Positions 1 to 64,000 of a DNA stretch of 64,000 nt are shown here, piece after piece (the first letter of the stretch is position 1; each line of letters starts with the position of its first letter). The stretch is from Candidatus Pacearchaeota archaeon (GTDB lineage: Archaea > Nanobdellota > Nanobdellia > Pacearchaeales > GW2011-AR1). The notes under the pieces were generated by a model that worked only from the letters and a program-made list of their open reading frames with translations, searched no databases and was not told the origin of the DNA. The stretch lies in assembly GCA_041660485.1 (NCBI GenBank), contig JBAZWF010000001.1, forward strand, positions 179,812 through 243,811, given 5' to 3'. The position numbers were made by a program, and so were the translations under genes.

Positions 1-21
1 CCATAGACTAGCATCCCTGAG

Positions 22-177
22 TTTTGCAATAAAATCCAGTATTACAAAAGTTTAAAGTATTAACATCCTTTACTTTTGCAATAAAATCCAGTATTACAAA
101 AGTTCAAAGTACTAACGTCATTAACTTTTGAATCTAGAAAACCATAGATTACAAAAGTTTAAAAACAAAATTCATCT
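22..177. repeat. Three head-to-tail 52-bp tandem repeats (22-73, 74-125, 126-177), each with the imperfect palindrome TTTTGCAAT-N10-ATTACAAAA. A degenerate partial copy lies at 1-21.
   Basis: Direct reading: TTTTG starts at 22, 74 and 126. Units 1 and 2 are nearly identical. Unit 3 is diverged but keeps ATTACAAAAGTT. Confidence 0.85.
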
Positions 178-195
178 AATATAAGTAATAAAAAG

Positions 196-1032
196 ATGGC
201 TGAAAAAGAAAATAAAAGTTCTAAACCAAAGTCTAAGAAAGTAGGGGTTCCTAAGCTAAATTTAGAAAATGAAAGAGAAGTTGCTTCTGATTTTGGAGTT
301 AAGATATATAAAAAATTTGATAAAATAGTAAAAGCAGTAGTACTTTTCGGTTCATCAACAAAAAATACATCATTATCTACCTCAGATATTGATTTAGTAA
401 TTGTAATTGATGATGTTTCTGTAAAATGGGATCAAGAATTAATATCTTGGTATAGAGAAGAACTTGGAAAATTAGTTTCTGAAAATCTTTATAACAAAGA
501 ACTTCATTTAACAACTGTTAAACTTAGCACCTGGTGGAATGATTTAATGAAAGGTGACCCAGTTATAATAAATATGATTCGTTATGGAGAAGCAATAATT
601 GATATTGGAGGATTTTTTAATCCATTAAAAGTTCTTCTTGAACAAGGAAGAATAAAACCTACTCCTGAAGCAATTTATACTGCACTTGGCAGAGCTCCTG
701 AACATTTCAAAAGAAGTAAATATTCTGTTTTAGGTTCAATAGAAGGATTATTTTGGACAATGGTTGATTCTTCACAAGCAGCACTGATGGCACATAATGT
801 TTCTCCTCCTTCACCTGAACAAATTCCAGTTTTATTAAAAGAAACTTTTGTTGATAACAATAAATTAAAAATAGATTATGTAATCTGGTTCAGAGATCTT
901 TATACTCTTCACAGAAAAATTGTGCACGGAGATGTCACAAATATAAAGGGCGAAGACATCGACATATGGCAACAAAAAACAGAAGATTTTCTTGGAAAAA
1001 TGATTGGACTTGTTAAAGAAAGCTTAGGATAA
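196..1032 (+). CDS. Minimal nucleotidyltransferase (pol-beta superfamily) with a C-terminal helical HEPN-like region; paralog of 10339-12126
   Basis: Motif VVLFGSSTKNTSLSTSDIDLVIVIDD (GS...DxD). GRIKPTPEAI and the C-terminal block align by eye with GKIKPSPEAI of the 595-aa protein. Confidence 0.75.
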   Translation: MAEKENKSSKPKSKKVGVPKLNLENEREVASDFGVKIYKKFDKIVKAVVLFGSSTKNTSLSTSDIDLVIVIDDVSVKWDQELISWYREELGKLVSENLYNKELHLTTVKLSTWWNDLMKGDPVIINMIRYGEAIIDIGGFFNPLKVLLEQGRIKPTPEAIYTALGRAPEHFKRSKYSVLGSIEGLFWTMVDSSQAALMAHNVSPPSPEQIPVLLKETFVDNNKLKIDYVIWFRDLYTLHRKIVHGDVTNIKGEDIDIWQQKTEDFLGKMIGLVKESLG

Positions 1033-1112
1033 AAATATAATATTATAAAGAATATTAATATAAATCATTTAATATATACAATTAAATAAATTGCCCCTAA
1101 ATATAACTTATT

Positions 1113-1162
1113 AAAAATAAAGAGGGTTTTGCGAAAGCACAAACCAATATGATACATTTACT
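1113..1162. repeat. Copy A of a ~50-nt conserved hairpin element (GGTTTTGCG-loop-AGCAYAAACC + AATATGRTRCATTTA)
   Basis: Near-identical to 61061-61112 and, as reverse complement, to 43154-43203 and 43613-43660. Confidence 0.8.
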
Positions 1163-1317
1163 TGTTTAGTTTTGCAAAGTAAAACTGATTATATCTTATT
1201 AATAAATGCTGAACCTAAAGATTTTATATGATTATAATTTTATACTCTTATTAATTATTAATATAACTTTTGTAAAATTCGTCAAAGGGAGATATATTTA
1301 CTCAATGAGTAATAAAA

Positions 1318-2100
1318 TTACTTTTTAGATTTTTTAGCTTCTTCTTTAGCTTTTTCTATCATTCCAACGTAAACTTCTCCAATCATAGAATATGCTTTTG
1401 TCTTTTCATCTTCATTATATTTTGAAAGATTTTCAGCTACAAATGATTTAAAATATTCTGGATTAAGAGAATAACCTTTTTTTCCATCACGTTCAACTGC
1501 ATCTGAAAATGCAAACTGATATTTTTGTGCTTCAATTTGAAGGCGCTTTTTCATATATTCTTTAATTCTTTCAGTTCCTCTTATTTTTGCAAGTATATTT
1601 CTAACATATTTATTTTTTGCACTTTCAATATAAGCTTTTTCATCATATTTATCATTTTCAGGATTAACTATTTTTCTCCATTTATCAAGAGTCTTTTTTG
1701 CAACAACTCTCTTATTATGAGAATCATTTCCTTTAACTTCATAAGCTGGAAGTTCTCCTGCAAGTTCAATTAAAGCTTGAGGATTAAAGTTCATCATATC
1801 TTCTGCTATATTTGTATAATGAGGTTCAACTAGTGTTGCTAAATCTTTTTCAGCTTTCTTAGATAATTTAGGGATTTCTTTGTCAAATTCCTCAGCAAGT
1901 CGGTTTTCAGAAGTATCATAAATTAAAAGTTCTCTTTGTTCTGGGCTAACTTCCCCTTCACTAGAATCTAAAATTGCATTTATTAAATTAGGATTATATC
2001 TAAGAATTCCCTGTGAAAGACGTGATTTAGCATCTTTAAAGAGGCTAGATTTACCCACTCCTTCATATATTCCCTCAATTATTTTAGTTTCAAGTGTCAT
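1318..2100 (-). CDS. Hypothetical protein (260 aa, K/E-rich)
   Basis: Long ORF with genome-typical composition; no motif recognised. Confidence 0.6.
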   Translation of the reverse strand: MTLETKIIEGIYEGVGKSSLFKDAKSRLSQGILRYNPNLINAILDSSEGEVSPEQRELLIYDTSENRLAEEFDKEIPKLSKKAEKDLATLVEPHYTNIAEDMMNFNPQALIELAGELPAYEVKGNDSHNKRVVAKKTLDKWRKIVNPENDKYDEKAYIESAKNKYVRNILAKIRGTERIKEYMKKRLQIEAQKYQFAFSDAVERDGKKGYSLNPEYFKSFVAENLSKYNEDEKTKAYSMIGEVYVGMIEKAKEEAKKSKK

Positions 2101-2199
2101 AATTTTAGATATCTTTAAACTTTATAAATCTTTTGGTATTATCAACTTGATAGTAGTAACAAAGAAAAGGTTTAAAAAGGAGAAAGGAGAGGATAAGAG

Positions 2200-3261
2200 A
2201 TGAATAAAAAGTCATTTTTTAATGAGAGAGAAGCTGGAGAAATAAGAAATCTAGATGTTGAAAGAACTTATAATGCAAGAGGGCTTGTAAATAAAATTAT
2301 AGGTTTAAATCCAGATTGTGAAGCTGTTGAAATTAGATTTCCAATAACTCCTGGAAGATTTCTTGTTAAAGGATTAAATGGTGCAGAAGCATCAAGAAAA
2401 TGTTATAAACACGGAGATTTAATTGCATTAAGTCAGCCAGAATCACAGCAGGAAGCTTATAATTGTGTTAAAAGTGTGTTAGCAATAAGAGCAAGAGATT
2501 TTCATGAACAATTAGAATCAAGAAAAGAAGAAGATATTGATTTTGTTGGATATTCATTTAGACCGGTTCAGGGAAGAAATAGAGTTAAACGAGTTGTTCC
2601 GTTTGTTTGGTGTCCAGAAGCTGTTAGGTTATGGGGTTATGGTGAAAATATGACTAATGGAATAAATGTTAATGTTAAATACACTGATTCAAAGAAAGTT
2701 AAATATGAAGGTGGAGAAGTTCTTTGTGATGTTCCTTCAAGAACTAGAAAAGAATCAAGATATAAATTTAAACTTTTACATGTTCCAATAGATGGTTCAA
2801 CTGAAAGAAGTGCAATTGTCTGGGGTTTACAACCTGCTTTAGTTGTTGATGAAGAATCTGGAGAAATTAAAAGTAAAAGAATTCCTCATGACTTTTATAG
2901 AATTAAATATACAAAAGAAAATGATAGAGAAGGAAGCCAAAATATTGTTTTTTATCCTCATGATATTGCAGCATATATCGGAATAATTAAACAGCTTTAT
3001 TCAAGACATAATTTGACTCCTCTTGAAATGAATCCGTTTATGTTAGTTTCAAAAAAAGGAGCAGACTTTTATAAAAGAATTTGTAATAATGTTTTAATCT
3101 TTGACCCAACTTTAGAAAGCAAAGATAAACTTAGAAAATTGCATATTGATGAAAAGTCAATTCTTTTTGCAAGAGCAATCGGAGTTTTAGGGCATGATGA
3201 AATTGCATATTGGGATGCTGAAAGAGATGGAAAGTTGAAAGATTATAATTGGAGGATTTGA
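2200..3261 (+). CDS. Hypothetical protein, first gene of a 3-gene operon
   Basis: ORF preceded by AGGAGAAAGGAGAGG. Its stop lies 2 nt before the ATG of the next gene. No motif recognised. Confidence 0.7.
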   Translation: MNKKSFFNEREAGEIRNLDVERTYNARGLVNKIIGLNPDCEAVEIRFPITPGRFLVKGLNGAEASRKCYKHGDLIALSQPESQQEAYNCVKSVLAIRARDFHEQLESRKEEDIDFVGYSFRPVQGRNRVKRVVPFVWCPEAVRLWGYGENMTNGINVNVKYTDSKKVKYEGGEVLCDVPSRTRKESRYKFKLLHVPIDGSTERSAIVWGLQPALVVDEESGEIKSKRIPHDFYRIKYTKENDREGSQNIVFYPHDIAAYIGIIKQLYSRHNLTPLEMNPFMLVSKKGADFYKRICNNVLIFDPTLESKDKLRKLHIDEKSILFARAIGVLGHDEIAYWDAERDGKLKDYNWRI

Positions 3262-3263
3262 AA

Positions 3264-5276
3264 ATGGCAGAACAAATACAAATGGCAAGAGTTGTTGGAA
3301 CATTAAGAGAAGTTCTTAGAAAAAGATTAGAAGATAGGATTTTAGAAGTTATTGATGATCACGAAGAGATGTCTTTAGATTTTGAAGATGTTGAAAATAT
3401 TGCCTATGAAAATAATTTTACTGATATAATTGCTGGAATTGATGAAATTGATAGGCAAAATGGAAAAATTCAAAGGATAAGAGAGTTTGAAAGAGAGAGA
3501 AATAAACAAATAAGATCTGAAGAAAAAGAATTTGAAGAATATTTAATTTCTCATCCTGAAGAATTTAATAAATTTGAAGAAGGATTAAATGTCATGGACA
3601 ACCAGCAGGTAGTTAGATCTGGAAGATTAGATATTGTTGCTAGAGATAAAGAAGGAAAAAAAGCAAAAATTGAATTAAAGTCAAGAAATCAAGCTGCTAG
3701 ACATTATCATTTTCAGATTATGAAATATTTTAATGATAATCCTGAAGGTGATGAAAGAGTTATATTTCTTTCTAAATTAGATGATCCTGGGCTTAAAACA
3801 ATTGCATTTTCATTAGATGATTTTAGAAAACAAGGAAGAATAAAGTTTTTTGGTTATACTCAAAGTAATGGAGGGTATAATTATTTAGAAATTACTCCAG
3901 ATAATATTGAAAATCCAAAGCCAATTGATTGGGGAAAGGCAAAAAGAAAAAAAGATACTGATAAAATAAGGGTTGTAAGGAGAGCAGTTAGACAACCAGT
4001 TAGAAGAGAAGAAGATAAAACTCCTGAAGAAATTGAGTGGGATAAAGCGCCGTTATTTTACAAAGTTTTATTGTTTATTAAACCAGATTTAAAAAATAAA
4101 GAAAGATTTTTGCAATCTATTGAAGTAACTAAAAAACAGAAATCAGAATTAGAAAATTTAGTTTGTTCTGATAAATTTTCTTCTCAATTAATTGCTTTGA
4201 AGGAATATAGTGATATTCTCAATGGAAGATTTAACAATAGATTTCTTAGTGCAAGAGTTCATAAAATTATTGGATTTAATTTAACTAATAAAGCATCCAA
4301 ACAAGAAAATAAATATAGAGATAATTATAATAGTTTAAGAAAAGGATTTTATGAATTCCTTATAACTTTAGATTCTTCAAAAGAATTACCAATTGAAGAA
4401 TTAAAAGAAATAACTAAGAAAGTTAATACCTTGACAGGAAAAGTAAGATATTCTGATGAACATATTGTTAAATATAGACAATCATTAAGAGAAGTGATAA
4501 ATACCTATAGTGGACTAGAAAAAGAAATTGCTCATTATCTATTTATACATACTTGTCTTCCGGATCTTTATTTATTTAATTTATTTATTAAGTCTAAATT
4601 AGAAAGAACTAAGAAACTTGCTGAAATTGATTTAGATTTAGCAAAAATTTATTTAAAATTTAATTTAGGCACCATTGCTGCACTTAATGATATAAATTCA
4701 ATTGATGAAAAGGATAGAAATAATTTAGAGGTTATAAGAAACTTTGGAAAAGATAAACCGATATTAGTGGACGAGTATTATTTAGGAGTTTGTAATTTTG
4801 TAATAAATGATAATTTATTATATAAAAACATAATTGATAATTTAACAATATCTAAAATAAATGGATTTACCAATGGTGAAAGAATTCCTGCTGGGAGGAC
4901 TTTTCACCCAGCTGTTAAAATTGAAAAACCAATAGTTAGTGGACCTACAGCTTATCAAAAATTAGAACAAGCAATTCATATAAATGGTCATAGAGATTTG
5001 TTGACTAAAGATTCAAAACTTAGAATGAATTATTTTGTTGAAGATGTTAAAAATGCTGGTGTTAATGAAGATTATGTTAAGTCTATCGGAGAATCATTTA
5101 ATGGTTTTAATTTAGCTAAGAAATTACGTAAGAGAGAAAGTGTTCCAAGTGAAATTTCTGTAAGAAATTTCTTTGATGATGTTTATCTTAATTATGTTTT
5201 AAATAACAAAGTTCCAAGCCCTGAAGATTTAAATAGTCTTTATCAAAAAGATTGTGCAGTGGAGGAAGCTAAATAA
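3264..5276 (+). CDS. Large protein with an N-terminal NucS/DUF91- or Shedu(DUF4263)-like PD-(D/E)xK nuclease domain and a long helical C-terminal region
   Basis: EEYLISHPEEFNKFEEGLNVMDNQQVVRSGRLDIVARDKEGKKAKIELK (3621-3680 encodes GRLDIVARD...IELK). The ATG at 3264 sits 7 nt after GGAGGA; the track start at 3249 is a TTG. Confidence 0.7.
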   Translation: MAEQIQMARVVGTLREVLRKRLEDRILEVIDDHEEMSLDFEDVENIAYENNFTDIIAGIDEIDRQNGKIQRIREFERERNKQIRSEEKEFEEYLISHPEEFNKFEEGLNVMDNQQVVRSGRLDIVARDKEGKKAKIELKSRNQAARHYHFQIMKYFNDNPEGDERVIFLSKLDDPGLKTIAFSLDDFRKQGRIKFFGYTQSNGGYNYLEITPDNIENPKPIDWGKAKRKKDTDKIRVVRRAVRQPVRREEDKTPEEIEWDKAPLFYKVLLFIKPDLKNKERFLQSIEVTKKQKSELENLVCSDKFSSQLIALKEYSDILNGRFNNRFLSARVHKIIGFNLTNKASKQENKYRDNYNSLRKGFYEFLITLDSSKELPIEELKEITKKVNTLTGKVRYSDEHIVKYRQSLREVINTYSGLEKEIAHYLFIHTCLPDLYLFNLFIKSKLERTKKLAEIDLDLAKIYLKFNLGTIAALNDINSIDEKDRNNLEVIRNFGKDKPILVDEYYLGVCNFVINDNLLYKNIIDNLTISKINGFTNGERIPAGRTFHPAVKIEKPIVSGPTAYQKLEQAIHINGHRDLLTKDSKLRMNYFVEDVKNAGVNEDYVKSIGESFNGFNLAKKLRKRESVPSEISVRNFFDDVYLNYVLNNKVPSPEDLNSLYQKDCAVEEAK

Positions 5277-5277
5277 A

Positions 5278-6036
5278 ATGGGAATGAGAATGGGGATGGG
5301 ACTTTATCTTGTGCATTGTCAAAGACAATTGCTTAGCCAGAGCCAGAAACTTCAGCTAAAACAAATTATGATGCTGAAGCATGAGCTGGTTCATCCAGAG
5401 TTTCCTAATGCAAGCAAAGGATTTTCAGGAATGAGAATTGCGAATGCAATTCTTAAAGAAAGAGATTCTGTAGGATTATTAATTGGTGGGCTTGCTGAAG
5501 ATGTTTGGAATCAGAGAAGAAGTTTAGAAGAGCTTGCATCTCATAAAGATGTTGATGTAATGATATTAAATCCAGAATTTAAACTGGAAAAAAGATTTGA
5601 AGGTGGAATTGATTGGTGGATGCCATATAGCAAAAGATTGAAAGTTAGTGATGGATTTTTAGGTTATGATGCTAAAGTTTTTAACTGGAATGAAAATTTA
5701 AATGATGTTATCTTGCATTTTAATGTTAAAAAATCTTGTGATTTAAAACCCGGACTTTATATTGCTGGAAAAGAGTTTGTCGGAGCAATGAGAAAAGCAG
5801 AAATTGAAGGAAAAACAGAAAAAAATATTAAGTATGATGAAGAAGTTCTTGATAAATATGAAGAAAGAATAACTGGAAAAATGGGAAAAAGAGTTCCTAA
5901 ATATATTGAAAAAGAATTTGAAGGAAATATTCTTGATGCACCATATGATAATTCAAATAAATTTCCCATGTATTTTTCTGTTAGCCCGCTTGGATTAAAT
6001 GCAGTTGCTGAGATAAGGAAACAGAAGAGCGATTAA
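5278..6036 (+). CDS. Putative nucleotidyltransferase-fold protein, third gene of the operon
   Basis: LLIGGLAEDVWNQRRSLEELASHKDVDVMI resembles the GG-x(n)-DxD signature of Lnu/AbiEii-like NTases. The ATG is 1 nt after the upstream stop (the track start at 5254 is a GTG). Confidence 0.55.
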   Translation: MGMRMGMGLYLVHCQRQLLSQSQKLQLKQIMMLKHELVHPEFPNASKGFSGMRIANAILKERDSVGLLIGGLAEDVWNQRRSLEELASHKDVDVMILNPEFKLEKRFEGGIDWWMPYSKRLKVSDGFLGYDAKVFNWNENLNDVILHFNVKKSCDLKPGLYIAGKEFVGAMRKAEIEGKTEKNIKYDEEVLDKYEERITGKMGKRVPKYIEKEFEGNILDAPYDNSNKFPMYFSVSPLGLNAVAEIRKQKSD

Positions 6037-8705
6037 AAAATATCTAAAACTTTATTACCTTCTTCTTCAGTAATTTCTTCAAGAGATTCTGCTTGATTTT
6101 CTTCAATTTCTTCAACTATTGGAGCATCATATTCTTTAATTTCTTCAAGCTCATCAAACTCTCCGAAAAGCTGATGCATTGCACTTCTTTCTTCAGGAGT
6201 TGCCTCATCAGAACTTGCAGTATATGCCGGAACATGATTTTCATAACCTCTTTGTTCTTCCTCTTCTTCAACTTTCTTTTCAAGTTCTTCTTTTTTCCCC
6301 TCAATTCCTTCTGTTTTTGGAGCTTCTTCAACAGTAACATCTTCAGTTTCTACAAATTTTTCTTCTTTAATTTCTTCTTGTTTTATTTCTACAAGAGGTT
6401 TTGCTTTTACTTCTATTGCTGTTTCTTCATCTTTAGATTGATTTTTTTCAAGCTCTGCAACTAAAACAGAAACATCATGAGCAGCATCTGCATTTACAGA
6501 TATACTTGAAATTTTATTTTCAACTAAAAATTTAACCATATCACTATTACTTCCTGCTTGTCCGCATATGCTTGATTCTACACCTTCTTCATTACATGTT
6601 CTAATAACCCTTTTTATTGCATTTAACACAGCAGGATTTGTTTCATTATATAAATACTGAACTAATTCATTACCTCTATCAATTGCTAAAGTATATTGAG
6701 TTAAATCATTTGTTCCTAAACTTGCAAAATCAATTCCTACTTTTATTAAATCTTTAATTATAAGACAAGCAGCAGGTGTTTCAACCATTATTCCAAACTT
6801 ATAATTTTTAATTCCAGCTGCATCAACTAATTTTTTAGATTCTTTAACTTCTTCAGCAGAAATTATTTGAGGTAACATTATTCCAAATATTTTATCAGGA
6901 TATTTTTGAGAAGAAAGTCTCACTGCCTCTAATTCTGCTTTTAAAATCTCAGGGTTTTTAAGAGAAAATCTAACTCCGTGCATTCCTAACATTGGATTTA
7001 ATTCAATTTTTTTAGGAGCTCCTTCTAAATTGCTAAATTCATCTGTTCTAATATCAGAAGTTCTTATCCAAACTTCTTGGAAATGCTCTGCAATTTTAGA
7101 AATTCCCTGTTCTAAAACTTTTGAATATTCACTAAGCTTATCTTCTTTTTGATAAGCAATTGGATGTTTTCCAGAAGAAGCAATTATTCCTTCTAATCTT
7201 AATAAACCAACAGCAGAACATTTAGTTAGTGCAGCTCTTTCTGCAAATGCAGGCAAATCAACAATAACTTTTATTTTTGTTTTTGTTTCTATAACTGGCT
7301 TTATTTCAACTAACTTTGTTTCTGTAGCCCCTTCATAGACTTTTCCATTAAATCCATCGACTGTTACAATTTGTCCATCAACAAGTTTTTTTGTTGCTTC
7401 GCCAGTGCCTACAACAGCAGGAATACCCATTTCTCTGCTTACAATTGCTGCATGACTTGTTATTCCTCCTTCATCAGTTATAATTGCCGCAGAACGCTGC
7501 ATTGTTATAACCATATCAGGATTTGTCATTTCAGTTACAAGAACATCACCTTTCTGAACTCTATCTAATTGAGTTAAATCTTTAATTATTCTAACAGTTC
7601 CAGATGCAACTCCTTGAGAAGCACCTAAACCAGACAATAATAATTCTCCTTTAATTTCTTCTCCACCTTTCTTAGCTTGAGTTGTTATTGGACGAGTTTG
7701 AATAATATAAATTTCTCTGCTTTCAATTGAAAATTCAATATCCTGAGGTTTTCCATAATGCTCTTCAAGTCTTAAGGCATAATTTGCAAGACTTTTAATT
7801 TCACTTTCTTCAAGAACCTGATCTTTACTCCTTGTTGGAGAAAGTTTTACTTCTGAAGTATCTCCTTGAGAATCTCGTACAATTGCAATTTTTTTCTCAG
7901 AAATTTTTTTCTCAAGTAATTTTAATTCTCTTGAAACAATATAATTATCAGGATTAATTTTTCCTGAAACAATTCCTTCACCAAGTCCCCAAACAGCTTC
8001 AATCATTACATCATTATTTTCTTTAACAGGATTACTTGAAAATATAACTCCTGATTTATCAGAATCAATCATTTTTTGCACAACAACGGCTAATGCAAAT
8101 TTCTCCTTACTAAATCCACGTTTTTTTCTATAATAAATTGCTCGTGCTGTGAAGAGACTTGCAAGAACTTTTTTTACTGATTCTATCAATTGTTTATTTC
8201 CTTTAATATTAAGATAACTTTCTTGTTGTCCTGCAAAACTTGAATCATCTAAATCTTCAGTTGTTGCTGAACTTCTAACTGCAATAAAAACCGGTTCATT
8301 ACTATTTTTTAAAATACTCAAAGCATATTTGCTTGCTTTTTCTAAAGCTTGTTTATCAATACTTAAATTTTCATAAGCTTCTGTAATTTCTGTAGCCATA
8401 TCATCTGGCATCTCTGCACTAATAATTAATTCACGAATTTTCTTTGCTTTTGCTTCTAAATCTAAGGTATCATCAACATCAATGCTGTCAAGAATTCTAT
8501 ATAGTTCGTCTTTAATTCCACTCTTTTCAATAAATGCATAATAACCTTTTGTTGTTACAACAAATGCAGGAGGAACTGGAAATTTTGCATTAAACATTTC
8601 TGCAAGATTTGCTCCTTTGCCTCCAGCTACCGGTCCTGAATTCTTATTTAATTCAGAAAGCCATCGAATATACTCATTAGAACTTTTTCCACCTCTTTCT
8701 ACCAT
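6033..8705 (-). CDS. ppsA: Phosphoenolpyruvate synthase (pyruvate, water dikinase) with a ~140-aa acidic C-terminal extension
   Basis: N-terminal GGKGANLAEM, phosphohistidine motif GGITSHAAIVSREMGIPAVVG, and GTNDLTQYTLAIDRGN of the PEP-utilising barrel. Confidence 0.9.
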   Translation of the reverse strand: MVERGGKSSNEYIRWLSELNKNSGPVAGGKGANLAEMFNAKFPVPPAFVVTTKGYYAFIEKSGIKDELYRILDSIDVDDTLDLEAKAKKIRELIISAEMPDDMATEITEAYENLSIDKQALEKASKYALSILKNSNEPVFIAVRSSATTEDLDDSSFAGQQESYLNIKGNKQLIESVKKVLASLFTARAIYYRKKRGFSKEKFALAVVVQKMIDSDKSGVIFSSNPVKENNDVMIEAVWGLGEGIVSGKINPDNYIVSRELKLLEKKISEKKIAIVRDSQGDTSEVKLSPTRSKDQVLEESEIKSLANYALRLEEHYGKPQDIEFSIESREIYIIQTRPITTQAKKGGEEIKGELLLSGLGASQGVASGTVRIIKDLTQLDRVQKGDVLVTEMTNPDMVITMQRSAAIITDEGGITSHAAIVSREMGIPAVVGTGEATKKLVDGQIVTVDGFNGKVYEGATETKLVEIKPVIETKTKIKVIVDLPAFAERAALTKCSAVGLLRLEGIIASSGKHPIAYQKEDKLSEYSKVLEQGISKIAEHFQEVWIRTSDIRTDEFSNLEGAPKKIELNPMLGMHGVRFSLKNPEILKAELEAVRLSSQKYPDKIFGIMLPQIISAEEVKESKKLVDAAGIKNYKFGIMVETPAACLIIKDLIKVGIDFASLGTNDLTQYTLAIDRGNELVQYLYNETNPAVLNAIKRVIRTCNEEGVESSICGQAGSNSDMVKFLVENKISSISVNADAAHDVSVLVAELEKNQSKDEETAIEVKAKPLVEIKQEEIKEEKFVETEDVTVEEAPKTEGIEGKKEELEKKVEEEEEQRGYENHVPAYTASSDEATPEERSAMHQLFGEFDELEEIKEYDAPIVEEIEENQAESLEEITEEEGNKVLDIF

Positions 8706-8753
8706 AAAAGAAATAAATTACTAGTATTAATAAAGTTTGTTATAGAAGAATGC

Positions 8754-8957
8754 TTATTTCTTACTCTTATTTACTACATAAAGTGCAATACCTGCAATAA
8801 CAAAAAATACCCCAAACATAATACTTAAATAATTTTCAATTTCTCGCGGGCCAATAACTGCACCTATAATTGTTGTTTGAACATTAATTAAAAGAACAAT
8901 TCCTAATAAAACTGAAAGAATACTTTGGATTATAAAGAACCTATTTGAAAATTTCAT
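8754..8957 (-). CDS. Small membrane protein (67 aa, two hydrophobic helices)
   Basis: ORF with two TM-like segments; no homology recognised. Confidence 0.4.
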   Translation of the reverse strand: MKFSNRFFIIQSILSVLLGIVLLINVQTTIIGAVIGPREIENYLSIMFGVFFVIAGIALYVVNKSKK

Positions 8958-9251
8958 ATAATTAGATAATTTTGAAATATATAAATTTATGGAGGGGTAA
9001 AAATATTCGTAAGATTAAGTAAATAAATAGGTTATTATAAACTTTAACTAGGTAATAAATCTAGATGCAACATTAGATTTCTAATAATATTAAGTAAATG
9101 CATAATAGGATTTTTCCTCTGGAAAAATCTACCTAGTTTTTTATAAGTTTAATTGTAGATTAACAGAATATAATGAAGATTAGTAGGTTTACACAAATTA
9201 TAATTATATAATCTCTTTAAGTTAAATATTTTACAAAAAAGAAATTATTTT

Positions 9252-9806
9252 TTATTTAGAAACAACAATTTTTTCAACAACTGTTTTTACTTTACAGGGA
9301 AGTTTTGCTTTTATAGAATCAATAAGTAATCTTACGGTATGTAAAGATTTTTCTCCTGATAAAGCAATTAAATATATTTCTTGTCCAGGTTTTAACATTG
9401 CTGCACGCCCAATTGTTTTTCCAAATGCTTTACTCATTCCAGTCTGCATACGATCTGCTCCTGCACCAGTAAGCATCTTATTTTCTCTTAGAATATGATG
9501 AGGATGTGCTCTTACTTCAAAATAAAATTGATTAGGAATAGCTATTTCCATATTTCTTGATAATGATTGTCTTGCAGCTTCTAATGCATTATCTCTTATT
9601 TGAACAATTCTATTTTCTCCATTAATAATATGAATTACTGTATCATATTTATGATTATTAAAATTCTTTATAGGGCCCATATTAAACTTGCTTACTTTAT
9701 TTCCCGGACTAGCTTTAATAAAATTCTTTGTTCTTTTTTTTGAAACTCTAGTATAAGGTCTTGCATATCTTTTTGAATAAGCTCCTGCTTTTCTTAGTGC
9801 TACCAT
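9252..9806 (-). CDS. rpl10e: 50S ribosomal protein L10e (uL16)
   Basis: N-terminal RKAGAYSKRYARPYTRVSKK... and overall L10e-like sequence. Confidence 0.9.
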   Translation of the reverse strand: MVALRKAGAYSKRYARPYTRVSKKRTKNFIKASPGNKVSKFNMGPIKNFNNHKYDTVIHIINGENRIVQIRDNALEAARQSLSRNMEIAIPNQFYFEVRAHPHHILRENKMLTGAGADRMQTGMSKAFGKTIGRAAMLKPGQEIYLIALSGEKSLHTVRLLIDSIKAKLPCKVKTVVEKIVVSK

Positions 9807-9807
9807 T

Positions 9808-10005
9808 TTATCTTAATTCTCCTATTGTTTTATTAAGTTCACAATTCTCGCCTCTTTGCAGACATTCTAAATTATAATGAACAACTAATGGTTCATTAGT
9901 TTCTCTTTGACCATTAATCATTGAAGTAACTCCCTTTGGAACTGAACATCTATCATAATTTTCACATATACGATGACCATGAATCGAGATTATTCCATTT
10001 GTCAT
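9808..10005 (-). CDS. Small Cys/His-containing protein (65 aa) embedded in a ribosomal protein operon
   Basis: ATGA overlap with the L35Ae stop. It ends 1 nt before the L10e start. GAGGT lies upstream. Cys pairs C-x5-C and C-x6-C. Confidence 0.5.
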   Translation of the reverse strand: MTNGIISIHGHRICENYDRCSVPKGVTSMINGQRETNEPLVVHYNLECLQRGENCELNKTIGELR

Positions 10006-10259
10006 TTTACTTCTACCTCAGTTGTTAGTGATTGTCCTGGAAGCCCTTTTTCAAATATTGCCCTTACAAGTCCTTTATTTCCGTGAGCTCCTGCTATTTT
10101 TCCTTTTATTACTTTTCCAGCAGGTGATTTCCATTCTACATCTTTCCCTGTAAATTTCTTTGCTTCTTCACGATTTTTTGCATTTACATCTATTAAAAAA
10201 TGCTTTTCATGAATAACATGTCTTCCACGTCTAAATTGTACAACAGTTCCTTTTGCCAT
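10002..10259 (-). CDS. rpl35ae: 50S ribosomal protein L35Ae (eL33)
   Basis: GKIAGAHGNKGLVRAIFEKGLPGQSL is typical of L35Ae. Confidence 0.85.
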   Translation of the reverse strand: MAKGTVVQFRRGRHVIHEKHFLIDVNAKNREEAKKFTGKDVEWKSPAGKVIKGKIAGAHGNKGLVRAIFEKGLPGQSLTTEVEVK

Positions 10260-10338
10260 TTTATTAGTATTCTTATCAGAAAAAGGTGGTTTAAAAAGGT
10301 TTTTAATTAGAAAAATCAGGTAAATTTTACAAGATTAT

Positions 10339-12126
10339 TTATAAAATAATCTCAAAATCACCTAACTCTTTTCTTAATATTTCAAAGACTTTAGAATTTG
10401 ATTTTACTTGTAATTTTCCTTTCTGCCCTGCAACTGCTTTTTCAAATTCTTCAATAGTTGAATCCTCAAGTTTATTTGTAATTTTTTTAATTTCTGTACC
10501 TCTAACAAGAAAAGTTCCTTGTTCTGTCATTAAAACTTCTGCTCTCTGGTCTTTACCATAAAGTATCTGCATTCTTGATTTGTCTATGGTTACTAAATCG
10601 CATCTTTGTCCATAGTCAATTAAATGATTAATAAGGATTGTTGAATCTTTTCTTGCATTCTCAACGTCATTCTTATGTATTTTTCCTTTTTTAAATTCAC
10701 TAATAGCTTTTTCAATATCTTTTAATGTTTGAAGCATTTTTGGAGGCATTTTTCCTTTTTTAACAAGCTCTTTATCAAATAAATCAATTAGTTGTAATTT
10801 TGATTTCTTTCCAAACAAATTTTCAAGAATTGTAAACACATCTTTTTCTATTTGCTCAACTAATTTTTTCTGGCTAATTTTTTCAATTTCTTCTCTTAAT
10901 TTCTTCATTCTTTTTACATAATCTTCAGTATCCTTTATCAGTTTGTCAACTTCTTCTCCTTTAATTTCTGTAATTTTCCCGTGTTCATAGTCCTTATATA
11001 TTTTAATTATATTGTCAAGAATATCAGCATATTTTTTTTCAAGAACTTTTTCTTTTTCTACAAATGTTTCTTTAAATATCTGAGCAGTATCTTTTGGAAC
11101 AGGCGGAGGAAGTCCGTATAACATTAACAATGCTTGTGAAGGAGTTATTACAGCCCAATAAATATCTCCTACAACAATATCTAACAATCTTCTTTTTGCA
11201 GTTTTATCTACTTTGTCTCCCATTGACATAAACATATCAATTGCTTCAGGAGATGGCTTGATTTTTCCCATTTTAAGAAGCAATTTCCAAGGAATAAATG
11301 TTCCTCTGTCATATAATGGAACTCCATCTCGGATAAAAGTAAACATAACTGGATGAGCATCTTTAACAGCTTCCCAGAAATCAGTTAAAAGATAAATTTG
11401 AGGTTCTAATTTATTTTTTGCTCCTGAAATTGCAGCAGCATCTGCAAGATATTGGTAAATAATACTTCTTAGTTTTTCTCTTAATTCTAAACGAGGCATT
11501 CTTTTTACATCTGTATCATCAATAATTATGAAAACATCAACATCAGAAGTTTTTGTTGCTGTTCCTCTAACAAGTGAACCTGCAATAACATAACTGCTTA
11601 CATATTTTTCAAACTTTCTCATTACTAAACTTTTATGAACTTCTGCAACTCTTAATGCTCCCAATAAACCTTTATCATATAACGGGAAAGACATTGCAAT
11701 TGCTGAACTAAATTCATATCTTGAATCCATTAAGAAATTCCAGATATCAACCGGAGTAATAATATGAAACCAAAGTTTTGGTTTAATAGATTTTGTAAAT
11801 TCAACAACTTCTTTTTTTATTTTAGGAATTTCTTTAAATTTTTCTTCTGGAACTAAAATCATTATATGAACTCTCTTGTCTTTTTTTTCAGATTCAGGAA
11901 TATCCTCTTCTTCTTCAATTTTAGGAATTGATTGAGGAGGCAATAGTCCAATAGCCAAAGTATACGAGAATTTTTTAAGAATAAATTTTTTAACCTTATC
12001 TAGCTCATCTTTTCTTTTTTCCATTTCTTTTCTTTCTGCTTCTGGCATTTCTGCAATTGCATCTTTAGCAACATATTTCTTAGAATCATTCAATTCTTTA
12101 TTAAGATTTTTTTCTTCGCTTACCAT
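10339..12126 (-). CDS. Nucleotidyltransferase-domain protein with a degenerate N-terminal NTase-like module, an active-looking NTase module and a HEPN-like helical C-terminus
   Basis: YVIAGSLVRGTATKTSDVDVFIIIDD; paralogous by eye to 196-1032. Confidence 0.75.
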   Translation of the reverse strand: MVSEEKNLNKELNDSKKYVAKDAIAEMPEAERKEMEKRKDELDKVKKFILKKFSYTLAIGLLPPQSIPKIEEEEDIPESEKKDKRVHIMILVPEEKFKEIPKIKKEVVEFTKSIKPKLWFHIITPVDIWNFLMDSRYEFSSAIAMSFPLYDKGLLGALRVAEVHKSLVMRKFEKYVSSYVIAGSLVRGTATKTSDVDVFIIIDDTDVKRMPRLELREKLRSIIYQYLADAAAISGAKNKLEPQIYLLTDFWEAVKDAHPVMFTFIRDGVPLYDRGTFIPWKLLLKMGKIKPSPEAIDMFMSMGDKVDKTAKRRLLDIVVGDIYWAVITPSQALLMLYGLPPPVPKDTAQIFKETFVEKEKVLEKKYADILDNIIKIYKDYEHGKITEIKGEEVDKLIKDTEDYVKRMKKLREEIEKISQKKLVEQIEKDVFTILENLFGKKSKLQLIDLFDKELVKKGKMPPKMLQTLKDIEKAISEFKKGKIHKNDVENARKDSTILINHLIDYGQRCDLVTIDKSRMQILYGKDQRAEVLMTEQGTFLVRGTEIKKITNKLEDSTIEEFEKAVAGQKGKLQVKSNSKVFEILRKELGDFEIIL

Positions 12127-12219
12127 TTTAACTATTTATTATTACTAACTTTCAGTGATTTATAAAATGTTTGGTTTATAAATATAAGTATATGTATTTT
12201 TCCTTAAAAAATATCTAGC

Positions 12220-14085
12220 CTATATTGACTCTTCTAATTTTTCCTTTAATATTTCAATAAATTTTTCCCATACAACTTCATAATTGTCGAAGTGTGCAAT
12301 AAAAGGATTTAGCATACAAAGTCTGAGAACTCGAACTTTTTTAACTTTTTTCCATTCTTTTTCTTCTATTCCTAATCTTTTTACAAATCCTAAAGGAGCA
12401 TTTCCATAATCTTCTACACTTAATTCAGTAGTTGAAGTAATCCAATCGTCTTTGTATACTGGCCCGCTTACATACGAAGATTTTTCATAAATTTTATAAT
12501 TTAATCCATTCATTTTTTCAAGATTTTTATTTCCCTTTTCATTAAAAGCCATGCAGACTATATTAAAATCTTGATCTAATATCAATGGTTCTAATAAAAA
12601 TTCTTTTCCTTTAACTTTCAATGATTTTATTTTTTTAAGAGAATTTGAAAACATTTGCGCTCCTTCAACACTTCTTCCAATTATCTGCCCATAACCACTT
12701 ATATTAAGAGGAATTAATCTGTGGCTTGCCCAGACTGCTGCTGCTGTTGCACCTGCCTTTGAACCTTCCATAATATATGAACCTAAAAGAACCGGAGCAT
12801 TTTTTCCTTTTTCAAAAAGATACGCTGCAAAATAAGAGATTAAATCTAGTATTCGCCTGTCTTTTATTGCAATTCCTCCTGCTGAATAAGGAATGTAACC
12901 CATTTTATGAGGGTCAATTGTAATTGAATCTGCAAAAGGAATTGCTTTATATGCTTCGTAAATTTCTTTTGAAGGATAATTATGACTTTTAACAAAAATT
13001 TTGTCTGAATATAATCTTTTTCTAAGATTGTTATAATCTATAAATTTATTTTTTTCATCTAAAAATAATGCTCTTGAATATCCGCCATATGCTGCATCAA
13101 CATGAAAATAAAATGAAATTCCTTTTTTCTCATAGCTTTCTTTTAATTTTGTAATTTCATGAATTTTATCAATTGCTCCTTCTTCTGTTGTTCCAACAAC
13201 TCCAACTACTGCGATTATTGGAATTTTTTTTGAAACATGTTCATCAATTGTTTTTTTAAGAATATTTATATCCATTCTGAAATGTTCATCTACCTGAATA
13301 GGTATGAAATTTTTATTTCCAATTCCTAAAATGTCTGCTGCTTTTACCCAAGAATAATGTTTTGATTGTGGAACAAGAACTACGCCTAATTTTCCTTCAC
13401 CTACTCCGGTTCCTCTTGCACTTTCATTTCTAACTTCATCAAAACATCCTGCTTTTTTTACTTTTTCAGCTAAATCTAATATTTTATTAATTGGCATATT
13501 CAAAAGTTGCCAGTCATTCATGCCTTTTACTAAAGATGGTTTTACTTTTTTTACTGCAAGTGGAAAAGATTTAATATTTCTTGCCATCCAAAGCCCTTCA
13601 TAATTTGCAATTGAACCATCAGTAGTTATATGCCCCCATGAATATTTTGTATCATAACCAAGTAAAAGCGAGAAATCCTGCCCAGCTTCAATTTCCATCG
13701 GAGAAGTTGCTGTTGAAGCTTCATATGCAACATTGTTTGGATTATAAAGCATTGTCGCCATATATGCAAGATTTGCAACCATTAAAGTATCTGAGTTCAT
13801 ATGGCCGAGATATCTTGCAGAAAACCATGGCATTGAAGTTGATTTAAGTTTTGCAGAAAGTTCGTGTAAAACTTCGGTTGTTTTAGCTAATGTTTCTTGA
13901 TATTCTTTATCTTCTATGTCTTTAATAGGAATTATTTCTTTATCTTCTGGATGAAAATCACTTCTCCAATGCATATGTTCATCCATTAAAAAATTAAGAG
14001 TATTTTTAAAATAGTCGCTGTTTTCAGATTTAGGTCCTAAAAAAAGTGCTTTAACATCTGTATCTTTTGATTTATTTTTTGTCAT
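12220..14085 (-). CDS. tdc: Group II PLP-dependent decarboxylase, tyrosine decarboxylase-like (enterococcal/lactobacillal TDC type, ~620 aa)
   Basis: GHMNSDTLMVANLAYMATMLYNPNNVAYEASTATSPME, WGHITTDGSIANYEGLWMARNIKSFPLAVKKVKP and PLP-lysine context DPHKMGYIPYSAGG closely resemble my recollection of Enterococcus TyrDC. Confidence 0.8.
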   Translation of the reverse strand: MTKNKSKDTDVKALFLGPKSENSDYFKNTLNFLMDEHMHWRSDFHPEDKEIIPIKDIEDKEYQETLAKTTEVLHELSAKLKSTSMPWFSARYLGHMNSDTLMVANLAYMATMLYNPNNVAYEASTATSPMEIEAGQDFSLLLGYDTKYSWGHITTDGSIANYEGLWMARNIKSFPLAVKKVKPSLVKGMNDWQLLNMPINKILDLAEKVKKAGCFDEVRNESARGTGVGEGKLGVVLVPQSKHYSWVKAADILGIGNKNFIPIQVDEHFRMDINILKKTIDEHVSKKIPIIAVVGVVGTTEEGAIDKIHEITKLKESYEKKGISFYFHVDAAYGGYSRALFLDEKNKFIDYNNLRKRLYSDKIFVKSHNYPSKEIYEAYKAIPFADSITIDPHKMGYIPYSAGGIAIKDRRILDLISYFAAYLFEKGKNAPVLLGSYIMEGSKAGATAAAVWASHRLIPLNISGYGQIIGRSVEGAQMFSNSLKKIKSLKVKGKEFLLEPLILDQDFNIVCMAFNEKGNKNLEKMNGLNYKIYEKSSYVSGPVYKDDWITSTTELSVEDYGNAPLGFVKRLGIEEKEWKKVKKVRVLRLCMLNPFIAHFDNYEVVWEKFIEILKEKLEESI

Positions 14086-15491
14086 TTCTTATTTAACTTT
14101 ATATTCTTTTTTTTAAAGTGATATATAATTAATGGAATTGCAACAACAACTATAGTTCCAATTAACATGAATATTGTGTAAAAGCCGGTTTTTTCTGCAA
14201 TTTGACTTGGTGGAAGAATTGCTAAAACAAAAAGGAATATCATTGAAATAAATCCAAATCCTGAAACAATCCACATCCCAACTTTTCCTCCTGGAATTGA
14301 AAATGATCTTTTTACTTCAGGATGACTGTATCTAAGTTTTATTGCTGCTGCATACATTAATAGATACATTATAATATAAACTGCTGTTGTTAATGCAAAA
14401 AGAATCCAGAATGAACTATTAACCCCTCCTGGAAGAAGTACATAAACAAGTCCCCAGAAAGTTATAAATATTGCTTGTAAAATTAATAGATTTGTAGGAA
14501 TCCCGTTTTTATTTTTCTTTTGCAGTATCTTTGGAAGAAGTCCTTCTTCTGCTGTAACAGAAAGTCCTCTTACTGGACCTAAAATCCAAGTAGAAACTTG
14601 CCCTACTGCACCGACAACAATTAAGAATGCAAATACTTTTACAAGCCATCCAAGGCCACTACCTTGAAAGATTAATTGGAATGTTTGCATTATTCCTCCA
14701 AGAAGATTTAAATTTTGAAGAGGAACAATCATTGAAACAATTAATGAACCTAAAATTCCAATTGTTACTGTTATTATTCCAACTATTAGAATTCCTAAAG
14801 GATAATTTCTCTGAACATTTTTAATTTCTCTTGCATGAGTAGCAGTCATTTCAATTCCAATAAATACAAAAATAAATGTTATAAGAAGAACAAGATTTTG
14901 GAGTGAAGAAAAATCAGGAATAAAATCTGAAAATGATGGACTAAGTGATAATTGAACTGGATTTCCTGAGAATATGTAAATAAGTCCGCCAATAATTAAA
15001 ACTGCTGCAGGAATAAATGTTCCTATAATAACTGAATAAGAACTTATTTTAGAATATGTTTTCATACCTCTAAAATTTAAGAAAGTAAATCCCCACCAAA
15101 TTACAACTATTATTAAAAATTGAAATAATTTATTTTCTGCAAAACTTGGATTAAAAAGATATGCCAGTGTCGCGGCAATAAATGTTAGAACTGAAATAAA
15201 ACCTATTGTCATTTGAAACCATTGGAGCCATACTGCAGTAAAACCCCATTTTTGTCCAAATGCTTCTTTTACCCAAACATAAACTCCGCCCTCTTTTGGC
15301 CAGCCGGTTGTAAGTTCTGCTGAAACAAAAGATGCTGGAATTAAATACATTATTATTGCTAAAATAGAAAATGCAATTAATTCCCATCCAACTACTCCTT
15401 GTGTTGGAAAAGTTCTAATGCTAACTAACGCTGCACATGTTAATAGAACAAATGCTGCAAGACTTAATTTAAATCCTTGTTTTAATGCCAT
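14082..15491 (-). CDS. APC-superfamily amino acid/amine antiporter (GadC/TyrP-like)
   Basis: About 12 TM segments. N-terminal region ELTTGWPKEGGVYVWVKEAFGQKWGF is typical of glutamate:GABA/tyrosine:tyramine antiporters. Its stop overlaps the decarboxylase start by 4 nt. Confidence 0.85.
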   Translation of the reverse strand: MALKQGFKLSLAAFVLLTCAALVSIRTFPTQGVVGWELIAFSILAIIMYLIPASFVSAELTTGWPKEGGVYVWVKEAFGQKWGFTAVWLQWFQMTIGFISVLTFIAATLAYLFNPSFAENKLFQFLIIVVIWWGFTFLNFRGMKTYSKISSYSVIIGTFIPAAVLIIGGLIYIFSGNPVQLSLSPSFSDFIPDFSSLQNLVLLITFIFVFIGIEMTATHAREIKNVQRNYPLGILIVGIITVTIGILGSLIVSMIVPLQNLNLLGGIMQTFQLIFQGSGLGWLVKVFAFLIVVGAVGQVSTWILGPVRGLSVTAEEGLLPKILQKKNKNGIPTNLLILQAIFITFWGLVYVLLPGGVNSSFWILFALTTAVYIIMYLLMYAAAIKLRYSHPEVKRSFSIPGGKVGMWIVSGFGFISMIFLFVLAILPPSQIAEKTGFYTIFMLIGTIVVVAIPLIIYHFKKKNIKLNKK

Positions 15492-15591
15492 CTCTTTTTT
15501 TACTACAATTAATATTAATAAATATTGTATATAAATGTTTTCTTAGAGTAAATTATTTTTTAGGTGCCATTCTTTGTTGATTGCCATTTTC

Positions 15592-16143
15592 TTATATAAC
15601 TTGTCCAAATTTTATATTTTTAGCAGTTTTCTTTATAAAATTATTAAGTCTATTTTGAAACATTTTTTTATCATAATTCCTTACATCCTCTATATATCCA
15701 ATTCTTACTCTTTTATAACCTAAGGAAAATTTTTGAAAGTTTTTCCATACCTGCTCATTTGATTTCAATGCTTGTAATATATCTCCAGCAATAGTAAACT
15801 TCTCCTTTCTATCAAATGAAATTGCTTTAAGTCCAATTGGAGTCATAAGTTTACTTTTTATGAGTCTCCGAACCCTTTCTTTATTCATCTCAGATATTGG
15901 ACTTCCTAGCCTACGTGGTGTGAATCTTTGGCAAAATTTTTCATCATCTATTCTTTTGGCTATGCTATCTATCCACCCATAGCAAAGTGCTTCTTCAACA
16001 GCATCATTGTAAAGGATTCTTAATTTACCTGATGATTTTCTGTAATAAATTAACCAGATTTCTTTTTCTTTATTATGATTATTTTGAAGCCATGAACGCC
16101 AATCATTCCTATTAATTACATAAAGTGTTTTTCCTAGTTTCAT
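15592..16143 (-). CDS. YdeI/OmpD-associated (OmdA) family protein
   Basis: WRSWLQNNH...EIWLIYYRK...YNDAVEEALCYGWIDS pattern. Confidence 0.65.
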   Translation of the reverse strand: MKLGKTLYVINRNDWRSWLQNNHNKEKEIWLIYYRKSSGKLRILYNDAVEEALCYGWIDSIAKRIDDEKFCQRFTPRRLGSPISEMNKERVRRLIKSKLMTPIGLKAISFDRKEKFTIAGDILQALKSNEQVWKNFQKFSLGYKRVRIGYIEDVRNYDKKMFQNRLNNFIKKTAKNIKFGQVI

Positions 16144-16146
16144 ATT

Positions 16147-16482
16147 TTAAACTAAATTAATCTTACTCATAGCTTCTTTTATCTTAGGAAGCTCATTAAG
16201 TGTAGTTATCCAAATCTTGTTAAGACTAATTTCAAAATAGGAATGAGTCATAAGATCTCTGAATTGTTCCATTCTCAGCCAAGGAACTTGTTTGTTTTTT
16301 TCTTTTAGAGCTCTTGGAATATTCCGGCTTGCTTCGCCGACAATTTCAAAACGCCTTACTACGGCATCTTGCAATTTTTTGTCTTTCTTAAATTCTTCTT
16401 CAGAAATATCTTTCATATATTCTTCTATTTGTTTTATGCTCTCACGAATATCATTAATAAAAAGTTTATAATCTCTTTTCAT
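16147..16482 (-). CDS. hepT: HepT-like HEPN (DUF86) toxin
   Basis: RRFEIVGEASRNIP ... LMTHSY (R-x4-H type motif). 4-nt overlap with the upstream NTase gene. Confidence 0.85.
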   Translation of the reverse strand: MKRDYKLFINDIRESIKQIEEYMKDISEEEFKKDKKLQDAVVRRFEIVGEASRNIPRALKEKNKQVPWLRMEQFRDLMTHSYFEISLNKIWITTLNELPKIKEAMSKINLV

Positions 16483-16775
16483 TGTAAAATTCTTATTTCA
16501 TCATTTAAGATAGTTTCTCGCAATTCTTTCCTTATAGTTTCATACTCAACTAAATCTACTTTTCTTTTAACTACCCTTTGAAGCATTAGCTTAAGACCTA
16601 TAAATTCCAGCAATCCCATCTCATCTCCAGTTTTAACAAGTATATCCACATCACTATTTTTCTTTTGTTCTCCCCTTGCATAACTTCCAAAAATTCCGGC
16701 TTTAGTTATTCTATATTCTCTCAACACAGGAATTATTTTATTTTTTATTTTTTCTATTTCTTTATTAGCTTCCAT
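16479..16775 (-). CDS. mntA: MntA-like minimal nucleotidyltransferase antitoxin
   Basis: GIFGSYARGEQKKNSDVDILV. Confidence 0.85.
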   Translation of the reverse strand: MEANKEIEKIKNKIIPVLREYRITKAGIFGSYARGEQKKNSDVDILVKTGDEMGLLEFIGLKLMLQRVVKRKVDLVEYETIRKELRETILNDEIRILQ

Positions 16776-16850
16776 ATTAATCCAACATCTATCCAGTTTT
16801 TAAGGTTTTCTTAGAAAATTTAGCATACAAGGAATATATAAAAAACTAAT

Positions 16851-16935
16851 GGGCCTGCGAGAAGTTGAACCTTGGAATACTCCGGGTAAACAGATGTATT
16901 CTAAAGGTAATTTTTGTAACGAGCTATTAATTTTT
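16851..16935. repeat. Copy 1 of a ~85-90-bp diverged repeat (partner 17581-17670)
   Basis: About 70% identity by eye: GGnCCTGnAGAnAnTTGAAC ... GTAAA ... CTAAAnGG(G)AATnTTT ... TAAnGAGnTA ... TTAAT. Confidence 0.6.
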
Positions 16936-16944
16936 GAGCTAAAT

Positions 16945-17187
16945 TTATTTCTTCTTCAATTTGATAATTACATCAATAATTGCCAATAAAACGCCTATTC
17001 CCATTAAGCTATAACATACTAATCTACTTTGTCCAAAGACAATCCCAGCTATAATAAATCCAAACGCTAATCCTGCTAATGGAGTTAGTGGTTTTTGCTT
17101 TTTGTTTTTTCTAACAAAAAATACTAAAATAGCGATTATCAATAAAACTATTATTAAAATTAAAATGTAAATTTGAGATGCTTCCAT
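16945..17187 (-). CDS. Small membrane protein (80 aa)
   Basis: Two to three hydrophobic helices; ORF only. Confidence 0.45.
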   Translation of the reverse strand: MEASQIYILILIIVLLIIAILVFFVRKNKKQKPLTPLAGLAFGFIIAGIVFGQSRLVCYSLMGIGVLLAIIDVIIKLKKK

Positions 17188-17229
17188 TTATTATCCACCA
17201 ATTTTTACTATATAATCTTTTCTGATTTT

Positions 17230-17532
17230 CTAACGAGCTGTTTCAACATATCTGAAATCATTTGCATATGCTCCAGGTTCACTACGTTCTGTTTTTAAAT
17301 ATAACATTATTCTTCCACAAGGCCATTGACCTATCCAAGAAATTGTAAACGGTCCTTCACCACCAAGCCAGTTTTTTAAAAAATCATAATGTTCTTGAGC
17401 CATAAAATTTTCATATGTTGCTGATTCTTTATGAGGAGGCAATAATCCAACTAAGTCTCCAGCCTTAACAATTCTTCTTTTACCTTCATCATCTAAAACA
17501 AATACTTCATTAAGTTTTCTTGGATTTCCCAT
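17230..17532 (-). CDS. Hypothetical protein (100 aa)
   Basis: ORF with plausible composition; no motif recognised. Confidence 0.5.
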   Translation of the reverse strand: MGNPRKLNEVFVLDDEGKRRIVKAGDLVGLLPPHKESATYENFMAQEHYDFLKNWLGGEGPFTISWIGQWPCGRIMLYLKTERSEPGAYANDFRYVETAR

Positions 17533-17580
17533 ATAAATTTAGTTCACTTTGGATTTTTAAAAATTTGTATAGTAGAAATA

Positions 17581-17670
17581 TGGTCCTGAAGAGAATTGAA
17601 CTGGTAGATAGATAATGTAAATGAATATATCCTAAAAGGGAATCTTTTTTAATGAGTTACTTAATATTTT
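17581..17670. repeat. Copy 2 of the ~85-90-bp diverged repeat
   Basis: See 16851-16935. Confidence 0.6.
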
Positions 17671-17733
17671 GTTAACTCTTACTGGTAGTAACAAGTAGAA
17701 AACTTTAAAAAGAGCGCAAAATACATTTTCATT

Positions 17734-18591
17734 ATGACTAGAAAAAAAGTTTTGGGTTTGGTTTTAGTTGTATCTTCTTTAATTGGATGTACAGAAAAAC
17801 CACAAAATCTCCCATTATTCAAGGTTGAATGCGATACATCCCCCCAAGTTTATTTGTCTAGTGTCAATTCTAAAAGAGAGGACATAGAGCATCTAATAAA
17901 ACTAATAAATACAAAATATGGGCTAAATGTTGAATCATTATGTAAAGACGAGGATAGATTATTAAGTGCTTTAAAAAGATTAGATTATTGTTTAGGAGAT
18001 ATATACTCTGGACTTATTTCCGATACTAAGAATATTAGAATTAAAGATATTGATGAAGAACCTAACCTTATTACAGCTCAAGCTTTTCCATCTGAAAAAC
18101 TAATAGAAGTTTCCCCCTATAAAGTTATTGCTCCAAGAATACTTGCTCATGAATTCACACATGTAAAAGCAGAAAATTCTCCAGAGTTTAAAGAAAAATG
18201 GATGAAATTAATTAAAAGCTTTCCTAGTGATAAAAAACTTAAAAGGACAAATTCCAATCAATTTCCTTTTAGGGGATTTATGACAATGTATGGTTCTAAT
18301 CCAAATTTTGAAGAAGTTATTGCTACTAGCACTTTTCCTAAAAGATTATCTAAGAAAAAAAATGGAAAAGTAATTGTTTCTACATATAGGGATGATGCCC
18401 CAGAATATATTGCATCAATTTATCATAGTTCAAGAGAAGACTCTCAATTTATATATGCAGACCCAAATGATGAGGCCTATACAAATAAATTAAAATTGCT
18501 TAGAGAATATAACTTTATGTCTCCTCAACAATATTCAGAAGTATTGAATGAATTAGGGATAAATAAAAAATATCCAATTAAAAAACCTTAA
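17734..18591 (+). CDS. Putative lipoprotein with an HExxH zinc-metalloprotease-like motif
   Basis: Lipobox-like LVVSSLIGC near the N-terminus; ILAHEFTHV. Confidence 0.55.
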   Translation: MTRKKVLGLVLVVSSLIGCTEKPQNLPLFKVECDTSPQVYLSSVNSKREDIEHLIKLINTKYGLNVESLCKDEDRLLSALKRLDYCLGDIYSGLISDTKNIRIKDIDEEPNLITAQAFPSEKLIEVSPYKVIAPRILAHEFTHVKAENSPEFKEKWMKLIKSFPSDKKLKRTNSNQFPFRGFMTMYGSNPNFEEVIATSTFPKRLSKKKNGKVIVSTYRDDAPEYIASIYHSSREDSQFIYADPNDEAYTNKLKLLREYNFMSPQQYSEVLNELGINKKYPIKKP

Positions 18592-18605
18592 AAAATTTGT
18601 CTTTA

Positions 18606-18676
18606 TGGGCGCTGGAGGAATCGGACCTCCGTCATCTCGGTGTAAACGAGAGGGTCTACCATTAGCCTAAGCGCCC
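18606..18676 (-). tRNA. tRNA-Val (anticodon UAC), intron-less
   Basis: On the reverse complement: acceptor GGGCGCT/AGCGCCC, anticodon arm TCTCG-TTTACAC-CGAGA, T arm GGAGG-TCCGATT-CCTCC, discriminator A. Confidence 0.85.
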
Positions 18677-18736
18677 ATATTAAATATTATATCAAAGTCT
18701 TTTTAAATGTTAAGTTTATTATATTTTAGTAATAAT

Positions 18737-18868
18737 GCGCTGCTAGTTTACCGGTAGAATTCGTCCTTGCCAATAACAACTTTTCTTTAAAAAAGAAAAG
18801 TTCTTAGAGTCAAAAGAAAGAATAGAAGCAAAAAGGACGGGAACCGGGTTCAATTCCCGGGTGGCGCA
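18737..18868 (+). tRNA. tRNA-Gly (anticodon GCC) with a ~61-nt intron at or next to the canonical 37/38 position (about 18774-18834)
   Basis: Acceptor GCGCTGC/GTGGCGC (two G-U pairs), anticodon arm CGTCC-TTGCCAA-[intron]-GGACG, T arm CCGGG-TTCAATT-CCCGG, discriminator A. Confidence 0.8.
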
Positions 18869-19128
18869 TGTGTAGGATTGAATGAAATGAAATCCTAGCG
18901 ACACACGGCACTAAGAATTTTTTCTTGAAATTCTTTCAGCCGGGTGGCGCATAAATGGGATTTATAAAATCCCATATAATACTTCATGAATTGAACCCGG
19001 GGTTCAATTACTTCAAAATGTATTTTGAATGTTGCCAAAACCTAGAAAACCTTTGGTTTTTTAGGCACAAAAAATCTTTGATTTTTTAGTGTTTTATTAA
19101 AAATTTTTAGCACCCGGGTGGCGCATTT
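18869..19128 (+). other. Extra tRNA-Gly 3'-end copies: CCGGGTGGCGCA at 18940-18951, a T-arm 5' half CCCGGGGTTCAATT at ~18996-19009 and CCCGGGTGGCGCA at 19116-19128, interspersed with hairpins
   Basis: Direct reading. Only the last copy is followed by an oligo-T tract. A second TTGCCAA occurs at ~19031. Confidence 0.5.
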
Positions 19129-19173
19129 TTTCTTTATAATAACCTTTAAAAGCATAAGCATAACAGAATATCT

Positions 19174-19542
19174 ATGGATATTGAAATAATTAAGAAAAAC
19201 CTTGAAAGAATGCTTGGACAAGAAAGATATTGTATGGACTTTGAATTAGTAGATGAAAGTATTGGAGGAAATGCAGGATTTTATGAAAAACGTCCGTGTG
19301 CAGGAGCTAATTTTTATTATAATCCAACAAGTGGGAAAATAAAAGCATTTGGCATTTGTCAAATTATTCCAAAAGAGATTCTGTCAAGATACCCAAAAGG
19401 AAGTTTTAGAGTTACTATTTCTCCATATAGCGAAATTGTAAATTGCTATTTACAAGAAGGAGCTAGTTCTGAAGCTCAAAGTAATATTTCTGAATCAATT
19501 AAAATATATAATGTTGTCAAAAAATCTCAAGTGAAAAAATAA
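19174..19542 (+). CDS. Hypothetical protein (122 aa)
   Basis: ORF only. Confidence 0.5.
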   Translation: MDIEIIKKNLERMLGQERYCMDFELVDESIGGNAGFYEKRPCAGANFYYNPTSGKIKAFGICQIIPKEILSRYPKGSFRVTISPYSEIVNCYLQEGASSEAQSNISESIKIYNVVKKSQVKK

Positions 19543-19573
19543 AAAAAGTAAAGTAAAAAATAAAAAAAAATAT

Positions 19574-19759
19574 TTACTTCTTCTTAGAAGCTTTTTCACA
19601 CCATTTGCATTTGCATCCTGTCCAAACAATTATAATTATTAAAACAGCTGAAATAATTAATACCCATTTTGTAATTTCGCTGCTTAATATAGTTGGCCAA
19701 AAAGTAAGTGCAAGAATAATTAATGCAAGTATTGTTATACCCCAATTAGCACATGTCAT
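19574..19759 (-). CDS. Small membrane protein (61 aa) with a C-terminal CKCKWC motif
   Basis: Two hydrophobic helices; GGAGGT lies upstream on the minus strand. Confidence 0.45.
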   Translation of the reverse strand: MTCANWGITILALIILALTFWPTILSSEITKWVLIISAVLIIIIVWTGCKCKWCEKASKKK

Positions 19760-19867
19760 ATTTTTACCTCCTTATAATTAATAGAAAAATATAGTTTAAG
19801 AATATTTCTTTTTTAGTTAGGCTGATTACCACATAAATCTTTAAAAATTTGAAATATACCATATTTT

Positions 19868-20056
19868 ATGGAAGATTTAAAAGAAAAAGGATTAGGAGAT
19901 TTGGTAAGAGAAGTAATTAAACTTGAGATAAATAAAGATCATTTTCCTGAAATGATTAAAGAAGAAGAACGAAAATTAGATATTAAAATTAATCAATATT
20001 ACGAAGAAATTAATAGAAGAGACAAAGCATTAAGAGAAACTTACAAATTTTATTAG
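19868..20056 (+). CDS. Small charged helical protein (62 aa) upstream of the thermosome gene
   Basis: ORF only. Confidence 0.4.
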   Translation: MEDLKEKGLGDLVREVIKLEINKDHFPEMIKEEERKLDIKINQYYEEINRRDKALRETYKFY

Positions 20057-20091
20057 TTTCATATTAATTTAATTAAAAAATAAAAAAGAAA

Positions 20092-21705
20092 ATGAATGAC
20101 AAACAATCAGTATATGTTTTGCCTGAAAATGTTCAAAGAATGCTTGGGCAGGATGCACAAAGAAATAATATTTTAGCAGCAAGAATAGTTGCAGATACAG
20201 TTAAAACTACTCTTGGACCAAAAGGAATGGATAAAATGTTAGTAGATAGTGTAGGAAACATAGTTATTACAAATGATGGAGTTACAATTTTAGAAGAAAT
20301 GGAAATTGAACATCCTGCTGCAAAAATGATGGTTGAAATTGCTAAAACACAAGAAAATGAAGTTGGAGATGGGACAACAACTGCTGTAATGATAGCCGGA
20401 AGACTTTTAGAAAATGCAGAAAAATTGCTTGATAAGAAAATTCATCCAACAGTCATAACTAAAGGTTATCAAATAGCTTCTGAAAAGTCAATTGAAATTC
20501 TTAACTCACTTGCAACAAGAGTTACAACAGATGATGACAAAATTTTAAGGCAAATTGCAATAACTTCAATGACTGGAAAAAGTGTTGAAGGGGTAAAAGA
20601 GAAATTTGCAGAAATTATTGTTAATTCAGTTAAACTAATTGAAGATTATGGAAAAATAGATTTAAGTAATATTAAAATTGAAAAAAGTAAAGGAGACAGT
20701 ATTAAAGATACTGAATTAATTTCTGGAATTGTCTTAAATAATGAAAAAATCAACATTGATATGCCTTCAAATATTGACAATGCAAGAATTGCTCTTTTTG
20801 ATTTTGCAATTGAACTAAAAAATTTAGACATTGAAACAAAAATAAATATTTCAACACCTGACCAACTTCAAGGATTTATTGATTCAGAAGAAAGAATTTT
20901 AAAAGAAATGATTGAAAAAATAAAAAAATCTGGAGCAAATGTTGTTTTCTGTCAAAAGGGAATTGATGATATTGCTCAGTATTATTTAACTAAAAATAAA
21001 ATCTATGCATGCAGAAGAGTTTCTAAAAGCGATTTAGAAAAATTAGCAATGGCTACAGGAGGAAAAATAATAAGCAATCTTAATGAGTTAAGCAGTGATG
21101 ATTTAGGAAGTGCAAAAAGTGTAGAAGAAGTAAGAAAAGGAGATAATGCAATGACTTATGTTAGAGGTTGCATAAATCCCAAAGCAATAACAATAATGAT
21201 TAGAGGGGGTTCTGAACATGTTATCGATGAAACAGAAAGAGCTATAAAAGATGGGCTTGGAGATGTTGGAGCAGTTTTAAAAGATGGTATGGTTGTAGCA
21301 GGTGGTGGAGCAATTGAAATTGAGCTAGCTAAGAAACTAAGAGAATTTTCCCAAAGCTTATCAGGCCGCGAACAGCTAGCAGTAGAAGAATTTGCATCTG
21401 CTTTAGAATATATTCCAATTACTCTTGCAGAAAATGCAGGTTTAGACCCTATTGATATAATAACTGAATTAAAAGCGCAACATGAAAACAATGAAAAATA
21501 TTTTGGCTTAAACCTATTCAATGGAAAAGTTGAAAATACATTTGATGCAGGTATTATTGAACCCTTAAAAGTCAAAACTCAGGCAATAAGCTCTGCTTCA
21601 GAAGTTGCTATAATGATTCTAAGAATTGATGATGTCATAGCAAGTTCCAGAAGCAAAAAATCAAATTCCCGAGAGGGAATGATTCCTGGAATGGGTTTTG
21701 AATAA
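20092..21705 (+). CDS. ths: Thermosome subunit (group II chaperonin)
   Basis: [53 protein letters not shown]. Confidence 0.95.
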
Positions 21706-21817
21706 AGAAATCGCGGAAATTTGTTATCTCTATAGTAATACTTAAGGCATTCTTCGCAAATTTCCTAGACGCGATTTCTAATTTTATTTTTCGAATTAAA
21801 CTGCGGCAAGATCGCAG
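21706..21817 (+). other. Long imperfect hairpin (AGAAATCGCGGAAATTTG ... CAAATTTCC-TAGA-CGCGATTTCT, 21706-21779) plus a second small hairpin CTGCG-GCAAGAT-CGCAG (21801-21817), immediately 3' of the thermosome gene
   Basis: Inverted repeats read directly. They are GC-rich relative to their surroundings. Confidence 0.4.
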
Positions 21818-21894
21818 GTTATTAAATCTAAAAAACAAAATAAAATAAATTATTTTTTAGTAATATTTATATACGCTTGATTTGTTATTACTCT

Positions 21895-22395
21895 ATGGCT
21901 GAGAAAGATAAAATTACTGAATCAAAAGTAAAATATTCAGGCATATTTGATTTCAAAGAGGTTTACCAATTTGTCTACAGATGGCTTGATGAAGAAGATT
22001 ATTGGATTGAAGAAAAGAAATATATTGAAGAAGTTTCAGGAGATACAAAAAAAGTTGAAATACAGTGGATTGCATCTAAAAAAATTTCTGATTATTTCAA
22101 ATTCGAGCATAAACTTAATTGGAGAATTATTGGTTTAACTTCAATTGAAGTTGAAAAAAACGGAAAAAAGATAAAAATGAATAAAGGTAATTTTGAAATT
22201 AAAATTGCTTCAACATTAGTTAAAGATTGGGAAGGAACCTGGGAAAAACAACCTTACATGAAATTTTTAAGAGGACTTTATGATAGATTTTTAATTGAAG
22301 GAAGAATTAAATCATATGAAATTAAATGTTTCTTAGATGGACAAGACCTTGCAGAGCAGATAAAAGCATTTTTTGCAATTGAAGGTATGAAATAA
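21895..22395 (+). CDS. Hypothetical protein (166 aa from the first ATG)
   Basis: ORF; the track start at 21877 is a TTG, and ATG MAEKDK is at 21895. Confidence 0.55.
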   Translation: MAEKDKITESKVKYSGIFDFKEVYQFVYRWLDEEDYWIEEKKYIEEVSGDTKKVEIQWIASKKISDYFKFEHKLNWRIIGLTSIEVEKNGKKIKMNKGNFEIKIASTLVKDWEGTWEKQPYMKFLRGLYDRFLIEGRIKSYEIKCFLDGQDLAEQIKAFFAIEGMK

Positions 22396-22463
22396 TTTAA
22401 TAGTTTTTGTTATAATATAAGGGTAAAAACTATATCAAATTCTATCCAAAACTTTATATATTA

Positions 22464-23894
22464 ATGCTTCATAAACTTCTTAATATGATAAAAAAAGTGG
22501 TTGTATTTGGGGTGTTTGTACTGTTTTTAATGTTAAATATAAGTTTAATTTGCGCTTCAAGCTTAACAGTAAGCTCTCAACCAGTTGTCTCTACAATCAT
22601 TAATGACCATGATAAACCATTAATTTTTGATGTTAGAATAACAAATAATGCAGGAGCTTCAACATTTCAAATTTACAGCTTTGAACAATTCAGAATAGAA
22701 CCAAGCGAAGTTGAACTAAAAACTGGAGAAACAAAAACAGTTAAAGTTGAATTTTATCCAACTGGCTCAATGAGAGAAAATACCGGTTATATTACTATAC
22801 CAGTCTATATTAAAAACAAAGCAATAAACGAACAGGGAGAACTAAGTAAAATAGTTGTTAAATTAGTCAGTTTCTCAGAAGCATTTGATATTGGAGGGGA
22901 AAATATTAACTTAAATTCAAGTGAAATAAAGGTTTATTTCTATAATAGAGAAGATGCAACTTATGAAAATATAGATGCAACATTTTCATCTGCTTTTTTT
23001 GATGATACAAAAAGATCAATTTCATTAAAACCTTACCAAAAATACGAACTTACAATTCCTATAAATTACGGCAAGATAAAAAAACTTATTGCAGGAACAT
23101 ACAGCATTACTTCTAATATTAATTTAGATGGAAAAAGTGTTACTTTATCAGGATATATTAAAATATTAGAAAAATCAGGATTAACAGTCAGTCAGCAAGC
23201 AAGTGGCTTAATAATAAGAAATGATATAATTGAAAAAACAAATGAAGGAAACATTCCACTTGTTGCAGAAATTAATGTAAGAAAAAATATAATTTCAAGA
23301 TTATTCACAACATTTTCACTTGAACCAAATCGTGTTGAAAGAAGCGGATTTTTTATTGATTATGTATGGCAGAAAGAATTAAATCCAGATGAAAAAATTA
23401 AAGTTAATGTTACAACAAATTGGATATTTCCATTCTTATTGTTAATTGCTTTTATTGTTATAGTTATTTTAATCAATGCATATATAAGACAAAATCTAGT
23501 TATTACAAAAAAAGTTGGATTTGTAAGAACAAAAACAAATGATTTTGCACTTAGAGTAACTGTTCATGTTAAAGCAAGAAAGTTTATGGAAAAAGTTGTA
23601 ATCTATGATAGACTTCCAGGAATTGCAAAGCTTTATGAAAGATTTGGAGAGCCACCAACAAAATTCAGTGCAGAAAGCGGATTAATGCAATGGAATATTC
23701 CATATCTCTCTCCAGGAGAAGAAAGAGTATTTTCATATGTATTTTATTCAAAAATTAATGTTGTTGGCAAGTTTGAATTGCCTTCTTCAACCGGAGTTTA
23801 CGAAATGCAAGGCAAGATGCATGAAACACATTCTAACAGAGCTTTCTTTATTAATGAACCAAAAAAAGCTTCTAAACACGATGAATTTTCTTAA
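22464..23894 (+). CDS. Membrane-anchored or secreted hypothetical protein (signal peptide, one internal TM)
   Basis: N-terminal hydrophobic segment; TM WIFPFLLLIAFIVIVILINAYI. Confidence 0.6.
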   Translation: MLHKLLNMIKKVVVFGVFVLFLMLNISLICASSLTVSSQPVVSTIINDHDKPLIFDVRITNNAGASTFQIYSFEQFRIEPSEVELKTGETKTVKVEFYPTGSMRENTGYITIPVYIKNKAINEQGELSKIVVKLVSFSEAFDIGGENINLNSSEIKVYFYNREDATYENIDATFSSAFFDDTKRSISLKPYQKYELTIPINYGKIKKLIAGTYSITSNINLDGKSVTLSGYIKILEKSGLTVSQQASGLIIRNDIIEKTNEGNIPLVAEINVRKNIISRLFTTFSLEPNRVERSGFFIDYVWQKELNPDEKIKVNVTTNWIFPFLLLIAFIVIVILINAYIRQNLVITKKVGFVRTKTNDFALRVTVHVKARKFMEKVVIYDRLPGIAKLYERFGEPPTKFSAESGLMQWNIPYLSPGEERVFSYVFYSKINVVGKFELPSSTGVYEMQGKMHETHSNRAFFINEPKKASKHDEFS

Positions 23895-24052
23895 GAAAAC
23901 TTAAGATTAGGTGTAAATTTATTAATCTAAATTATAACTTATAAAAAAGTAAGTAAGAATAGGATTATTTAATTAATCATAAAGTATATTAAATAATTTG
24001 ATAAAAAAGGATATAGGAACTTTTAAAAATCAATATAGCTATTAATTTTCAT

Positions 24053-24206
24053 CCCTTCATAGCTTAGTGGTTTAAAGCGCCTGGCTGTAGACAATGTCTA
24101 GGGTGGACTGTTCCGTATGGAATATAGAATGAAACCTGATTAGAATAAATCCGCTACGGATTTAGCAGACCCCGGGAGATCCCCAGTTCAACTCTGGGTG
24201 GAGGGA
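24053..24206 (+). tRNA. tRNA-Tyr (anticodon GUA) with a ~80-nt intron in or next to the anticodon loop (about 24092-24171)
   Basis: Acceptor CCCTTCA/TGAGGG-type pairing (CCCTTCA with TGGAGGG, one G-U), D arm GCTT...AAGC, anticodon arm CCTGG-CTGTAGA-[intron]-CCGGG, T arm CCCAG-TTCAACT-CTGGG, discriminator A. Confidence 0.8.
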
Positions 24207-24275
24207 TTTTTCTTATTCATAAATTAGATTCTTAAGAATAATAATATTTAAATAATAAGCTAGTTGAGATTAAAC

Positions 24276-24590
24276 ATGGTTGAAGAAAAAATAGAAGAAT
24301 TAGTGCCATATAGGGGAGATATTGTTGGTTGTGGTAGTCATAGTAATAATAGTAAAGGTAATGAAGATTATTATCTTGTTCTTCAAGAAGAGAATTCTAA
24401 ACAATTTATACAAATTGAATATTCTAATTATCCTAGCAGTTTATGGAATGTATTATATACTGAAAGGCAAAGGTTAGAATCAAAAAAGAAAAGTTCTAAG
24501 GTTGAAATATATCTTACTGAAAAAATTTGTAATGAAAAAGCAAGTTATACTGGAAAGGGAATGATTAAACTTCTTGGGCTTACTAGTTAA
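24276..24590 (+). CDS. Hypothetical protein (104 aa from the ATG)
   Basis: ORF only. Confidence 0.45.
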   Translation: MVEEKIEELVPYRGDIVGCGSHSNNSKGNEDYYLVLQEENSKQFIQIEYSNYPSSLWNVLYTERQRLESKKKSSKVEIYLTEKICNEKASYTGKGMIKLLGLTS

Positions 24591-24619
24591 TTTTATAAAT
24601 CTCTTAAAAATAGAGTTTA

Positions 24620-25327
24620 ATGGCAAATGAAAGAAAAACTAAAATTCCTATTCCAATAACATACATAATTCTTAGGCAAATACATAAATCAGCACAAATA
24701 CTTCAAAGAGACAATTCAGAAATAGCAGAAGATTATCGAAACGGAATGATTATGCCAGAAATTGTTGAAAAATATTCTATTTCAGAAAAATTCAAAATCT
24801 CCCCAGAAGTTGCAAGAAGTATTGTAAGATATGCTTTAGTTGGAAACCAACAAGGCAGAACAATATATAATGGACTAATACCTGCTAAAGAATTTGAAGA
24901 ACTTGCTTTTGAACATAGGTCGAAAAATGGAATGAAAAATGGAACTATTACTGGGAAAAAATTCTATGAAGAAAAAAAAGGGCTTTTTGCTAGAGGTATT
25001 GAACAAGTAGTAGAAGCAGGAAAAAAAGGAGGAAAAATAGGGGGAAATAAATTATATTTAGAAAAAAGAGGAATTCATGCCTATAGCCATGAAGAAAATG
25101 TTGAAAACGGAAAACAAAGTGCATTATCTCGCGGTTTTAATCTATGGGGTGAAGAGGAAATTGAGTTTACGAAAGAATTAATTAATTCTCCAGAATATCG
25201 AAAAGGAAGTTTTGTTAAAAGAGTTAAAATTTGTGAACAAGTTAATAATCAATTCCACAACGGAAAATATATTCGTGATCCTCAAGCAATTTCTTATTTA
25301 ATGTATAAATTGAAAAATAAAAAGTAA
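24620..25327 (+). CDS. Hypothetical protein (235 aa)
   Basis: ORF with an internal repeat G-K-(F/L)Y-(E/L)EK-(K/R)G. Followed by hairpin AAAAAACAAT-N6-ATTGTTTTTT. Confidence 0.55.
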   Translation: MANERKTKIPIPITYIILRQIHKSAQILQRDNSEIAEDYRNGMIMPEIVEKYSISEKFKISPEVARSIVRYALVGNQQGRTIYNGLIPAKEFEELAFEHRSKNGMKNGTITGKKFYEEKKGLFARGIEQVVEAGKKGGKIGGNKLYLEKRGIHAYSHEENVENGKQSALSRGFNLWGEEEIEFTKELINSPEYRKGSFVKRVKICEQVNNQFHNGKYIRDPQAISYLMYKLKNKK

Positions 25328-25465
25328 AATCATCAAAAAAACAATAGTTCCATTGTTTTTTGGATGCTCGGGAATTAAAATACTAATATTTAACTATATT
25401 ATAAATAATATAGTTTTAATTCCCTACATAATAATCCTTATAAAGGCTTCAAAATATAAAACGCG

Positions 25466-26500
25466 ATGAAACGAAGAGAATTTTTAAGATATATGGGAAG
25501 CCTATTACCTTATTATTTATTACCAGATTATGAAAAAAATCAGAATAATGAAGTTACAATATGTGGTGCAGGAGATGTAACACTTGGAGGCGCATTTCCG
25601 TATATGTTTGAAAAAGTAAAAAAAGAGAATGGAGAAGATAAAGCTTTCAAAGCACCTTTTGAAAAAGTATGTAAATACTTTTGTGATTCAGATATTAATA
25701 TTGTTAATCTTGAAGGTGCATTAACTAATTCAAATAAAATAAGACCAAAAAAATTTAATTTTAAAGGAGACCCTAAATATGCAAAATGTTTAAATGAGGG
25801 GAATATTCCAATTGTTAATCTTGCAAATAATCATATAATGGATTTTTATGAAGAAGGGGCATTAGATACAATATGCACATTAAATGATTGTAATATAAAA
25901 TATTGTGGAGCAGGAAAAAATATTGAAGATGCATCTACTCCAAGGTTCTTAGAAAGAAATAATGTAAAAGTTGGATTTTTAGGTTATGCTTGGGTTGGTG
26001 CTGATTATCCTGCAAAAAAAGCTTCTGCAGGAACAAATCAAATAAATAAAGAAAAAATTAAAAATGAAGTTAGAGATGCCAAAGATAATTGTAATGTTTT
26101 AGTTGTTTCTACACATTGGGGCGATGAAAGAGAATCATATCCGAATTCAATTCAAAAAGATTTTGGAAAATTAATTATCGATAGTGGAGCAGATATAATT
26201 TTTGCCCATCATCCTCATGTATTACAAGGAATTGAAAAATATAATAATGGAATAATCTTTTATAGTTTAGGCAATTTTGCATTCGGAGGAAATACTTTTC
26301 CTTCAGATAGAGATTCAATGATTGCAAAAGTTAAATGCACAAAAAATGGAGTTAATAATTTTGAGGTTGTACCTATAATAACTCATCCGCAATGCGGGAT
26401 TTATCAACCATTTGTTCCATCAGATGGGGAAAGAATTATTGATAAATTAAAAGAAAGATCTAAATCATTATTAAATGAAGAGATTAAAATGTTAATATAA
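25466..26500 (+). CDS. CapA-family (poly-gamma-glutamate synthesis-type) metallophosphatase-fold protein
   Basis: GDVTLGG, NLEGALT, LANNHIMDF, STHWGDE, GADIIFAHHPHVLQGIE, YSLGNFAFGG. Confidence 0.8.
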   Translation: MKRREFLRYMGSLLPYYLLPDYEKNQNNEVTICGAGDVTLGGAFPYMFEKVKKENGEDKAFKAPFEKVCKYFCDSDINIVNLEGALTNSNKIRPKKFNFKGDPKYAKCLNEGNIPIVNLANNHIMDFYEEGALDTICTLNDCNIKYCGAGKNIEDASTPRFLERNNVKVGFLGYAWVGADYPAKKASAGTNQINKEKIKNEVRDAKDNCNVLVVSTHWGDERESYPNSIQKDFGKLIIDSGADIIFAHHPHVLQGIEKYNNGIIFYSLGNFAFGGNTFPSDRDSMIAKVKCTKNGVNNFEVVPIITHPQCGIYQPFVPSDGERIIDKLKERSKSLLNEEIKMLI

Positions 26501-26849
26501 TAATATAAATGAATATTAATAGTTAAATTATCAAAATGGGTTGAAATAATAATTTATTACCCTTTTTATATTTATCCTCTATTAATTTATATCGCTTGAA
26601 TCATAAAAAGATTTAAAAAGATAACATATTTATCAGAAATAGTTAAAATAAAGAGGATAAATGGTACGAAAAGAAACTGCCGAAGAGGAATTAGAAAAGG
26701 ACATTGATGAAGATGATATTGATGAATTCCCTGTCGAAGAAGATTTAGATCAACTTGATCAAACGTGGTAAAGAATTTTTTATTTTTTTATTTTTTTCTT
26801 AATTTTTTGCCAGAGATATTTATTTAAAGCAATACAATTTTAAATTAAT

Positions 26850-28025
26850 ATGTTAATCGGACTTATTGGTAAGCCTAATGTGGGAAAAAGCACTTTTTTT
26901 AAAGCTGCTACAATGGCAGATGTTCTTATTGCAAATTATCCTTTTGCAACAATAAAAGCAAATCACGGAATGGCTTATGTTAAGATTAAAGATTTAGCTG
27001 CAGAATTTGATAAAGTATCCAATCCTAGAGAAGGTTATGTTAAAGAAGGCTGGAGATTTGTTCCATGTGATTTAATGGATGTTGCAGGGCTTGTAGAAGG
27101 TGCAAGTGAAGGCAGAGGGCTTGGAAATGAGTTTCTGAATGATTTGGCAGGGGCAGATGCATTTATTCATATTGTAGATATGAGCGGAGAAACAGATGGC
27201 GAAGGTAAACCAACTGAAAACTATAATCCTGCAAATGATATAAAATTTATTGAAAAAGAACTAGATTTGTGGTATCTAGGTATTTTAAAAAAAGTATGGA
27301 AAACATTTTCAAGAACTGTTGAAGCACAAAAAACGAATTTCGCAGAAGCAATTTTCAAGCAATTTTCTGGGTTAAAAGTATCAATTGAAGATGTAAAACA
27401 CGTTGTTTTGAAAAGCGGGTTAAATGTTGAGCATCCAAGCAAATGGACCGAAGAAAATATAATGCATTTTGCAAGAACAATGAGAAAAGAGACAAAGCCA
27501 ATGATTATTGCTGCAAATAAAATTGATAGGCCAAATGGCAGAGAGAACTATGAAAAAATTAAAGAAGAATTTGATTATCCTATTGTTCCGTGCTTTGCAG
27601 AAGGAGAATTAACATTAAGACAAGCAGACAAAAACGAAATAATTGATTATATTCCGGGGGAAAAAAGCTTTAAAATTAAAAAAGAACTAAATGAAAAGCA
27701 GAAATTAGCAATTAATGAAATAAAAAAGATAATGGACGAGTTTGGAGGCACAGGTGTTCAGGAAATTATGAATAAAGTTGTTTTTGATATTTTAAAACAA
27801 GTTGCTATTTTTCCAGCAGGTTCAAAAATGGAAGACAGTAAAGGAAATGTGCTTCCAGATTGTTTTTTAATGCCTCAAGGTTCAACTGCTTTAGATTTTG
27901 CTTATCGATTACATAGCGACATTGGAGATAATTTTGTTAAAGCAGTTCATATTAAAACAAAAAAAGCTGTTGGCAAAGATTATGTTTTAAAGCATCTTGA
28001 TGGGTTAGAGATTATGGTTAAATAG
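26850..28025 (+). CDS. Obg/YchF-like GTP-binding protein with a C-terminal TGS-like domain
   Basis: P-loop GKPNVGKSTFF, DVAGLV, AANKID. Confidence 0.85.
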   Translation: MLIGLIGKPNVGKSTFFKAATMADVLIANYPFATIKANHGMAYVKIKDLAAEFDKVSNPREGYVKEGWRFVPCDLMDVAGLVEGASEGRGLGNEFLNDLAGADAFIHIVDMSGETDGEGKPTENYNPANDIKFIEKELDLWYLGILKKVWKTFSRTVEAQKTNFAEAIFKQFSGLKVSIEDVKHVVLKSGLNVEHPSKWTEENIMHFARTMRKETKPMIIAANKIDRPNGRENYEKIKEEFDYPIVPCFAEGELTLRQADKNEIIDYIPGEKSFKIKKELNEKQKLAINEIKKIMDEFGGTGVQEIMNKVVFDILKQVAIFPAGSKMEDSKGNVLPDCFLMPQGSTALDFAYRLHSDIGDNFVKAVHIKTKKAVGKDYVLKHLDGLEIMVK

Positions 28026-28035
28026 GTTAAGTAGA

Positions 28036-28260
28036 ATGATAATAAATGTTAAAGTAAAACCAAAAAGTGGGAAAAGTGAAATAATTGAAGTTGTGAAAGA
28101 TAAAGATTATATAATAAATGTTAAAGCAGAGCCTGAAAATAATAAGGCAAATATTGAGTTAATTAATCTGCTAGCTAAATATTTTAAAGTTTCAAGCAAT
28201 AATATTAAAATAAAAAGAGGATTAACAAGTAGAAATAAGATTGTTGAGATAAATAATTAA
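28036..28260 (+). CDS. DUF167 (YggU-like) protein, copy 1
   Basis: KVKPKSGKSEI...VKAEPENNKANIELINLLAKYFKV...IKIKRGLTSRNKIVEI. Confidence 0.7.
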   Translation: MIINVKVKPKSGKSEIIEVVKDKDYIINVKAEPENNKANIELINLLAKYFKVSSNNIKIKRGLTSRNKIVEINN

Positions 28261-28261
28261 A

Positions 28262-28486
28262 ATGAAAGGAGATATTGTTGTTAAAGTAAAATTAGGGTCA
28301 ATGAAAAAGTCTATTGAGAATTTTGGTGCAGACAGATATTTAATAAAAACAGATTCAACTGAACATAACACTGCAAATCGAGATATTGTTACAATGCTTT
28401 CAAGATATATGGGTATTCCTGAGAATAAGATTATTTTAAAATCAGGATTAGCAAGCGAAGATAAAGTTTTCCAGCTTGTGATGTAA
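28262..28486 (+). CDS. DUF167 (YggU-like) protein, copy 2 (diverged tandem paralog)
   Basis: Same length (74 aa). NTANRDIVTMLSRYMGIPENKIILKSGLASEDKVFQL parallels copy 1. Confidence 0.65.
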   Translation: MKGDIVVKVKLGSMKKSIENFGADRYLIKTDSTEHNTANRDIVTMLSRYMGIPENKIILKSGLASEDKVFQLVM

Positions 28487-28531
28487 ATTAATAATATAAA
28501 TCTTTAAAAACTAGAATATGAAATTATCCTA

Positions 28532-28945
28532 ATGGGAATAGAATCTCCTGCAGTTGTTGAACAAATTAAAGCAAATTTAGAAGTTTTAATTATTAACCAA
28601 TATAATCCCGATATTTTTAATTTATTAAAATTAATTAATCCTAGGAATTTTCATGCTAGGGACTTAAGTCCTAAAGAACAACCTAAAGAAAATGAATTAG
28701 AAGCTACAAAATTCAGGAAACTTGCGCGTTATACTTTTTATGAACTTAAAACAGGGCCTGAAAATGTTCTTGGCGCTGTTAAAAAATCAATTAGTGATAG
28801 AGCATTAGGTTATAGAAAAGAATTAGAAGAATTATCTAATTTTTATGGGTTTCAAATTGGAGACACAAGTTTAGGAGACTGGGTTAAAGCTAAAAAATTT
28901 GCTGCTTCAAGAGTTAGCAGTCATTACGGTACTCCCCTTATTTGA
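28532..28945 (+). CDS. Hypothetical protein (137 aa)
   Basis: ORF only. Confidence 0.5.
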   Translation: MGIESPAVVEQIKANLEVLIINQYNPDIFNLLKLINPRNFHARDLSPKEQPKENELEATKFRKLARYTFYELKTGPENVLGAVKKSISDRALGYRKELEELSNFYGFQIGDTSLGDWVKAKKFAASRVSSHYGTPLI

Positions 28946-28980
28946 ACAATCTTTAAATATTGATTTTTCTGATTATATTA

Positions 28981-29424
28981 ATGGGAATAAAATATGAAGA
29001 GGCGCCTGATTTGCAAATTCAGGCAGAAGAAATTTCTAAAGTATTGTTTCCTCATGTAAAACTTGATAGAATTAAATGCTTTAGGAGTTATGGAACATCT
29101 TCTCGCGGGACTATTGCAAGATGTCATGCTCTTGGAAAGCTAATGCAGAAAACAATTGGAGTTAAAGCGCATTATGCTCTGGAATTTATTTCAGAAAGAT
29201 TTGATAAAATGTCAGAAGAAGAAAAAACCAAAGTTTTAATTCATGAATTGATGCATATCCCATATTCATTTGGTGGAGGATTTAAGCATCATGACTGGGT
29301 AACTGATAGGAATATTAATATTTTATATAAACAATATTTAAACTTGAAGAATAATGATGGAAATCCAAGTTTAATTAATAATGAAAAAGATAAAAAGCTT
29401 GGAAATTACTTTAGGTGGAATTAA
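28981..29424 (+). CDS. Predicted small zinc metallopeptidase (archaeal COG4900-like)
   Basis: HELMHIP (HExxH). The ATG is at 28981; the track start at 28960 is a TTG. Confidence 0.6.
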   Translation: MGIKYEEAPDLQIQAEEISKVLFPHVKLDRIKCFRSYGTSSRGTIARCHALGKLMQKTIGVKAHYALEFISERFDKMSEEEKTKVLIHELMHIPYSFGGGFKHHDWVTDRNINILYKQYLNLKNNDGNPSLINNEKDKKLGNYFRWN

Positions 29425-29569
29425 GTACAATCCTAAAGTTTAAATAGTTTAATTGCTATTATTTATTATTAAATCCCTGGTATGGCCTTCGGGTAATGCC
29501 AGGAGTACCTATTTTATGAAAATTAAAAAATTTTTCAATTTCTCGCTTTAGGAGGTAAAGCTTCGAATT

Positions 29570-30115
29570 ATGGAAAAAAGAAGAGCAATTATTTTTATTG
29601 ATGGAAGTAATTGGTACCATAATTGCAAATCAATAATAAAACCAAGTAAGATTAATTTTCTTAAACTTTCAAATTTTATTTGTAATCATTTTAATTTTGA
29701 TTTAAAAGAAATAAGATATTATAACTCTATTCCAGATATTGCTGATAATGAAGAAGTTTATTATAAACATATTAAATTTTTAGAGGAATTAAAGAAGCAG
29801 GGGATTATTGTTCAAACAAGAAAACTAAAAAAAATAATAAAAGAGAATATAAGTGTAGAAAAAGGAGTAGATGTTTTAATTAGTGCAGATATGATTAAAG
29901 AATCCCTTGTTGAAAACAATTGTGAAGTTTGTATTTTGATATCCGGAGATGCAGATTTTATTCCAGTTATGGAGATAATAAAAGAAGCTAAAAAAGAAGC
30001 AATTACTTGTTGTGTTATCAAAGGTTATGGTAGAGAATTACTTCAGGGTAAATTTAGATATTTAATTTTAAAAAAGGAGGATTTAATTAATTGTTCTGAT
30101 GAAAATAAAAATTAA
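29570..30115 (+). CDS. NYN/LabA-like (PIN-related) ribonuclease-fold protein
   Basis: AIIFIDGSNWYH, GVDVLISADMI, LISGDADFIPV. Confidence 0.75.
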   Translation: MEKRRAIIFIDGSNWYHNCKSIIKPSKINFLKLSNFICNHFNFDLKEIRYYNSIPDIADNEEVYYKHIKFLEELKKQGIIVQTRKLKKIIKENISVEKGVDVLISADMIKESLVENNCEVCILISGDADFIPVMEIIKEAKKEAITCCVIKGYGRELLQGKFRYLILKKEDLINCSDENKN

Positions 30116-30455
30116 GTTAAAAGATAAAGAAATCAGTTTAGAAGCAATTGAAGCAGGTATTTTCCAAAGATTTAGAGGTTTGATGTTTAGAAATAAAGAA
30201 AAAGCACCTATTTTGCTATTTAACATGAAAAAGCAATATGCAATACACTCATTTTTTGTGTTTTTTGACTTTATTACTTTATGGTTAGATAATAAAAACC
30301 GTGTCTTAGAATGGAAAATTGTAAAACCCTTTTCTCCTTATGAAAAATCAAATGCTGAATTTTATAAAATAATTGAAATTCCAATTAATCGACGATATCA
30401 CTCTTTAGTTACCTTTATCGTCGGAGAAAGGTTTAAAAAGACTAATCGTCTATAA
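30099..30455 (+). CDS. DUF192-like protein
   Basis: RFRGLMFR...ILLFNM...FFDFITLWLDNKNRVLE resembles the DUF192 pattern; overlaps the upstream gene by 17 nt. Confidence 0.5.
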   Translation: MKIKIKLKDKEISLEAIEAGIFQRFRGLMFRNKEKAPILLFNMKKQYAIHSFFVFFDFITLWLDNKNRVLEWKIVKPFSPYEKSNAEFYKIIEIPINRRYHSLVTFIVGERFKKTNRL

Positions 30456-30486
30456 ATAATATAATTGTTAAAAAAGGAGGTAAAAA

Positions 30487-30615
30487 ATGGGACAAATTTT
30501 AGTTAAGAATGCTGTTAAAAGAAAGTCAGGTTACCTTTACTATGTAGACGGAAAAGGTAATGTTTGTGAAGCAAAAATGGCTAGAGGCGGCAGAAAGAAG
30601 AAAAAGAAAAAGTAA
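30487..30615 (+). CDS. Small basic protein (42 aa, MGQILVKNAVKRKSGYLYYVDGKGNVCEAKMARGGRKKKKKK); not in the ORF track
   Basis: Strong AAGGAGGT 7 nt upstream of the ATG; lysine tail; read directly. Confidence 0.5.
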   Translation: MGQILVKNAVKRKSGYLYYVDGKGNVCEAKMARGGRKKKKKK

Positions 30616-30714
30616 ACTTTCTTTTTTTATTTTATTCTTTTTTATTTTACTATTTCTCTTTTATTTTTATATTTTATTCGATAGATTTATAACATTTATT
30701 TTAAGTATTTATTT

Positions 30715-31692
30715 ATGATCCTAGGCATTGAATCAACAGCACATACATTTGGCATTGGAATTGTTAATAATGGTAAAATACTGGCAAATGTTAAAGACAG
30801 CTATACCACTGAAAGCGGAGGCATAATTCCTATAGATGCTGCAAAACATCATAGAGATGCTTCTCGTGTTGTTCTAGATAAAGCACTTGAAACTGCTGAA
30901 ATTAAATTAAAAGATATTAAAGCAGTTGCATTTTCTCAAGGTCCGGGTTTAGCTCCGTGTTTAATTGCTGGAAAAAACTTTGCAGTTGAATTAGCTGATG
31001 AATTAAAAGTTCCTATAATTGGAGTAAATCATTGTATTGCACATTTAGAAATTGGAAAAACAACCGGTGCAAAAGATCCGGTAATGTTATATGCATCTGG
31101 AGCAAATACTCAGATAATTGCTTATGCTGGAGGGAAATATCGCGTGTTTGGAGAAACATTAGATATTGGTGTTGGAAACTTTATTGATACTTTTGCACGC
31201 GGAGCAGGTTTAGGATTTCCAGGAGGGCCTAAAATTGCAGAACTTGCTGAAAAATCAAAAAATTATATTGAACTTCCTTATTCAATTAAAGGTATGGATG
31301 TAAGTTTTTCTGGTTTATTAACAAAATTACAGCAAATGTTAAATCAGAAAAAAGCATCAATTGAAGATTTATCTTTTTCACTTCAAGAAACTGCTTTTGC
31401 AATGTTAGTTGAAGCAGGTGAAAGAGCACTAGCACATACTGGAAAAAATGAACTAATTTTAGGGGGAGGAGTTGCATGCAATAAAAGATTAAAAGAAATG
31501 TGTGAGATTATGTGTAAAGAAAGAAAAGCTAAATTTTTCTGCCCTGAAAATCAATTTCTTGTTGATAATGGGGGAATGATTGCTTATCTTGGTGAAATTA
31601 TGTTTAAGTCAGGAATCAAAGAAACAAATTTAGACAAAGTTGATATAAAACCAAAAGAAAGAACAGATGATATAGTTGTGAGCTGGAAATAA
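30715..31692 (+). CDS. kae1: tRNA N6-adenosine threonylcarbamoyltransferase Kae1
   Basis: ILGIESTAHTFGIGIV, GVNHCIAHLEIG, GGGVACNKRL. Confidence 0.9.
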   Translation: MILGIESTAHTFGIGIVNNGKILANVKDSYTTESGGIIPIDAAKHHRDASRVVLDKALETAEIKLKDIKAVAFSQGPGLAPCLIAGKNFAVELADELKVPIIGVNHCIAHLEIGKTTGAKDPVMLYASGANTQIIAYAGGKYRVFGETLDIGVGNFIDTFARGAGLGFPGGPKIAELAEKSKNYIELPYSIKGMDVSFSGLLTKLQQMLNQKKASIEDLSFSLQETAFAMLVEAGERALAHTGKNELILGGGVACNKRLKEMCEIMCKERKAKFFCPENQFLVDNGGMIAYLGEIMFKSGIKETNLDKVDIKPKERTDDIVVSWK

Positions 31693-31736
31693 TCTAATAA
31701 ATATAATTTTATAAATGTCTTTTTTCTGGATTTTTA

Positions 31737-33200
31737 ATGAATAATCCAAAAATAACCCTTGTTGAGCTCCCTCCAACCTCTTTTGGAAAGTTAAATACTC
31801 CATTAGTAAAAGATATTTATACAAGATTTAGACTTCCTGCAAGAGCAAATCCTTTGCTTCATGCTATTCTTTATAATGAAGGTTATGAAGATGTTAAAAG
31901 CATAGACCCTCGGGCAGATAAAAGAAATGAAATAGATGGAAAAGATTTAGAGAGAATTATTAGTTCAGATTATTTGCTTCTTTCTTCAATTACTCGAACA
32001 ATTAATCAGACAGAACAACTTGCAAAATTATATAGACTTGCAAATCGAACTGGCAAAATTATTGTAGGAGGATTTCATGCTTCATTATCTCCTTTAGAAG
32101 TCTTAGAATGGGCAGATGTTGTTGTAAGGCATGAAGGAGATAAAACAATTGTTGAATTATTAAGAAATTTAAATAACGGACTTTCATTAGAAAATGTTAA
32201 GGGAATTAGTTATAGAATTGGAAATGAGTTTATTAATAATCCTTGCAGAGAATTTTTAACAGAAAAAGAATTATCTAATCTTCCTAATCCAGATTATTCA
32301 ATTTATCCACGGAGAACAATGGGAGTCTTAAATACTTCAAGAGGATGCCCGTATGGATGTAATTTTTGTTCTGTAACCGAATTTTATGGTAGAAATTACA
32401 GAAGAAAATCAAATTCAAAAATACTTGAAGAATTAGCTGCTATGGAAAAAACCAAAAAAATATTTTCTAATAGAAGTATTTTTATTACAGATGACAACTT
32501 TGCAATGAAAAAAGAAGAAACAAAAGAACTTTTAAAAGAAATGGCTAAATTAAATAATGGAAGAAAATATACCTGTCAATTAAGTGTTAATTCTGCATTT
32601 GTTAATGGAGAAGATAATATTGATGAAGAATTCTTATATTTATTAAAAAAAGCGAATTTTATTGCAGTATGCCTTGGAGTTGAATCAATTAATGAAGATA
32701 CTCTTAAATCTTATAAAAAACCTGCAACTGCTGAAAGAAATAAAATTGCAGTAACTGAATTTAGAAAAGCCGGGCTTTGGAATCATGTTATGATGGTTAT
32801 TGGGGGAGATGGAGATACAAATGAATCTTTAGATGAAACTGTTGAATGGGCAAGAAAATATGTAGATAGTGTCCAATTTTTTGCACCTATTCCATTTCCA
32901 GGAACCTCACTTACAAAAGAAATGGAAAAACAAGGAAGAATGCTTTCAAAAGATTATTATTTATACGATGGTTTTCACGTTGTTATTGAACCAAAGAATT
33001 TTTCTCCATATGAATTACAAATGAAAATACTTGAAATGGATAAAAAATTTTATACTTTGAAAAATAATCCTTATATAAAAGATTCTGCACGTCCGTGGTA
33101 TAAACGGGGAGTCCATACTTATGCTCAAAAAATGATGTGGGACATTGAGCATGAACCTCAGTCAATTGAACATATAAAAATGCTGAAAAAGATGGAATAA
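31737..33200 (+). CDS. B12-binding-domain radical SAM protein
   Basis: SRGCPYGCNFCSV (CxxxCxxC) preceded by a Rossmann-like B12-binding-type N-terminal domain. Confidence 0.85.
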   Translation: MNNPKITLVELPPTSFGKLNTPLVKDIYTRFRLPARANPLLHAILYNEGYEDVKSIDPRADKRNEIDGKDLERIISSDYLLLSSITRTINQTEQLAKLYRLANRTGKIIVGGFHASLSPLEVLEWADVVVRHEGDKTIVELLRNLNNGLSLENVKGISYRIGNEFINNPCREFLTEKELSNLPNPDYSIYPRRTMGVLNTSRGCPYGCNFCSVTEFYGRNYRRKSNSKILEELAAMEKTKKIFSNRSIFITDDNFAMKKEETKELLKEMAKLNNGRKYTCQLSVNSAFVNGEDNIDEEFLYLLKKANFIAVCLGVESINEDTLKSYKKPATAERNKIAVTEFRKAGLWNHVMMVIGGDGDTNESLDETVEWARKYVDSVQFFAPIPFPGTSLTKEMEKQGRMLSKDYYLYDGFHVVIEPKNFSPYELQMKILEMDKKFYTLKNNPYIKDSARPWYKRGVHTYAQKMMWDIEHEPQSIEHIKMLKKME

Positions 33201-33215
33201 AAATACAAATTGTCT

Positions 33216-33554
33216 TTAATAATATTTTGCTAATTTTGGGTTAAATTTTCCTTTTTCAACTTGAGAGGGGATATTTTTTTTAATTTCCCAAAGATGATGG
33301 CTGATATGATTATAAAATGCACGATATTCCAAAGAGTTATCATAATCTTCTTCAATAGCTGATAAGTCATCATTTAATTTAAACCTCATTATATGCATTT
33401 CCTTTAAGAAATCTTCAACAATTGAATAGTTATCATCAATTTTTTTAACTGCGAAATCAACAATTTTTGAGTCATTTGTTGCTTTTTCAATTCTCTCAAT
33501 TGCTTTTTGTTTTTCTGTTTCTAAAGTTTGAAGCCATTGTTCTAACATAAACAT
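33216..33554 (-). CDS. Hypothetical protein (112 aa)
   Basis: ORF only. Confidence 0.5.
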   Translation of the reverse strand: MFMLEQWLQTLETEKQKAIERIEKATNDSKIVDFAVKKIDDNYSIVEDFLKEMHIMRFKLNDDLSAIEEDYDNSLEYRAFYNHISHHLWEIKKNIPSQVEKGKFNPKLAKYY

Positions 33555-33622
33555 TTGTTTTTTCTGAGGTTTATAAATTTATAGTTTTTTATTATCACAA
33601 ATAATGAGAAAAACTGGGATAA

Positions 33623-34030
33623 TTATTCTACTTTTGCAATATAAGTATCATATCTTGCACCACCATAAAATGCTTTTTTATACTCTTCTGCATCTTTTTT
33701 TCTTGTAAATCCCATATTTCCTTGATAATGGTCTGGAGACAAAATCATTCCACATCCAAAAACTAGATAAGTATTTTGTTTAGGAGTAATTATAATTCCT
33801 TTATCTTTGAGTAAATTAATTAAACCTTCATAAATTTGTTCATTTCCTTCTCTTTTATTATTAATTTCACTTAAACCTTCCCAATTAACATCTTCAATTT
33901 TACCATCTTTTATTCGAGCGTATTTTTTTAGTTCTCTTTCAAAAAACTCTTCATTGGAGGTTGCACGTCGTCTTTTCATGCCATTAAGCTTTTTTGCTAT
34001 TTTATAAAGATTTATGTAATAAAATATCAA
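33623..34030 (-). CDS. Hypothetical protein (135 aa or shorter)
   Basis: ORF only; start uncertain. Confidence 0.45.
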   Translation of the reverse strand: MIFYYINLYKIAKKLNGMKRRRATSNEEFFERELKKYARIKDGKIEDVNWEGLSEINNKREGNEQIYEGLINLLKDKGIIITPKQNTYLVFGCGMILSPDHYQGNMGFTRKKDAEEYKKAFYGGARYDTYIAKVE

Positions 34031-34058
34031 TAATCACAAATTATTTAAATTGTTTTTA

Positions 34059-34409
34059 ATGCAAAATGTAATGCTCAGCAGATTAAATAGGAAAATTAAA
34101 CCACACGGTAACAATAAAATTAAGAAAAATTATCTATTAAGAATTTCAACTCTTGAAGGTAAAAAATATTATGAATCTTTTTCAGCTTTTGGAATAGATA
34201 CAATAAGAGATTATCTGCTTTTAAATTTTAGAGGAGATTTTTCTGCTCCCGGCTTTTATACTAATGAAAATAATAATCGTCCAGTTCAAATAGGCTGTTT
34301 TAATCGACTTGATGATGATACTTATATTAATAAAAATGATGATATTGAACACATTATAGGTATTGACGTAAAACAAAAAAAGCAAAAAATCTGGGAAAAG
34401 GTTTACTAG
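34059..34409 (+). CDS. Hypothetical protein
   Basis: ORF only; first ATG at 34059. Confidence 0.4.
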   Translation: MQNVMLSRLNRKIKPHGNNKIKKNYLLRISTLEGKKYYESFSAFGIDTIRDYLLLNFRGDFSAPGFYTNENNNRPVQIGCFNRLDDDTYINKNDDIEHIIGIDVKQKKQKIWEKVY

Positions 34410-34478
34410 TAAGTTTTATAAACCTTCTTTTTGATAGATAATTAACCGATGAGGTACTAAATTATACGGAGGCCAAAA

Positions 34479-34778
34479 ATGGACTTCTATACAATTGTTG
34501 AAAAAGCAAGAAAAACCGGAAAAATTGAAAAAGGAACTAATGAAGTTACAAAAGCAATAGAACGAGGAACTGCTAAATTAGTAGTTGTTGCTTCAGATGT
34601 TTCTCCAAAAGAAATAATACAACACCTTTCAATTTTGTGCAAAGAAAAAGGCATAAAATACGGAGAAGTTGACAGCAAGCAAAAATTAGGAATATCTGTT
34701 GGAATACCAGTAGCTTGTTCGTCTGTTGCAATTATTACAGCCGGTGATGCTGAAAAAGACATTGCAAATATAAAATAA
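34479..34778 (+). CDS. rpl7ae: 50S ribosomal protein L7Ae
   Basis: [26 protein letters not shown]... Confidence 0.9.
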
Positions 34779-34794
34779 TTTTTTATAAACTAAA

Positions 34795-35082
34795 ATGGCA
34801 GAACAAAAAGACTCGAATCAGAATGAACAGCAGAAGAAAAAAGTAATTAGATTTAGTGAAGAAGCTGTGCCTGCAGTTGTTGAAGATATTCTTGGAAGAA
34901 CTGGATTTAGAGGAGAAGTTACTCAGGTTAAAGCTAAAATTCTTGATGGAAGAAATAAAGGAAGAAGCATGAGAAGAAATGTTAAAGGGCCTGTAAGAAT
35001 TGATGATGTTCTAATGCTTAGAGAAACTGAAATTGAAGCAAGAAGAATAAGAAGCAAAGTTACAAGAGGAGCTTACACATAA
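34795..35082 (+). CDS. rps28e: 30S ribosomal protein S28e (with an N-terminal extension)
   Basis: [26 protein letters not shown]...[25 protein letters not shown]. Confidence 0.9.
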
Positions 35083-35083
35083 C

Positions 35084-35287
35084 ATGCCACAATGTTCATA
35101 TTGTAAAAGAATGTATCATCCTCCAAGAGGATTAACTTTTGTTTTATCTAATGGAGATATTCTTTATTTTTGTTCAAGCAAATGCCAAAAAAATCATAGA
35201 ATGGGAAGAAAACCAGATAATGTAAATTGGATAAGAAAACAAGATAAAGAAATTGAAGCTTCTGAAGAAGCAGAAGAAAAAGAATAA
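35084..35287 (+). CDS. rpl24e: 50S ribosomal protein L24e
   Basis: CSYCKRMYHPPRGLTFVLSNGDILYFCSSKCQKN. Confidence 0.9.
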   Translation: MPQCSYCKRMYHPPRGLTFVLSNGDILYFCSSKCQKNHRMGRKPDNVNWIRKQDKEIEASEEAEEKE

Positions 35288-35317
35288 ATACCTTAAACAC
35301 TTCATAAAATAATAAAT

Positions 35318-35593
35318 ATGGCCTTAAAAAAAGAGAAAAATTCATTTAAATTTTTAATAGCTGCTGCAGTTATTCTATTAGTAATTGTTATTGCAGTTGT
35401 TTTAATTTTTAACTGGGGAGTTTTAGATACTGCTGGAAGAGCAACTATTCAACTTAGTCTTGATAAAGCTGTTGAAACCCCTCCTGCAAAAATAAACGGT
35501 TTTATGCTCTTAACATATTTTGTACTAATTGCTTTAGTTCTTCTTTTAGTTAACTGGATTCTAAAGAAAAAGGTTTTTTCTAAAGAATGTTAA
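35318..35593 (+). CDS. Small membrane protein (91 aa, two TM)
   Basis: ORF with hydrophobic segments. Confidence 0.5.
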   Translation: MALKKEKNSFKFLIAAAVILLVIVIAVVLIFNWGVLDTAGRATIQLSLDKAVETPPAKINGFMLLTYFVLIALVLLLVNWILKKKVFSKEC

Positions 35594-35649
35594 ATAGATA
35601 AGTTTTATATACAATTTATTATTATAATTATAAAAGAGGGAATAATAAG

Positions 35650-36258
35650 TTGTCATATCTAAAACATCTAAATCTTAGCAAGAAGTCTAGTGGCAAAAAG
35701 GAAAATAAAAAACAAAATTTTGAAAATTCAAAAAAAATAAATTCTTATCAAAGAATTAGAATAATAGTTCCTAAAACTCTGCCATTTATCATAATAATAA
35801 TGTTATTAGCAATAATTATTTTTGGAGTATTTATTATTAAAAGCAATATTACTGGAGAAGCAATATTAATAAGCAACCCAAAAATTATATTTTTATCTGG
35901 AGCAGAGCAATTAAATTCAGATAAATTAGTTATTTCAGATATTTATGAAAGGGTTAAATCACAAGATGATAATTGGAAAATAATTAAGCCTAGCGAGTTT
36001 ATCAGAGTGAGTTTTGAATATAATTTAGGAAATAGAAACGATCTTTCTATTTATGCAAAATCAATTAGTAACAGCCCTGCAAGAATTAATGTATATAGAA
36101 AAGGAGATAATCAACCTATTGCAATATTTACAGATATTTCTGAACAAGGATATTACAAAGTTTATCTAAGCGGGCTTAACAAAAATGAAATAACCAATAC
36201 TTTTGATTTAGAGATTTTAGATAACTCTATAGAATTCGATTATATTTTTGACCCTTAA
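35650..36258 (+). CDS. N-terminally membrane-anchored hypothetical protein (TTG start as in the track)
   Basis: ORF; TM FIIIIMLLAIIIFGVFII; start codon uncertain. Confidence 0.45.
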   Translation: MSYLKHLNLSKKSSGKKENKKQNFENSKKINSYQRIRIIVPKTLPFIIIIMLLAIIIFGVFIIKSNITGEAILISNPKIIFLSGAEQLNSDKLVISDIYERVKSQDDNWKIIKPSEFIRVSFEYNLGNRNDLSIYAKSISNSPARINVYRKGDNQPIAIFTDISEQGYYKVYLSGLNKNEITNTFDLEILDNSIEFDYIFDP

Positions 36259-36408
36259 ATCAATAAGATTATCTTCTCGTCGCTAAAAAATGGCATTTTG
36301 TCGTCGATAAAAGCGCTTTTGTCGATAGAAAGCTTTTTAAACCAAGAAGGCCTTTTCAGAGGGTAAAATCTGAATAAAAATACGGATTTTCTCATATCTT
36401 TTACAAAA

Positions 36409-38727
36409 ATGGCAGAAGAATATTCAGCAAAGTCAATTAAAGTGCTAGAAGGCTTAGAAGCAGTTAGAAAACGCCCTGCAATGTATATAGGAAGCACTGG
36501 TAAAGATGGGTTGCACCATTGTTTCTATGAAGTTATTGATAATTCTATAGATGAAGCTCAAGCAGGAGAAGCTAATCTGATAGTTGTATCAATAAACAAA
36601 GATGGTTCTTTAAGTGTTACCGATAATGGTAGAGGAATACCAGTTGAAAAGCATGAGTCTGGTAAATCTGCTTTGGAAGTTGTTATGACTAAACTTCATG
36701 CAGGTGGAAAGTTTGAAAATAAAGCATATCAGATTTCTGGAGGGCTTCATGGAGTTGGAGTAACTTGTGTAAATGCACTTTCTAAAAAGCTTGTGGCTGT
36801 TGTTAAACAAGGAGGTAAGATTTATGAGCAAGTGTATAAAAGAGGAGTTCCTGAAGGCTCTGTAAAGGTTATAGGTAGTACTGAAAAAGATGATACAGGG
36901 ACAAGTATTACATTTTGGCCAGATGATGAAATATTTTCAACACTTAATTTTGATTTTAGTGTAATTGTTAATAGAGTTAGAGAGCTGGCTTTTTTAAATT
37001 CAAATGTTAAAATAATTGTAAAAGATGAAAAAGAGGGTAAGAAAGAAGAATTTCATTATGATGGTGGTTTAATTGAATTTGTTAAATGGATAAATCGTTC
37101 AAAATCTTCTCTTCATAAGCCGGTTTATTTTAAAAAACAAACTGATTCAACAATTATAGAAGTTGCAGTTCAGTATGTTGAAGGTTATCAGGATAATATT
37201 TTTGGTTTTGTTAATACAATTAATACTGTTGAAGGTGGAACACATATTTCTGGATTTAAAACAGCTTTAACACGGGCAATTAATGATTATGCAACTAAAA
37301 AAGGAATTTTAAAAAATAGTGATAAGTTAACTGGAGATGATGTTAGAGAAGGTTTAACTGCAATTATTAGTTTGAGAATGAAAAGTCCGCAGTTTGAAGG
37401 GCAGACAAAAACAAAATTAGGAAATTCAGAAATAAAAGGTTATGTTGATTCAGTAGTTTCAGTTGCATTAACAGAATTTTTAGAAGAAAATCCTGATATT
37501 GCAAATAAAGTTGCTAATAAATGCGTTTCAGCTGCAAAAGCTAGAGAAGCTGCAAAAAAAGCAAGAGATTTAGTAAGAAGAAAAACTGCTGTTGGATTTT
37601 CAGGACTGCCTGGAAAGTTGGCAGATTGTTCAACAAAGAAATTTGAGTTGACAGAATTGTATATTGTTGAAGGAGATTCTGCTGCTGGATGTTTTTCTGG
37701 AGATACAAAAGTTGCTTTAGCAGACGGAAGAAATATATCATTTAAAGAATTAGTTAAAGAGTACGAAAATGGAAAAGATAATTTTTGTTATACTATAAAA
37801 AATGATGGAACTATTGGGATTGAAAAAATTGAAAATCCAAGAGTAACGAAAATTAATGCTAATGTAATTAAAGTAATTTTAGACAATAATCAAGAAATTG
37901 TTTGTACTCCAAACCATAAGTTTATGCTAAGAAGTGGAGAGTATAAAGAAGCAAAAGATTTGACAAATGAAGATTCGTTGATGCCATTATATTTAGAAGT
38001 TACTGTTAAAAATAATCATAAAATAAGAAAAATTGAATTGTTAAATGATTTGATTGATGTTTATGACTTAGAAGTTAAAGATACACATAATTTTGCGCTT
38101 GCTTCAGGTGTTTTTGTGCATAATAGTTCAAAAATGGCAAGAGATAAAGAATTTCAGGCAATTTTACCGTTAAAGGGTAAAATTTTAAATGTTGAAAAAT
38201 CAAATCCGGTTAAAGTTTTAAGTTCTGAAGAAATTGTTAATTTAATTACTGCAATTGGAACCGGGATTAAGGAAAATTTTTCAATTGATAAATTAAGATA
38301 TAGTAAAGTTATAATTATGACAGATGCAGATGTTGATGGACAGCATATTAGAACTTTGCTTTTAACATTTTTCTTTAGATATGTTCCTCAGTTAATTGAA
38401 AACGGGAATATTTATGTTGCTATGTCTCCGTTATATAGAGTTAGAAAAGGAAAAGACACTTATGTTTATTCTGATGAAGAATTAGAAAAAGTTTTAAAAC
38501 AATATAATGGGAAAGCAGATGTTCAAAGATTTAAAGGATTAGGAGAAATGGATGCTTCTCAGCTATGGGATACAACAATGGACCCTAAAAGAAGAATTTT
38601 AAAAAGAATTACAATTGATGATGCTGTCAGAGCTGATGAAATATTTTCAATGCTTATGGGAGATATTGTTGGGCCAAGAAGAAAGTTCATTGAAAAAAAT
38701 GCAAATATTGCGGAGATTGATATCTAA
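36409..38727 (+). CDS. gyrB: DNA gyrase subunit B, interrupted by a mini-intein
   Basis: LEGLEAVRKRPAMYIGS, GGLHGVG, EGDSAAG|C...VHN|SSKMARDKEFQAILPLKGKILNVEK, DADVDGQHI. Confidence 0.95.
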   Translation: MAEEYSAKSIKVLEGLEAVRKRPAMYIGSTGKDGLHHCFYEVIDNSIDEAQAGEANLIVVSINKDGSLSVTDNGRGIPVEKHESGKSALEVVMTKLHAGGKFENKAYQISGGLHGVGVTCVNALSKKLVAVVKQGGKIYEQVYKRGVPEGSVKVIGSTEKDDTGTSITFWPDDEIFSTLNFDFSVIVNRVRELAFLNSNVKIIVKDEKEGKKEEFHYDGGLIEFVKWINRSKSSLHKPVYFKKQTDSTIIEVAVQYVEGYQDNIFGFVNTINTVEGGTHISGFKTALTRAINDYATKKGILKNSDKLTGDDVREGLTAIISLRMKSPQFEGQTKTKLGNSEIKGYVDSVVSVALTEFLEENPDIANKVANKCVSAAKAREAAKKARDLVRRKTAVGFSGLPGKLADCSTKKFELTELYIVEGDSAAGCFSGDTKVALADGRNISFKELVKEYENGKDNFCYTIKNDGTIGIEKIENPRVTKINANVIKVILDNNQEIVCTPNHKFMLRSGEYKEAKDLTNEDSLMPLYLEVTVKNNHKIRKIELLNDLIDVYDLEVKDTHNFALASGVFVHNSSKMARDKEFQAILPLKGKILNVEKSNPVKVLSSEEIVNLITAIGTGIKENFSIDKLRYSKVIIMTDADVDGQHIRTLLLTFFFRYVPQLIENGNIYVAMSPLYRVRKGKDTYVYSDEELEKVLKQYNGKADVQRFKGLGEMDASQLWDTTMDPKRRILKRITIDDAVRADEIFSMLMGDIVGPRRKFIEKNANIAEIDI
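37690..38124 (+). mobile_element. 145-aa mini-intein in gyrB (Cys1 ... VHN, +1 Ser), without a homing-endonuclease domain
   Basis: It splits the conserved EGDSAGG-SAKQGRD motif. CFSGDTKV at the N-terminus, VFVHN at the C-terminus, followed by S. Confidence 0.85.
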
Positions 38728-38728
38728 A

Positions 38729-39013
38729 ATGGGAGAAATTATGTTTATTATGGCTCATGAAGAACGAGCTAGAAGAGAAATGAATAAAAGAAAACAAACG
38801 AAAAGAATATTAGTAATTGATGAAGTTGTAAATGAAATTGGAAGAATTGCTGGAAGTGGAAAATATCCTATATGTGCTTATTTTCAAGCATATATGAATT
38901 ACAGAAAACAACTAGTGCAAATGGAAGATGTTGATTCTGTAAAATATTATGATAATTATATTGCAGAAGCTACAAAAGAATTAAATTATACTGAAATTGA
39001 TTTTGAAAAATGA
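38729..39013 (+). CDS. Small protein (94 aa) directly downstream of gyrB
   Basis: The ATG is 1 nt after the gyrB stop. The track ORF 38615-39013 overlaps gyrB only through an upstream extension. Confidence 0.55.
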   Translation: MGEIMFIMAHEERARREMNKRKQTKRILVIDEVVNEIGRIAGSGKYPICAYFQAYMNYRKQLVQMEDVDSVKYYDNYIAEATKELNYTEIDFEK

Positions 39014-39312
39014 AACCAAAAACAAAGAAAGAAAAGAAATTTATAATAAAATACTGCCCGAGATGTAAAAGCGAAGATGTAGCAATTGCTATTGGTGAAA
39101 GAGTTGGAGTATGGCAATGTAGAAAATGTAAATATAAAGGAATTGATTTTACTGAAAAAGAATTGTCTGAGGAAGAATATCTTGCTTATCTTGATAAACA
39201 AGGATTTGAATTAGGAGAAATTGGAGAACCTGAAACAGTTTTGGATAAAGATGAAAAGAAATCTTACAAAGATATTTTAAGAGAAAAACTTGCAAGAGGT
39301 GAGAAAATATAA
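39010..39312 (+). CDS. Zinc-ribbon protein (100 aa)
   Basis: CPRC-x(n)-CRKC; ATGA overlap with the upstream ORF. Confidence 0.6.
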   Translation: MKPKTKKEKKFIIKYCPRCKSEDVAIAIGERVGVWQCRKCKYKGIDFTEKELSEEEYLAYLDKQGFELGEIGEPETVLDKDEKKSYKDILREKLARGEKI

Positions 39313-39560
39313 TGGCAGATAAAAACGAAATAAAACCTCTTGATGGAGCAAATATGGATATTGATTTAATATATCGAGCTGAAACATCTTGGAAACAGAT
39401 GAAATGCCCTTGGAATGAAGCTGAAAAAGTTAATACTCATAAATGTGCAGTTAAAAATGTTTCAATATGTGATTATTTTTGTGGTGTTGAATATTTAGAT
39501 AATGTTTTATGCTCTTATCCTAATAAAAATAAATTAAAAGATAATGAGTTAATTAAATAA
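39312..39560 (+). CDS. Cys-rich small protein (82 aa, five Cys)
   Basis: TAATG overlap with the upstream ORF. Confidence 0.55.
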   Translation: MADKNEIKPLDGANMDIDLIYRAETSWKQMKCPWNEAEKVNTHKCAVKNVSICDYFCGVEYLDNVLCSYPNKNKLKDNELIK

Positions 39561-39561
39561 A

Positions 39562-39693
39562 ATGGTAAAAAAATGTGAAAAATGTAAAGTTCCTCTTGAA
39601 GGATGGGGTTATAAATTAATAGCAAAGCCTATTTTTGGAATAAAACCTGGAAAAAATAAAAATATTTGTAATAAATGTGAAAATAAAAAATGA
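39562..39693 (+). CDS. Mini zinc-ribbon protein (43 aa, [43 protein letters not shown]); not in the ORF track
   Basis: CxxC...CxxC. Starts 1 nt after the upstream stop. ATGA overlap with the gyrA start. Confidence 0.5.
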
Positions 39694-42281
39694 CAAAGAA
39701 AAACCGAGCTGGCGAAAATATAGATGAAAATGAAGAAGATGAAGATGTAAAGGAAGAGTTGGAAGAAGAAGGAATTGAAGAAGAAGTTGAAACACTTACA
39801 AAACAAGAAATTAATCTTAAAGATTTAGGGGAAGATAGAGTTATTGCTTCGGAAATTGCAAGTGAAATGCAAAGAGCTTATATTGATTATGCAATGAGTG
39901 TAATTGTTTCTAGAGCTTTGCCTGCTGTTGAAGATGGTTTGAAGCCGGTTCATAGAAGAATTTTATTTGCTATGAAAGCTATGGGGCTTGAGAAAGGGCC
40001 GACTAAAAAATCTGCGAGAATTGTCGGAGACACAATGGGTAAGTTCCATCCTCATGGAGATATGGCAATTTATGATGCTTTAGTAAGAATGGCTCAGGAT
40101 TTTTCTTTAAGATATCCTTTAGTTCACGGGCAAGGAAATTTTGGTTCACTTGATGGGGATAATGCAGCTGCTTCTCGTTATACTGAGGCTAAACTAAGTA
40201 AAATTTCAACTGAATTATTAGAAGATATTGATAAAGAAACTGTTCCGTTTATACCTAATTTTGATAATTCGGTTCAGGAGCCAGTTATTCTTCCTGGGAA
40301 ATTACCTAATTTATTAATTAATGGAAGCTCAGGTATTGCAGTTGGTATGACAACAAATATTCCTCCGCATAATTTAACAGAAGTTTGTGATGCAATTATT
40401 GCAACAATTGATAATCCTAATATTGATGTAAAAGAACTTATGAGTTTTATTAAAGGGCCGGATTTTCCAACAGGTGCAACTGTTGTTGGAGATGAATTGT
40501 TTAAACTTTATTCAACAGGAAGAGGTGGAATGACTGTAAGAGGAAAAATTAAAACAGAGTCAACTAAAAATAGAGAGCTAGTTGTTATTGAAGAAATTCC
40601 GTATATGGTTAATAAAAGCGAGATGATAAAACAAATTGCTGAGCTAACAAGAGATAAGAAATTAATTGATGTAACTGATATTCGTGATGAATCTGCAAAA
40701 GGTAAAATTAGAATTGTTGTTGAATTAAGAAAAGATACTGACCCTAAATTTACAATTAACCGTTTATATAAATCAACAAATCTTCAGACAAGATTTAATG
40801 CTGTTCTTGTTGCATTAGTTAATGGAATTCCTAAAACTTTGACATTGAAAGAAATAATTGAAGCTTATATTCATTATAGAAGAAAAATTGTAAGAAAAAG
40901 AGCTGACTTTGATTTAAGAAAAGCAGAAGATAGAGAACATATTGTAAAAGGTTTGTTAATTGCATTGAAGAATATTGATGAAGTTATTGAAATTATTAAG
41001 AAAAGCAAAGAAGAAGCTGCTGAAAATTTAATGAAGAAATTTGGCTTTTCTAAAAAACAAGTAGAAGCAATTCTTGAAACAAAATTAAGACAATTAACTG
41101 CATTAGAGCATGATAAACTGAAAAAAGAAGAAGCAGAATTATTAGAATTAATTGAAAAGCTGAAAAAGATATTAGCAGATGAAAAAGAAATTTATAAAAT
41201 AATTAAAAAAGAGCTAAATGAATTGAAAACAAATTATGGAGATGATAGAAGAACAAAGGTAATTAAGACTATTCAGGAAATTGAAGAAAAAGATTTGGTT
41301 TTGAAGCAAGATGTTATTATTACAATTACAGATAAAGGTTATATTAAAAGAATGCCGTATAAATCTTATCACGAGCAGAATCGTGGAGGAAAGGGAATGA
41401 TTGGAACTGAATTAGCTTCTGATGATTTTGTTAAACAAATAATTCCGTGTTCAACTCATGACTTCTTGTTGTTATTCACAAGAAGAGGAAGAATGTTCTG
41501 GTTGAAAGCTTATAGAGTTCCAGAAACACAAAGATATGGAAAAGGACAGGCAATTGTTAATTTGTTAAGTATTAAAGATGATTCAATTTCAAGTGTAATG
41601 GCTGTTAAAGACTTTAAAGGATATTTATTTATGGCAACTCAGTTAGGACAGGTTAAAAAAATTAGATTAGATATGTTTGCAAAGCCAAGAAATACAGGAA
41701 TAAGAATAATTAATCTTCCTGCAGATAATTCTGATTCTGTTGTTGATGTTAAAATAATTATTGATAAGCAGGAAGTTATGCTTATGACAAAAGAAGGACA
41801 GGCAATTAGATTTAATTCAGATGACGTTAGAAATATGGGAAGAGCGAGCTATGGAGTTACTGGAATTAATTTAGAAGATAAAGATTCAGTTGTAAGTATG
41901 GAAATTGTACCAATGGAAGGAAAAAATAAAGAAACAATTTTAACAGTGACTGAAAAAGGTTATGGTAAGAGAAGTGAGATTGATGATTATAGATTAATTA
42001 GCAGAGGTGGAAAAGGAGTAATTAATTTGAAAGCCTCTGATAAAACAGGTGCAGTTGTTTCTACAATTGCAGTTGAAGACAAAGATAATCTGGTTTTAAC
42101 AACTAAAAAAGGAATGGTTATCAGAACACGTGTAAAGAATATCAGAACAATGGGAAGAGCAACGCAAGGTGTAAGAATAATTAATCTTAAGCAAGGTGAT
42201 AGTGTTGTTGATATTGCTAAATTGCAAGATACTTCTGAAGAGATTGGTGAGTTGCAGGAAGTTTTAGTGGAAGAGGATTGA
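39690..42281 (+). CDS. gyrA: DNA gyrase subunit A
   Basis: [40 protein letters not shown]. Confidence 0.95.
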
Positions 42282-42348
42282 GAAATAAAGGACAAATTTA
42301 AAAGATAGTAATTATTTAGATTAAAATAAAAATCAGGTTAATCTAATA

Positions 42349-42996
42349 ATGAAATATATATTTCTTGATGAAAGTGGGGAGTTAGGTTTTAAATCCTCCT
42401 ATTCAAGTAAATATTTTATTATAACTCTTTTATCTTGCGATGAAGGGGAGATTTATTCGTTAAGAAGAATAATCAAAAAAGTTAGACAAAAAATAATAAA
42501 AAAGAAAATTAAGAAATATCCTGAGATAAAGGGGAATAATAGCTCAGATAAAATTAGAAAAGAAGTCTTAGAAAGATTTGTTAAGACAAATTCAGAAGTT
42601 TTTGCAATTATTTTAGATAAATCAAAAGTATATGAATATCTTAAAGGCAAAAAAGATAAATTATATAATTATATATCAAATCTTATATTAACTGAGTGTT
42701 CTTTGGAAGACAATTCAATTTGTTTAGTTGTAGATAAATCAAAAACAAATCGATCATTAAGAGAGGATTTTGATAATTATATAAGAAGAAACTTAAATGA
42801 GAAAAACCAGTCATGCAAATTACTAATAAAACACGAAAATTCTCAAAGCGAGGGATGTCTTCAAGTTTTAGACTTTATTTCATGGTCAATATTTAGAAAT
42901 TATGAATATAAAGACCCGAGGTTTATGAATATAATAAAAGATAAAATAGTAACAAAAAAAGAAATTTTTGAAGTTTATCCGGCCCCTAGAGATTAA
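42349..42996 (+). CDS. DUF3800-family protein
   Basis: N-terminal YIFLDESGE and C-terminal LQVLDFISWSIFR motifs. Confidence 0.7.
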   Translation: MKYIFLDESGELGFKSSYSSKYFIITLLSCDEGEIYSLRRIIKKVRQKIIKKKIKKYPEIKGNNSSDKIRKEVLERFVKTNSEVFAIILDKSKVYEYLKGKKDKLYNYISNLILTECSLEDNSICLVVDKSKTNRSLREDFDNYIRRNLNEKNQSCKLLIKHENSQSEGCLQVLDFISWSIFRNYEYKDPRFMNIIKDKIVTKKEIFEVYPAPRD

Positions 42997-43153
42997 GACA
43001 AGGTGCACCATTCCGGTACACAAACCTCTCTAGGACTTACCCAGATAAAAGAAATAATGAGTATATCCTTTTAAATCTTACCATTTTTGAGTTTTGGAGT
43101 TTTGAAGGGTTGTTGGTGTGAGGTTTGTAAGGGTTTTGTGAGAGGGTATTTAG

Positions 43154-43203
43154 TAAATGCACCATATTGGTTTGTGCTTACGCAAAACCTTCCTGATTTT
43201 AAT
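43154..43203. repeat. Copy B (reverse orientation) of the ~50-nt hairpin element, preceded by a G/T-rich segment (43088-43150)
   Basis: TAAATGCACCATATTGGTTTGTGCTTACGCAAAACCTTCCTGATTTT. Confidence 0.8.
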
Positions 43204-43612
43204 AAGTTTAAGTTAAGTATTGCCAGTTTAAACAATTAATAGTAATCTATAAAAGCCATTTTAATTGACTAGAAAAACTAAAACATCCAGCAACCTTACG
43301 ATCACTGGGGATCATACTCACAATCCGAAGACTGCTAATATTTTTAATATTTTGAGATTTATAAGCTTTTTGTTCACTCATTTTTTATTTTATTATAGAA
43401 GCAGTAAGGCTTTTTAGGTTTTTTGGAGTGGTTGTTATGTATTGGGTTTATGAGAGAGTAAGTAGGTCTGTCAATCCTACTAACCGCATCATCGCAAAGC
43501 GAGTACGGGATTCGTCAGGACCTGTTCCTCTATAATATATATACCTGTTTAAACAATTTAAACCTTTCGGTTTAAATTGAGGTTTTTTGGGGTTTTGGGG
43601 ATTGATATTTAG

Positions 43613-43660
43613 TAAACATACCATAAGGGTTTATGCTTCGCAAAACCTTCCTAATTTTTA
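43613..43660. repeat. Copy C (reverse orientation) of the ~50-nt hairpin element, preceded by a G/T-rich segment (43575-43610)
   Basis: TAAACATACCATAAGGGTTTATGCTTCGCAAAACCTTCCTAATTTTT. Confidence 0.8.
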
Positions 43661-43788
43661 TGATGTTTATGTGAGGATTAATTAGTTTAAATAAATTATA
43701 TTTTATTATTAATTTTAGATGCGACATTTCCAGATATTTTGATTTTTATAAGAGAAACCTTTATAAATAGTACGTACTTAGTCCGTAT

Positions 43789-44571
43789 ATGGAAAAGATT
43801 AAGTTTGTGCATAGAGTATCAAAGGGCTCGAGATTCAATCAAATCTACGTGCCAAAAGAAATGGAATACCACTTCCAGTCAGGAGATTTAGTAGAAGTAG
43901 TTTTAATAGAGAAAAAAAGCTCTATTCACTATTCATCTGATTCAATTAAACTAAGTGAATTTAAATTAAATTTGATTAAAGATATTTTTTTAGAATTGCG
44001 AGTATTTAAGGGTATATCCCAGATATTTATTGTAGGTTCTTTCTTAACTCAGAAACAAGATTATAAGGATATAGATATAATATTAATTTCAGAGAAAAAC
44101 CTTGAAAAAGAAGTTTATAATCTGCTTTTAGATAAGTTTGAATTAAGATTTCATATAATCTCTATTCCAGAAAATAAGTTTAAAGATTTGCAGAGATACT
44201 GCCCATTAACCCAAAGTATGCTTTTTTATTTTATTTCAAATAAAGAATTTAAACTCCCAAAAGAAACTGAAATAAACAAAGATCATATAAGATTTTTGCT
44301 TATGATGCCAGAAGATATTCTTAAAATAAAAGCTAGTCCAAAAGTTCTTTATGATTCTATAAGAAGATTGATTACTATAGAAAGATTTTTGCAAAATCTT
44401 TCCCTAAATTCATTAGAGACAAATAAAGAAATTCAAACTCTTATCAGCCAGAAGATAGTAAAAGACATAAGAAATAACGAACTTGTTAATAGTGAGATAA
44501 TAGAGAAATTAAGAGACATAATTAAACTAAAACTAAAAAAAGTAAACAGCTTACTGAAAAAACATGAATAA
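43789..44571 (+). CDS. AbrB/SpoVT-like N-terminal domain fused to a minimal nucleotidyltransferase
   Basis: SKGSRFNQIYVPKEMEYHFQSGDLVEVVL (swapped-hairpin-like), then IFIVGSFLTQKQDYKDIDIILI. Confidence 0.6.
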   Translation: MEKIKFVHRVSKGSRFNQIYVPKEMEYHFQSGDLVEVVLIEKKSSIHYSSDSIKLSEFKLNLIKDIFLELRVFKGISQIFIVGSFLTQKQDYKDIDIILISEKNLEKEVYNLLLDKFELRFHIISIPENKFKDLQRYCPLTQSMLFYFISNKEFKLPKETEINKDHIRFLLMMPEDILKIKASPKVLYDSIRRLITIERFLQNLSLNSLETNKEIQTLISQKIVKDIRNNELVNSEIIEKLRDIIKLKLKKVNSLLKKHE

Positions 44572-44881
44572 GAACCTGCTTATAGATGAGCTTACAAACA
44601 TTTTAGCATTAGCTTTAAGGCATAAAATAGGAACGATTGTAAGGCCAAATGAAATATATACTGACAAATATGCAAAAGACTCTGAAATCTTTTTCAGAGA
44701 AGCAGAGAAAATAAAAGACCAGCACAATTGGAATTATCAGGACAAATTAAATATACAGCAGGAACTAAAAAGAAAGCTAAGAAAGGAACTTGAATCAAAG
44801 GACTTTCTCCCAGATGAAAAGTATGATTATGTTGATTCAGAAATAGATAAAGCCCTGAGGGCTTTGGGGTTGGAGGGGTAA
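44564..44881 (+). CDS. Hypothetical helical protein (105 aa)
   Basis: ORF overlapping the upstream gene by 8 nt. Confidence 0.5.
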   Translation: MNKNLLIDELTNILALALRHKIGTIVRPNEIYTDKYAKDSEIFFREAEKIKDQHNWNYQDKLNIQQELKRKLRKELESKDFLPDEKYDYVDSEIDKALRALGLEG

Positions 44882-44900
44882 ATTAGGGAGAGTTTAATAG

Positions 44901-45623
44901 ATGATAACTTTTAGCAATAAAAACCATATATACATCGGCAGAGAAGCTGGAAAAGAAATTCACGAAAAAATTAAAACTGCTAAAAAGTCTGTAAAAATCG
45001 TTTCACCTTATCTTTCTCCAAATTATATAAAAGACCTCATTAGTCTACATAAAAAAGGCATAAAGATAACTCTTGTTACCTGTGATAATATAGAAATAAA
45101 TTCCTATTCAGATTTTAAAATTTCAGACTTAGTAAAAACAGAAAAAGTTGAAGATAATAAATTAAAGAAATCTCTGCTTAAATGGTTTATTTGGTTATTT
45201 GTTGGTGCAGTAATATCAGTAGTTATAGCTTTAGTTTTACCAATTTTAATTATTCTTGCAGGAATCTTATTTATTGCAAGCATAATTTCTCTTGTTTCTT
45301 CATTTTTAATTTTAGGATACTCTTTTAAATACGAACCAATTTTTAGAATTAAAGTATTTGATTCTACAACTGGAAAAAACCCAAGAAGCACAGAACTTAT
45401 ACACTCAAAAATATTTGTAATAGATGATGAAATTGCTTTTCTTGGTTCTACAAATTTTACATACTCTGGATTTAAAACTCACTATGAAACAACTATAAAA
45501 GTTGAGGACAAAAGCGCAGTCCAAGACATCTCTGCAGAAGTTGAGAAGTTATATTCCTCAACTGAACTAAAAGCAAAATCCATTGAGGAGTGGGTTAGAG
45601 GTGGATGGAGAGGAGAGAGGTGA
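44901..45623 (+). CDS. Single-HKD phospholipase D/Nuc-family protein with two inserted transmembrane helices
   Basis: HSKIFVIDDEIAFLGSTNFTYSG (HxK-x4-D-x6-GSxN, 45402-45458); hydrophobic stretch WFIWLFVGAVISVVIALVLPILIILAGILFIASIISLVSSFLILGY. Confidence 0.75.
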   Translation: MITFSNKNHIYIGREAGKEIHEKIKTAKKSVKIVSPYLSPNYIKDLISLHKKGIKITLVTCDNIEINSYSDFKISDLVKTEKVEDNKLKKSLLKWFIWLFVGAVISVVIALVLPILIILAGILFIASIISLVSSFLILGYSFKYEPIFRIKVFDSTTGKNPRSTELIHSKIFVIDDEIAFLGSTNFTYSGFKTHYETTIKVEDKSAVQDISAEVEKLYSSTELKAKSIEEWVRGGWRGER

Positions 45624-45775
45624 AAATAAATATTATAAAAAGATACTATTTCGCTTCGCGAAATAATCATATTTTATCTGGAATCTATGCATCTAAAGTT
45701 ATTACTTAATTAAAATTTGTATAAACTTATTAATTTATATTTAAATTAGGTAAAGATATTATTATATTTATTTAG

Positions 45776-46108
45776 AATTTTTTCTTTTTAATTTTTTTAA
45801 CTCAACAGCCTAATGGAAATGATGTAGTAAACGTACCATCAACAATCAAAGAGATAAAAGAGAATGTTTCTGATACTCTAATTAATACTGGAGTTGATAC
45901 CTCGAAAACCGTAAGCGGTGAAGTAATATCAACTTTCAATAAAGCTGGAAAGAATATAGCTAGCACAATTAGTGATAAAGCAGTAGGTGTAGAAATTGTC
46001 TTTCTTTGGACATTTGCAGGGATTATGCTTACGAGTATCATAGTTATTGCAATTATGAAACCTATATTGGAGTTTGTAAAAGCATTTGATAATCTTTTTC
46101 CTTTTTAG
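45776..46108 (+). pseudogene. Open frame with convincing protein-like translation (…NGNDVVNVPSTIKEIKENVSDTLINTGVDTSK…, C-terminal TM) but no ATG/GTG/TTG start; possible gene remnant or non-canonical start
   Basis: Own translation of the + frame from the stop at 45773 to the TAG at 46106-46108. The tracked minus-strand ORF 45802-46041 looks like its antisense shadow. Confidence 0.35.
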
Positions 46109-46168
46109 TTTAATTCTTCTATCTTTTTCCCCTTCCCCCCTTCCTTAAAAACTCTTTCCCTGCTCCCC

Positions 46169-46182
46169 CTTTCCTAATCACA
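46169..46182. repeat. 14-nt exact direct repeat CTTTCCTAATCACA (left copy) inside a C-rich tract
   Basis: Identical 14-mer at 47214-47227. The two copies bracket the HEPN/NTase gene pair. Confidence 0.8.
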
Positions 46183-46187
46183 ACCCC

Positions 46188-46622
46188 TCACTCTAAGAGC
46201 TTAGGATATACTTTATTTAGAAAAACAAGAGCTTTATCAGCATAGCTCTTGTTAAGAATTGTGCCATAATACTTTATACCATTTCTAAAATATCTTAATT
46301 GATTCATAAATAAAACCTCATTTTCTGAGAAGCTTAAGTTTCTCATATATGATACTTCTGCTTCATGTCCTCCTTCGCCAGTTGAAATAAATCCTTCTTT
46401 GCAAAGTTTTGCTCTTAATAAATATATTAAAATATCATAACAATATTCTACAATTTCATGAGCATTTAACTCATTTAACCCTATTTTCTCTAAAACTTGG
46501 TTTAATGAATCATGCTTTCTTTTGGATTCTTTAATTAAGAAAATAGCGCGTGAATTATCTGGGGTTCTTTTAATAATAACTCCTATATCAAGAAACTCTT
46601 CAAAATTCAAAAGATGTTTCAT
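46188..46622 (-). CDS. HEPN-domain protein (partner of the upstream NTase)
   Basis: NQLRYFRNGIKYYG (R-x-x-R-N...Y HEPN-type motif). Start MKHLL makes an ATGA overlap with the NTase stop. Confidence 0.7.
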   Translation of the reverse strand: MKHLLNFEEFLDIGVIIKRTPDNSRAIFLIKESKRKHDSLNQVLEKIGLNELNAHEIVEYCYDILIYLLRAKLCKEGFISTGEGGHEAEVSYMRNLSFSENEVLFMNQLRYFRNGIKYYGTILNKSYADKALVFLNKVYPKLLE

Positions 46623-47164
46623 AACTCTATTCCTCCATAAAGAACAATTCCATTGCATAAATTCTCTTTTAATTCTTTATGAATTTTAGCAAAAGAAGGA
46701 TAAAAATTAATAATAATTTCTTTTTTAAGAATTTCCTCAAATTTAGAAAGATTTAATTGTTTTTCTTTTTCTCCTATAACTGCTAAATCTATATCTGATT
46801 TAAAGGTATCTTCACCTTTAGAATAACTTCCAAATAAAATAATGGTGCTTCCTGGAAAATCTTGTTCTAATTTTTCTAATATACCAGATTCATAAATTGC
46901 CTTAAGATTTTCAACCTGTTTTAGCTGAACAGCTAAATAATTTTCCCTATTTAACTGAATAATGTTGAGGTTCATTAACTTATTTTTTTTAATTGTAATA
47001 ACTTTATTTTTTTCAATATAAACTAATGCTTTAGCTACTGCTGTTGAAGAAACCCCTAACTTTTTAGCAATTAAACTTTGATTTATCTCATTACCTACAT
47101 TTTCACATAAAAACCCGAATATTTCTGCTTGTAGTCTTGTAAACTTTAGTTTATTCGTTTCCAT
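46619..47164 (-). CDS. wHTH-fused minimal nucleotidyltransferase
   Basis: LIAKKLGVSSTAVAKALVYIEKNKVI (HTH) and TIILFGSYSKGEDTFKSDIDLAVI. Confidence 0.8.
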   Translation of the reverse strand: METNKLKFTRLQAEIFGFLCENVGNEINQSLIAKKLGVSSTAVAKALVYIEKNKVITIKKNKLMNLNIIQLNRENYLAVQLKQVENLKAIYESGILEKLEQDFPGSTIILFGSYSKGEDTFKSDIDLAVIGEKEKQLNLSKFEEILKKEIIINFYPSFAKIHKELKENLCNGIVLYGGIEL

Positions 47165-47213
47165 ATTAGTTTATACGTATCAACTTTAGTTTAAATACCT
47201 TTCTATTTCCCTT

Positions 47214-47227
47214 CTTTCCTAATCACA
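47214..47227. repeat. 14-nt exact direct repeat CTTTCCTAATCACA (right copy)
   Basis: See 46169-46182. Confidence 0.8.
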
Positions 47228-47282
47228 TAACCTTGTTTTGGGGAGAGAAAATAGCCAATTTATCCATTTAAATAAATTACAA

Positions 47283-48413
47283 TCAAGCAGAACACACTAA
47301 AGCAGCACATCGAGGTTCTAATTTTCCTTCATTTTCTACAATAATTGTAATGCAATCTTGATGAGTCAATGCCTTAGGATAAATATCCTCTTTCCAATGT
47401 GCATTATCACAACCCGAACCGCAAATTGGTTGTCTTGCACAAAATTGAATTTGAGAACATCCATCTTTATCAATTTCTACTCCTTTTTTAGTATTAAGAC
47501 ATAAATCTTCATTATCACAAACCTCATCATTGTCAGCATCTGTGCAATTCTTACAACTAAATGGACAAGTTGGACCTAAGGCGCCATTATAATATCTATT
47601 ACCTATGCAATTAACACAATAAGTATTTTGAAGATAATTAAAATCATATATCCCTAAGAAATAAATATCATTGTCCCAGATTTGGTTATTTATGCTAAGA
47701 ACTAACATAGATAGACTGATATTATTTGAAATCATAGTATTTTTTGTAATAGTATTATTTTCTGTATCCATATTTAGTTCAATTTCGCCTTGAGTATTAT
47801 TTTTAATATAGTTTCCAATTAAAATATTATTTCTAGCAATATTTTTTTCAGATGAAGATAGCTCAAAGCCCATATAATTATTTGAAGCAGTATTATTTTC
47901 AAGATAATTATATTGTGATAATATGTAGAAACCATAAAAACCATTATTTGAACCAGTATTTCCTATAAGGTTGCTTCTATTATCTTCTAATCTAAAACCA
48001 AACCAGGTATTATTTGTTGCAGTGTTATTGAAAAAGTTAATAACTCCTAATTTATTCTTTTGAACAAAAAATCCGTTTGTATAATTTACCACATTGCAAT
48101 TTTTTATAGTTATATTGCCTGCATTAGAAGAATTTACTAGAACTCCGGTTTTATAATGAAGAACATAACTATCTCCAATTAAACGAGAATTATTGCAATC
48201 TAAAATAGTTATATTGCTTGAAACAGAATTTATTTTAATTCCGTTTGTCAGGAAATAGTTTCCCTGGCAAAATACTGTACTTTTGTTTATAACCATTCCA
48301 TTATACGGCACAATACACGAAGCATAAACCCCTGCTATAGAAATAGATAATATAAAGATAATACTAATTAATAATAAAATTGTGGTTGTTATCTTGCTCT
48401 TTCTCTTTTTCAT
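47283..48413 (-). CDS. Secreted parallel beta-helix (PbH1/NosD-like) repeat protein with a Cys-rich, TSP3-like acidic C-terminal module
   Basis: Signal peptide; repeated N-x-(I/A)-x-x-N-x-x-(Y/F)G(F/I) units; CTDADNDEVCDNEDLC. Confidence 0.75.
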   Translation of the reverse strand: MKKRKSKITTTILLLISIIFILSISIAGVYASCIVPYNGMVINKSTVFCQGNYFLTNGIKINSVSSNITILDCNNSRLIGDSYVLHYKTGVLVNSSNAGNITIKNCNVVNYTNGFFVQKNKLGVINFFNNTATNNTWFGFRLEDNRSNLIGNTGSNNGFYGFYILSQYNYLENNTASNNYMGFELSSSEKNIARNNILIGNYIKNNTQGEIELNMDTENNTITKNTMISNNISLSMLVLSINNQIWDNDIYFLGIYDFNYLQNTYCVNCIGNRYYNGALGPTCPFSCKNCTDADNDEVCDNEDLCLNTKKGVEIDKDGCSQIQFCARQPICGSGCDNAHWKEDIYPKALTHQDCITIIVENEGKLEPRCAALVCSA

Positions 48414-48578
48414 TTTTCTATTATCCTCCTTTCCTATTTAAGCAATATTGTAATGTTCTAGGGTATTTTCTTTTATTACTAAGAGTTAGAGAATTAGGGG
48501 GAGTAGTGAAAAGTTCACTTAAGAAAAAAACTAACTCTTCATTTCAATTTTTATATTAACACTTCAGAGAATTAAAAG

Positions 48579-48938
48579 CTATCTTTTCCTGCCCTTTCTT
48601 GAAAACAAAGTTATAAACATGTCATCTAGCTTTTCTTCTTGATTCTTTATTTTTTTAGAATTAACACAGCTTCGCCTTAAAATATCTTCAATTTGTTCAG
48701 AGATGCTGAACATATTTTTATTAGCGCGCTTTTGAATTAGCTTTATAACTTCAGGATTAAGATATAATTCAATTTTATTTTTAGCAATTTGATTAGAAGA
48801 ACTGCTTAAAGAAGCAAATGCAGAATCAACTTCACTGACTGGCCAGTTATTTTTGATTAATGGCTCGCGAATTTGATAATCATCGAAACCACGTCTTCTA
48901 GCTTCTTTAATAAATTTAATTAAATCTTGGTTTACCAT
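48579..48938 (-). CDS. Hypothetical protein (119 aa from MVNQ)
   Basis: Start is 1 nt after the upstream stop. ARRRGFDDYQIREPLIKNNWPVSEVDSA motif. Confidence 0.5.
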   Translation of the reverse strand: MVNQDLIKFIKEARRRGFDDYQIREPLIKNNWPVSEVDSAFASLSSSSNQIAKNKIELYLNPEVIKLIQKRANKNMFSISEQIEDILRRSCVNSKKIKNQEEKLDDMFITLFSRKGRKR

Positions 48939-48939
48939 T

Positions 48940-49224
48940 TTATTTTTTTCCTTTAGGATTAACATAAACTTTCTGAACTGCAAAGCTTTTGTAAATTCCT
49001 TCTAAAATATCTGTTCCTGCATAACCTGCTAAGAGAGATAATCTAGGATCAAAATCAAATATTATTCCAACAAAAACCCCAATAATTATTGCAATTACAA
49101 CAGTAATTGCATAGTAACTCCAGATTATTCTTCTTTTAAGCGAAAGAGCTTTTAAAAGCCCAACAACTCCACGAGTTAATCCTCCAACACCTCCAAGAAT
49201 TGCAGCTAGAAGTAATCCATCCAT
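48940..49224 (-). CDS. Small membrane protein (94 aa)
   Basis: Gly-rich N-terminal helix plus TM. Confidence 0.5.
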   Translation of the reverse strand: MDGLLLAAILGGVGGLTRGVVGLLKALSLKRRIIWSYYAITVVIAIIIGVFVGIIFDFDPRLSLLAGYAGTDILEGIYKSFAVQKVYVNPKGKK

Positions 49225-49293
49225 AAATTATGTTTTTTCATCCCCTTTCTATAATTAACCTTCAAAGACTTTTAAATGTTTTGCTATAACTTC

Positions 49294-49860
49294 TCACTCC
49301 AAATACATCGACGGTTGGGAAGACATCTTTGAAATAATAAACCTTGCGCCTGTAACATCAGAATCAATTGCAGTTATCAACAAATTATTAACAATTGCTT
49401 TGAAAACTCCTCCAATTCGCGGAATCTTTGCTTTTTCTGAAAATGATGCTAAGATATTTTCTATTTCTTCTTTTGTTAAAGAAATTTTAGTTATAGACTG
49501 TCTGCTAATTGTTCTCACATTAAGAAATCTTCCAGGCCCGGGACATTCAACACTTACAACACTTAAATTTGAAATTATTCTTGCAATTTTACTTAAATAT
49601 AATCCATTATAAAAATCAGCTTCACTTATTCCAACTTCTACAGCAGGTAATGGAACAACTAACTCAGTTTTAACTTCAGGTTTTGGCGAAGCAACAAAAA
49701 CAATTTCTTCTTTTTTAGTTAAATTTAAAATTGAAGGAGCTAATTTTTGCGCAACTTTTCTTGTTATTGCCTGTCTTAATTTTTCCTTAGATTGTTCAGA
49801 CATAGAATTAAGAATTAACTCTTTAGTAAATTCATTAACAAATTCAGTTCTTTGAGACAT
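49294..49860 (-). CDS. Stand-alone FlaI/GspE/VirB11-type N-terminal domain protein (no ATPase domain)
   Basis: VVSVECPGPGRFLNVRTISRQSITKISLTKEEIENILASFSEKAKIPRIGGVFKAIVNNLLITAIDSDVTGARFIISK follows the N-domain pattern of archaeal secretion ATPases and stops where the Walker A domain would begin. Confidence 0.55.
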   Translation of the reverse strand: MSQRTEFVNEFTKELILNSMSEQSKEKLRQAITRKVAQKLAPSILNLTKKEEIVFVASPKPEVKTELVVPLPAVEVGISEADFYNGLYLSKIARIISNLSVVSVECPGPGRFLNVRTISRQSITKISLTKEEIENILASFSEKAKIPRIGGVFKAIVNNLLITAIDSDVTGARFIISKMSSQPSMYLE

Positions 49861-49861
49861 T

Positions 49862-50392
49862 TTAGAATCTTGGAAGCTGTTTTGGTTTAGCAGATTCAGC
49901 ATTAGGTTGTTCTGGCGCAGGTTTTATTGAAGGTTGCATTTGTTGCTGAATAACAACCGCAGGTGCAGGAGTAGAAGCTGGCATTTTTTCTCTTACTCTT
50001 TCTTCCATCATTGTTAATCCTTTTGCAATTAACTTATTCTGTTCTAATAATTTATCAAGTTTTTCTAAAAATTCTTTATCTTCAGTTGTTATTCCTACAC
50101 TTTGTTTTTCAGCAAATGATTTAGCTGAAATTTCAAATAAAGTTAATAATTTAGAAATATTATCAGAAAGTCCATTAAATTTAACAGCCATATCTGCCAT
50201 TGTTCTCTGCAAACCAACAAAATTCTCAACAAGTAGTTTTTGCATCTCTACATCAGACATTTTCTTAGAACTTTTATGTGGAGAAGATATTTTAATATTA
50301 ATTGATTTTGGAGTTCCTGTTTTTTTAACAGTTTTTGTTGTAACTGTTTCTATCACTTCACTCTTTTTTTTAGCCATATTATATTTAGTCAT
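49862..50392 (-). CDS. Hypothetical coiled-coil protein with a Pro/Gln-rich tail (176 aa)
   Basis: ORF only. Confidence 0.5.
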   Translation of the reverse strand: MTKYNMAKKKSEVIETVTTKTVKKTGTPKSINIKISSPHKSSKKMSDVEMQKLLVENFVGLQRTMADMAVKFNGLSDNISKLLTLFEISAKSFAEKQSVGITTEDKEFLEKLDKLLEQNKLIAKGLTMMEERVREKMPASTPAPAVVIQQQMQPSIKPAPEQPNAESAKPKQLPRF

Positions 50393-50412
50393 AAGTAATT
50401 TATAAATGTTAT

Positions 50413-52437
50413 CTAAATAGTGCTTTCATTTCTTAATATCTTTAAAACAAGGTTATAAACTTCTGGAGTTTCATCAACACTAATAAGTTTTGAATGCAAC
50501 TTTCCTACAAGTGCACAAGTTCCATTTATCTGATAATTATTAGCTCCCTCAAGCTTTGCACTATTAGCAGTTACAATTCCATCTCCATCTTCACCATTCA
50601 TATCACAACCCGAACCATAAATAACTGAAATTGGAACATCTGGCAAATCTCCATTATTTAGCTTATTCATAAACAAACTATCTTCTTTCATATCCTTGCA
50701 TTCAAGAGTTTCTCCGAAATAATCACAATATGTAGCAACATCTCCAACAATTCCTTTATTAGGAGTTCCAATCAAAATAACCTGCTCAATATCATTAGTT
50801 CCAAATATCTGCATATATCTCCGGGTAACAAGCCCGCCCATTGAATGAGCAATAATAACAACCTTAGGCCTATTAGTTTCATATTTAACTGTTTTAATTA
50901 AATCATTTAATCTAACTGCATAAGTATCAATATTCTCATTTTTAGTCTGAACAGAAATTACAGTTCCAGTTTGTTTAAATACATCAAAATAATAACTTAA
51001 TTTTAAGGTAATAGGAACATCAGCCCAGACAATCTCGCCCCTTGAAACATTATCTTTTGAATAAAGAGAAATTATTCCTGCATCAAGATAGCCCTCTTTT
51101 TCAAATTTAGCCTGAATTTCATTAAATGCATCTAAACTATATTCAGCAGAAACTTCTTTGCTAAAATCATGTCCATGCAATAATAATATTGGATATTTAT
51201 CAGCTTTACTTCTGCATAAATTATCAGTGCAACATTCTTCACAAACCCCAAATACACAACATTGCAAAGGCTGATTTCCTAATGAAATATTAACTAAATT
51301 ATCTCGAGTTCTAACAAAATTTATTTTTCCATATAAAACTGGATTAGATTTAATAATAACCAAACTACCATCACCAACAGAGGTTATTTTCATTTTTTCA
51401 ACTAAACTTTCCTTCCCATTAACAAATTCTAATTCAAATGCATTTAATTGAATCATTTTACTATTCAACTCACTTTTTAAACCAAAATCATCATTTAATT
51501 TATTAAAATCAATAATTAAACTATTTAACTCACTATTCAGACTATCATTTTTTAATAAAGAAACATTTGAACTTAAATTTCCAATATCAGAACTTAAATT
51601 ATTCAGTCGATCAATTGCATTATTATAAATAACAGACTTATTAATTACCTCACCTTTCAAACTTTCAAACTGATTCGAATGAGGAACATATAAACTTCCA
51701 ACTATGCCTAAATTATATTCAAATTCATCAAAGTTATAGCTATCCCAATAAGTTTTTAATCCAGTTAAATCACTTTTAATTAAATCATTTTCAGATTTAG
51801 ACTTATTTAATCTAACATAATAATTATCAACTAGCATTGTCTTGCTTATTTCACCAAGCATTTGTTGTAGAGAATTAATATCATTTTCAATTTGATTTAT
51901 TTTGCCTACAGCAACATCAAAATTATTTTTAGACTGCTCTTTTGCTAATTGTTGTTCATTATTTAACCTATAATCTAAAGTAATCAAAACCTCTCTCCTT
52001 TTCAAATCTTGAGAAGTATCGCATAAAAATGTAGGAATACTTAAACATTCAACCTCAAAACGATATAATTCCTGTCCTTCTCCAGTTTTATCTGGTTTAA
52101 GAACATAATCTTTGCTTAAAGGAACAGCCAATGTTAAAATAGAACTATCTTTATCAATTCCCCTATTCGTACTTATATCTAAAAATTGAGAAGTGCATTG
52201 AACTTTGCAAAAGGGATTTGCAGTTACTTTAGTAGTAAAACTAACTTTTGCTTCTTCTCCATTTAAAACAATAAAATTTTCTTTATTTGCATTTAAGTTT
52301 ATTAAAACATCATGCCCAAGAATAAATTTAAAATAAAGAAATATCCTTGCCCCAAATAAAAATATAAATACAATAAATAAAAATAATATTAAACACAAAA
52401 TAATCTTCTTAGTTCTTGTTAATTTTTTCCTAGCCAT
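50413..52437 (-). CDS. N-terminally membrane-anchored protein with a C-terminal alpha/beta-hydrolase (lipase class 2 / PGAP1-like) domain
   Basis: TM at the N-terminus; ILLLHGH, VVIIAHSMGGLVTRRY (GxSxG nucleophile elbow), GDGIVT. Confidence 0.75.
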   Translation of the reverse strand: MARKKLTRTKKIILCLILFLFIVFIFLFGARIFLYFKFILGHDVLINLNANKENFIVLNGEEAKVSFTTKVTANPFCKVQCTSQFLDISTNRGIDKDSSILTLAVPLSKDYVLKPDKTGEGQELYRFEVECLSIPTFLCDTSQDLKRREVLITLDYRLNNEQQLAKEQSKNNFDVAVGKINQIENDINSLQQMLGEISKTMLVDNYYVRLNKSKSENDLIKSDLTGLKTYWDSYNFDEFEYNLGIVGSLYVPHSNQFESLKGEVINKSVIYNNAIDRLNNLSSDIGNLSSNVSLLKNDSLNSELNSLIIDFNKLNDDFGLKSELNSKMIQLNAFELEFVNGKESLVEKMKITSVGDGSLVIIKSNPVLYGKINFVRTRDNLVNISLGNQPLQCCVFGVCEECCTDNLCRSKADKYPILLLHGHDFSKEVSAEYSLDAFNEIQAKFEKEGYLDAGIISLYSKDNVSRGEIVWADVPITLKLSYYFDVFKQTGTVISVQTKNENIDTYAVRLNDLIKTVKYETNRPKVVIIAHSMGGLVTRRYMQIFGTNDIEQVILIGTPNKGIVGDVATYCDYFGETLECKDMKEDSLFMNKLNNGDLPDVPISVIYGSGCDMNGEDGDGIVTANSAKLEGANNYQINGTCALVGKLHSKLISVDETPEVYNLVLKILRNESTI

Positions 52438-52468
52438 TAATATAATACAAATTATCGATATAAAAAAC

Positions 52469-54547
52469 TTATCTTAGGATAGATCTTGCCCTTTTTTGAA
52501 GCTCTTCAGCAAGTTCTGCTTTTTTCTTTGAAAGCTGTTCTTCCTGCATTCTTGCATTCTGCCTCATTCTATCTTCAAATTGACGATTATATTTTGACTT
52601 AAGCATATCTTCTCTTCTCTTTAATTCCTGAAGCATTTCTAGATGAGCTTTTTCAGCAAACTCCTTCTGCAGTTTTATTCTTTCCTGTTTTACTTTATCT
52701 TCCTCTTCTTTTTTAAACAAATTAATTTTATCCATAATAACTCTTTTTTCACTTGCAATTTCAATATTTTTCTCTTTTTCAAGTTCAAGCAATTTCTTTT
52801 CTTTTAATCTTAGAGCAGCTTCCTGAGCTTCATGTTTTGCATTCATTTCCTTAAGCTTATTTTCAAGTTTTTTCTTTTCTAATAAAATTTCTTCATTTGC
52901 CTGATGTCCAAACTCTTTTCTTAATTGCTCTTGCAGTTTCTTCTTTTTAAGTTGAATACTTTTATTTAATTGATTGCTGTAATCGAGTTTCATTTTTCTT
53001 TTTAATTCCATTCTTTCCATAATTCCAATTTCAGATATTTTTTGAGCCATTTCTTTTTTCTTCGATTCATATTCTTGCTGAAGTCTTTGTTTTTCTTCAC
53101 TAATATGTTTATTTAATTCAGAATCGAATCTATTATTGTAGCTTTGTTTAAGCTTTTCAGTTAAATTATGAATTTCTTTTTTATGTTCTTCAATAACTTT
53201 CTTATGTTCTTCTTCTTTTATTTTATGCTGATTATGTTTCAATTTAGACTGTTGTAAAATTAAATGCCTATTTTTCTGTTTTTGCTTTTCAAGAGCATAA
53301 GTTGTTTCAGAAAGATTTTGATTAAGCAATTGATTCATTTTTTGCTCATGAGTTAAAGAATCTCTTAACTGTTTTGTCTGCTCTTCAACAAGCTCAGCTT
53401 GTTTTTGTCTCTGCATATTAACAAAATTATTCATCTTAATAACAAACTGCCTTTTCAAATCATCACTTAATTTTTTTCTTTTCAAAATCAATTCCTGATT
53501 AATTCTATCATTTGCCTGCTGAGTAAGCTCGCTTCTAATTTTATTCTGGAAATTCAAAACATCATGTCTGTCTTTAATCTTCTGTTTTTCAAGTTCCTGA
53601 ACTTTCTTCTTTAAAAGAACATCATTAATTATCTTCTGTCTATCAATTTCTCTTAATTTCTTGCCCAATGATTCCCGATTAATTTTATCATTACTAATTA
53701 ATTTTCTTTCAATTTCATTTTTCTCTTTCTGAAGTCTCAGTAATTTTTCTTTAATATCTTTCTGTTCATTTTCCATCTGTCTTTGCTGTGCAACTTTATC
53801 TTTTCTTACTTCATTTGCTAATTGTGATCTAAATTGTATTTCAAGATTTCTTTTTTCCTTTTCAAATTCTTCTTTATATTTTTGCTTCATTCGCGAAACA
53901 TAAAATAAATCTAATTTTGTCCTCTCTGCTTCAAATCTTTTTCTTAATTCATCAGAAAACTTTTGAGCAACTTCTTTTTGAAGCTCAATTTTAACTTTAT
54001 CTTTATAATCTTCCTTAAGTTTACCCTGCATATCATTATACTTTTCTTCAAGTTCTTTTTTCCTTAATATCAAGTCCTGCCTTAAATCCTGATTAAGCTG
54101 TCTTTCTTTATTTTTAACTCTATTAGAAAGCTCAAGTTTCAAATGATTAACAAAATCCTGAAATCCTTCATCAACAACTAAACTTACATCAGAATCTTCT
54201 TTTATTTTTTTAGTTAATTGATCATTAATAGAACTTTTTAAATTTTTAATTTCTTTCCTTATCTCTAAATTTGTATCAGAAATTTCTTCAAATCCTTTTT
54301 CAATATTTTTAAGAGGAGATTTTCTCACTCCTTTATTTAATACTTTATGTCTTAAATCTCTCATTAATTTTTCAACTTCAGGAATAGCAGTTGTATCTTT
54401 TAAACGAGATCGAATAACACTAACTTCTTTTTCAAAACCTTTAGTATCTAATGTCTTCAACTCGTTCTTTATCTCTTCAAGTTTATTTACTTTGCTCTGA
54501 AAAGAATAAAAATCTTTTCTAAGCTTTTCATCACTCTTTTTCACCAT
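52469..54547 (-). CDS. K/E/Q-rich coiled-coil protein (692 aa), no TM
   Basis: Composition and heptad-like periodicity by eye. Confidence 0.65.
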   Translation of the reverse strand: MVKKSDEKLRKDFYSFQSKVNKLEEIKNELKTLDTKGFEKEVSVIRSRLKDTTAIPEVEKLMRDLRHKVLNKGVRKSPLKNIEKGFEEISDTNLEIRKEIKNLKSSINDQLTKKIKEDSDVSLVVDEGFQDFVNHLKLELSNRVKNKERQLNQDLRQDLILRKKELEEKYNDMQGKLKEDYKDKVKIELQKEVAQKFSDELRKRFEAERTKLDLFYVSRMKQKYKEEFEKEKRNLEIQFRSQLANEVRKDKVAQQRQMENEQKDIKEKLLRLQKEKNEIERKLISNDKINRESLGKKLREIDRQKIINDVLLKKKVQELEKQKIKDRHDVLNFQNKIRSELTQQANDRINQELILKRKKLSDDLKRQFVIKMNNFVNMQRQKQAELVEEQTKQLRDSLTHEQKMNQLLNQNLSETTYALEKQKQKNRHLILQQSKLKHNQHKIKEEEHKKVIEEHKKEIHNLTEKLKQSYNNRFDSELNKHISEEKQRLQQEYESKKKEMAQKISEIGIMERMELKRKMKLDYSNQLNKSIQLKKKKLQEQLRKEFGHQANEEILLEKKKLENKLKEMNAKHEAQEAALRLKEKKLLELEKEKNIEIASEKRVIMDKINLFKKEEEDKVKQERIKLQKEFAEKAHLEMLQELKRREDMLKSKYNRQFEDRMRQNARMQEEQLSKKKAELAEELQKRARSILR

Positions 54548-54587
54548 ATTTTTATCAATATATAGTAGTTATTTTTCTTTTTAAAAC

Positions 54588-57500
54588 TTACCCTTTTAAG
54601 GGATTTCTTCCTTTAAATTCATCAAGTTTCTTTTGAAGTCTTGTTGTATCATAATATCCTTTTTCCTTCCATTCTCTTAATTGTTTCTCAAGATCACCTA
54701 GTTCTTCTTTCTTAACTTCTTTTCTTCTTATCTTTCTTTTTATCTCTCTAGCTTTTCTTCTTGCAGCTTTTCTTTCAACTCTTACAAACTTCTTTCTTGC
54801 TTTTACTTTTGCTCTTATCGCTTTTCTTTCAGCTCTTGCTTTTTCTCTTATTAATTTCTTTTGAGCTTTTTCTCTTGCTCTTATTATCTTTTTCTCAGCT
54901 TTCGCAACCGCTCTTTTAATTCTATATTCTTTTATTTTTCTTGGGATTTTTTTAACTTTCTTTGCCATTGAAGCAATCATTCCCTCTTCTAACTTAGATA
55001 CTCCATAGTATTTCTTCTGTTTCCATTCTTTCAACTTATCTGACATTGAAGCAAACATCTTTCTTCTAGGTTTAACTGCAGGCATTTCAATTGGCTTTAT
55101 CACAGTTGGCTTCTCAATTCTCACAGCTCTTTCTCTTCTTACTTTTCTAAATCTAATCTTAACTTCAATTCCTGAGAAGAACTTCTTAATCTTTCCAACT
55201 GCGCTTCCAGCTACTCTTCCAATTCTTTCTTCTATTCCAATTCCAGGTCTTGCCGGTTTCACAGCTCTTTCAATTTCTCTTCTTGCTTTGAATTGAGGTA
55301 ATTTAATCTTCTTCAATTTCATTCCCTTAATACCTGAAATTTTTTCAATAATTTCTTTTCTATGCTTAATTATTGCATAAACAACTAATATCAATAAAGA
55401 TATCCATAAGATTAATTTCAAATAATACAACCAATCAAAGTATGCTTTCTTAATAATACAAGGCGCACATGAACCTCCACAATCAACATCAGTTTCATCA
55501 AAGTCTTTAATTCCATCAAAACAGAAATTACAATAACCTGCAAATGAAGAAGTAATAAGTCCAATATCTAATTTTTTTAATCCAGAAACCTGGCTTGATT
55601 TAAGTCTGCTTACTAATTTATTAGAAGCAATATCATAAACTTCAACATAATCTTCATAACATATTTTTGAGTTTACAATTCTTACTGGAGTTCCAACATC
55701 ACAAGAACTATAATTTACAGTATTATTCTCACATTTTTTAGCATCAGAACAAAGACTAAATTGCTGTCCAGATAAAACAGGTTTTCCTTGAAGAACATCA
55801 GTTACGCTATAATTAAATTCACAAAGAGAATTTTCTCCACATTTAAAATCAGGAATACAAGAACACTCTTGCTGATAGGGTTTATTTAAATTTGTTCCGC
55901 ATTCATTTAAATCAACACAGTCTTCAGCATATTTAAATCCAGGCTCTTTACAAACACTCCATGTACAATACCAATTTTCTTCACAAAGAGTAAGATTAGA
56001 AGATACTTTAACATCCCATAAAACTTCCTGAATATTAAGCCCATTGCTAATTTCAGCTTTTATCTTTGAATCTTTCAAAAATCTTTCAGTACTAAAACTT
56101 TGCAAACTATCAGTTCCTGAATCTTGTTTTCTTAAAGTAGAATCTAAATACCATTTAATTGTTAAAGGTTCACTAACACTATCTACCATAGTAACTGAAA
56201 ACTCAATTGAAGAACCATTTGCAATTATTAAAAATAATTCTTGAGGAGTATAAGTAATAATTAAATTTTTTATACAAGATTGAGTTTCTGTATAAGTAAG
56301 ATTAGTTTCATCACATCTATTTCTATCTGTCCAGATTCTACTATGAACTCCCCCTTCACATATATTCCATACACCATATTCCCATAAAGGAGTACATCCG
56401 CACGCTCTAAACTCAGTTTCAGTACTTCCACATCCATCACTTCTTGTTCTTGTTTGTTGATTATTTACACAATCACTCCAAGCACTCCAAGCACTCCAAG
56501 AAGAAGTACATCCCCCTTCTCCTTTATTATGAACTAAAACATTATTTGCATAGAAATTATGATATTTATCAATTGATTTTAAGTTATAAGTTTGAATTAC
56601 TTCATTCCAACAATTAATTGATTTTATTTCTTTATATTTCAAATCGTCAAACATAACATAATCTCCAACAATTAAATCACTTACAAAGCCCATTGCACTA
56701 TTTTCTTTTAAAGTTTCTTTTGAAGAAATTGCCTTCCATCCCTCATTTGTATAAACTGGATGTTCTTTTGTTAATTCAAGTTTAGAATTATCAGAAAATA
56801 CCAAAGAACACATATGATTTCTAACAGGTGTTTCAATTTCTTCAACTCTGCCAATATCATTTATTTTATTTTTCTCATTATAACTAAGAATATCTTCTCC
56901 AACTTTAACATCTTCAATATTTTTTTCATTTCCATCACTCATTAATATTTTTGTTCCAGCAGGGAAACAAGATGTAGGAACATCAGTACAACTTTGTGTT
57001 TCTACTTCTGTTCCTCCACAACCATCTGTTCTTGAACGTGTTTGAACACTTCCAGAACAAGCACTCCAAGCACTCCAAGCACTATAACTCGGAGTACATA
57101 CTTCTTTATCAGCGTGAATTGCACTTCCAATATATGTTCCATAATTATCATTACTTAAAGTTACCTCCCATCGTATAAATCCTCCAAAACTTTTATTAAC
57201 AGTTACATTTGCCCTATAGGAACCATTAACAAGTTTAATTATTCCTTTTTCGGGATAATAAGTTGGCCCATAAGGCTGTTGAGCAGAATTTGTTGAATTA
57301 GCACTAATATTCTGTGGATCGTAAACAAATGTTCCAGTTTCATTTATTTTAGTTATATTAATTAATAATGTAGCGTTATCTCCATCATAATAACCTCCAA
57401 ACGCTCTTAGATTTACCATTGTCAAACTAGTAATATATCTAACAATTGAAAAGTTAGTATATGATTCATTAATTGCCTTAGAATAATATTGTGAAGGAAG

Positions 57501-60500
57501 TGTATAATTAACTAATAAAGAATTAGTTCCTGCACTTAAAGAGGATTTACTATAAGAATAAGAACAATGTCCAGAATCATTTGTATAAGCAGTTGTAATA
57601 AAACTATTATTATTATAAAAATAACATGTTGCTCCTGCAACTCCTTGATTTGTTTCATTATAAACTCTTGCAGTTAAATTAACAGATTTCGCAACAATCC
57701 CCATATCATCTTCTCCGGTAACTAAGCTATTTCCTCTAACTAATTCAATCCCATTTTCAGGATATGTAAAATTAATTGATACAGAAGGATATTTAGTTGA
57801 AAAAAACACAGAAGTAAAATTAATATTATTTGCACTATCATTACAAGTAAATACAACATTATTTGAACCAGAAGCTAAAATAGGATAAGTAGAATAAAAA
57901 TAAGTCTCATTAAATCTATTCATAGTAATATTTGTCATCAAATTCAAACTAAATTTGCAAGAATCAAGGTTTTCTGAACCACTTACATTAAATTCAATTA
58001 ATGATGGCCCATAACTATCATTTAATGGAGAAATAATATTAAGCAATGGGAAAGTAGTATCTATTATCAAAAAATTAGGATCACTAAAGTATTCGGTGGT
58101 TATACTCTCATCACCTAAATTCAAAGTATAAATACATGAAACAAACCAATCATAATTATTATCTGATAAAGTTTTTGAAACTGTTTGATAAGTCCCATTA
58201 GCCGGAGAAATAACAGTATCTTCAGAAATTCCATTAATAATTAAAGAACAACTATCCACCTGAGGACCGGTATAATAATAAACAAAATTCTGTGAAGGGT
58301 TATTTGAAATTAAATTATTCTCAGGAGAAACTAAATAAATTGTAGGTTCAGGAGGATTTCCTAAAACTTCAATGCTTCCAGTTGATGTCTCAGCAATATT
58401 TCCTGCATCATCATAAAGATAAAATTTATATGAATAAGTTCCGGTATAAACTCTTTTACTATAATCCACTAAATAAGATGTCCCGCCAATTGCAACAGGT
58501 GAATCATTTTGCCAAACACCATTTGGATTGCTTGAAAAAATAAATCTGCTTAAATTAAAATTATCATTTGCTAAAACTCCAAAGTGAGCAAAAGTATTGT
58601 TATAAACTCCTCCAGTGGAATAAAGTCCACTATAAGTTGGAGCAATATTATCAATTTGAACAGCCCATAAATCTCCTTTTCTATTATTATTTGTAGGAGT
58701 AGCTGCATCATTAACACTTATATTTGCATATTTTATTCCTGAACTTGCAGTGCTTATATTTGCAAGTATATTCCATGAACTATTAAATAAAGGAGCCATA
58801 CTTCCAGAAGAGAATGTCATATTTGTCCATAAACTTCCATTTAAATTAATTAAATATGCCTGAACATAATTTATTCCAGCAGCAACAAAAGGAGAATCAG
58901 TTACAGTTGCAGTTAAATTAACTCCCTGATTATTTTTAACACTTGATTGTCCTATTGGATATACTACTTGCATATCAATAACAATTGGTTTTGTTCTATC
59001 AATTATATAATGAATAGTATCAAAATTAGAATTCCCAGAATTATCATATGCCATAATACGAATATCATAACCCTCACTTAAATTTGAAAAAGAAGCAGTA
59101 TTCCAAGTGCAACTATAAATATTGGCAGAAGAAATACGGTTTATGCAAGTACTTATATTTGTCCAGCTTGTAACAGTAGAATTTTTATATTGGAAATGAG
59201 CTACTCCCAACCCATGATTATCAGAACCATTTGCCCTTATTATTACAGGCCCATTAACAAAAGAATTATTTGAAGGGGAATAAATATAAATATCTGGAGG
59301 AGTTGAATCCTGAGTAGTCAAAGGCAGATAATCAATATTATAGTTATTAATTACATAAGTTTGATTACAAATAGAATCTCCGTCAGGATCTCCGCATGTT
59401 TGAGAACGTCCAGTTCCAAGAGAATTAACCCAATAATTTCCACCAATATAATTTCTACCAATTATATTTGTTGTAAGTGTTTTTGTTTTATTCAAATAAT
59501 TAAGATAGCTAGCACTATTTGAAAAAGAAGCAATTGACCCAGTTGAATTAAAGATATTATTAGAAATAAAATTAGAACCTGAACTACTCATTTGTATTGC
59601 AAGAGAAAATGAAGCAACAGTATTGTTAACAATAAAACTATTCCCACTTAATGAATATGATATTCCTATACCTCCTGCAGTTAAAGCAGTTAGATTACTA
59701 TTAGTAATATTATTATAATAATTATAATTGTTAAATCTTATTGCATAATTTGTTCCTATTCCATTAATTAAAATATTATTTGAATCAATAATTGTTGAGT
59801 TTATCCCTCCAGTTAAATATACTCCATAAGCAGAAGTTCCAGAAGTTACAATAGAATTATTTAAAATACTATTTCCAATTCCATATAAAGACAAAGCAAT
59901 TCCATAAGCACTTGTATTAGTAGTATTAATTATATTAGTAGAAAATATATTTGAATAAGATTTCATATAAGAATATATTCCATAACCTGAAGTTCCTAAA
60001 GATAATATTTTATTTGAAGTAAAATTATTATTGCTTGAATTAAATAAATAAACTGGATAAGCACTTGAACCAGCAGTAGTAATATTATTTCCTGAAATAA
60101 CTCCAATAGATGAACCTAATAGATATATGCCATAAGCAGAAGTTGCACTTGTTTTAATAGAATTATTTAATATTAAACTTGAATTTGATTGCTGTAATAA
60201 ATAAATAGAATAAGAACCATACCCGCTTGTATTAATAATATTATTATTTATTGAACCAGACTTATATTTATTAAAATAAATTCCATGATTTACAGAATTA
60301 GAAGTTATTGAGCCATAAGTTGTAATGCTATTATTTTCAATTGTTGCATTTGTCCCATTCTGAAAATAAATTGCATAACTATTTGTCCTTGTTGCACTTG
60401 CCTGAGACATTTTACAATCTCTAACAATACTATCATTATAATTAACAGAAGCAATACCATAACCATTTGTTGTTTTAGAATAATTAATTAAATGCCCGCT

Positions 60501-60893
60501 ACAATTCAAAGTAACTTTATTTGCTTTTATATTAAAACAAGTTCCTGTAGATAAAACATCTAAAGTAAGAATATAAACTGAATTTGAAACAGTTAGGTTA
60601 GTGCAATTAGAAATATAAAAAACATTTACTTCCTCATCTTCTAATATTCCAAATCTTCCTGTAAAAAGTCCAAAAATATACTGCCCAACAGCTTCTATAC
60701 TTGCAATAACTCTTTGTGCAAATGTTGTAGATGTAGATTCTGTTTGTGCAAAATATCCTTGCTTATTATCAGAAGTATAGCTTGCAGAATCTCCTTGAAA
60801 AGCATAAACAATTGAAAAAATACCGGTTAAAAAACCAGTAAATAACATAAACATTACAATAGCTAAAGTATATTTTAAATTAAGTGCTTTCAT
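54588..60893 (-). CDS. Giant (2101 aa) surface protein: signal peptide, parallel beta-helix repeats, Ig-like region, TSP1-like repeats flanking a Hint domain, Cys-rich modules, one TM and a ~270-aa polybasic cytoplasmic tail
   Basis: Uninterrupted 6.3-kb ORF. PbH1-like NNSI..TS..SAYGIYL repeats. WSAWSAWS-C motifs. TM LILWISLLILVVYAII. Confidence 0.9.
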   Translation of the reverse strand: MKALNLKYTLAIVMFMLFTGFLTGIFSIVYAFQGDSASYTSDNKQGYFAQTESTSTTFAQRVIASIEAVGQYIFGLFTGRFGILEDEEVNVFYISNCTNLTVSNSVYILTLDVLSTGTCFNIKANKVTLNCSGHLINYSKTTNGYGIASVNYNDSIVRDCKMSQASATRTNSYAIYFQNGTNATIENNSITTYGSITSNSVNHGIYFNKYKSGSINNNIINTSGYGSYSIYLLQQSNSSLILNNSIKTSATSAYGIYLLGSSIGVISGNNITTAGSSAYPVYLFNSSNNNFTSNKILSLGTSGYGIYSYMKSYSNIFSTNIINTTNTSAYGIALSLYGIGNSILNNSIVTSGTSAYGVYLTGGINSTIIDSNNILINGIGTNYAIRFNNYNYYNNITNSNLTALTAGGIGISYSLSGNSFIVNNTVASFSLAIQMSSSGSNFISNNIFNSTGSIASFSNSASYLNYLNKTKTLTTNIIGRNYIGGNYWVNSLGTGRSQTCGDPDGDSICNQTYVINNYNIDYLPLTTQDSTPPDIYIYSPSNNSFVNGPVIIRANGSDNHGLGVAHFQYKNSTVTSWTNISTCINRISSANIYSCTWNTASFSNLSEGYDIRIMAYDNSGNSNFDTIHYIIDRTKPIVIDMQVVYPIGQSSVKNNQGVNLTATVTDSPFVAAGINYVQAYLINLNGSLWTNMTFSSGSMAPLFNSSWNILANISTASSGIKYANISVNDAATPTNNNRKGDLWAVQIDNIAPTYSGLYSTGGVYNNTFAHFGVLANDNFNLSRFIFSSNPNGVWQNDSPVAIGGTSYLVDYSKRVYTGTYSYKFYLYDDAGNIAETSTGSIEVLGNPPEPTIYLVSPENNLISNNPSQNFVYYYTGPQVDSCSLIINGISEDTVISPANGTYQTVSKTLSDNNYDWFVSCIYTLNLGDESITTEYFSDPNFLIIDTTFPLLNIISPLNDSYGPSLIEFNVSGSENLDSCKFSLNLMTNITMNRFNETYFYSTYPILASGSNNVVFTCNDSANNINFTSVFFSTKYPSVSINFTYPENGIELVRGNSLVTGEDDMGIVAKSVNLTARVYNETNQGVAGATCYFYNNNSFITTAYTNDSGHCSYSYSKSSLSAGTNSLLVNYTLPSQYYSKAINESYTNFSIVRYITSLTMVNLRAFGGYYDGDNATLLINITKINETGTFVYDPQNISANSTNSAQQPYGPTYYPEKGIIKLVNGSYRANVTVNKSFGGFIRWEVTLSNDNYGTYIGSAIHADKEVCTPSYSAWSAWSACSGSVQTRSRTDGCGGTEVETQSCTDVPTSCFPAGTKILMSDGNEKNIEDVKVGEDILSYNEKNKINDIGRVEEIETPVRNHMCSLVFSDNSKLELTKEHPVYTNEGWKAISSKETLKENSAMGFVSDLIVGDYVMFDDLKYKEIKSINCWNEVIQTYNLKSIDKYHNFYANNVLVHNKGEGGCTSSWSAWSAWSDCVNNQQTRTRSDGCGSTETEFRACGCTPLWEYGVWNICEGGVHSRIWTDRNRCDETNLTYTETQSCIKNLIITYTPQELFLIIANGSSIEFSVTMVDSVSEPLTIKWYLDSTLRKQDSGTDSLQSFSTERFLKDSKIKAEISNGLNIQEVLWDVKVSSNLTLCEENWYCTWSVCKEPGFKYAEDCVDLNECGTNLNKPYQQECSCIPDFKCGENSLCEFNYSVTDVLQGKPVLSGQQFSLCSDAKKCENNTVNYSSCDVGTPVRIVNSKICYEDYVEVYDIASNKLVSRLKSSQVSGLKKLDIGLITSSFAGYCNFCFDGIKDFDETDVDCGGSCAPCIIKKAYFDWLYYLKLILWISLLILVVYAIIKHRKEIIEKISGIKGMKLKKIKLPQFKARREIERAVKPARPGIGIEERIGRVAGSAVGKIKKFFSGIEVKIRFRKVRRERAVRIEKPTVIKPIEMPAVKPRRKMFASMSDKLKEWKQKKYYGVSKLEEGMIASMAKKVKKIPRKIKEYRIKRAVAKAEKKIIRAREKAQKKLIREKARAERKAIRAKVKARKKFVRVERKAARRKAREIKRKIRRKEVKKEELGDLEKQLREWKEKGYYDTTRLQKKLDEFKGRNPLKG
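56526..56969 (-). other. Hint (intein-like / BIL-type) domain, 148 aa, inside the giant surface protein
   Basis: CFPAGTKILMSDG...TKEHPVY...NFYANNVLVHN followed by Lys, not Cys/Ser/Thr. Confidence 0.8.
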
Positions 60894-61060
60894 TCTCTTT
60901 TTTATATACTAAATAGACGAAAAATACTATATAAATATTATCAAAATGGGAAAGATTGTAAGTTTTCAAAGAAAACTTAAAACTATAAGTAAGAAATATA
61001 ATATGCAAAGTTAATAGAATGTTATAGTTCATGTAAACTAATTAATCATTATTTAATAAT

Positions 61061-61112
61061 ATTAAAATAAGTTAGGTTTTGCGCCAGCATAAACCAATAT
61101 GATACATTTATT
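61061..61112. repeat. Copy D of the ~50-nt hairpin element
   Basis: TTAAAATAAGTTAGGTTTTGCGCCAGCATAAACCAATATGATACATTTA. Confidence 0.8.
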
Positions 61113-61151
61113 TAAGAACAATTTTTGTATAGATAATAATATTTCCCAAAT

Positions 61152-62648
61152 TTACCCACTTAAATTTTCAACATATTCTGGCGCATCAACTGGAGAAGGA
61201 GCAACTTCCATTAATTTTTGAGCAAGATACATAAGCCATTTAGCTTTATCTAAAGAAATCTGGGATTTCAAAATATCCCTAGACAAACCAGCATCATAAG
61301 TTTTTTCAATCCAATACTCTCCAATTTCAAATCTAATAATCAATCTATCATTTAAAATTTCAGACTTAACAATTTCTGCATCTTCTTCTCCAGTAATCAT
61401 TTTAAGCTTGAACTTCTGTTCATCACTTAATACAAAACTACTTACATTTTCATCTTCAAAGGTAACATTTGCAGTTAAATTAGAAGTTAAATTAGCAAGT
61501 AAAGTCTCATTGCTAGCAGTTGAAGTTTCTAAAAGAACTAAATTCTTGCTTACAGATAATATTTCTTTATTTTGCGAAATAACTGAAACAATCATTTCTC
61601 CTTCTTCAGGATTTAAATTAAGTGAAGATAAATTAATATTAATTTCATAAGTTATATCTCCTAAATAATCTTCTCCAAAACCTTCTTCTGTTTCAGAATA
61701 ATCAGTTGTAACAGTTACAACTCCATTTTCAATAGATAATGAAACTGGTTGTGAAGAAGATACAATTTCTGCAGTCTGTCCTGATTCAAGAGTATAAGTA
61801 TAAGGATTTTCAAAAGAAGTTACTCCACTAACTTCTCCAACTTCATTTATTGTTTCTCCAGTAATTGGAGATGTTTCACCTACTTCAGAGGTAGATTCAG
61901 TTGTTGATTCTGTTGAAGATGTTTCAGAGGTAGATTCAGTTGTTGTTTCTGGAGTTTCACTTGAAGTTGATTCTGGTGTAGATTCAGTTGTTGTTTCTGG
62001 AGTTTCACTTGAAGTTGATTCTGGTATAGATTCAGTTGTTGTTTCTGGAGTTTCACTTGAAGTTGATTCTGGTGTAGATTCAGTTGTTGTTTGTGTTTCT
62101 TCAGTAGAAGTTTCGCTTGTTTCTGTTGAAGTATTTGTTTCTTCACTAGTTTCACCACTAATTCCTTCTGTTCCAGTTCCTTCACTTGTTCCAGAAGAAA
62201 TTACATTCATAGTAAATGAAACTTCTGGATAACTTATTTTCTCGCCCAAAATTCCATATCCTTCTCCACTTCCAGATAAATCTTGTCCAATAGCATAATA
62301 ATCTCCATTAAGAGCTGCTTCAGAAGTTAAACCAGACAAAGTATAATTTGAATAATTAGAACCAATTTTAATTGAAATAATTGAATCAGAAGGAATAAGC
62401 TCTCCTGATTTAAGGCTTAATGCAAGACTCCCTTTCAAAGTTTCATTAGGAAGATAAGTTGTAGTAACTGTTAATGAAACACGCCCAGTTGTTCCAAAAT
62501 TTCCAATATTAATAAAAAAAACAAATAAAACTCCAACTAATACAACTATAAATGCACCTATCCAAAATTTATTATTAAACTCAAATTTTTTACGTTTAAC
62601 TAAATTCTGTTCATTTAATTCTTTATTATTTTTCAAAATTCTTTTCAT
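61152..62648 (-). CDS. Membrane-anchored mucin-like protein with a Thr/Ser/Glu/Pro-rich tandem-repeat stalk
   Basis: N-terminal TM; TTTESTPESTSSETPE repeated. Confidence 0.75.
   Translation of the reverse strand: MKRILKNNKELNEQNLVKRKKFEFNNKFWIGAFIVVLVGVLFVFFINIGNFGTTGRVSLTVTTTYLPNETLKGSLALSLKSGELIPSDSIISIKIGSNYSNYTLSGLTSEAALNGDYYAIGQDLSGSGEGYGILGEKISYPEVSFTMNVISSGTSEGTGTEGISGETSEETNTSTETSETSTEETQTTTESTPESTSSETPETTTESIPESTSSETPETTTESTPESTSSETPETTTESTSETSSTESTTESTSEVGETSPITGETINEVGEVSGVTSFENPYTYTLESGQTAEIVSSSQPVSLSIENGVVTVTTDYSETEEGFGEDYLGDITYEININLSSLNLNPEEGEMIVSVISQNKEILSVSKNLVLLETSTASNETLLANLTSNLTANVTFEDENVSSFVLSDEQKFKLKMITGEEDAEIVKSEILNDRLIIRFEIGEYWIEKTYDAGLSRDILKSQISLDKAKWLMYLAQKLMEVAPSPVDAPEYVENLSG
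61931..62098. repeat. About 3.5 copies of a 48-nt coding tandem repeat (16-aa unit TTTESTPESTSSETPE)
   Basis: Units start at 61931, 61979 and 62027, with a partial unit at 62075. Confidence 0.85.
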
Positions 62649-62649
62649 A

Positions 62650-63354
62650 TTAACTTGTCGTTTCCACTGTTGTTATAACATTATTCCAATCAACATTTCC
62701 TACATTTTCAACATAAACTGCAATTACATCTCCAGGAACATAAGTTAAAACATTTTCTGACTGAGTATCAAAGTCAATTTTCTTTTGGTCAGATGAAGTT
62801 ATCATATTGCTAAATCCTGTGTCAACTCCATTTTTATAAACTTTAATATATAATTTTCCAGTTCCATCTTTTATACCTAAGCTTGTTGATATTCCTGTAA
62901 TGCTTCCAGGTCTCATCATAACATAACCTCTTTCTGCACTTGATTGAACTCCAGTTGCACTATCAAGATATCTTGATTTAACAGATTCACCAGAAAATCC
63001 AAATGTCAAATATTGAATATTCTTAGTTATAGCAGTTTCAAGTTTTGGTAATTCATTTGCAGAATATGTTACAATAAAAAGATTTTCAGATTTATTTCCT
63101 TCAGTATAATTTACTTCATAGATTCCAACATTATTTTCATCAATTGTTTTAATCTGAACATCATCAGGTAAAGATGACTGATCAACTTGTTGTATGTCGG
63201 TAATTTTATCTGAATCAATTCCCCCTTTTTCAACAAAAGAAGAAACATAGTCAGAAACCTCTTTAGAAACCGCTCCATCAGAAATAGTTTGGGCAAAAGC
63301 TCCAGCTGATATTAAAAATATAAATCCTAAAACAACTATCACCTCTTTTTTCAT
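62650..63354 (-). CDS. Secreted hypothetical protein (234 aa, signal peptide)
   Basis: N-terminal VIVVLGFIFLISAGAFA; stop-start spacing of 1 nt to the next gene. Confidence 0.6.
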   Translation of the reverse strand: MKKEVIVVLGFIFLISAGAFAQTISDGAVSKEVSDYVSSFVEKGGIDSDKITDIQQVDQSSLPDDVQIKTIDENNVGIYEVNYTEGNKSENLFIVTYSANELPKLETAITKNIQYLTFGFSGESVKSRYLDSATGVQSSAERGYVMMRPGSITGISTSLGIKDGTGKLYIKVYKNGVDTGFSNMITSSDQKKIDFDTQSENVLTYVPGDVIAVYVENVGNVDWNNVITTVETTS

Positions 63355-63361
63355 GTTAAAA

Positions 63362-63619
63362 TTAACTTCCTAATGAACTATTTGTTGTTGATTGTGGTTG
63401 TTGATATCTAACAAGTATCATTGTGTCATTTCCTTCACCAAGAACAACATAACCTTGTTGATTAACCACCTGCATTATTGTTTGAACAGCTATTTTTTGA
63501 GCTGCAACTTGTTTTTGAACAACAAATCCTTGAATTGTAGGCCCAATAAAAAGTACATATACTAATACAAGAGCTAATACAACAATAATTCCAATGGCCA
63601 CTGCAAATTTCTTATCCAT
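63362..63619 (-). CDS. Small N-terminally anchored protein (85 aa)
   Basis: AAAGGAGG upstream; TM AVAIGIIVVLALVLVYVLFIG. Confidence 0.55.
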   Translation of the reverse strand: MDKKFAVAIGIIVVLALVLVYVLFIGPTIQGFVVQKQVAAQKIAVQTIMQVVNQQGYVVLGEGNDTMILVRYQQPQSTTNSSLGS

Positions 63620-63677
63620 TTTTCCTCCTTTACCTTTATTATATACTAATTATAATATTAAGAGTTTAAAAATATTC

Positions 63678-63812
63678 TTATTTTCAAATTGGGTTTAATA
63701 CTTCGTGCCAATTTGAAGATTAGAAATTGTCAGTCACGAAGTGATAAATTTTAGGCGATTTCTTTATTTTCAAATTGGGTTTAATACTTCGTGCCAATTT
63801 GAAGATTAGAAA
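63678..63812. repeat. Two perfect 49-bp direct repeats (63678-63726 and 63764-63812, 86-bp period). Each forms a hairpin TTCAAATTGG-N15-CCAATTTGAA. The spacer carries CACGAAGT, complementary to the loop ACTTCGTG.
   Basis: Direct reading. Confidence 0.85.
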
Positions 63813-63903
63813 CACTAAGAATTTTTGAAAGTTAAATTCTTGGGTGTGCTCAAGAATCTTTGATTCTTAACATTGCTGATTTTTAAACAATTTCTTTATG
63901 TCT

Positions 63904-64000
63904 ATATAACCTCTCCAAAACCTATTAATCTCCAATGTCCTCCAAAATTTCTAGCAAGTCCAATATTATCTCCTGGGAAAATTACAACCGGAATATTCAA
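63904..64000 (-). CDS. 3' end of a gene running off the window (…LNIPVVIFPGDNIGLARNFGGHWRLIGFGEVI*)
   Basis: Own translation of the minus strand; partial, function unknown. Confidence 0.35.

Follow-up and report, generated by a model that had tools for sequence, protein, structure and literature searches.

Three closely packed genes in the genome of a Candidatus Pacearchaeota archaeon, a small groundwater organism, raise the question of whether they form one system, and of whether such a system would serve in defence against viruses or in some other transaction of nucleic acids. A sequence-only reading had described them as an operon centred on a NucS- or Shedu-like nuclease, with a layout recalling anti-phage systems. 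Here we examine the three genes, g1, g2 and g3, within a 64 000-nucleotide stretch of DNA (the window), to which all coordinates refer; all features given with coordinates lie on the + strand.

Three genes packed like an operon

Read directly, the locus contains three ORFs, g1 (2200–3261; 353 aa), g2 (3264–5276; 670 aa from its ATG) and g3 (5278–6036; 252 aa from its ATG), with spacers of 2 nt and 1 nt, and the operon-like packing described earlier is indeed present. The TGA of g1 (3259–3261) is followed by 'aa' and the g2 ATG at 3264, with GGAGG at 3251–3255; the TAA of g2 (5274–5276) is followed by 'a' and the g3 ATG at 5278, with GGAGGA at 5261–5266. Alternative starts are an upstream TTG at 3249 for g2 and a GTG at 5254 for g3; the ATG start of g3 fits the N-terminal MGMxMGM motif conserved among its homologues. 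Because each ORF has homologues (194 for g1, 11 for g3 and, for g2, 85 cluster representatives besides itself), we take all three to be real genes. Upstream of g1, a divergent intergenic region of 99 nt holds two predicted A/T-rich promoter-like elements, TTTATAAA (2121–2128) and TTTAAAAA (2171–2178), followed downstream by a GGAG-rich stretch (2180–2193) that reads as a ribosome-binding site. Given the short spacers and the Shine–Dalgarno-like sites before g2 and g3, co-expression in the window genome is likely; the three genes are probably co-transcribed there, yet they do not constitute one conserved system. The sequencing runs that contain the window sequence are DNA runs only.

g2 carries a NucS-type nuclease core

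The motif FEEGLNVMDNQQVVRSGRLDIVARDKEGKKAKIELK, on which the nuclease assignment had been based, is present in g2 at aa 104–139. In an alignment of 20 g2 sequences, E87, D123, E137-x-K139 and Q151-x3-Y155 are invariant; E87 falls shortly before the nuclease domain, and the catalytic-type residues are encoded at 3630–3632 (D123), 3672–3674 (E137), 3678–3680 (K139) and 3714–3728 (Q151 and Y155). Pfam NucS_C (PF01939) matched g2 of the window at E=1e-4, with 22.6 bits against a gathering cut-off of 24, and matched its relatives above that cut-off, at 26–42 bits. The g2 family profile matched NucS (PDB 2vld) at E=2.8e-7, and HMM alignment to 2vld and to EndoMS (5gke) placed the D, ExK and QxxxY elements of g2 in register. 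The top Foldseek matches were likewise NucS/EndoMS (2vld_A: E=2.7e-3, prob 1.00, rmsd 3.0 over 112 columns). Together, these profile and model comparisons show that the N-proximal domain (aa ~105–215; 3576–3908), as delimited by the invariant columns, HMM alignment, Foldseek, Pfam and NCBIfam, is a NucS/RecB-type PD-(D/E)xK nuclease core with all catalytic-type residues kept, in agreement with the NucS/DUF91 assignment made from the sequence.

We considered whether g2 is a NucS orthologue and rejected this: the NCBIfam NucS model NF003270 gave E=5.9e-8 but 32.1 bits against an equivalog cut-off of 216, and the N-terminal domain of NucS is absent. NucS/EndoMS, the best profile and best fold match, has the same RecB-like PD-(D/E)xK catalytic domain, but is a two-domain, mismatch-specific endonuclease of ~250 aa from archaea and actinobacteria, whereas g2 has 670 aa, of which ~450 aa are additional helical modules. 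Where NucS has its N-terminal DNA-binding and dimerization domain, g2 has a ~100-aa helical region in which a Pfam search found no match and the AF2 model contains long helices only (aa 1–103). No terminal PCNA-binding motif was recognizable in g2, and pairing with g1 is a feature of g2, not of NucS. The nuclease domains of XisH, SfsA, Card1/Can2 and PaqCI resemble the g2 core at the level of fold (Foldseek prob 0.85–1.0), but with E-values of 0.03–0.7, and their domain architectures and partners differ.

The g2 family is diverse, with full-length identities of 23–34%, and its extensions are mostly helical in the AF2 model (pLDDT 78), as had been anticipated for the region after the nuclease. 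The N-terminal region (aa 1–103; 3264–3572) is modelled as helices H2-30, H38-49, H53-96 and H98-103 (DSSP on the AF2 model), carries a conserved LRKKLEDxVL motif in the alignment and may serve dimerization. Beyond the nuclease domain, a basic linker (KPIDWGKAKRKKDTDKIRVVRRAVRQPVRR; aa 227–253; 3942–4022) is predicted to be disordered (pLDDT <50). It is followed by a central module (aa 264–525; 4053–4838), all-helical in the AF2 model and with no fold match in the PDB by Foldseek, which is duplicated in family members of 860–1200 aa, where HMM positions ~256–525 match twice. The C-terminal helical module (aa 563–668; 4950–5267) bears a conserved NFFDD...Y...G.vP...L..LY motif. It also occurs separately or differently fused in the protein database, many matches spanning only aa ~430–662, and a Pfam scan of such proteins found no domain.

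g1 is a conserved core-like protein

Homologues of g1 occur in DPANN archaea (Woese-, Pace-, Nano- and Aenigmarchaeota), with 48–74% identity for the best 120 of the 194. No recognizable motif was found in searches of Pfam, NCBIfam, PADLOC and PHROGs, as the sequence had already suggested, and the AF2 model (pLDDT 90.1, pTM 0.90) had no Foldseek match in the PDB or BFVD. There are two types of g1, a normal 'type A' and a divergent one, and among the residues kept in both, K, R, Y and S are frequent (K4, R131, Y147, S180, R181, Y237 and Y259). The protein is core-like and strongly conserved, and its modelled fold is apparently undescribed. Castelle et al. (2021; PMC8204110) described a module of 51 protein families, mostly of unknown function, that occurs widely in Pacearchaeota and Woesearchaeota, and the distribution of g1 is exactly that of such a family, a likeness of distribution alone.

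At five distinct loci a g1 homologue is present without a g2 homologue, mostly in the order L15e, g1, MetRS. The MetRS gene lies directly downstream of g1 in L005, L019 and L022 and adjoins it in L010–L012; g1 is beside L15e in L019, and beside CysRS and fibrillarin/Nop5 genes in L003.

g1 and g2 recur as a pair in a housekeeping neighbourhood

Of the seven g2 loci whose flanks can be read, five have homologues of g1 and g2 as neighbours, and these are arranged in at least three ways; in Woese-/Pacearchaeota-type DPANN archaea, g1–g2 is a recurrent gene pair. In the window g1 precedes g2 with a 2-nt gap; in L018 the order is reversed, the two genes overlap by 4 nt, and the neighbourhood is a different one (eIF2-gamma, NAC, Sec61-beta). 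The two are divergent neighbours in L010 and L012 and lie 3.4 kb apart in L011, while L013 and L014 have g2 with no g1 homologue nearby. Their adjacency in L010, L011 and L012 could reflect inherited synteny and would then not be independent evidence: L011 and L012 have in common the order MetRS, g1, (g2), L15e, topoisomerase I, Xer, with housekeeping proteins 61–65% identical. The sequence-only reading, which missed the linkage of g1 and g2 across genomes, would have counted universally conserved housekeeping genes unlinked elsewhere against itself; g1, widely conserved and core-like and present also where g2 is absent, comes close to this.

The neighbours at g1–g2 loci are genes for PEP synthase, MetRS, L15e, topoisomerase I and Xer; PEP synthase, part of the window context, also directly adjoins g2 in L017. 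No methylase, other known defence gene or mobile-element gene was seen beside g2, except that L011 and L012 have a chromosomal Xer-type recombinase at a distance of ~4 kb, and the locus has no flanking repeats. Searches of the viral contigs of IMG/VR and the phage records of INPHARED gave no match at the sensitivity used, nor did a search of the PLSDB plasmids with g3 only. The neighbourhood is one of housekeeping genes, largely vertically inherited, and is probably not a defence island.

Within this setting g2 changes quickly. Its identity is 23–48% where flanking proteins are 59–68% identical, and between L011 and L012 the C-terminal part is 29% identical and the N-terminal part 48%. An HMM scan of 23 loci found g2 to be patchily present, and in the closest relative a MNT-HepT toxin–antitoxin pair occupies the g2–g3 slot. 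Since g2 has been lost in several lineages, it appears dispensable, whereas g1 does not; by these sequence comparisons g2 is shown to be a putative accessory, fast-evolving enzyme. The g1 copies directly beside g2 in L010, L012 and L018 are also divergent, with 27–35% identity to other g1 (MetRS 61–68%), whereas the window and L011 have a type A g1 next to or near g2.

g3 is an unrelated and probably inserted gene

The third gene belongs to a small, sporadic family found in DPANN archaea and on bacterial-type contigs (11 homologues, 32–43% identity). The motif LLIGGLAEDVW...HKDVDVMIL, reported earlier, is present at aa 67–97, and the full NTase-like motif (5485–5613) comprises G70-G71, K90-D91-V92-D93-V94 and G110-x-D112-W113-W114. 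It is kept across the family, with GG70–71, D91, D93 and D112 invariant in an alignment of 12 sequences. The arrangement hhGG-(19 aa)-KDVDV-(17 aa)-GIDWW matches the G[GS]…DxD…D signature of pol-beta-type NTases (MNT, NTP_transf_2), and with it the hG[GS]…[DE]h[DE]h…h[DE]h carboxylate triad of that superfamily, but GG and DxD lie further apart than usual and a HEPN partner is absent. A single family member matched Pfam NTP_transf_6 (E=0.046), beyond which Pfam, NCBIfam and PDB profiles gave no relevant match; hhalign against MNT-type NTases gave a probability of 0.14%.

The gene neighbourhoods separate g3 from the other two genes. Homologues of g3 are absent from all seven other g2 loci, the downstream flanks being short in L013/L016 and L014, and in L017 g2 ends directly against PEP synthase; in the window lineage, g3 separates g2 from the convergent PEP synthase gene. 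Conversely, g1 and g2 are absent from the four g3-homologue contexts inspected, three with DNA and one as a gene table only. We conclude that g3, sporadic in its distribution, is unrelated to the pair and was probably inserted at this locus. The HMM scan of 23 loci found all three genes together in the window only, and the conserved triad suggested earlier was thus not recovered.

What the g1–g2 pair may do

Our preferred explanation, in which we place middling confidence, is a lineage-specific nucleic-acid-processing pair, g1–g2, joined in the window by the unrelated g3. Here g2 would be a metal-dependent endonuclease that cuts DNA, oligomerizing through its long N-terminal helices, with the basic linker and the two helical C-terminal modules binding substrate, g1 or both. 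The many invariant K, R, Y and S residues of g1 suggest a nucleic-acid-handling protein with which g2 would work as a putative partner. Inherited with the chromosome, and unlike a mobile anti-phage island, the two would make up a module for processing or repairing DNA (possibly RNA). Against this explanation stand L013 and L014, which have g2 but no g1 nearby, and the possibly inherited adjacency in L010, L011 and L012. The weak defence-candidate matches of g2 relatives, the rapid divergence of g2, its patchiness and its replacement by MNT-HepT in the closest relative also count against it, the last two being typical of conflict and defence genes.

These latter observations lend weight to the proposal of an anti-virus role for g2, by itself or together with g1, as a defence nuclease of restriction-like or Shedu-like logic, with the core as effector and the fast-evolving helical C-terminal modules, which vary in copy number across the family, as sensor; a variant of this proposal has g2 'guard' the core protein g1. 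Several PDC systems, which are phage-defence candidates, bear on this: g2 relatives gave weak local PADLOC matches (E 2e-5 to 1e-2) to PDC-S11, PDC-S02 and PDC-S26, and a weak match to a Type I REase model. PDC-S11 has its core N-proximal, as in g2, but its models span 314–375 positions, without the C-terminal modules of g2, and we found only correlative evidence on it (bioRxiv 10.1101/2025.11.08.687337). Moreover, the matches cover ~70 residues of generic nuclease core only, and PADLOC v2 matched none of g1, g2 and g3 of the window. Nor did g2 match Shedu: the window protein and 20 relatives had no DUF4263/SduA match in Pfam or PADLOC, contrary to the likeness claimed earlier. What resembles SduA is general logic only, a PD-(D/E)xK nuclease with a large variable non-catalytic region; the nuclease is C-terminal in SduA but N-proximal in g2. 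The housekeeping context, in which g2 keeps its position between genomes 61–65% identical, the lack of methylase, other known defence or mobile-element genes beside it apart from the Xer-type recombinase, the lack of g2 on the viral contigs and phage records searched, and a highly conserved, core-like partner, unusual for defence systems, all argue against it. We regard a role in defence as unlikely, though by no means negligible.

That the pair acts on RNA, in tRNA or rRNA processing or quality control, is improbable. The PD-(D/E)xK fold has RNA-cutting enzymes among its members, and translation genes (MetRS, CysRS, fibrillarin/Nop5, L15e) are almost always beside g1, but the closest relatives of the g2 core (NucS, EndoMS, XisH, PaqCI, Card1/Can2) are DNA-acting or DNA-related nucleases, and the aminoacyl-tRNA synthetase neighbourhood may be plain inherited synteny. 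We think it very improbable that g2 persists as a selfish gene for a free-standing, homing-type endonuclease beside its conserved target g1, the linked g1 allele having diverged to escape cleavage. The variable presence and orientation of g2 next to a highly conserved gene, and the anomalous divergence of g1 where g2 directly adjoins it, would fit; against this, g2, with its large conserved helical modules, is far bigger than known homing endonucleases, its position is kept over long divergence, type A g1 sits next to or near g2 in the window and L011, and the translational coupling of g1 and g2 in the window and L018 suggests cooperation, not parasitism. Least credible is a single three-component system of unknown protein, sensor-bearing nuclease and NTase signal generator: the tight junctions speak for co-expression, but the model is contradicted by the gene-neighbourhood data given above, and the NTase homology of g3 is unsupported by any profile.

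Alongside the preferred processing pair we entertain a bolder and rather doubtful idea: g1 would be the founding member of an undescribed fold and enzyme class, core to Woese-/Pacearchaeota-type DPANN, on which g2 docks as a dedicated accessory nuclease, forming either a DNA/RNA transaction machine or a guard-type immune nuclease. If true, g1 would be an enzyme acting on nucleic acids through a site of invariant K/R/Y/S residues, and g2 would be a guard-type nuclease monitoring an essential host protein, or else part of a lineage-specific DNA/RNA machine, with no counterpart in cultured organisms.

Organization of the three genes in the window

Three ORFs follow one another on the plus strand of the window, g1 (2200–3261, 353 aa), g2 (3264–5276, 670 aa) and g3 (5278–6036, 252 aa). 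Direct reading of the sequence confirmed their close packing, with spacers of 2 nt and 1 nt, and the peptide motifs quoted in the sequence-only reading were found in the window proteins. At the g1/g2 junction, the TGA of g1 (3259–3261) is followed by 'aa' and the ATG of g2 at 3264, with a GGAGG at 3251–3255; at the g2/g3 junction, the TAA of g2 (5274–5276) is followed by a single 'a' and the ATG of g3 at 5278, with a GGAGGA at 5261–5266. The 99 nt 5′ of g1 contain A/T boxes that resemble TATA elements, as well as a stretch rich in GGAG, and co-transcription of the three genes in the window genome, as predicted from this layout, is plausible. The PEP synthase gene (6033–8705, minus strand) is convergent to g3, and the stop codons of the two genes overlap. 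The G+C content of the window is ∼29%, with no obvious shift over g1, g2 and g3. Other genes of the window encode ribosomal protein L10e and DPANN-style nucleotidyltransferases, and homologues of the window proteins carry Woesearchaeota, Pacearchaeota or Nanoarchaeota annotations. Public sequencing data that contain the window sequence are confined to groundwater metagenome DNA.

Nucleotidyltransferases of the NTP_transf_2 type are encoded at 196–1032 (+) and 10339–12126 (−) of the window, and at 3651–5474 of L013, a locus with a g2 homologue. Two paralogous proteins of this type (278 and 595 aa) have in common a long conserved C-terminal helical extension; one paralogue lies just upstream of the g1-g2-g3 locus, and its orthologue in L001, a locus from the closest relative of the window organism, is inverted relative to g1. 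Just upstream of the gene at 196 is a 52 nt tandem direct repeat (9–60 and 61–112, 88% identical), with a third copy of its 16 nt core, ATTACAAAAGTTTAAA, at 148–163; the repeat at 9–163 may be regulatory. A 260-aa lysine- and glutamate-rich protein without a family match is encoded at 1318–2100 (−), divergently from g1; L001 and the duplicate locus L002 encode a weakly conserved counterpart (26% identity) in the corresponding place. Elsewhere in the window are a giant ORF of 2101 aa (54588–60893, minus strand) and an Rfam tRNA match at 24053–24206 (+; 45 bits). This match spans the full model over 154 nt, yet is not called by ARAGORN, and an archaeal tRNA with an intron is the probable explanation.

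g2 encodes a predicted NucS-type nuclease

A word-indexed homologue search with g2 returned only the query itself. In an exhaustive HMMER search, 85 other cluster representatives were found, 22 of them below 1e-30, including full-length proteins of 610–720 aa with 23–34% identity. The Pfam NucS_C model falls just short of its cut-off in the window protein (22.6 bits against a threshold of 24, aa 87–143), which several relatives pass (26–42 bits), and the NCBIfam NucS model matches window g2 with E = 5.9e-8. The residues invariant in a 20-sequence alignment (E87, G107, L108, G120, D123, E137, L138, K139, Q151, Y155 and F168) constitute, as read from the alignment, the complete PD-(D/E)xK plus QxxxY signature of RecB/NucS-type nucleases. 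When the family profile was searched against the PDB, it matched Pyrococcus abyssi NucS (2vld, E = 2.8e-7) and EndoMS (5gke, E = 7e-4), and the catalytic residues of the family align with theirs. The AF2 model of g2 (pLDDT 78) has NucS and EndoMS as its best Foldseek matches in the PDB (prob 1.00, rmsd 3.0 Å over 112 columns), followed by the nuclease domains of XisH, SfsA, PaqCI and Card1/Can2. The proposal that the middle protein contains a PD-(D/E)xK nuclease of the NucS type is thus borne out by these results, and its catalytic core is of this type with intact residues. The accompanying suggestion of a Shedu-like nuclease did not hold: there is no DUF4263/Shedu match in window g2 and no PADLOC match. 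g2 shares the type of catalytic core with NucS/EndoMS, but lacks the NucS N-terminal domain. It is a NucS-type nuclease, yet is neither NucS nor Shedu.

The domain layout, drawn from the AF2 model and alignments, comprises long helices (aa 1–103), the nuclease domain (aa ∼105–215), a basic, disordered linker (aa 227–253) and two helical modules (aa 264–525 and aa 563–668), the latter with a conserved NFFDD motif. The central module (HMM positions ∼256–525) is tandemly duplicated in relatives of 860–1200 aa (P0136, P0139, P0140, P0149, P0150, P0163, P0180 and P0184). No PDB fold match was found for either module, and in proteins that have the C-terminal module alone, Pfam finds no domain at the N-terminus. 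A Rosetta-stone search of 85 g2-family proteins found neither g1 nor g3 fused to g2. The nuclease domain is of a known kind placed in a new architecture, a long one within the NucS_C domain family.

Strong conservation of g1, without a recognizable relative of known structure or function

The upstream protein had been described as lacking a recognizable motif, and g1 indeed has no match in Pfam, PADLOC, PHROGs or NCBIfam. We found 194 homologues, the best 120 of which are full length, 48–74% identical and from Woese-, Pace-, Nano- and Aenigmarchaeota bins; none of these 120 has a Pfam domain, and a Pfam scan of all 56 members of the family alignment gave only noise. The AF2 model built from that alignment is confident (pLDDT 90.1, pTM 0.90), but Foldseek searches of the PDB and BFVD gave nothing better than E = 0.5 (TM about 0.1), and the g1 profile had no match among PDB sequences. 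g1 is thus highly conserved, and these searches detected no relative whose structure or function is known. In its distribution it resembles the Woese-/Pacearchaeota-specific protein families of unknown function reported by Castelle et al. (2021; PMC8204110).

Directly beside g2 homologues there are also divergent copies, which we call type B (L012 6875–7882, L010 1355–2341 and L018 6018–6983). These are 27–35% identical to other g1 proteins and 35–47% identical among themselves, whereas the adjoining methionyl-tRNA synthetase (MetRS) of those genomes reaches 61–68% identity. Of the 20 residues invariant in the ordinary type A, which accompanies g2 in the window and in L011, type B keeps 10. 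Type B may have diverged through co-evolution with g2, through allele replacement or under relaxed constraint. K, R, Y and S are frequent among the residues kept in both types (K4, R131, Y147, S180, R181, Y237 and Y259), a composition that would suit sites of nucleic-acid binding or phosphoryl transfer.

Recurrent linkage of g1 and g2

We retrieved 24 loci and scanned every ORF with HMMs of the g1, g2 and g3 families; L024 proved too short to be informative. The two genes are linked in five of the seven g2 loci with readable flanks (the window, L010, L011, L012 and L018). In the window, g1 precedes g2 with a 2 nt gap; in L018 the order is reversed, with a 4 nt overlap, in an unrelated neighbourhood (eIF2-gamma, NAC, Sec61-beta). 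L010 and L012 have them as divergent neighbours, in the order MetRS(−), g1 homologue(−), g2 homologue(+), and in L011 (duplicate, L015) genes for a TrmB-family protein and an 848-aa HTH protein separate the g2 homologue from the g1 homologue 3.4 kb upstream. g1 and g2 are therefore neighbours in at least three arrangements, and the view that g1 simply has no link to g2 was rejected once g1 homologues were seen near g2 homologues in further loci, including L018.

The g2 homologues of L013 (duplicate, L016) and L014 lack a g1 neighbour. The g1 position in L014 is taken by an unrelated 449-aa protein (1545–2894, minus strand), which bears a SWIM-like CxC…CxH pattern and is flanked by MetRS and the g2 homologue; hhalign was negative for it as a divergent g1. 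Conversely, five distinct loci have a g1 homologue and no g2 within ±8–10 kb: L001 (=L002), L003 (=L004), L005, L019 (=L020, L021) and L022 (=L023). MetRS directly follows g1 in L005, L019 and L022, with L15e upstream in L019 and L022, and in L011 and L012 the g2 homologue lies between g1 and L15e; the locus context is a housekeeping one. L011 and L012 have wider synteny in common (topoisomerase I, Xer), and their flanking proteins are 61–65% identical, as compared with 48% for the N-terminal and 29% for the C-terminal part of the g2 homologue. From these comparisons we conclude that g2, a fast-evolving gene, has been passed on largely vertically and has been lost repeatedly. Our genome and metagenome scans for g2 relatives used two peptide patterns, which returned four and three loci, and for this reason they do not bear on the absence of g2 elsewhere.

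g3 is not linked to g1 and g2

In the same HMM scan, g3 was present in none of the seven other distinct g2 loci, and g1 and g2 were absent from all four g3-homologue contexts that could be inspected (three by HMM scan of DNA, one by gene table). In L017, which contains the best g2 homologue, this gene ends directly against a PEP synthase gene whose product is 59% identical to that of the window, and the locus is thus the window arrangement minus g3. g3 is unlinked to g1 and g2, and a conserved triad is contradicted.

The 12 members of the g3 family have as invariant residues GG70-71, K90, D91, D93, V94, G110, D112, W113, W114, N140 and P158-G159-L160, which reproduce the G[GS]…DxD…D triad of Pol-beta-type nucleotidyltransferases. 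One of the 12 matches Pfam NTP_transf_6 (E = 0.046); NCBIfam models run on all 12 and a PDB profile search gave no relevant match, and hhalign of g3 against an alignment of MNT-type proteins from the local loci gave a probability of 0.14%, with DVDV aligned to SDxD. The nucleotidyltransferase-like motif noticed earlier thus stands as a motif, invariant in the family, but homology did not find profile support, so that the assignment is a motif-level one. In L006, on a bacterial-type contig that also encodes RF-1, FtsX and L9, the g3 homologue (8001–8783) lies inside a tight dNTP-metabolism operon (4259–10392: ThyA, dCTP deaminase, dCMP deaminase, two P-loop kinases, dUTPase, Tmk, nucleoside deoxyribosyltransferase and DHFR). 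This context hints at a nucleotide-related role for g3 and suggests that the family has been transferred between ultra-small archaea and bacteria.

Discussion

We favour a model in which g2 would be an active metal-dependent endonuclease, whose helices may serve in oligomerization or in the binding of a partner or substrate, and g1 would be its functional partner, the pair processing chromosomal nucleic acid in repair, recombination or maintenance. The main rival, that g2 is a defence nuclease, we consider unlikely, but it deserves to be taken seriously. The fast evolution and patchy presence of g2 speak for it, as does L001, in which g1 and PEP synthase are 73% and 68% identical to those of the window and the interval between them holds a Polbeta/MNT (169 aa) and HepT (137 aa) toxin–antitoxin pair (9227–10130; also L002 3005–3908). 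With MNT-HepT there and g2-g3 in the window, the slot beside g1 is variable. PADLOC matched none of the three window proteins, and together with PHROGs and NCBIfam it yielded nothing beyond the NucS core. Relatives of g2 match PDC-S11, S02, S26 and a Type I REase model weakly (E from 2e-5 to 1e-2), all within ∼70 residues of the nuclease core.

A role of the g1-g2 pair in RNA processing would accord with the persistence of g1 near aminoacyl-tRNA synthetase and ribosomal genes, and we give it less weight than defence. The same holds for a selfish, homing-type g2. On mobility and defence in general, no flanking repeats mark g2-g3 as an insertion, pattern-limited scans of IMG/VR viral contigs with all three families found no relatives, and neither did searches of INPHARED phage records with g2 and g3 or of PLSDB plasmids with g3 alone. 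The three-component system of the sequence-only reading (unknown protein, nuclease, nucleotidyltransferase) is contradicted by the gene neighbourhoods and essentially excluded. Three neatly packed genes that include a nuclease and a nucleotidyltransferase-like motif are insufficient as evidence of a defence system; comparison of neighbourhoods splits this one into a real pair, g1-g2, and a passenger gene, g3.

The value of the locus rests mostly on g1 and on its link to a nuclease, and not on the supposed defence triad. The genomes of DPANN archaea are tiny, and for a large fraction of their conserved genes no function has been assigned; g1 belongs to the better conserved of such genes, with about 50–75% identity across orders. 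Neither the pairing of g1 with g2 nor the fold of g1 appears to have been described so far, and g1, with a confident predicted structure that has no PDB match, is a good target for structural and functional work. Its recurrent link to a nuclease of the NucS type, predicted to be catalytically intact, would make nucleic-acid processing the first functional handle on g1.

Follow-up and report, generated by a model that had tools for sequence, protein, structure and literature searches.

A probable mosaic of surface-protein genes in a Pacearchaeota archaeon and a candidate cytoplasmic partner of its giant membrane protein

We have analysed a block of eleven minus-strand genes (positions 47283-63619) in a 64,000-nt stretch of DNA from a tiny-genome DPANN archaeon (Pacearchaeota), the whole of which we call the window. 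Our main reading, to which we give slightly better than even odds (about 0.55), is that the block combines four or more units in a mosaic and has as its core a surface cassette in which a giant membrane protein, g2101, is tied to a cytoplasmic protein, g692. The initial annotation had suggested one apparatus for host attachment and lipid scavenging, which the block is not. The best reading is of a surface adhesin or envelope fibre of variable make-up that is coupled to a helical partner in the cytoplasm. The co-occurrence of g692 with the cytoplasmic tail of g2101 is a new result of this analysis.

Layout of the block

All eleven of the claimed ORFs were found at the coordinates given for them; each of them, as well as the flanking genes, is on the minus strand, and the same-strand run extends past both ends of the block. 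Upstream lies the gene for eIF2-gamma (63905-64000) and downstream a nucleotidyltransferase/HEPN-like pair (46188-47164). A small defence-like islet adjoins the block. The order g2101-g692-g674-g176-g202-g94 was also observed in an independent assembly (Logan SRR18595301, L016), and eight of the eleven genes have homologs in other DPANN genomes.

The genes had been described as separated by very short or 1-nt spacers. This description holds for sub-groups only, because the measured gaps inside the block reach 258 nt (g498-g2101) and 165 nt (g134-g376). The other spacers are 7 nt (g85-g234), 1 nt (g234-g498), 40 nt (g2101-g692), 31 nt (g692-g674), 20-35 nt (g674-g176), 1 nt (g176-g202, with g202 taken from the M15 start of the 188-aa called product) and 69 nt (g202-g94), while g94 and g134 overlap or, with the M16 start of g134, are 1 nt apart. 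The block is flanked by gaps of 285 nt (eIF2-gamma to g85) and 118 nt (g376 to the nucleotidyltransferase gene). Operon boundaries were drawn from gap sizes alone, and the 258- and 165-nt spacers argue against a single operon.

Conservation of gene order

A synteny comparison with about 100 related DPANN loci did not bear out the eleven genes as one co-occurring set; the block splits into four parts. The first is a conserved cassette, g85-g234-g498 followed by g2101 and in some loci g692, which is always found downstream of eIF2-gamma and occupies the same chromosomal position beside it in more than 10 divergent genomes. The second is the lipase gene g674, a member of a widespread family. The third is the widespread pair g176-g202, usually convergent to the cassette or placed amid housekeeping genes; the two genes co-occur separately from the cassette. 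The fourth comprises g94, g134 and g376, which are missing from almost all related loci. Neither these three nor g674 co-occur with the rest.

The order eIF2-gamma, g85, g234, g498, a gene for a 54-aa AbrB-like protein, g2101 and, variably, g692 recurs in L001, L005, L011, L015, L018, L029, L034 and L106 and is partly kept in L007, L008, L014, L017, L022, L024 and L025. In L104 and L105 the trio g85-g234-g498 is present without the giant protein. The idea of a module spanning both sides of the membrane survives in part: extracellular, anchored and cytoplasmic proteins are indeed encoded, and g85-g234-g498-g2101-g692 form a conserved unit.

The g85-g234-g498 trio

The first gene of the trio, g85 (63362-63619), is preceded by a GGAGG sequence and encodes a small protein with an N-terminal TM anchor (hydrophobic residues 1-35) and a conserved ectodomain of ∼50 aa (QGYVVQKQ...NQQGYVVL). 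Orthologs with 44-64% identity adjoin g234 in L001, L005, L011, L015, L018, L029, L106 and L092.

The product of g234 (62650-63354) is secreted. Its family consists of 54 clusters, exclusively from Pace- and Nanoarchaeota, and a Pfam search gave no matches. Fold comparison identifies its C-terminal half (aa ∼116-234, nt 62653-63009) as a jelly-roll 'fibre knob' of the C1q/TNF-like type. A Foldseek search with the AF2 model (pLDDT 79) matched ExsFA/BxpB, C1QL and PRD1 P5 in the PDB and yielded 84 matches with E-value ≤1e-3 in BFVD, the matched domains being knobs of collagen-like and tail-fibre proteins of viruses; the probability was 1.0 for numerous heads of C1q, ExsFA and viral fibres. Among the viral matches, the best have an rmsd of 2.5-3 Å over 122-133 columns; against solved structures the agreement in fold is moderate (TM 0.45-0.55, rmsd ∼6 Å). 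A profile alignment (hhalign) relates g234 to a phage protein with 97.7% probability and an E-value of 1.9e-12, the phage protein itself having a weak tail-fibre PHROG match. The phage-like contig that encodes this knob homolog also bears a similar Hint domain.

The third gene, g498 (61152-62648), encodes a protein with an N-terminal anchor (TM residues 25-54), a linker of Ser/Thr/Glu-rich 16-aa repeats (nt 61930-62092) and a conserved C-terminal domain. The mucin-like character ascribed to this protein agrees with the TRF result (a 48-nt unit in 3.4 copies, 98% identical). Orthologs of g498 come after g234 at every cassette locus, the distant L104 and L105 included.

The giant surface protein and its candidate cytoplasmic partner

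The AT-rich gap of 258 nt upstream of g2101 (60894-61151) stands where relatives (L005, L007, L014, L015, L018 and L106) have the AbrB/MazE-like gene of 54 aa. It probably holds a separate promoter for g2101.

The g2101 gene (54588-60893) encodes a giant type-I membrane protein with a signal peptide at its start, a beta-helix (aa 204-490) followed by an Ig-like region, a conserved core (aa 1038-1304), a Hint domain (aa 1308-1455, nt 56529-56972) flanked by two Cys-rich WSxWS repeats, a juxtamembrane Cys-rich region, a TM segment (aa 1819-1845, nt 55359-55439) and a cytoplasmic tail of 256 aa (nt 54591-55358). Pfam searches upheld the beta-helix call, and the tail is polybasic as described, with 92 Lys and Arg among its 256 residues. 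The juxtamembrane region, TM segment and tail are conserved. The ectodomain is modular and differs from one relative to the next, in that both the beta-helix/Ig block and the Hint insert occur in some orthologs only: the former is absent from the orthologs of L005, L014, L015, L018 and L106, and the latter from those of L005, L008 and L011, which have a Gly-rich linker instead.

The presence of a Hint domain was confirmed by matches to four Hint-clan Pfam families (aa 1308-1456, E-values from 6e-6 to 1e-4, each below its gathering score) and by end-to-end matches in the PDB (phmmer; 8w20 at 1e-5, 6y75 and 6tmm at 5e-5) that run from block A through the terminal VLxH. The catalytic residues C1308, LTKEHP (the TxxH motif) and VLVHN (the terminal HN) are kept in all six Hint-bearing orthologs. 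The +1 nucleophile of a C-extein (Cys, Ser or Thr) is absent, its place being taken by Lys (HN-K-G) in the window and in all orthologs. Since Cys1, TxxH and the terminal HN are accompanied by Lys at +1, cleavage rather than splicing is expected, and the domain as judged from these residues should cleave and not splice. A canonical splicing intein was considered and rejected on account of this Lys; the domain is like that of bacterial intein-like (BIL) proteins instead.

The neighbouring gene g692 (52469-54547) encodes a highly charged, almost Pro- and Gly-free helical protein of the cytoplasm (44% charged residues, two Pro in 692, no TM segments), with no matches in Pfam, NCBIfam, PHROG or PADLOC. 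The cytoplasmic, helical part of its initial description stands; a strong heptad pattern is confined to the first ∼130 residues, which leaves the term 'coiled coil' unproven for this protein.

The link between the two sides of the membrane is borne out as a pattern, as g692 co-occurs perfectly with the g2101 tail. Fifteen loci have both a tail of 141-445 residues with EW..YY motifs and a g692 homolog, 12 have neither, the g2101 orthologs there extending ≤71 residues past the TM segment without the motif, and no locus is discordant. On an NJ tree of g176 and g202 the pattern amounts to about 2-3 independent evolutionary events, and shared ancestry explains much of it. The tail, a polybasic spacer of variable length, carries two conserved motifs of ∼25 residues each, [FY]xDLxxKLxEW+x+xYYxTxxL (at aa 1957 and 2075 of g2101); the tail alignment includes a conserved C-terminal ...EWKxKGYYDT..LQKKLDEFKGRNPLK. 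The EW..YY motif was not found elsewhere in the window or in the ∼100 loci. We infer from these sequence patterns that g692 is a partner of the g2101 tail, docked by the tail motifs.

It is possible, if doubtful, that the cassette encodes a constitutive envelope, that is, an S-layer-like coat made of g85, g234 and g498 in which g2101 is a large wall protein that g692 ties to the cytoskeleton, with no specific role in host contact. In line with such a coat, g85 and g234 are highly conserved (50-60% identity; 22 invariant positions and 46% mean column identity), the cassette is fixed beside eIF2-gamma across divergent genomes, and the nearest solved folds of the knob include ExsFA and BxpB of the exosporium basal layer, which anchor the hair-like nap. 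However, whole ectodomain modules of g2101 are gained and lost among close relatives, which is typical of interaction proteins and not of proteins that build lattices; most knobs of the C1q type serve as heads for ligand binding, for example at phage fibre tips; and no match to an S-layer family was found. Conservation as strong as that of g85 and g234 is nonetheless more in keeping with a structural part in the envelope than with host-specific adhesion.

The g176-g202 pair

The g176 gene (49862-50392) encodes a small helical protein with a basic N-terminus, a conserved helical core of ∼90 aa and a Pro/Gln-rich C-terminal end. The family is very large in DPANN (988 clusters at 50% identity, E-value ≤1e-3), with no relatives found in Pfam or the PDB. 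In 62 of 64 loci a g202 homolog follows g176. The g202 product (49294-49902; probably 188 aa from a start at 49860) begins with a helical hairpin; a disordered linker then leads to an alpha/beta domain at the C-terminus (nt ∼49321-49623), whose fold is that of the GspE/FlaI/CpaF/VirB11 N-terminal domain.

The assignment of g202 as a stand-alone FlaI/GspE N-domain was not recovered by direct sequence searches: there were no Pfam or NCBIfam matches to T2SSE or T2SSE_N, and a single-sequence search of the PDB returned nothing relevant. The family profile had as its best PDB matches FlaI (4ii7, at a marginal E-value of 0.035) and afGspE, in the matching region. Structure prediction (AlphaFold/Foldseek) clearly supported the assignment. 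The model, whose AF2 pLDDT is >90 across the domain, matches the N-domains of afGspE, CpaF and VirB11 (Foldseek E-values from 7e-5 to 1e-3), with an rmsd of ∼2 Å over 96-102 columns and 2oap, 8rkd, 9e24 and 2gza as top matches. The protein stops after the N-domain (177-248 aa in the family), having neither a RecA-like ATPase domain nor Walker A/B motifs; no ATPase gene lies downstream of g202 in any of ∼90 loci, and the window has no gene for a partner ATPase. The g202 protein is thus like one domain of T2SSE ATPases and stands outside that family.

The pair lies next to the cassette in many genomes, and three orientations occur: convergent to it in L001, L005, L007, L011, L014, L015, L017, L018 and others, co-directional in the window and in L106, and in other layouts in L092, L104 and L105. 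In most relatives it is convergent and so a separate transcription unit there. At distant loci its neighbours include genes for Rpo7, PIN, RNase P p30 and DUF357 proteins.

Because the pair stays by the cassette in three orientations, it could belong to the system after all, as a cytoplasmic assembly or regulatory module, the system then being the cassette plus the pair, without the lipase. In ATPases, it is through the GspE/FlaI N-domain fold that the membrane platform is contacted, and the fold match of g202 speaks for such a role. We consider this reading unlikely. Of the g176 loci with long flanks, no more than about a third yielded a g234 homolog in an HMM search, the partner ATPase is missing from the window, and PPDK, eIF2-gamma, a GTPase and TGT are likewise retained in these regions, so that inherited gene order is an equally good explanation of the adjacency. 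On our main reading, g176 and g202 are an independent pair, very widespread in DPANN, of a helical protein and a 'decapitated' secretion-ATPase N-domain, and the pair may act as an adaptor or regulator at the membrane.

The lipase and the strain-specific genes

The product of g674 (50413-52437) is an ecto-protein held by an N-terminal anchor. Its N-domain is Cys-rich, and a LipA-like alpha/beta hydrolase forms the C-terminal part (aa ∼415-660), with Ser532 in AHSMGG, Asp619 and His648. The lipase fold assigned to it was verified by Pfam Lipase_2 (30.4 bits, cut-off 20.3) and by LipA-type lipases in the PDB (2e-6), with further Pfam matches above cut-off to PGAP1 (27.0, cut-off 24.3), DUF915 (25.5, cut-off 22) and LCAT (24.1, cut-off 21). 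The AHSMGG sequence aligns with the nucleophile elbow of LipA, the His being ∼5 residues out of register when the two proteins are aligned, and the S532, D619, H648 triad and 10 Cys are invariant in 30 homologs. Judging from these residues, g674 probably works as an esterase/lipase outside the cell, anchored in the membrane; its family is widespread in DPANN. No lipase gene was found at any related cassette locus, and in all three other genomes examined the family sits in unrelated neighbourhoods; its position here is lineage-specific and outside the conserved cassette.

Downstream of g202, g94 (48940-49224) encodes a small membrane protein (TM residues 32-62) with sub-threshold family matches only, among them a weak match to a holin family (E-value 0.026). 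The g134 product (48579-48983) is small, basic and cytoplasmic, probably 119 aa from M16 (nt 48938), and its C-terminus is possibly ribbon-helix-helix-like (weak matches to DUF6364 at 5.6e-4 and to an Arc-like PHROG at 7e-3). Homologs of g94 and g134 were seen in L037 only. The last gene, g376 (47283-48413), with its own upstream gap and a GGAGG sequence, encodes a beta-helix protein of the NosD type, secreted or anchored, whose C-terminus is rich in Cys and Asp; NosD and Beta_helix Pfam matches above the curated cut-off agree with its annotation as a second secreted beta-helix protein. It resembles g2101 at the repeat level only and has no ortholog in the related loci. These three genes are strain-specific additions.

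With the lipase and these additions outside the conserved set, it is improbable that all eleven genes make one host-attachment and lipid-scavenging apparatus, with adhesin and lipase outside the cell and a scaffold of coiled-coil and FlaI-N proteins inside. The genes are co-directional with many tight junctions, their products have mixed extracellular, membrane and cytoplasmic topology, the lipase triad is intact, and L106 keeps g85 through g692-g176-g202 co-directional, albeit without the lipase. DPANN archaea also rely on host lipids by a mechanism that is unknown (PMC11035636). Against a single apparatus stand the separate distribution of the lipase family, the two long internal gaps, the lack of conservation of g94, g134 and g376 with the cassette, and the g176-g202 pair, which is mostly convergent in relatives and at many loci occurs without the cassette, amid housekeeping genes.

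A remnant of a virus or mobile element, as might be read from the phage homolog of the g234 knob with a Hint domain on its contig, the tailspike-like beta-helix, the holin-like match of g94 and the adjoining islet, is highly improbable given that the block proteins have no significant PHROG matches (nor any in PADLOC), that no integrase, capsid or terminase gene is present, that base composition is the same as in the rest of the window and that the position by eIF2-gamma is fixed.

Proposed mechanism

Under the mosaic reading, unit 1 (63619-52469) would be a Pacearchaeota cell-surface cassette. Its trio would supply anchored g85, secreted g234 with a knob of the trimer type and g498 as a mucin-like stalk protein, and the docking of g692 by the tail motifs would link a surface fibre or adhesin to an intracellular scaffold. 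Cleavage by the Hint domain might cut the distal g2101 ectodomain from a membrane stub or activate the ectodomain for attachment. Gene content, folds, gene order, co-occurrence and catalytic residues are observations; the adhesin role, the contact of the tail with g692 and Hint cleavage are proposals. Unit 2, the lipase gene, would have landed here in this lineage only; g176-g202 would make up unit 3, and g94, g134 and g376 unit 4.

Comparison with known systems

The closest known counterparts of the g674 hydrolase are Bacillus subtilis LipA-type minimal lipases (family I.4), with which it shares the AHSMGG elbow and the Ser/Asp/His residues and which are its best PDB matches; unlike these, it lies behind an extracellular Cys-rich domain of ∼400 residues and a membrane anchor. 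Ester lipases are not known to act on the ether lipids of archaea. In g202, it is the last ∼100 residues that superpose on the N-domain of GspE/FlaI (ArlI) and CpaF/VirB11/PilB, whereas the protein lacks the ATPase domain, has sub-significant sequence similarity and is always paired with g176.

The g2101 Hint domain resembles the BIL and pretoxin-Hint domains of secreted and surface proteins in its catalytic residues, in the missing +1 nucleophile and in its location inside a variable extracellular protein, and its closest solved relatives (8w20, 6y75 and 6tmm) are non-intein Hint domains of toxin precursors. It differs in being archaeal, in lying between two Cys-rich WSxWS-type repeats and in occurring in some orthologs only. 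The jelly-roll fold of g234 is shared with C1q/TNF-like knobs of phage tail fibres, giant-virus collagen-like proteins and Bacillus exosporium ExsFA/BxpB, but g234 is a stand-alone, secreted, chromosomally encoded protein of 234 aa without a collagen or coiled-coil stalk.

The attachment (terminal) organelle of Mycoplasma pneumoniae is composed of the P1 adhesin complex and cytoplasmic coiled-coil core proteins (HMW2 and others). It has no sequence or fold homology to the proteins described here, which belong to an archaeon, and the contact between the g2101 tail and g692 is inferred from co-occurrence. The analogy, which draws on established knowledge (on the organelle see also PMC8191905 and PMC4959525), would nevertheless lie in a host-dependent cell with a reduced genome in which a large tailed membrane adhesin and long helical cytoplasmic proteins are encoded near each other.

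Layout of the block and its genomic setting

All eleven minus-strand ORFs reported for the block (window 47283-63619) were found, in the order g85, g234, g498, g2101, g692, g674, g176, g202, g94, g134 and g376 from 5′ to 3′ on that strand, each gene being named by the length of its product in amino acids. The order from g2101 through g692, g674, g176 and g202 to g94 is the same in an independent assembly (Logan SRR18595301). The same-strand run extends past the block, upstream to the eIF2-gamma gene (ending at 63905) and downstream to a nucleotidyltransferase/HEPN-like pair.

The initial annotation described the spacers as very short or 1 nt, which holds at some junctions but not at others. 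The spacer is 1 nt between g234 and g498 and, with the called 188-aa start of g202, between g176 and g202; it is ~1 nt between g94 and g134 (counting g134 from M16) and 7 nt between g85 and g234. The remaining spacers are 20–35 nt (g674–g176), 31 nt (g692–g674), 40 nt (g2101–g692), 69 nt (g202–g94), 165 nt (g134–g376) and 258 nt (g498–g2101), and the block is separated from eIF2-gamma by 285 nt and from the nucleotidyltransferase gene by 118 nt. These gap sizes, together with the GGAGG sequences that precede g85 and g376, suggest at least three or four transcription units. Between eIF2-gamma and g85 lies a perfect 48-nt direct repeat in two copies (window 63678-63725 and 63764-63811, minus strand, 86 nt apart), each holding a 10-bp hairpin (TTCAAATTGG...CCAATTTGAA) where none is expected by chance. 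Folding of the 171-nt region of the repeats beats all 200 shuffles (z −3.2). The pair could be a terminator of eIF2-gamma, a regulatory element for the gene cassette that starts with g85 or a small repeat element.

The window has a G+C content of 29%, and its housekeeping genes are archaeal (a tRNA with an intron, Kae1, GyrA/GyrB with an intein and a thermosome subunit). Homologs of the block proteins are found almost exclusively in MAGs labelled Pacearchaeota, Nanoarchaeota or Woesearchaeota, and the called genes belong to a contig of 856 kb. The organism is indeed a reduced archaeon, the window being chromosome of a small-genome DPANN member. The tRNA gene (window 24053-24206, plus strand; 45 bits with the Rfam tRNA model) was missed by ARAGORN and has a long intron, an archaeal hallmark. 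Elsewhere in the window (12220-15491, minus strand, and 25466-26500, plus strand) are a tyrosine-decarboxylase-like PLP enzyme adjoining an amino-acid permease, the two possibly exchanging an amino acid for its amine, and a PGA_cap protein resembling those of poly-gamma-glutamate capsule synthesis; metabolic and envelope genes of this sort are unusual in so small a genome. Directly after the block lies a small defence-like islet (window 42349-47164) that encodes a DUF3800 protein, a nuclease of the PLD family (DrmC-like in PADLOC, 9e-13) and a nucleotidyltransferase paired with a HEPN-like protein (candidates PDC-M05A and PDC-S09 in PADLOC).

Genes that travel together

About 100 related loci, gathered by exact-protein look-ups, a genome scan and a metagenome scan, were compared with tblastn and HMMs. 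The order g85-g234-g498, a 54-aa AbrB/MazE-like gene, g2101 and, at some loci, g692 was found downstream of eIF2-gamma in more than 10 divergent genomes; we call the trio g85-g234-g498 together with g2101, with or without g692, the cassette. The trio is kept in three distant loci (L104, L105 and L092), all lacking the giant protein. The 54-aa gene (62–76% identity) lies directly upstream of the adhesin gene in L005 (17084-17248), L007, L014, L015, L018 and L106, which makes it a candidate for a regulator specific to the adhesin/g692 unit; it was not found in the window, where the 258-nt g498–g2101 gap takes its place.

The expected co-occurrence of adhesin, coiled-coil protein, lipase and FlaI-N protein was not borne out: the lipase gene g674 is absent from all cassette loci compared, and g176-g202 often occurs without the cassette. 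Orthologs of g674 in three other genomes have unrelated neighbourhoods. Genes g94, g134 and g376 have no counterparts at cassette loci, and homologs of g94 and g134 were seen in a single one of the loci compared (L037). Thus, of the single functional module proposed earlier, the cassette with its inside-outside pattern stands, while synteny splits off the lipase, g176-g202, g94, g134 and g376. The possibility that g376 is a paralog of the g2101 beta-helix was rejected, the similarity being at the repeat level only (E 0.017).

The g85-g234-g498 trio

The g234 family is confined to this lineage and well conserved. Its structural model is a jelly-roll like C1q/TNF-type heads (ExsFA/BxpB, C1QL and PRD1 P5 in the PDB), and BFVD adds many similar knobs of viral collagen-like and tail-fibre proteins. 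The C-terminal half of g234 is homologous to the C-terminus of a protein from a phage-like contig (hhalign 97.7%, E 1.9e-12), which has a weak tail-fibre PHROG match (E 5e-5) and an endolysin gene two genes away. The model, the knob likenesses and this homology together indicate that g234 is a knob-type surface protein, probably ligand-binding. The mucin-like repeat of g498 is real (a 48-nt unit in 3.4 copies, 98% identical); single-sequence PDB searches with g498 and g202 gave nothing, and neither did direct Pfam, NCBIfam, PHROGs and PADLOC searches with g85, g234, g692, g176 and g202.

That phage-like contig (L103, IMGVR_UViG_3300025103_000450; 4713-5390 and 6309-7289) encodes both a g234-type knob protein and a Hint-domain protein resembling the Hint domain of g2101 (tblastn 4.5e-9). 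Knob and Hint surface-protein modules are thus common to DPANN chromosomes and viruses.

The giant surface protein and its cytoplasmic partner

Orthologs of g2101 share a signal peptide, a core (aa 1038-1304) and a juxtamembrane/TM region (aa 1637-1846), while the beta-helix/Ig block and the Hint insert are each present in some orthologs and absent from others. The beta-helix/NosD regions of g2101 and g376 score above the Pfam threshold, as the initial annotation would lead one to expect. Its Hint call is also upheld: solved non-intein Hint domains are matched at 1e-5, and this domain alone was matched in single-sequence PDB searches of g2101. Four Hint-clan families match aa 1308-1455, every one under its gathering score. 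Cys1, TxxH and HN are present and the +1 residue is always Lys, which argues for a bacterial intein-like (BIL-like) domain that cleaves and against a splicing intein. Inteins occur commonly in this lineage: GyrB (window 36409-38727, plus strand) carries a mini-intein (Intein_splicing, aa 436-572), and in relatives eRF1 has an intein (L001), which is consistent with the variable Hint insert in g2101. In one MAG (L007 13187-19296) the giant-protein ortholog consists of two ORFs with the break exactly at the Hint N-terminus, and a nearly identical metagenome contig (L022 13786-19953) has one 2067-aa ORF; the break may be artefactual, from assembly or a frameshift, or the gene may truly be split.

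The polybasic tail noted in g2101 proved to be a cytoplasmic tail with a polybasic spacer whose length varies among orthologs. Each tail carries two copies of a motif of ~25 residues, [FY]xDLxxKLxEW+x+xYYxTxxL, the second of which sits in a nearly invariant C-terminus in the tail alignment; no further occurrence of the motif was found in the window or among the loci. A g692 homolog is adjacent in all 15 loci whose adhesin has a motif tail (141-445 residues), and both motif and g692 are missing in all 12 loci whose adhesin ends ≤71 residues past the TM segment. On the NJ tree of g176+g202 the tailed loci fall into one clade apart from a single outlier, and one tail-less pair is nested among them, so the pattern reflects about two or three events and not 27 independent observations. 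A physical link between the tail and g692 would be the most economical explanation.

The lack of a TM segment in g692 agrees with its assignment to the cytoplasm; 44% of its residues are charged and it has 2 prolines. The heptad signal is strong in the first ~130 residues only, so 'long helical protein' is a safer description than the 'coiled coil' proposed for the whole.

The g176-g202 pair and the lipase

The two genes are paired in 62 of the 64 loci having enough downstream sequence, and the g176 family is very large (988 clusters at 50% identity). Most relatives have the pair in convergent orientation to the cassette, behind a GTPase gene that the window lacks; in L106 and in the window itself, pair and cassette run in the same direction. 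Many more distant loci have no nearby cassette, the neighbours being Rpo7, PIN, DUF357, an amino-acid-kinase-family gene and RNase P p30. PPDK, TGT and eIF2-gamma are likewise retained in the regions where g176-g202 stays close to the cassette, and inherited gene order is about as good an explanation of this closeness as function. The pair is best regarded, on the comparisons made here, as a separate, broadly conserved DPANN pair.

The FlaI/GspE N-domain assigned to g202 is right as to fold, although every direct sequence test went against it. The family profile (27 sequences) has FlaI (E 0.035) and afGspE (E 0.81) as best PDB matches; the AlphaFold model (pLDDT >90 over the domain) superposes at ~2 Å on the N-domains of afGspE, CpaF, VirB11, PilB and PilT. 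Because g202 has no ATPase domain, it falls outside the ATPase family. A SepF-like or Roadblock-like identity, considered because of the helix-linker-core architecture and the GTPase upstream in relatives, was rejected, as Foldseek placed Roadblock/longin far below ATPase N-domains (rmsd 8-12 Å) and returned no SepF entry. Likewise, the weak match of g176 to FlaC_arch (E 0.01; 4/40 family members, E≥1e-3) was judged coiled-coil noise, and the sole PDB match of its profile, a ribosome-recycling factor, spurious. Secreted proteases recur beside the pair: in distant L092 (9336-12217, plus strand) the next genes on the same strand encode an anchored protein of 243 aa and a secreted one of 723 aa that has a HEAGH zinc-protease motif, and in L003 its neighbour is a Peptidase_M11/fn3 protein.

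The lipase fold of g674 is secure, its C-terminal domain exceeding four Pfam alpha/beta-hydrolase thresholds. Its PDB matches are LipA-type lipases of Bacillus, whose alignment takes in the AHSMGG elbow, and S532, D619, H648 and ten cysteines are invariant in 30 homologs. The family matches, these invariant residues and the N-terminal anchor indicate an active extracellular enzyme. We judge g674 to be a real ecto-hydrolase but an accidental neighbour of the cassette, and dropping it from the model halts an attractive, unsupported story of a 'lipid-scavenging machine'.

Interpretation of the block

What remains appears to be a surface-adhesin/envelope cassette with inside-outside coupling. On the reading that we consider most likely, it is a cell-surface system in which g498 would be a membrane-anchored stalk, g85 a small anchor and g234 a secreted knob, alongside g2101 as a giant modular type-I membrane protein; g692 would be recruited by the conserved tail motifs, and the Hint domain, where present, would cleave the g2101 ectodomain. 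The variable ectodomain favours a role of the cassette in interaction or host contact; the conserved trio favours a structural role, as a constitutive coat. A provirus or defence island is rejected: no PHROG or PADLOC matches were found for the block proteins and the chromosomal position is fixed.

A bolder reading joins tailed g2101, g692, the knob/stalk trio and g176-g202 into one attachment structure that spans the envelope of Pacearchaeota and would be the counterpart in archaea of the Mycoplasma terminal organelle, with the duplicated EW..YYDT tail motif as a new docking signal and the decapitated secretion-ATPase N-domain as an adaptor. We consider it unlikely, at roughly one chance in seven; if true, it would be the first candidate parts list for the attachment organelles that cryo-ET has shown in DPANN archaea. 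Pacearchaeota and their relatives are uncultivated, and we know of no account of how they contact other cells. In place of a vague 11-gene 'apparatus' there are now separate parts that can be tested: a surface trio that is conserved and includes a phage-like knob, a giant membrane protein of modular build with a motif in its cytoplasmic tail that goes with one particular cytoplasmic protein, and a very widespread DPANN gene pair built on an ATPase-less secretion-ATPase N-domain. The rule linking the tail to g692 is a concrete hypothesis open to experiment.

The single domains of the block are known folds (BIL/Hint, C1q-like knob, LipA-like lipase and ATPase N-domain). In line with the initial annotation, we found no described system of this composition: the cassette, the tail motif and the g176-g202 pair were not met with in the literature searched, and keyword searches of two cryo-ET papers on DPANN attachment structures gave no component names or terms. 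The nearest functional analogy, with no homology to the cassette, is the Mycoplasma attachment organelle, in which a membrane adhesin is combined with cytoplasmic coiled-coil proteins.

Follow-up and report, generated by a model that had tools for sequence, protein, structure and literature searches.

The stretch of DNA analysed (64,000 nucleotides, referred to as the window) carries on the minus strand a gene encoding a 2101-aa surface protein, here called the adhesin. The deduced protein comprises, in order, a hydrophobic N-terminus, a passenger of beta-helix and Ig-like domains, a cassette in which a Hint domain lies between two TSR-like modules, a Cys-rich stalk, a transmembrane helix and a basic tail. 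A plus-strand reading of 56397–57086 was discarded since it yields stop codons only. Archaeal features of the 64-kb window include an intron-containing tRNA and a thermosome-type chaperonin, and an orthologue of the adhesin is annotated as Candidatus Pacearchaeota. The features of the gene are the following.

54588..60893, minus strand: whole gene, open reading frame of the 2101-aa surface protein
60636..60893, minus strand: N-terminal hydrophobic signal-like segment (aa 1–32) and N motif FQGxSxSY...GRFGIL (aa 33–86), from hydropathy and family conservation
57132..60635, minus strand: variable, predicted extracellular passenger (aa 87–1254) with right-handed beta-helix and Ig-like domains, from Pfam
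56988..57101, minus strand: TSR-like module 1, VCTPSYSAWSAWSACSGSVQTRSRTDGCGGTEVETQSC, four Cys (aa 1265–1302), from profile and AlphaFold (AF2) model
56970..56987, minus strand: N-side linker TDVPTS (aa 1303–1308), Ser at the -1 position
56526..56969, minus strand: Hint/BIL-like domain of 148 aa (aa 1309–1456), from Pfam, NCBIfam, phmmer, AF2 and Foldseek
56511..56525, minus strand: Lys1457 at +1 and Gly-rich C-side linker, KGEGG, with pLDDT of ~63
56400..56510, minus strand: TSR-like module 2, CTSSWSAWSAWSDCVNNQQTRTRSDGCGSTETEFRAC (aa 1462–1498), from profile, AF2 and phmmer
56271..56396, minus strand: third Trp/Cys module, degenerate (aa 1500–1541), from sequence comparison and AF2
55446..56270, minus strand: Cys-rich stalk including a family-conserved pre-membrane domain (...YCNFCFDGIKDFDETDVDCGG...), from family comparison
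55368..55445, minus strand: transmembrane helix (aa 1817–1842), from hydropathy
54591..55367, minus strand: basic, predicted cytoplasmic tail with the conserved motif LREWKEKGYYDTTRLQKKLDEFKGRNPLKG at its end, from composition and family comparison

The N motif is common to P0057, P0068-70, P0221, P0225, P0217, P0238, P0197 and P0214. Pfam searches of the passenger, which is ~50% identical to those of P0068/69/70, revealed Beta_helix/NosD at aa 204–490 and Big_7 at aa 533–603, and the passenger contains 61 N-x-S/T sequons. Hydrophobic segments were detected near aa 10 and aa 1821, and 26 Cys residues are present in aa 1457–1816. Since Lys and Arg account for 36% of the 259 residues C-terminal to the transmembrane helix, the tail was placed in the cytoplasm according to the positive-inside rule. 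The Hint domain is predicted to be extracellular based on the helix and basic tail, the Cys-rich flanks and the passenger sequons. Pfam and hydropathy results agree with the initial annotation that the domain is situated between a beta-helix/Ig passenger of ~1300 aa and a membrane-anchored stalk.

The Hint domain starts with CFPAGTKILMSDG (aa 1309, nt 56931–56969 of the minus strand) and ends with NNVLVHN (aa 1456, nt 56526–56546). The catalytic set consists of Cys1309 (Cys1), Thr1375 and His1378 of the block B motif TKEHP (aa 1375–1379) and His1455-Asn1456, followed by Lys1457 at +1. Thus, the 148-aa segment described in the initial annotation at 56526–56969, with Cys1, TKEHP and terminal HN, was found at those coordinates on the minus strand, and its +1 residue is Lys as reported there, leaving no nucleophile for trans-esterification and making canonical splicing unlikely. 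The Pfam families Hint, Vint, Hom_end_hint and Intein_splicing matched the segment with E-values of 1e-5 to 9e-8, the single-sequence scores of the Hint families being at or just under gathering thresholds, and NCBIfam intein_Nterm scored 26.4 bits versus a cutoff of 24.5. The AF2 model of the domain had a pLDDT of 88.4. A Foldseek search of the PDB returned 63 matches at E<=1e-3, and the best 50 of the 63 were all BIL, intein or Hedgehog Hint domains. The top matches were 6tmm and 6y75, both BIL2 of Tetrahymena (E 1.8e-11 to 8.5e-11, TMt 0.85-0.88, rmsd ~1.9 A), and the BIL of C. thermocellum (2lwy) was the fifth best (E 3.2e-9, TMt 0.87). Mini-inteins ranked below the BIL structures with E-values of ~1e-8 and weaker, and Hedgehog 1at0 ranked 48 with an E-value of 5.9e-5. 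These matches and the model bear out the Hint identity proposed earlier, and aa 1309–1456 is, as judged from homology and modelled structure, a Hint-fold (HINT superfamily) domain with all intein-type catalytic residues. No endonuclease domain was found in the Hint domain.

Comparison of 56 full-length copies revealed that Cys1, the block-B Thr, the block-B His and the penultimate His are each present in 56/56 and the terminal Asn in 55/56. Among 230 copies from a library of 1.84 billion proteins, Cys1 was present in 228 and HN in 219. The near-invariance of Cys1, TxxH and HN over hundreds of copies indicates selection for chemistry. The initial annotation had also entertained a degenerate remnant with mutated Cys1 or HN, which is at variance with the finding that every catalytic residue is intact in the protein and its Hint-bearing orthologues. 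The relatives P0051, P0053, P0054 and P0056 are degenerate, with ...YE/FE ends in place of HN. Cys1362 and Cys1428 covary among the 56 copies, which suggests a disulfide between these residues. The +1 residue is Lys in 43/56 full-length copies, 156/230 library copies and 10/10 cassette-bearing family members; Arg was found at +1 in 16/230 and Ser, Cys or Thr in only 23/230. Ser precedes the domain in 25/56 family copies, and in 11/56 the protein ends with ...HNK such that the Lys is the last residue. This strong conservation of Lys, even as the final residue, is left unexplained by simple hydrolytic cleavage.

The two flanking modules, noted previously as similar Cys/Trp modules resembling TSP1 repeats, share 23/38 identical residues (61%). 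Delimited more narrowly, they span aa 1270–1302 (nt 56988–57086) and aa 1464–1498 (nt 56400–56504). The similarity to TSP1 was upheld by a profile of 12 modules, for which every match to PDB sequences at E<0.3 was a TSR-containing protein, including thrombospondin-1 (7yyk, 1.9e-6), MIC2 (9e-4), properdin, C7, UNC5 and F-spondin; the sole non-TSR matches, at E>=0.48, were to the prolactin receptor, a WSxWS-motif protein. The Trp and Arg strands read YSAWSAW...TRSRT in module 1 and WSAWSAW...TRTRS in module 2, a pattern that is kept in the 12 modules and parallels the WSxWSxWSxC sequence followed by an RxR strand of TSP1 repeats. By phmmer, module 2 matched the TSP1 region of complement C7 (E 0.008). 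Membership of the family was not upheld. The modules are 38 aa long with four Cys each, versus six Cys forming three disulfides in TSP1 repeats, and differ further from TSP1 in lacking the CSxTCG insertion, which appears as a 4-residue gap in the profile alignment. The Pfam scan of a 306-aa segment produced no TSP_1 match at E<=1. Scans of single modules at E<=10 matched five families, all of the TSP1 group (TSP_1, TSP1_spondin, TSP1_CFP_C, TSP1_CCN and PTN_MK_C), with best E-values of 0.0054 for TSP_1 and 8e-4 for TSP1_spondin, neither reaching its cutoff (21.6 and 41 bits, respectively). In the AF2 models the Trp segment is irregular and leads into two antiparallel strands, which are regular in module 1 (pLDDT 82-93). 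The top Foldseek matches of module 2 combined with the third module were to TSR folds, among them pleiotrophin (E 7e-3), MAC components, TRAP and the TSP1 domain of CCN3; these matches were weak (E 7e-3 to ~2), and because none reached E<=1e-3 the label was kept at TSP1-like. Judged by their sequences, the flanking modules are TSP1-like rather than members of TSP1, with no Pfam model at gathering score and four Cys in place of six.

A phmmer search with the Hint domain against 1.84 billion cluster representatives identified 5370 proteins with E<=1e-3, of which 131 had E<=1e-30. The latter 131 representatives, taken as the subfamily, belong to DPANN archaea and CPR bacteria, and a scan of GTDB representatives with the trimmed Hint alignment located the subfamily in DPANN archaea and Patescibacteria. 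The hosts are heterogeneous across the subfamily, relatives being found in CPR pilin-like proteins, and tandem arrays of 2–7 Hint copies are frequent. The initial annotation had viewed the Hint domain as inserted and unusual and had proposed a search for the same insertion point in related genomes. The search gave a different picture, in that the arrangement TSR–Hint–K-G–TSR recurs at the same passenger/stalk boundary in at least 10 related DPANN surface proteins and is therefore a recurrent family cassette. The same cassette position in at least 10 diverged members looks like retained function and not parasitism. The domain is also dispensable. A syntenic Pacearchaeota orthologue, P0070, is 80% identical to the Hint-bearing P0068 in the passenger and has the Gly9 linker QSCSGGGGGGGGGC at the Hint site. 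A second pair is formed by P0221, with Hint, and the mini-paralogue P0057, without; the P0057 family search returned only 13 proteins, too few to estimate without bias how many members bear Hint and how many lack it. A literature search for DPANN/CPR surface proteins with Hint/BIL domains or thrombospondin repeats returned nothing relevant.

The Hint domain is better conserved than the host across 10 family members, as exemplified by P0059 and P0068, which share 66% identity over Hint versus 49% over the first 1254 aa. Identities of Hint and host are correlated (Spearman 0.39, p 0.007), a result arguing against recent horizontal spread. Direct repeats were not found at the Hint borders in the window, and the GC content is 25.2% for Hint versus 29.0% for the gene, a small gap explicable by amino-acid composition. 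Recent homing was rejected based on the correlated divergence, the small GC gap and the lack of both an endonuclease and border repeats. The Hint-less relatives more closely resemble products of secondary loss than target sites that were never occupied. The Hint domain is a conserved yet dispensable part of a DPANN-archaeal surface protein family.

Domains of the BIL type are Hint domains lacking the +1 nucleophile (PMC4031507, PMC7664689). Those of type A retain His-Asn and give mostly cleavage products, although some splicing occurs when the freed amino group attacks the thioester (PMC4031507, PMC7664689, PMC7765530). Our preferred reading, held with somewhat better than even confidence on the strength of sequence, model and analogy, is that the adhesin contains a type-A-like BIL domain in which a Cys1 thioester and cyclisation of Asn1456 would serve mostly to cleave the passenger from the stalk. 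The domain sits in a short flexible linker between the TSP1-like modules, where the variable passenger meets the conserved Cys-rich stalk. After export and folding, an N-S acyl shift at Cys1309, helped by Thr1375 and His1378, would convert the Ser1308-Cys1309 bond to a thioester, and His1455 and Asn1456 would form a succinimide with cutting of the Asn1456-Lys1457 bond. With Lys at +1 instead of Cys, Ser or Thr, the canonical branched intermediate would be impossible, so that mostly cleavage products are expected, namely the ~1300-aa passenger carrying TSR1, a released Hint domain of 148 aa, and TSR2 with stalk, transmembrane helix and tail left in the membrane. In the alternative outcome of ligation, a continuous protein similar to the Hint-less orthologue would be produced with the junction peptide TDVPTSKGEGGC. 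What is observed is the fold, the set of catalytic residues, the position of the domain, its distribution in the family and its presence or absence among orthologues; we infer both that this chemistry runs and how it divides between cleavage and ligation.

If the protein could not do without passenger release, the absence of Hint from P0070 would be surprising; this absence fits ligation, which leaves the mature protein unchanged, at least as well. A possible though improbable explanation is that Hint excises itself and TSR1 is efficiently re-ligated to TSR2 by type-A BIL aminolysis, the domain being a near-neutral passenger of the gene and the mature adhesin an uninterrupted protein equivalent to the orthologue without Hint. 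The presence or absence of Hint among very close orthologues of otherwise identical architecture, repeated in the pair P0221 and P0057, is in line with this explanation, as are the similar lengths of the linkers (TDVPTS plus KGEGG after excision versus SGGGGGGGGG) and the ability of type A BILs to splice without a +1 nucleophile (PMC4031507). However, cleavage exceeds spliced product in the BILs studied so far (PMC4031507, PMC7664689), a homing endonuclease is lacking, identities of Hint and host are correlated, and at least 10 diverged members keep the cassette at that same boundary between passenger and stalk. The conserved Lys raises a further alternative, by analogy with BIL2 of Tetrahymena and with cholesterol transfer by Hedgehog, in which the Cys1309 thioester would be resolved by a non-alpha amine and the passenger covalently attached; the candidate acceptors are the epsilon-amine of Lys1457, forming an isopeptide, or an amine or hydroxyl on the host-cell surface or on the cell's own envelope. 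Among solved structures the best match is BIL2, for which Lys-epsilon-NH2 isopeptide chemistry is reported (PMC8616854), and Lys occupies +1 in 68-77% of copies, including those in which it ends the protein. We nonetheless consider the transfer distinctly unlikely, as the argument is one of analogy to a protein with 22-24% identity, the acceptor is not identifiable from sequence, and the conserved Lys is equally compatible with a structural or general-acid/base role.

The remaining alternatives concern the two extremes of activity. A catalytically dead Hint fold acting only as structural spacer or binding module has precedent in the degenerate relatives with ...YE/FE ends and is very improbable given that all catalytic residues are intact here and in orthologues and near-invariant over hundreds of copies. 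A canonical mobile class-1 intein with standard four-step splicing is suggested by Cys1, TxxH, the terminal HN and the similarity to the GyrB mini-intein of the same window (25% identity, E 1e-8); it is effectively refuted by Lys at +1, which leaves no nucleophile for trans-esterification, and scarcely credible also considering the lack of an endonuclease domain, the canonical HN|S junction of the genome's GyrB intein, and a site in a non-conserved surface protein, within a Gly-rich linker whose sequence differs between orthologues. Host and site, a variable surface protein and a linker site replaced by QSCSGGGGGGGGGC in P0070, fit a BIL rather than an intein.

The ultra-small DPANN archaea and CPR bacteria are believed to live as episymbionts on other cells, with their giant, fast-evolving surface proteins as prime candidates for cell contact. 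To our knowledge, almost nothing has been reported on how these giant proteins mature. The location of Hint at the passenger/stalk boundary throughout the family, together with its relatives in CPR pilin-like proteins and in tandem arrays, points to a shared post-translational step, be it shedding of adhesin heads, their re-ligation or their covalent transfer. A bolder proposal, that we regard as quite improbable, is that the near-universal +1 Lys is the business end and that Hint functions as an ATP-independent cell-surface protein ligase acting through the lysine epsilon-amine or an external nucleophile. If so, isopeptide bonds could tie the passenger to the stalk of the same protein, to other envelope proteins nearby or to the host cell surface, and the tandem arrays of 2–7 Hints would be multi-shot conjugation devices. 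The results extend the 'bacterial' intein-like domains to archaea and add what may be a short prokaryotic counterpart, with few Cys, of the thrombospondin type 1 repeat. The many natural Hint domains that keep Lys at +1 are relevant to the mechanism of inteins and to the engineering of protein ligation.

Among known systems, the GyrB mini-intein (window 37690–38124) matches the adhesin domain in fold and in the catalytic residues at both ends, and differs in having Ser at +1 (HN|S) and a location in a conserved enzyme core versus Lys at +1 and a linker for the adhesin Hint. The self-cleaving GAIN/MAIN and SEA/SEAL modules are likewise located between an ectodomain, adhesive or enzymatic, and its envelope anchor, with a proposed release of the ectodomain (bioRxiv 10.64898/2026.05.12.724683); however, their fold and chemistry are unrelated to Hint and their cleavage products remain non-covalently associated. 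A Hedgehog-type Hog domain, in which Hint leads into a sterol/adduct-recognition region and cleavage at a C-terminal His-Asn does not occur, was rejected based on the presence of HN, the location of KGEGG and TSR2 directly after Hint, and the rank of 1at0, only 48th. PT-HINT proteins are similar in that Hint occurs in large secreted multidomain proteins, placed to release one part, and the Hint of 8w20, a 1368-aa protein, was the best sequence match in the PDB (E 5.4e-7, including ...VLVHN). In PT-HINT proteins the domain precedes and releases a C-terminal toxin, whereas in the adhesin the 'cargo' would be the N-terminal part and the C-terminal part is the membrane-anchored stalk. PT-HINT (PF07591) was rejected with a score of 17.7 bits versus a cutoff of 27.7 and with a Cys-rich stalk, transmembrane helix and basic tail downstream in place of a toxin. 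The best fold match, BIL2 of the Tetrahymena thermophila BUBL protein (6tmm, 6y75), was also the second-best sequence match in the PDB (E 6e-5). It is reported to form an isopeptide bond with a Lys epsilon-NH2 and to attach its N-terminal flank to further proteins (PMC8616854). BIL2 is eukaryotic, cytoplasmic and located between ubiquitin-like domains, flanks that the adhesin lacks.

The closest resemblance is to type A BILs, with which the adhesin domain shares the Hint fold, Cys1, block-B TxxH, C-terminal His-Asn, the lack of both a +1 nucleophile and an endonuclease, and a location in the variable region of a non-conserved secreted or surface host instead of a conserved site in a housekeeping enzyme. 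Sequence motifs specific for type A were reportedly defined by Amitai et al. in 2003. The best reading, a type-A-like BIL, was assigned from fold matches, HN, the +1 residue and the host site. The adhesin domain differs from type A BILs in the DPANN archaeal host, the subfamily being shared with CPR bacteria, in the setting between TSP1-like modules and in the frequent tandem arrays of the subfamily. The bacterial host implied by the name BIL is a naming convention and not a mechanistic criterion, and it is from the convention that an archaeal host departs. Ala at +1 is said to occur in a BIL described by Dassa in 2004. A further difference is the conserved Lys at +1 versus Tyr in a published BIL (PMC4031507). 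Overall, the Hint domain of the adhesin is probably a new archaeal member of the known BIL domains, which would cut, or cut and re-join, the protein at this position.

The region in question lies within the open reading frame of the adhesin (P0059) on the minus strand, while translation of the same interval on the plus strand gave stops throughout. The initial annotation had described a Hint-like segment with Cys1, TKEHP and HN motifs, a Lys at the +1 position (the first residue after the Hint) and two similar flanking Cys/Trp modules, and all of these statements were correct in protein coordinates of the minus strand. The flanking modules, here termed TSR1 and TSR2, were identical at 23/38 positions.

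Features of the adhesin
Window 54588..60893, minus strand: adhesin open reading frame, 2101 aa, containing the whole region
aa 1270-1302, minus strand: upstream flanking Cys/Trp module (TSR1)
aa 1309-1456, nt 56526-56969, minus strand: Hint-like segment, starting CFPAGTKILMSDG, with TKEHP at 1375-1379 and ending NNVLVHN
Lys1457, minus strand: +1 residue, immediately after NNVLVHN
aa 1464-1498, minus strand: downstream flanking Cys/Trp module (TSR2)
aa 1500-1541, minus strand: third, degenerate Cys/Trp module, after TSR2
aa 1817-1842: single transmembrane helix

A hydrophobic segment is present at the N-terminus of the adhesin, and within the N-terminal 1250 aa Pfam recognised Ig-like domains and, at aa 204-490, a right-handed beta-helix. 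There are 61 N-x-S/T sequons in the passenger, the variable part spanning aa 87-1254, and 26 Cys in the region beyond the Hint. The tail following the transmembrane helix comprises 259 aa with 36% Lys+Arg and no Cys and is predicted to be cytoplasmic by the positive-inside rule, a placement that locates aa ~33 to 1816, Hint included, outside the cell. Cys1362 and Cys1428 (nt 56884-56886 and 56686-56688, minus strand) show strict covariation (19 copies C/C, 1 copy C/T, X/C never), suggesting a disulfide that would fit an extracellular domain and is probably specific to the DPANN/CPR branch of the Hint subfamily.

The GC content of the window is 28.9%, a thermosome-type chaperonin is encoded in it, and the best adhesin orthologues are annotated as Candidatus Pacearchaeota, Nanoarchaeota or Woesearchaeota; the source of the window is a DPANN archaeon. 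A tRNA gene with a long intron was found at 24053-24206 (+), the match being 154 nt against a 71-position model with no ARAGORN call. Just downstream of the adhesin, the pair of intervals 47283-48413 (-) and 50413-52437 (-) encodes a second, smaller NosD/beta-helix protein (376 aa) and a 674-aa protein with a C-terminal part matching lipase/alpha-beta-hydrolase families; the two may form a surface or secreted protein cluster.

The assignment of the segment to the Hint domains was upheld by sequence and by structure. Pfam matched it to Hom_end_hint (9.4e-8), Hint (7.3e-7), Vint (1.7e-6) and Intein_splicing (1.1e-5) over the full length (2-155 of 155), and NCBIfam intein_Nterm scored over the cutoff. 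Among PDB sequences the segment matched 8w20 (5.4e-7), at the Hint of a protein named 'intein C-terminal splicing domain-containing protein', and 6tmm/6y75 (6e-5). AlphaFold2, supplied with 40 homologues, modelled aa 1255-1545 with a mean pLDDT of 88.4 and values >95 across most of the Hint. In Foldseek searches of the PDB, bacterial intein-like (BIL) domains ranked highest, namely Tetrahymena BIL2 (6tmm/6y75), with E 1.8e-11 to 8.5e-11 and TMt 0.85-0.88, and the BIL of Clostridium thermocellum (2lwy, 3.2e-9), followed by mini-inteins (gp41-1, DnaB, RecA and others), with Hedgehog 1at0 only at 5.9e-5.

The flanking modules had been likened to TSP1 repeats, and the likeness held. When a 12-module profile from the adhesin and its relatives was searched against all PDB sequences, every match at E<0.3 was to a protein that contains TSRs: thrombospondin-1 (1.9e-6), MIC2, properdin, isthmin, complement C7/C8/C9, UNC5 and F-spondin. 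The prolactin receptor, which has a WSxWS motif, was matched only at E>=0.48. Single modules at a permissive Pfam threshold matched only TSP1-clan families (TSP1_spondin, TSP_1, TSP1_CFP_C, TSP1_CCN and PTN_MK_C), the best at 8e-4 and every one under its gathering score. In each module of a TSR2 and module 3 model (pLDDT 85), a beta-hairpin comes after an irregular stretch that bears the Trp residues; no Foldseek match of this model was significant at 1e-3, the best being pleiotrophin (7e-3), MAC components, midkine, TRAP and the TSP1 domain of CCN3. Compared with canonical TSRs the modules are shorter, with four Cys and no CSxTCG insert. They are TSP1-like and probably of the same fold, with clan membership not established.

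The cassette reads '...HAD..C..(Y/F)(S/G)xWSxWSxC..QTRxRTD..C..ETQSC – 4-6 residues ending S/T – Hint – K-G – C..W..W..W..C'. Although the initial annotation had considered the domain inserted and unusual, it is not a recent gene-specific insertion. The same cassette occurs with both modules in P0198, P0217, P0221, P0225 and P0238, whereas P0197 and P0214 retain the upstream module alone; GTDB genomes assigned to Woesearchaeota (L016), Pacearchaeota (L031, L037) and Nanoarchaeota (L004, L035) carry the cassette as well. Cassette proteins share the N-terminal motif FQGxSxSY...GRFGIL, a pre-membrane Cys domain and the tail motif LREWKxKGYYDTxRLQKKLDEFKGRNPLK, with passengers ranging across the family from about 90 to about 1300 aa. 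In the adhesin, the fuller N-terminal form FQGxSxSY...QRxIGG...GRFGIL lies at window 60636-60797 (-), and the cytoplasmic tail motif and a degenerate internal copy, KLKEWKQKKYYGVSKLEEGM, lie at 54651-54680 and 55005-55034 (-).

A search with the whole adhesin retrieved three close full-length orthologues. The same insertion point, proposed for a search of relatives, was found in P0068 and P0069, which carry the Hint at exactly the adhesin's position (QSCGGGGTS, then CFPAGTK...VLVHN, then KGEGGGC), whereas P0070 (Candidatus Pacearchaeota GCA_016186425.1) is without Hint and its site reads QSCSGGGGGGGGGCIPSWSSWSAW. P0070 is a positional orthologue with conserved neighbours of 234/238, 498/488 and 692/890 aa. 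These neighbours, without Pfam match and syntenic with Pacearchaeota L001, lie at window 62650-63354 (-), 61152-62648 (-) and 52469-54547 (-), respectively; a small AbrB/MazE-like gene overlaps the adhesin start in L001 and L003 and is absent from the window. Passenger identity was 80% between P0068 and P0070, 73% between P0068 and P0069, and about 50% between the window protein and each of the three; the Hints of the window protein and P0068 were 66% identical. Rooted on the window protein, the comparison is most simply explained by an ancestral Hint that was lost in P0070. Aligned site DNA shows GGN Gly-codon runs on both sides of the Hint in the P0068 gene (L003) and one merged run, Gly9, in the P0070 gene (L001), suggesting loss by deletion between the runs via recombination or slippage. 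Another such pair consists of P0221, with 658 aa and a Hint, and P0057, with 491 aa and no Hint; these mini-versions of the adhesin family are 53% identical. Hint and host identities correlate (Spearman 0.39, p 0.007), those of the Hint being ~15 points higher. The recurrent cassette at one position, the Hint-less orthologues and the tracking identities therefore show that the Hint is a conserved yet dispensable component of the family architecture, always where passenger meets stalk.

With the 149-aa domain as query, phmmer over 1.84 billion representatives returned 1311 proteins at E<=1e-10, of which 131 reached E<=1e-30. Among 230 complete copies in the best 139 proteins, Cys1 was present in 228 and HN in 219, and the +1 residue was Lys in 156, Arg in 16 and Ser/Cys/Thr in 23. 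Tandem copies (2-7, a few residues apart) occurred in 78 of these 139 proteins. In the arrays of P0184, P0185, P0006, P0018 and others the spacers are only 2-5 residues (K-G-S, R-F, K-F), and many of these proteins end ...HNK-stop. A scan of GTDB species genomes found the subfamily to be nearly confined to DPANN archaea and Patescibacteria/CPR, with much weaker matches in Bacteroidota, Planctomycetota and others. CPR proteins P0010-P0013 and Patescibacteria loci L012 and L015 have a prepilin-type N-terminus (PF07963) and a Hint at the C-terminal end (...VHN, then A/V...), an arrangement suggestive of Hedgehog-like C-terminal processing of pilin-like proteins and of a subfamily shared across domains, by CPR and DPANN.

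The best-supported explanation is a type-A BIL-like autoprocessing, for which the analysis shows the fold, the residues, the topology and the pattern across the family, while the chemistry is inferred from what is established for BILs and inteins. BILs lack a +1 nucleophile and mostly yield cleaved products; in type A BILs, which retain the His-Asn pair, the flanks can also be joined, the N-terminal thioester being attacked by the amino group that Asn cyclisation frees (PMC4031507; PMC7664689; PMC7765530). By analogy, a thioester would form at Cys1309 and Asn1456 would cyclise, mostly resulting in cleavage that parts the passenger and TSR1 from a TSR2-stalk-TM-tail fragment; a variable fraction would be rejoined via amine attack. 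In the 56 aligned copies of the first homologue search, Cys1, the block-B Thr and His and the penultimate His were invariant (56/56 each) and the terminal Asn was present in 55/56; a dead spacer is unlikely. The +1 residue was Lys in 43/56 of these copies and Cys, Ser or Thr in 0/56, and a canonical intein is likewise unlikely.

Efficient ligation, in which the end product of processing would equal the Hint-less protein, is a live alternative in view of the close orthologues that exist without a Hint. Room should also be left for an amine-directed ligase reaction that might involve the +1 Lys, a residue strongly conserved and kept even as the final residue of several subfamily proteins ending ...HNK-stop; moreover, the closest solved structure, Tetrahymena BIL2, is reported to form Lys-epsilon isopeptide bonds (PMC8616854). 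Only if such Lys-directed ligation were true would the system be of high interest.

A literature search found no description of the archaeal (DPANN) plus CPR distribution of this Hint subfamily, of a Hint kept at one position between TSP1-like modules across a defined family of surface proteins, of the conserved +1 Lys or of tandem Hint arrays in the subfamily. Hint/BIL autoprocessing domains of variable secreted proteins are an already known kind, BILs being located in the hypervariable parts of proteins that are not themselves conserved (PMC4031507; PMC7664689; PMC7765530), and precomputed Pfam annotations of the proteins described here already mark Hint families. The window also encodes GyrB (36409-38727, +) with a mini-intein at 37690-38124 (aa 428-572, CFSGDTKV...GVFVHN followed by SSK) that has no endonuclease domain. 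This canonical 145-aa mini-intein lies in a conserved enzyme core and is followed by Ser, in contrast to the adhesin Hint with its +1 Lys, and the two are 25% identical. In fold, catalytic residues, C-terminal His-Asn, the missing +1 nucleophile and a site within a variable surface protein, the adhesin Hint agrees with type A BILs; it differs from them in its archaeal host.
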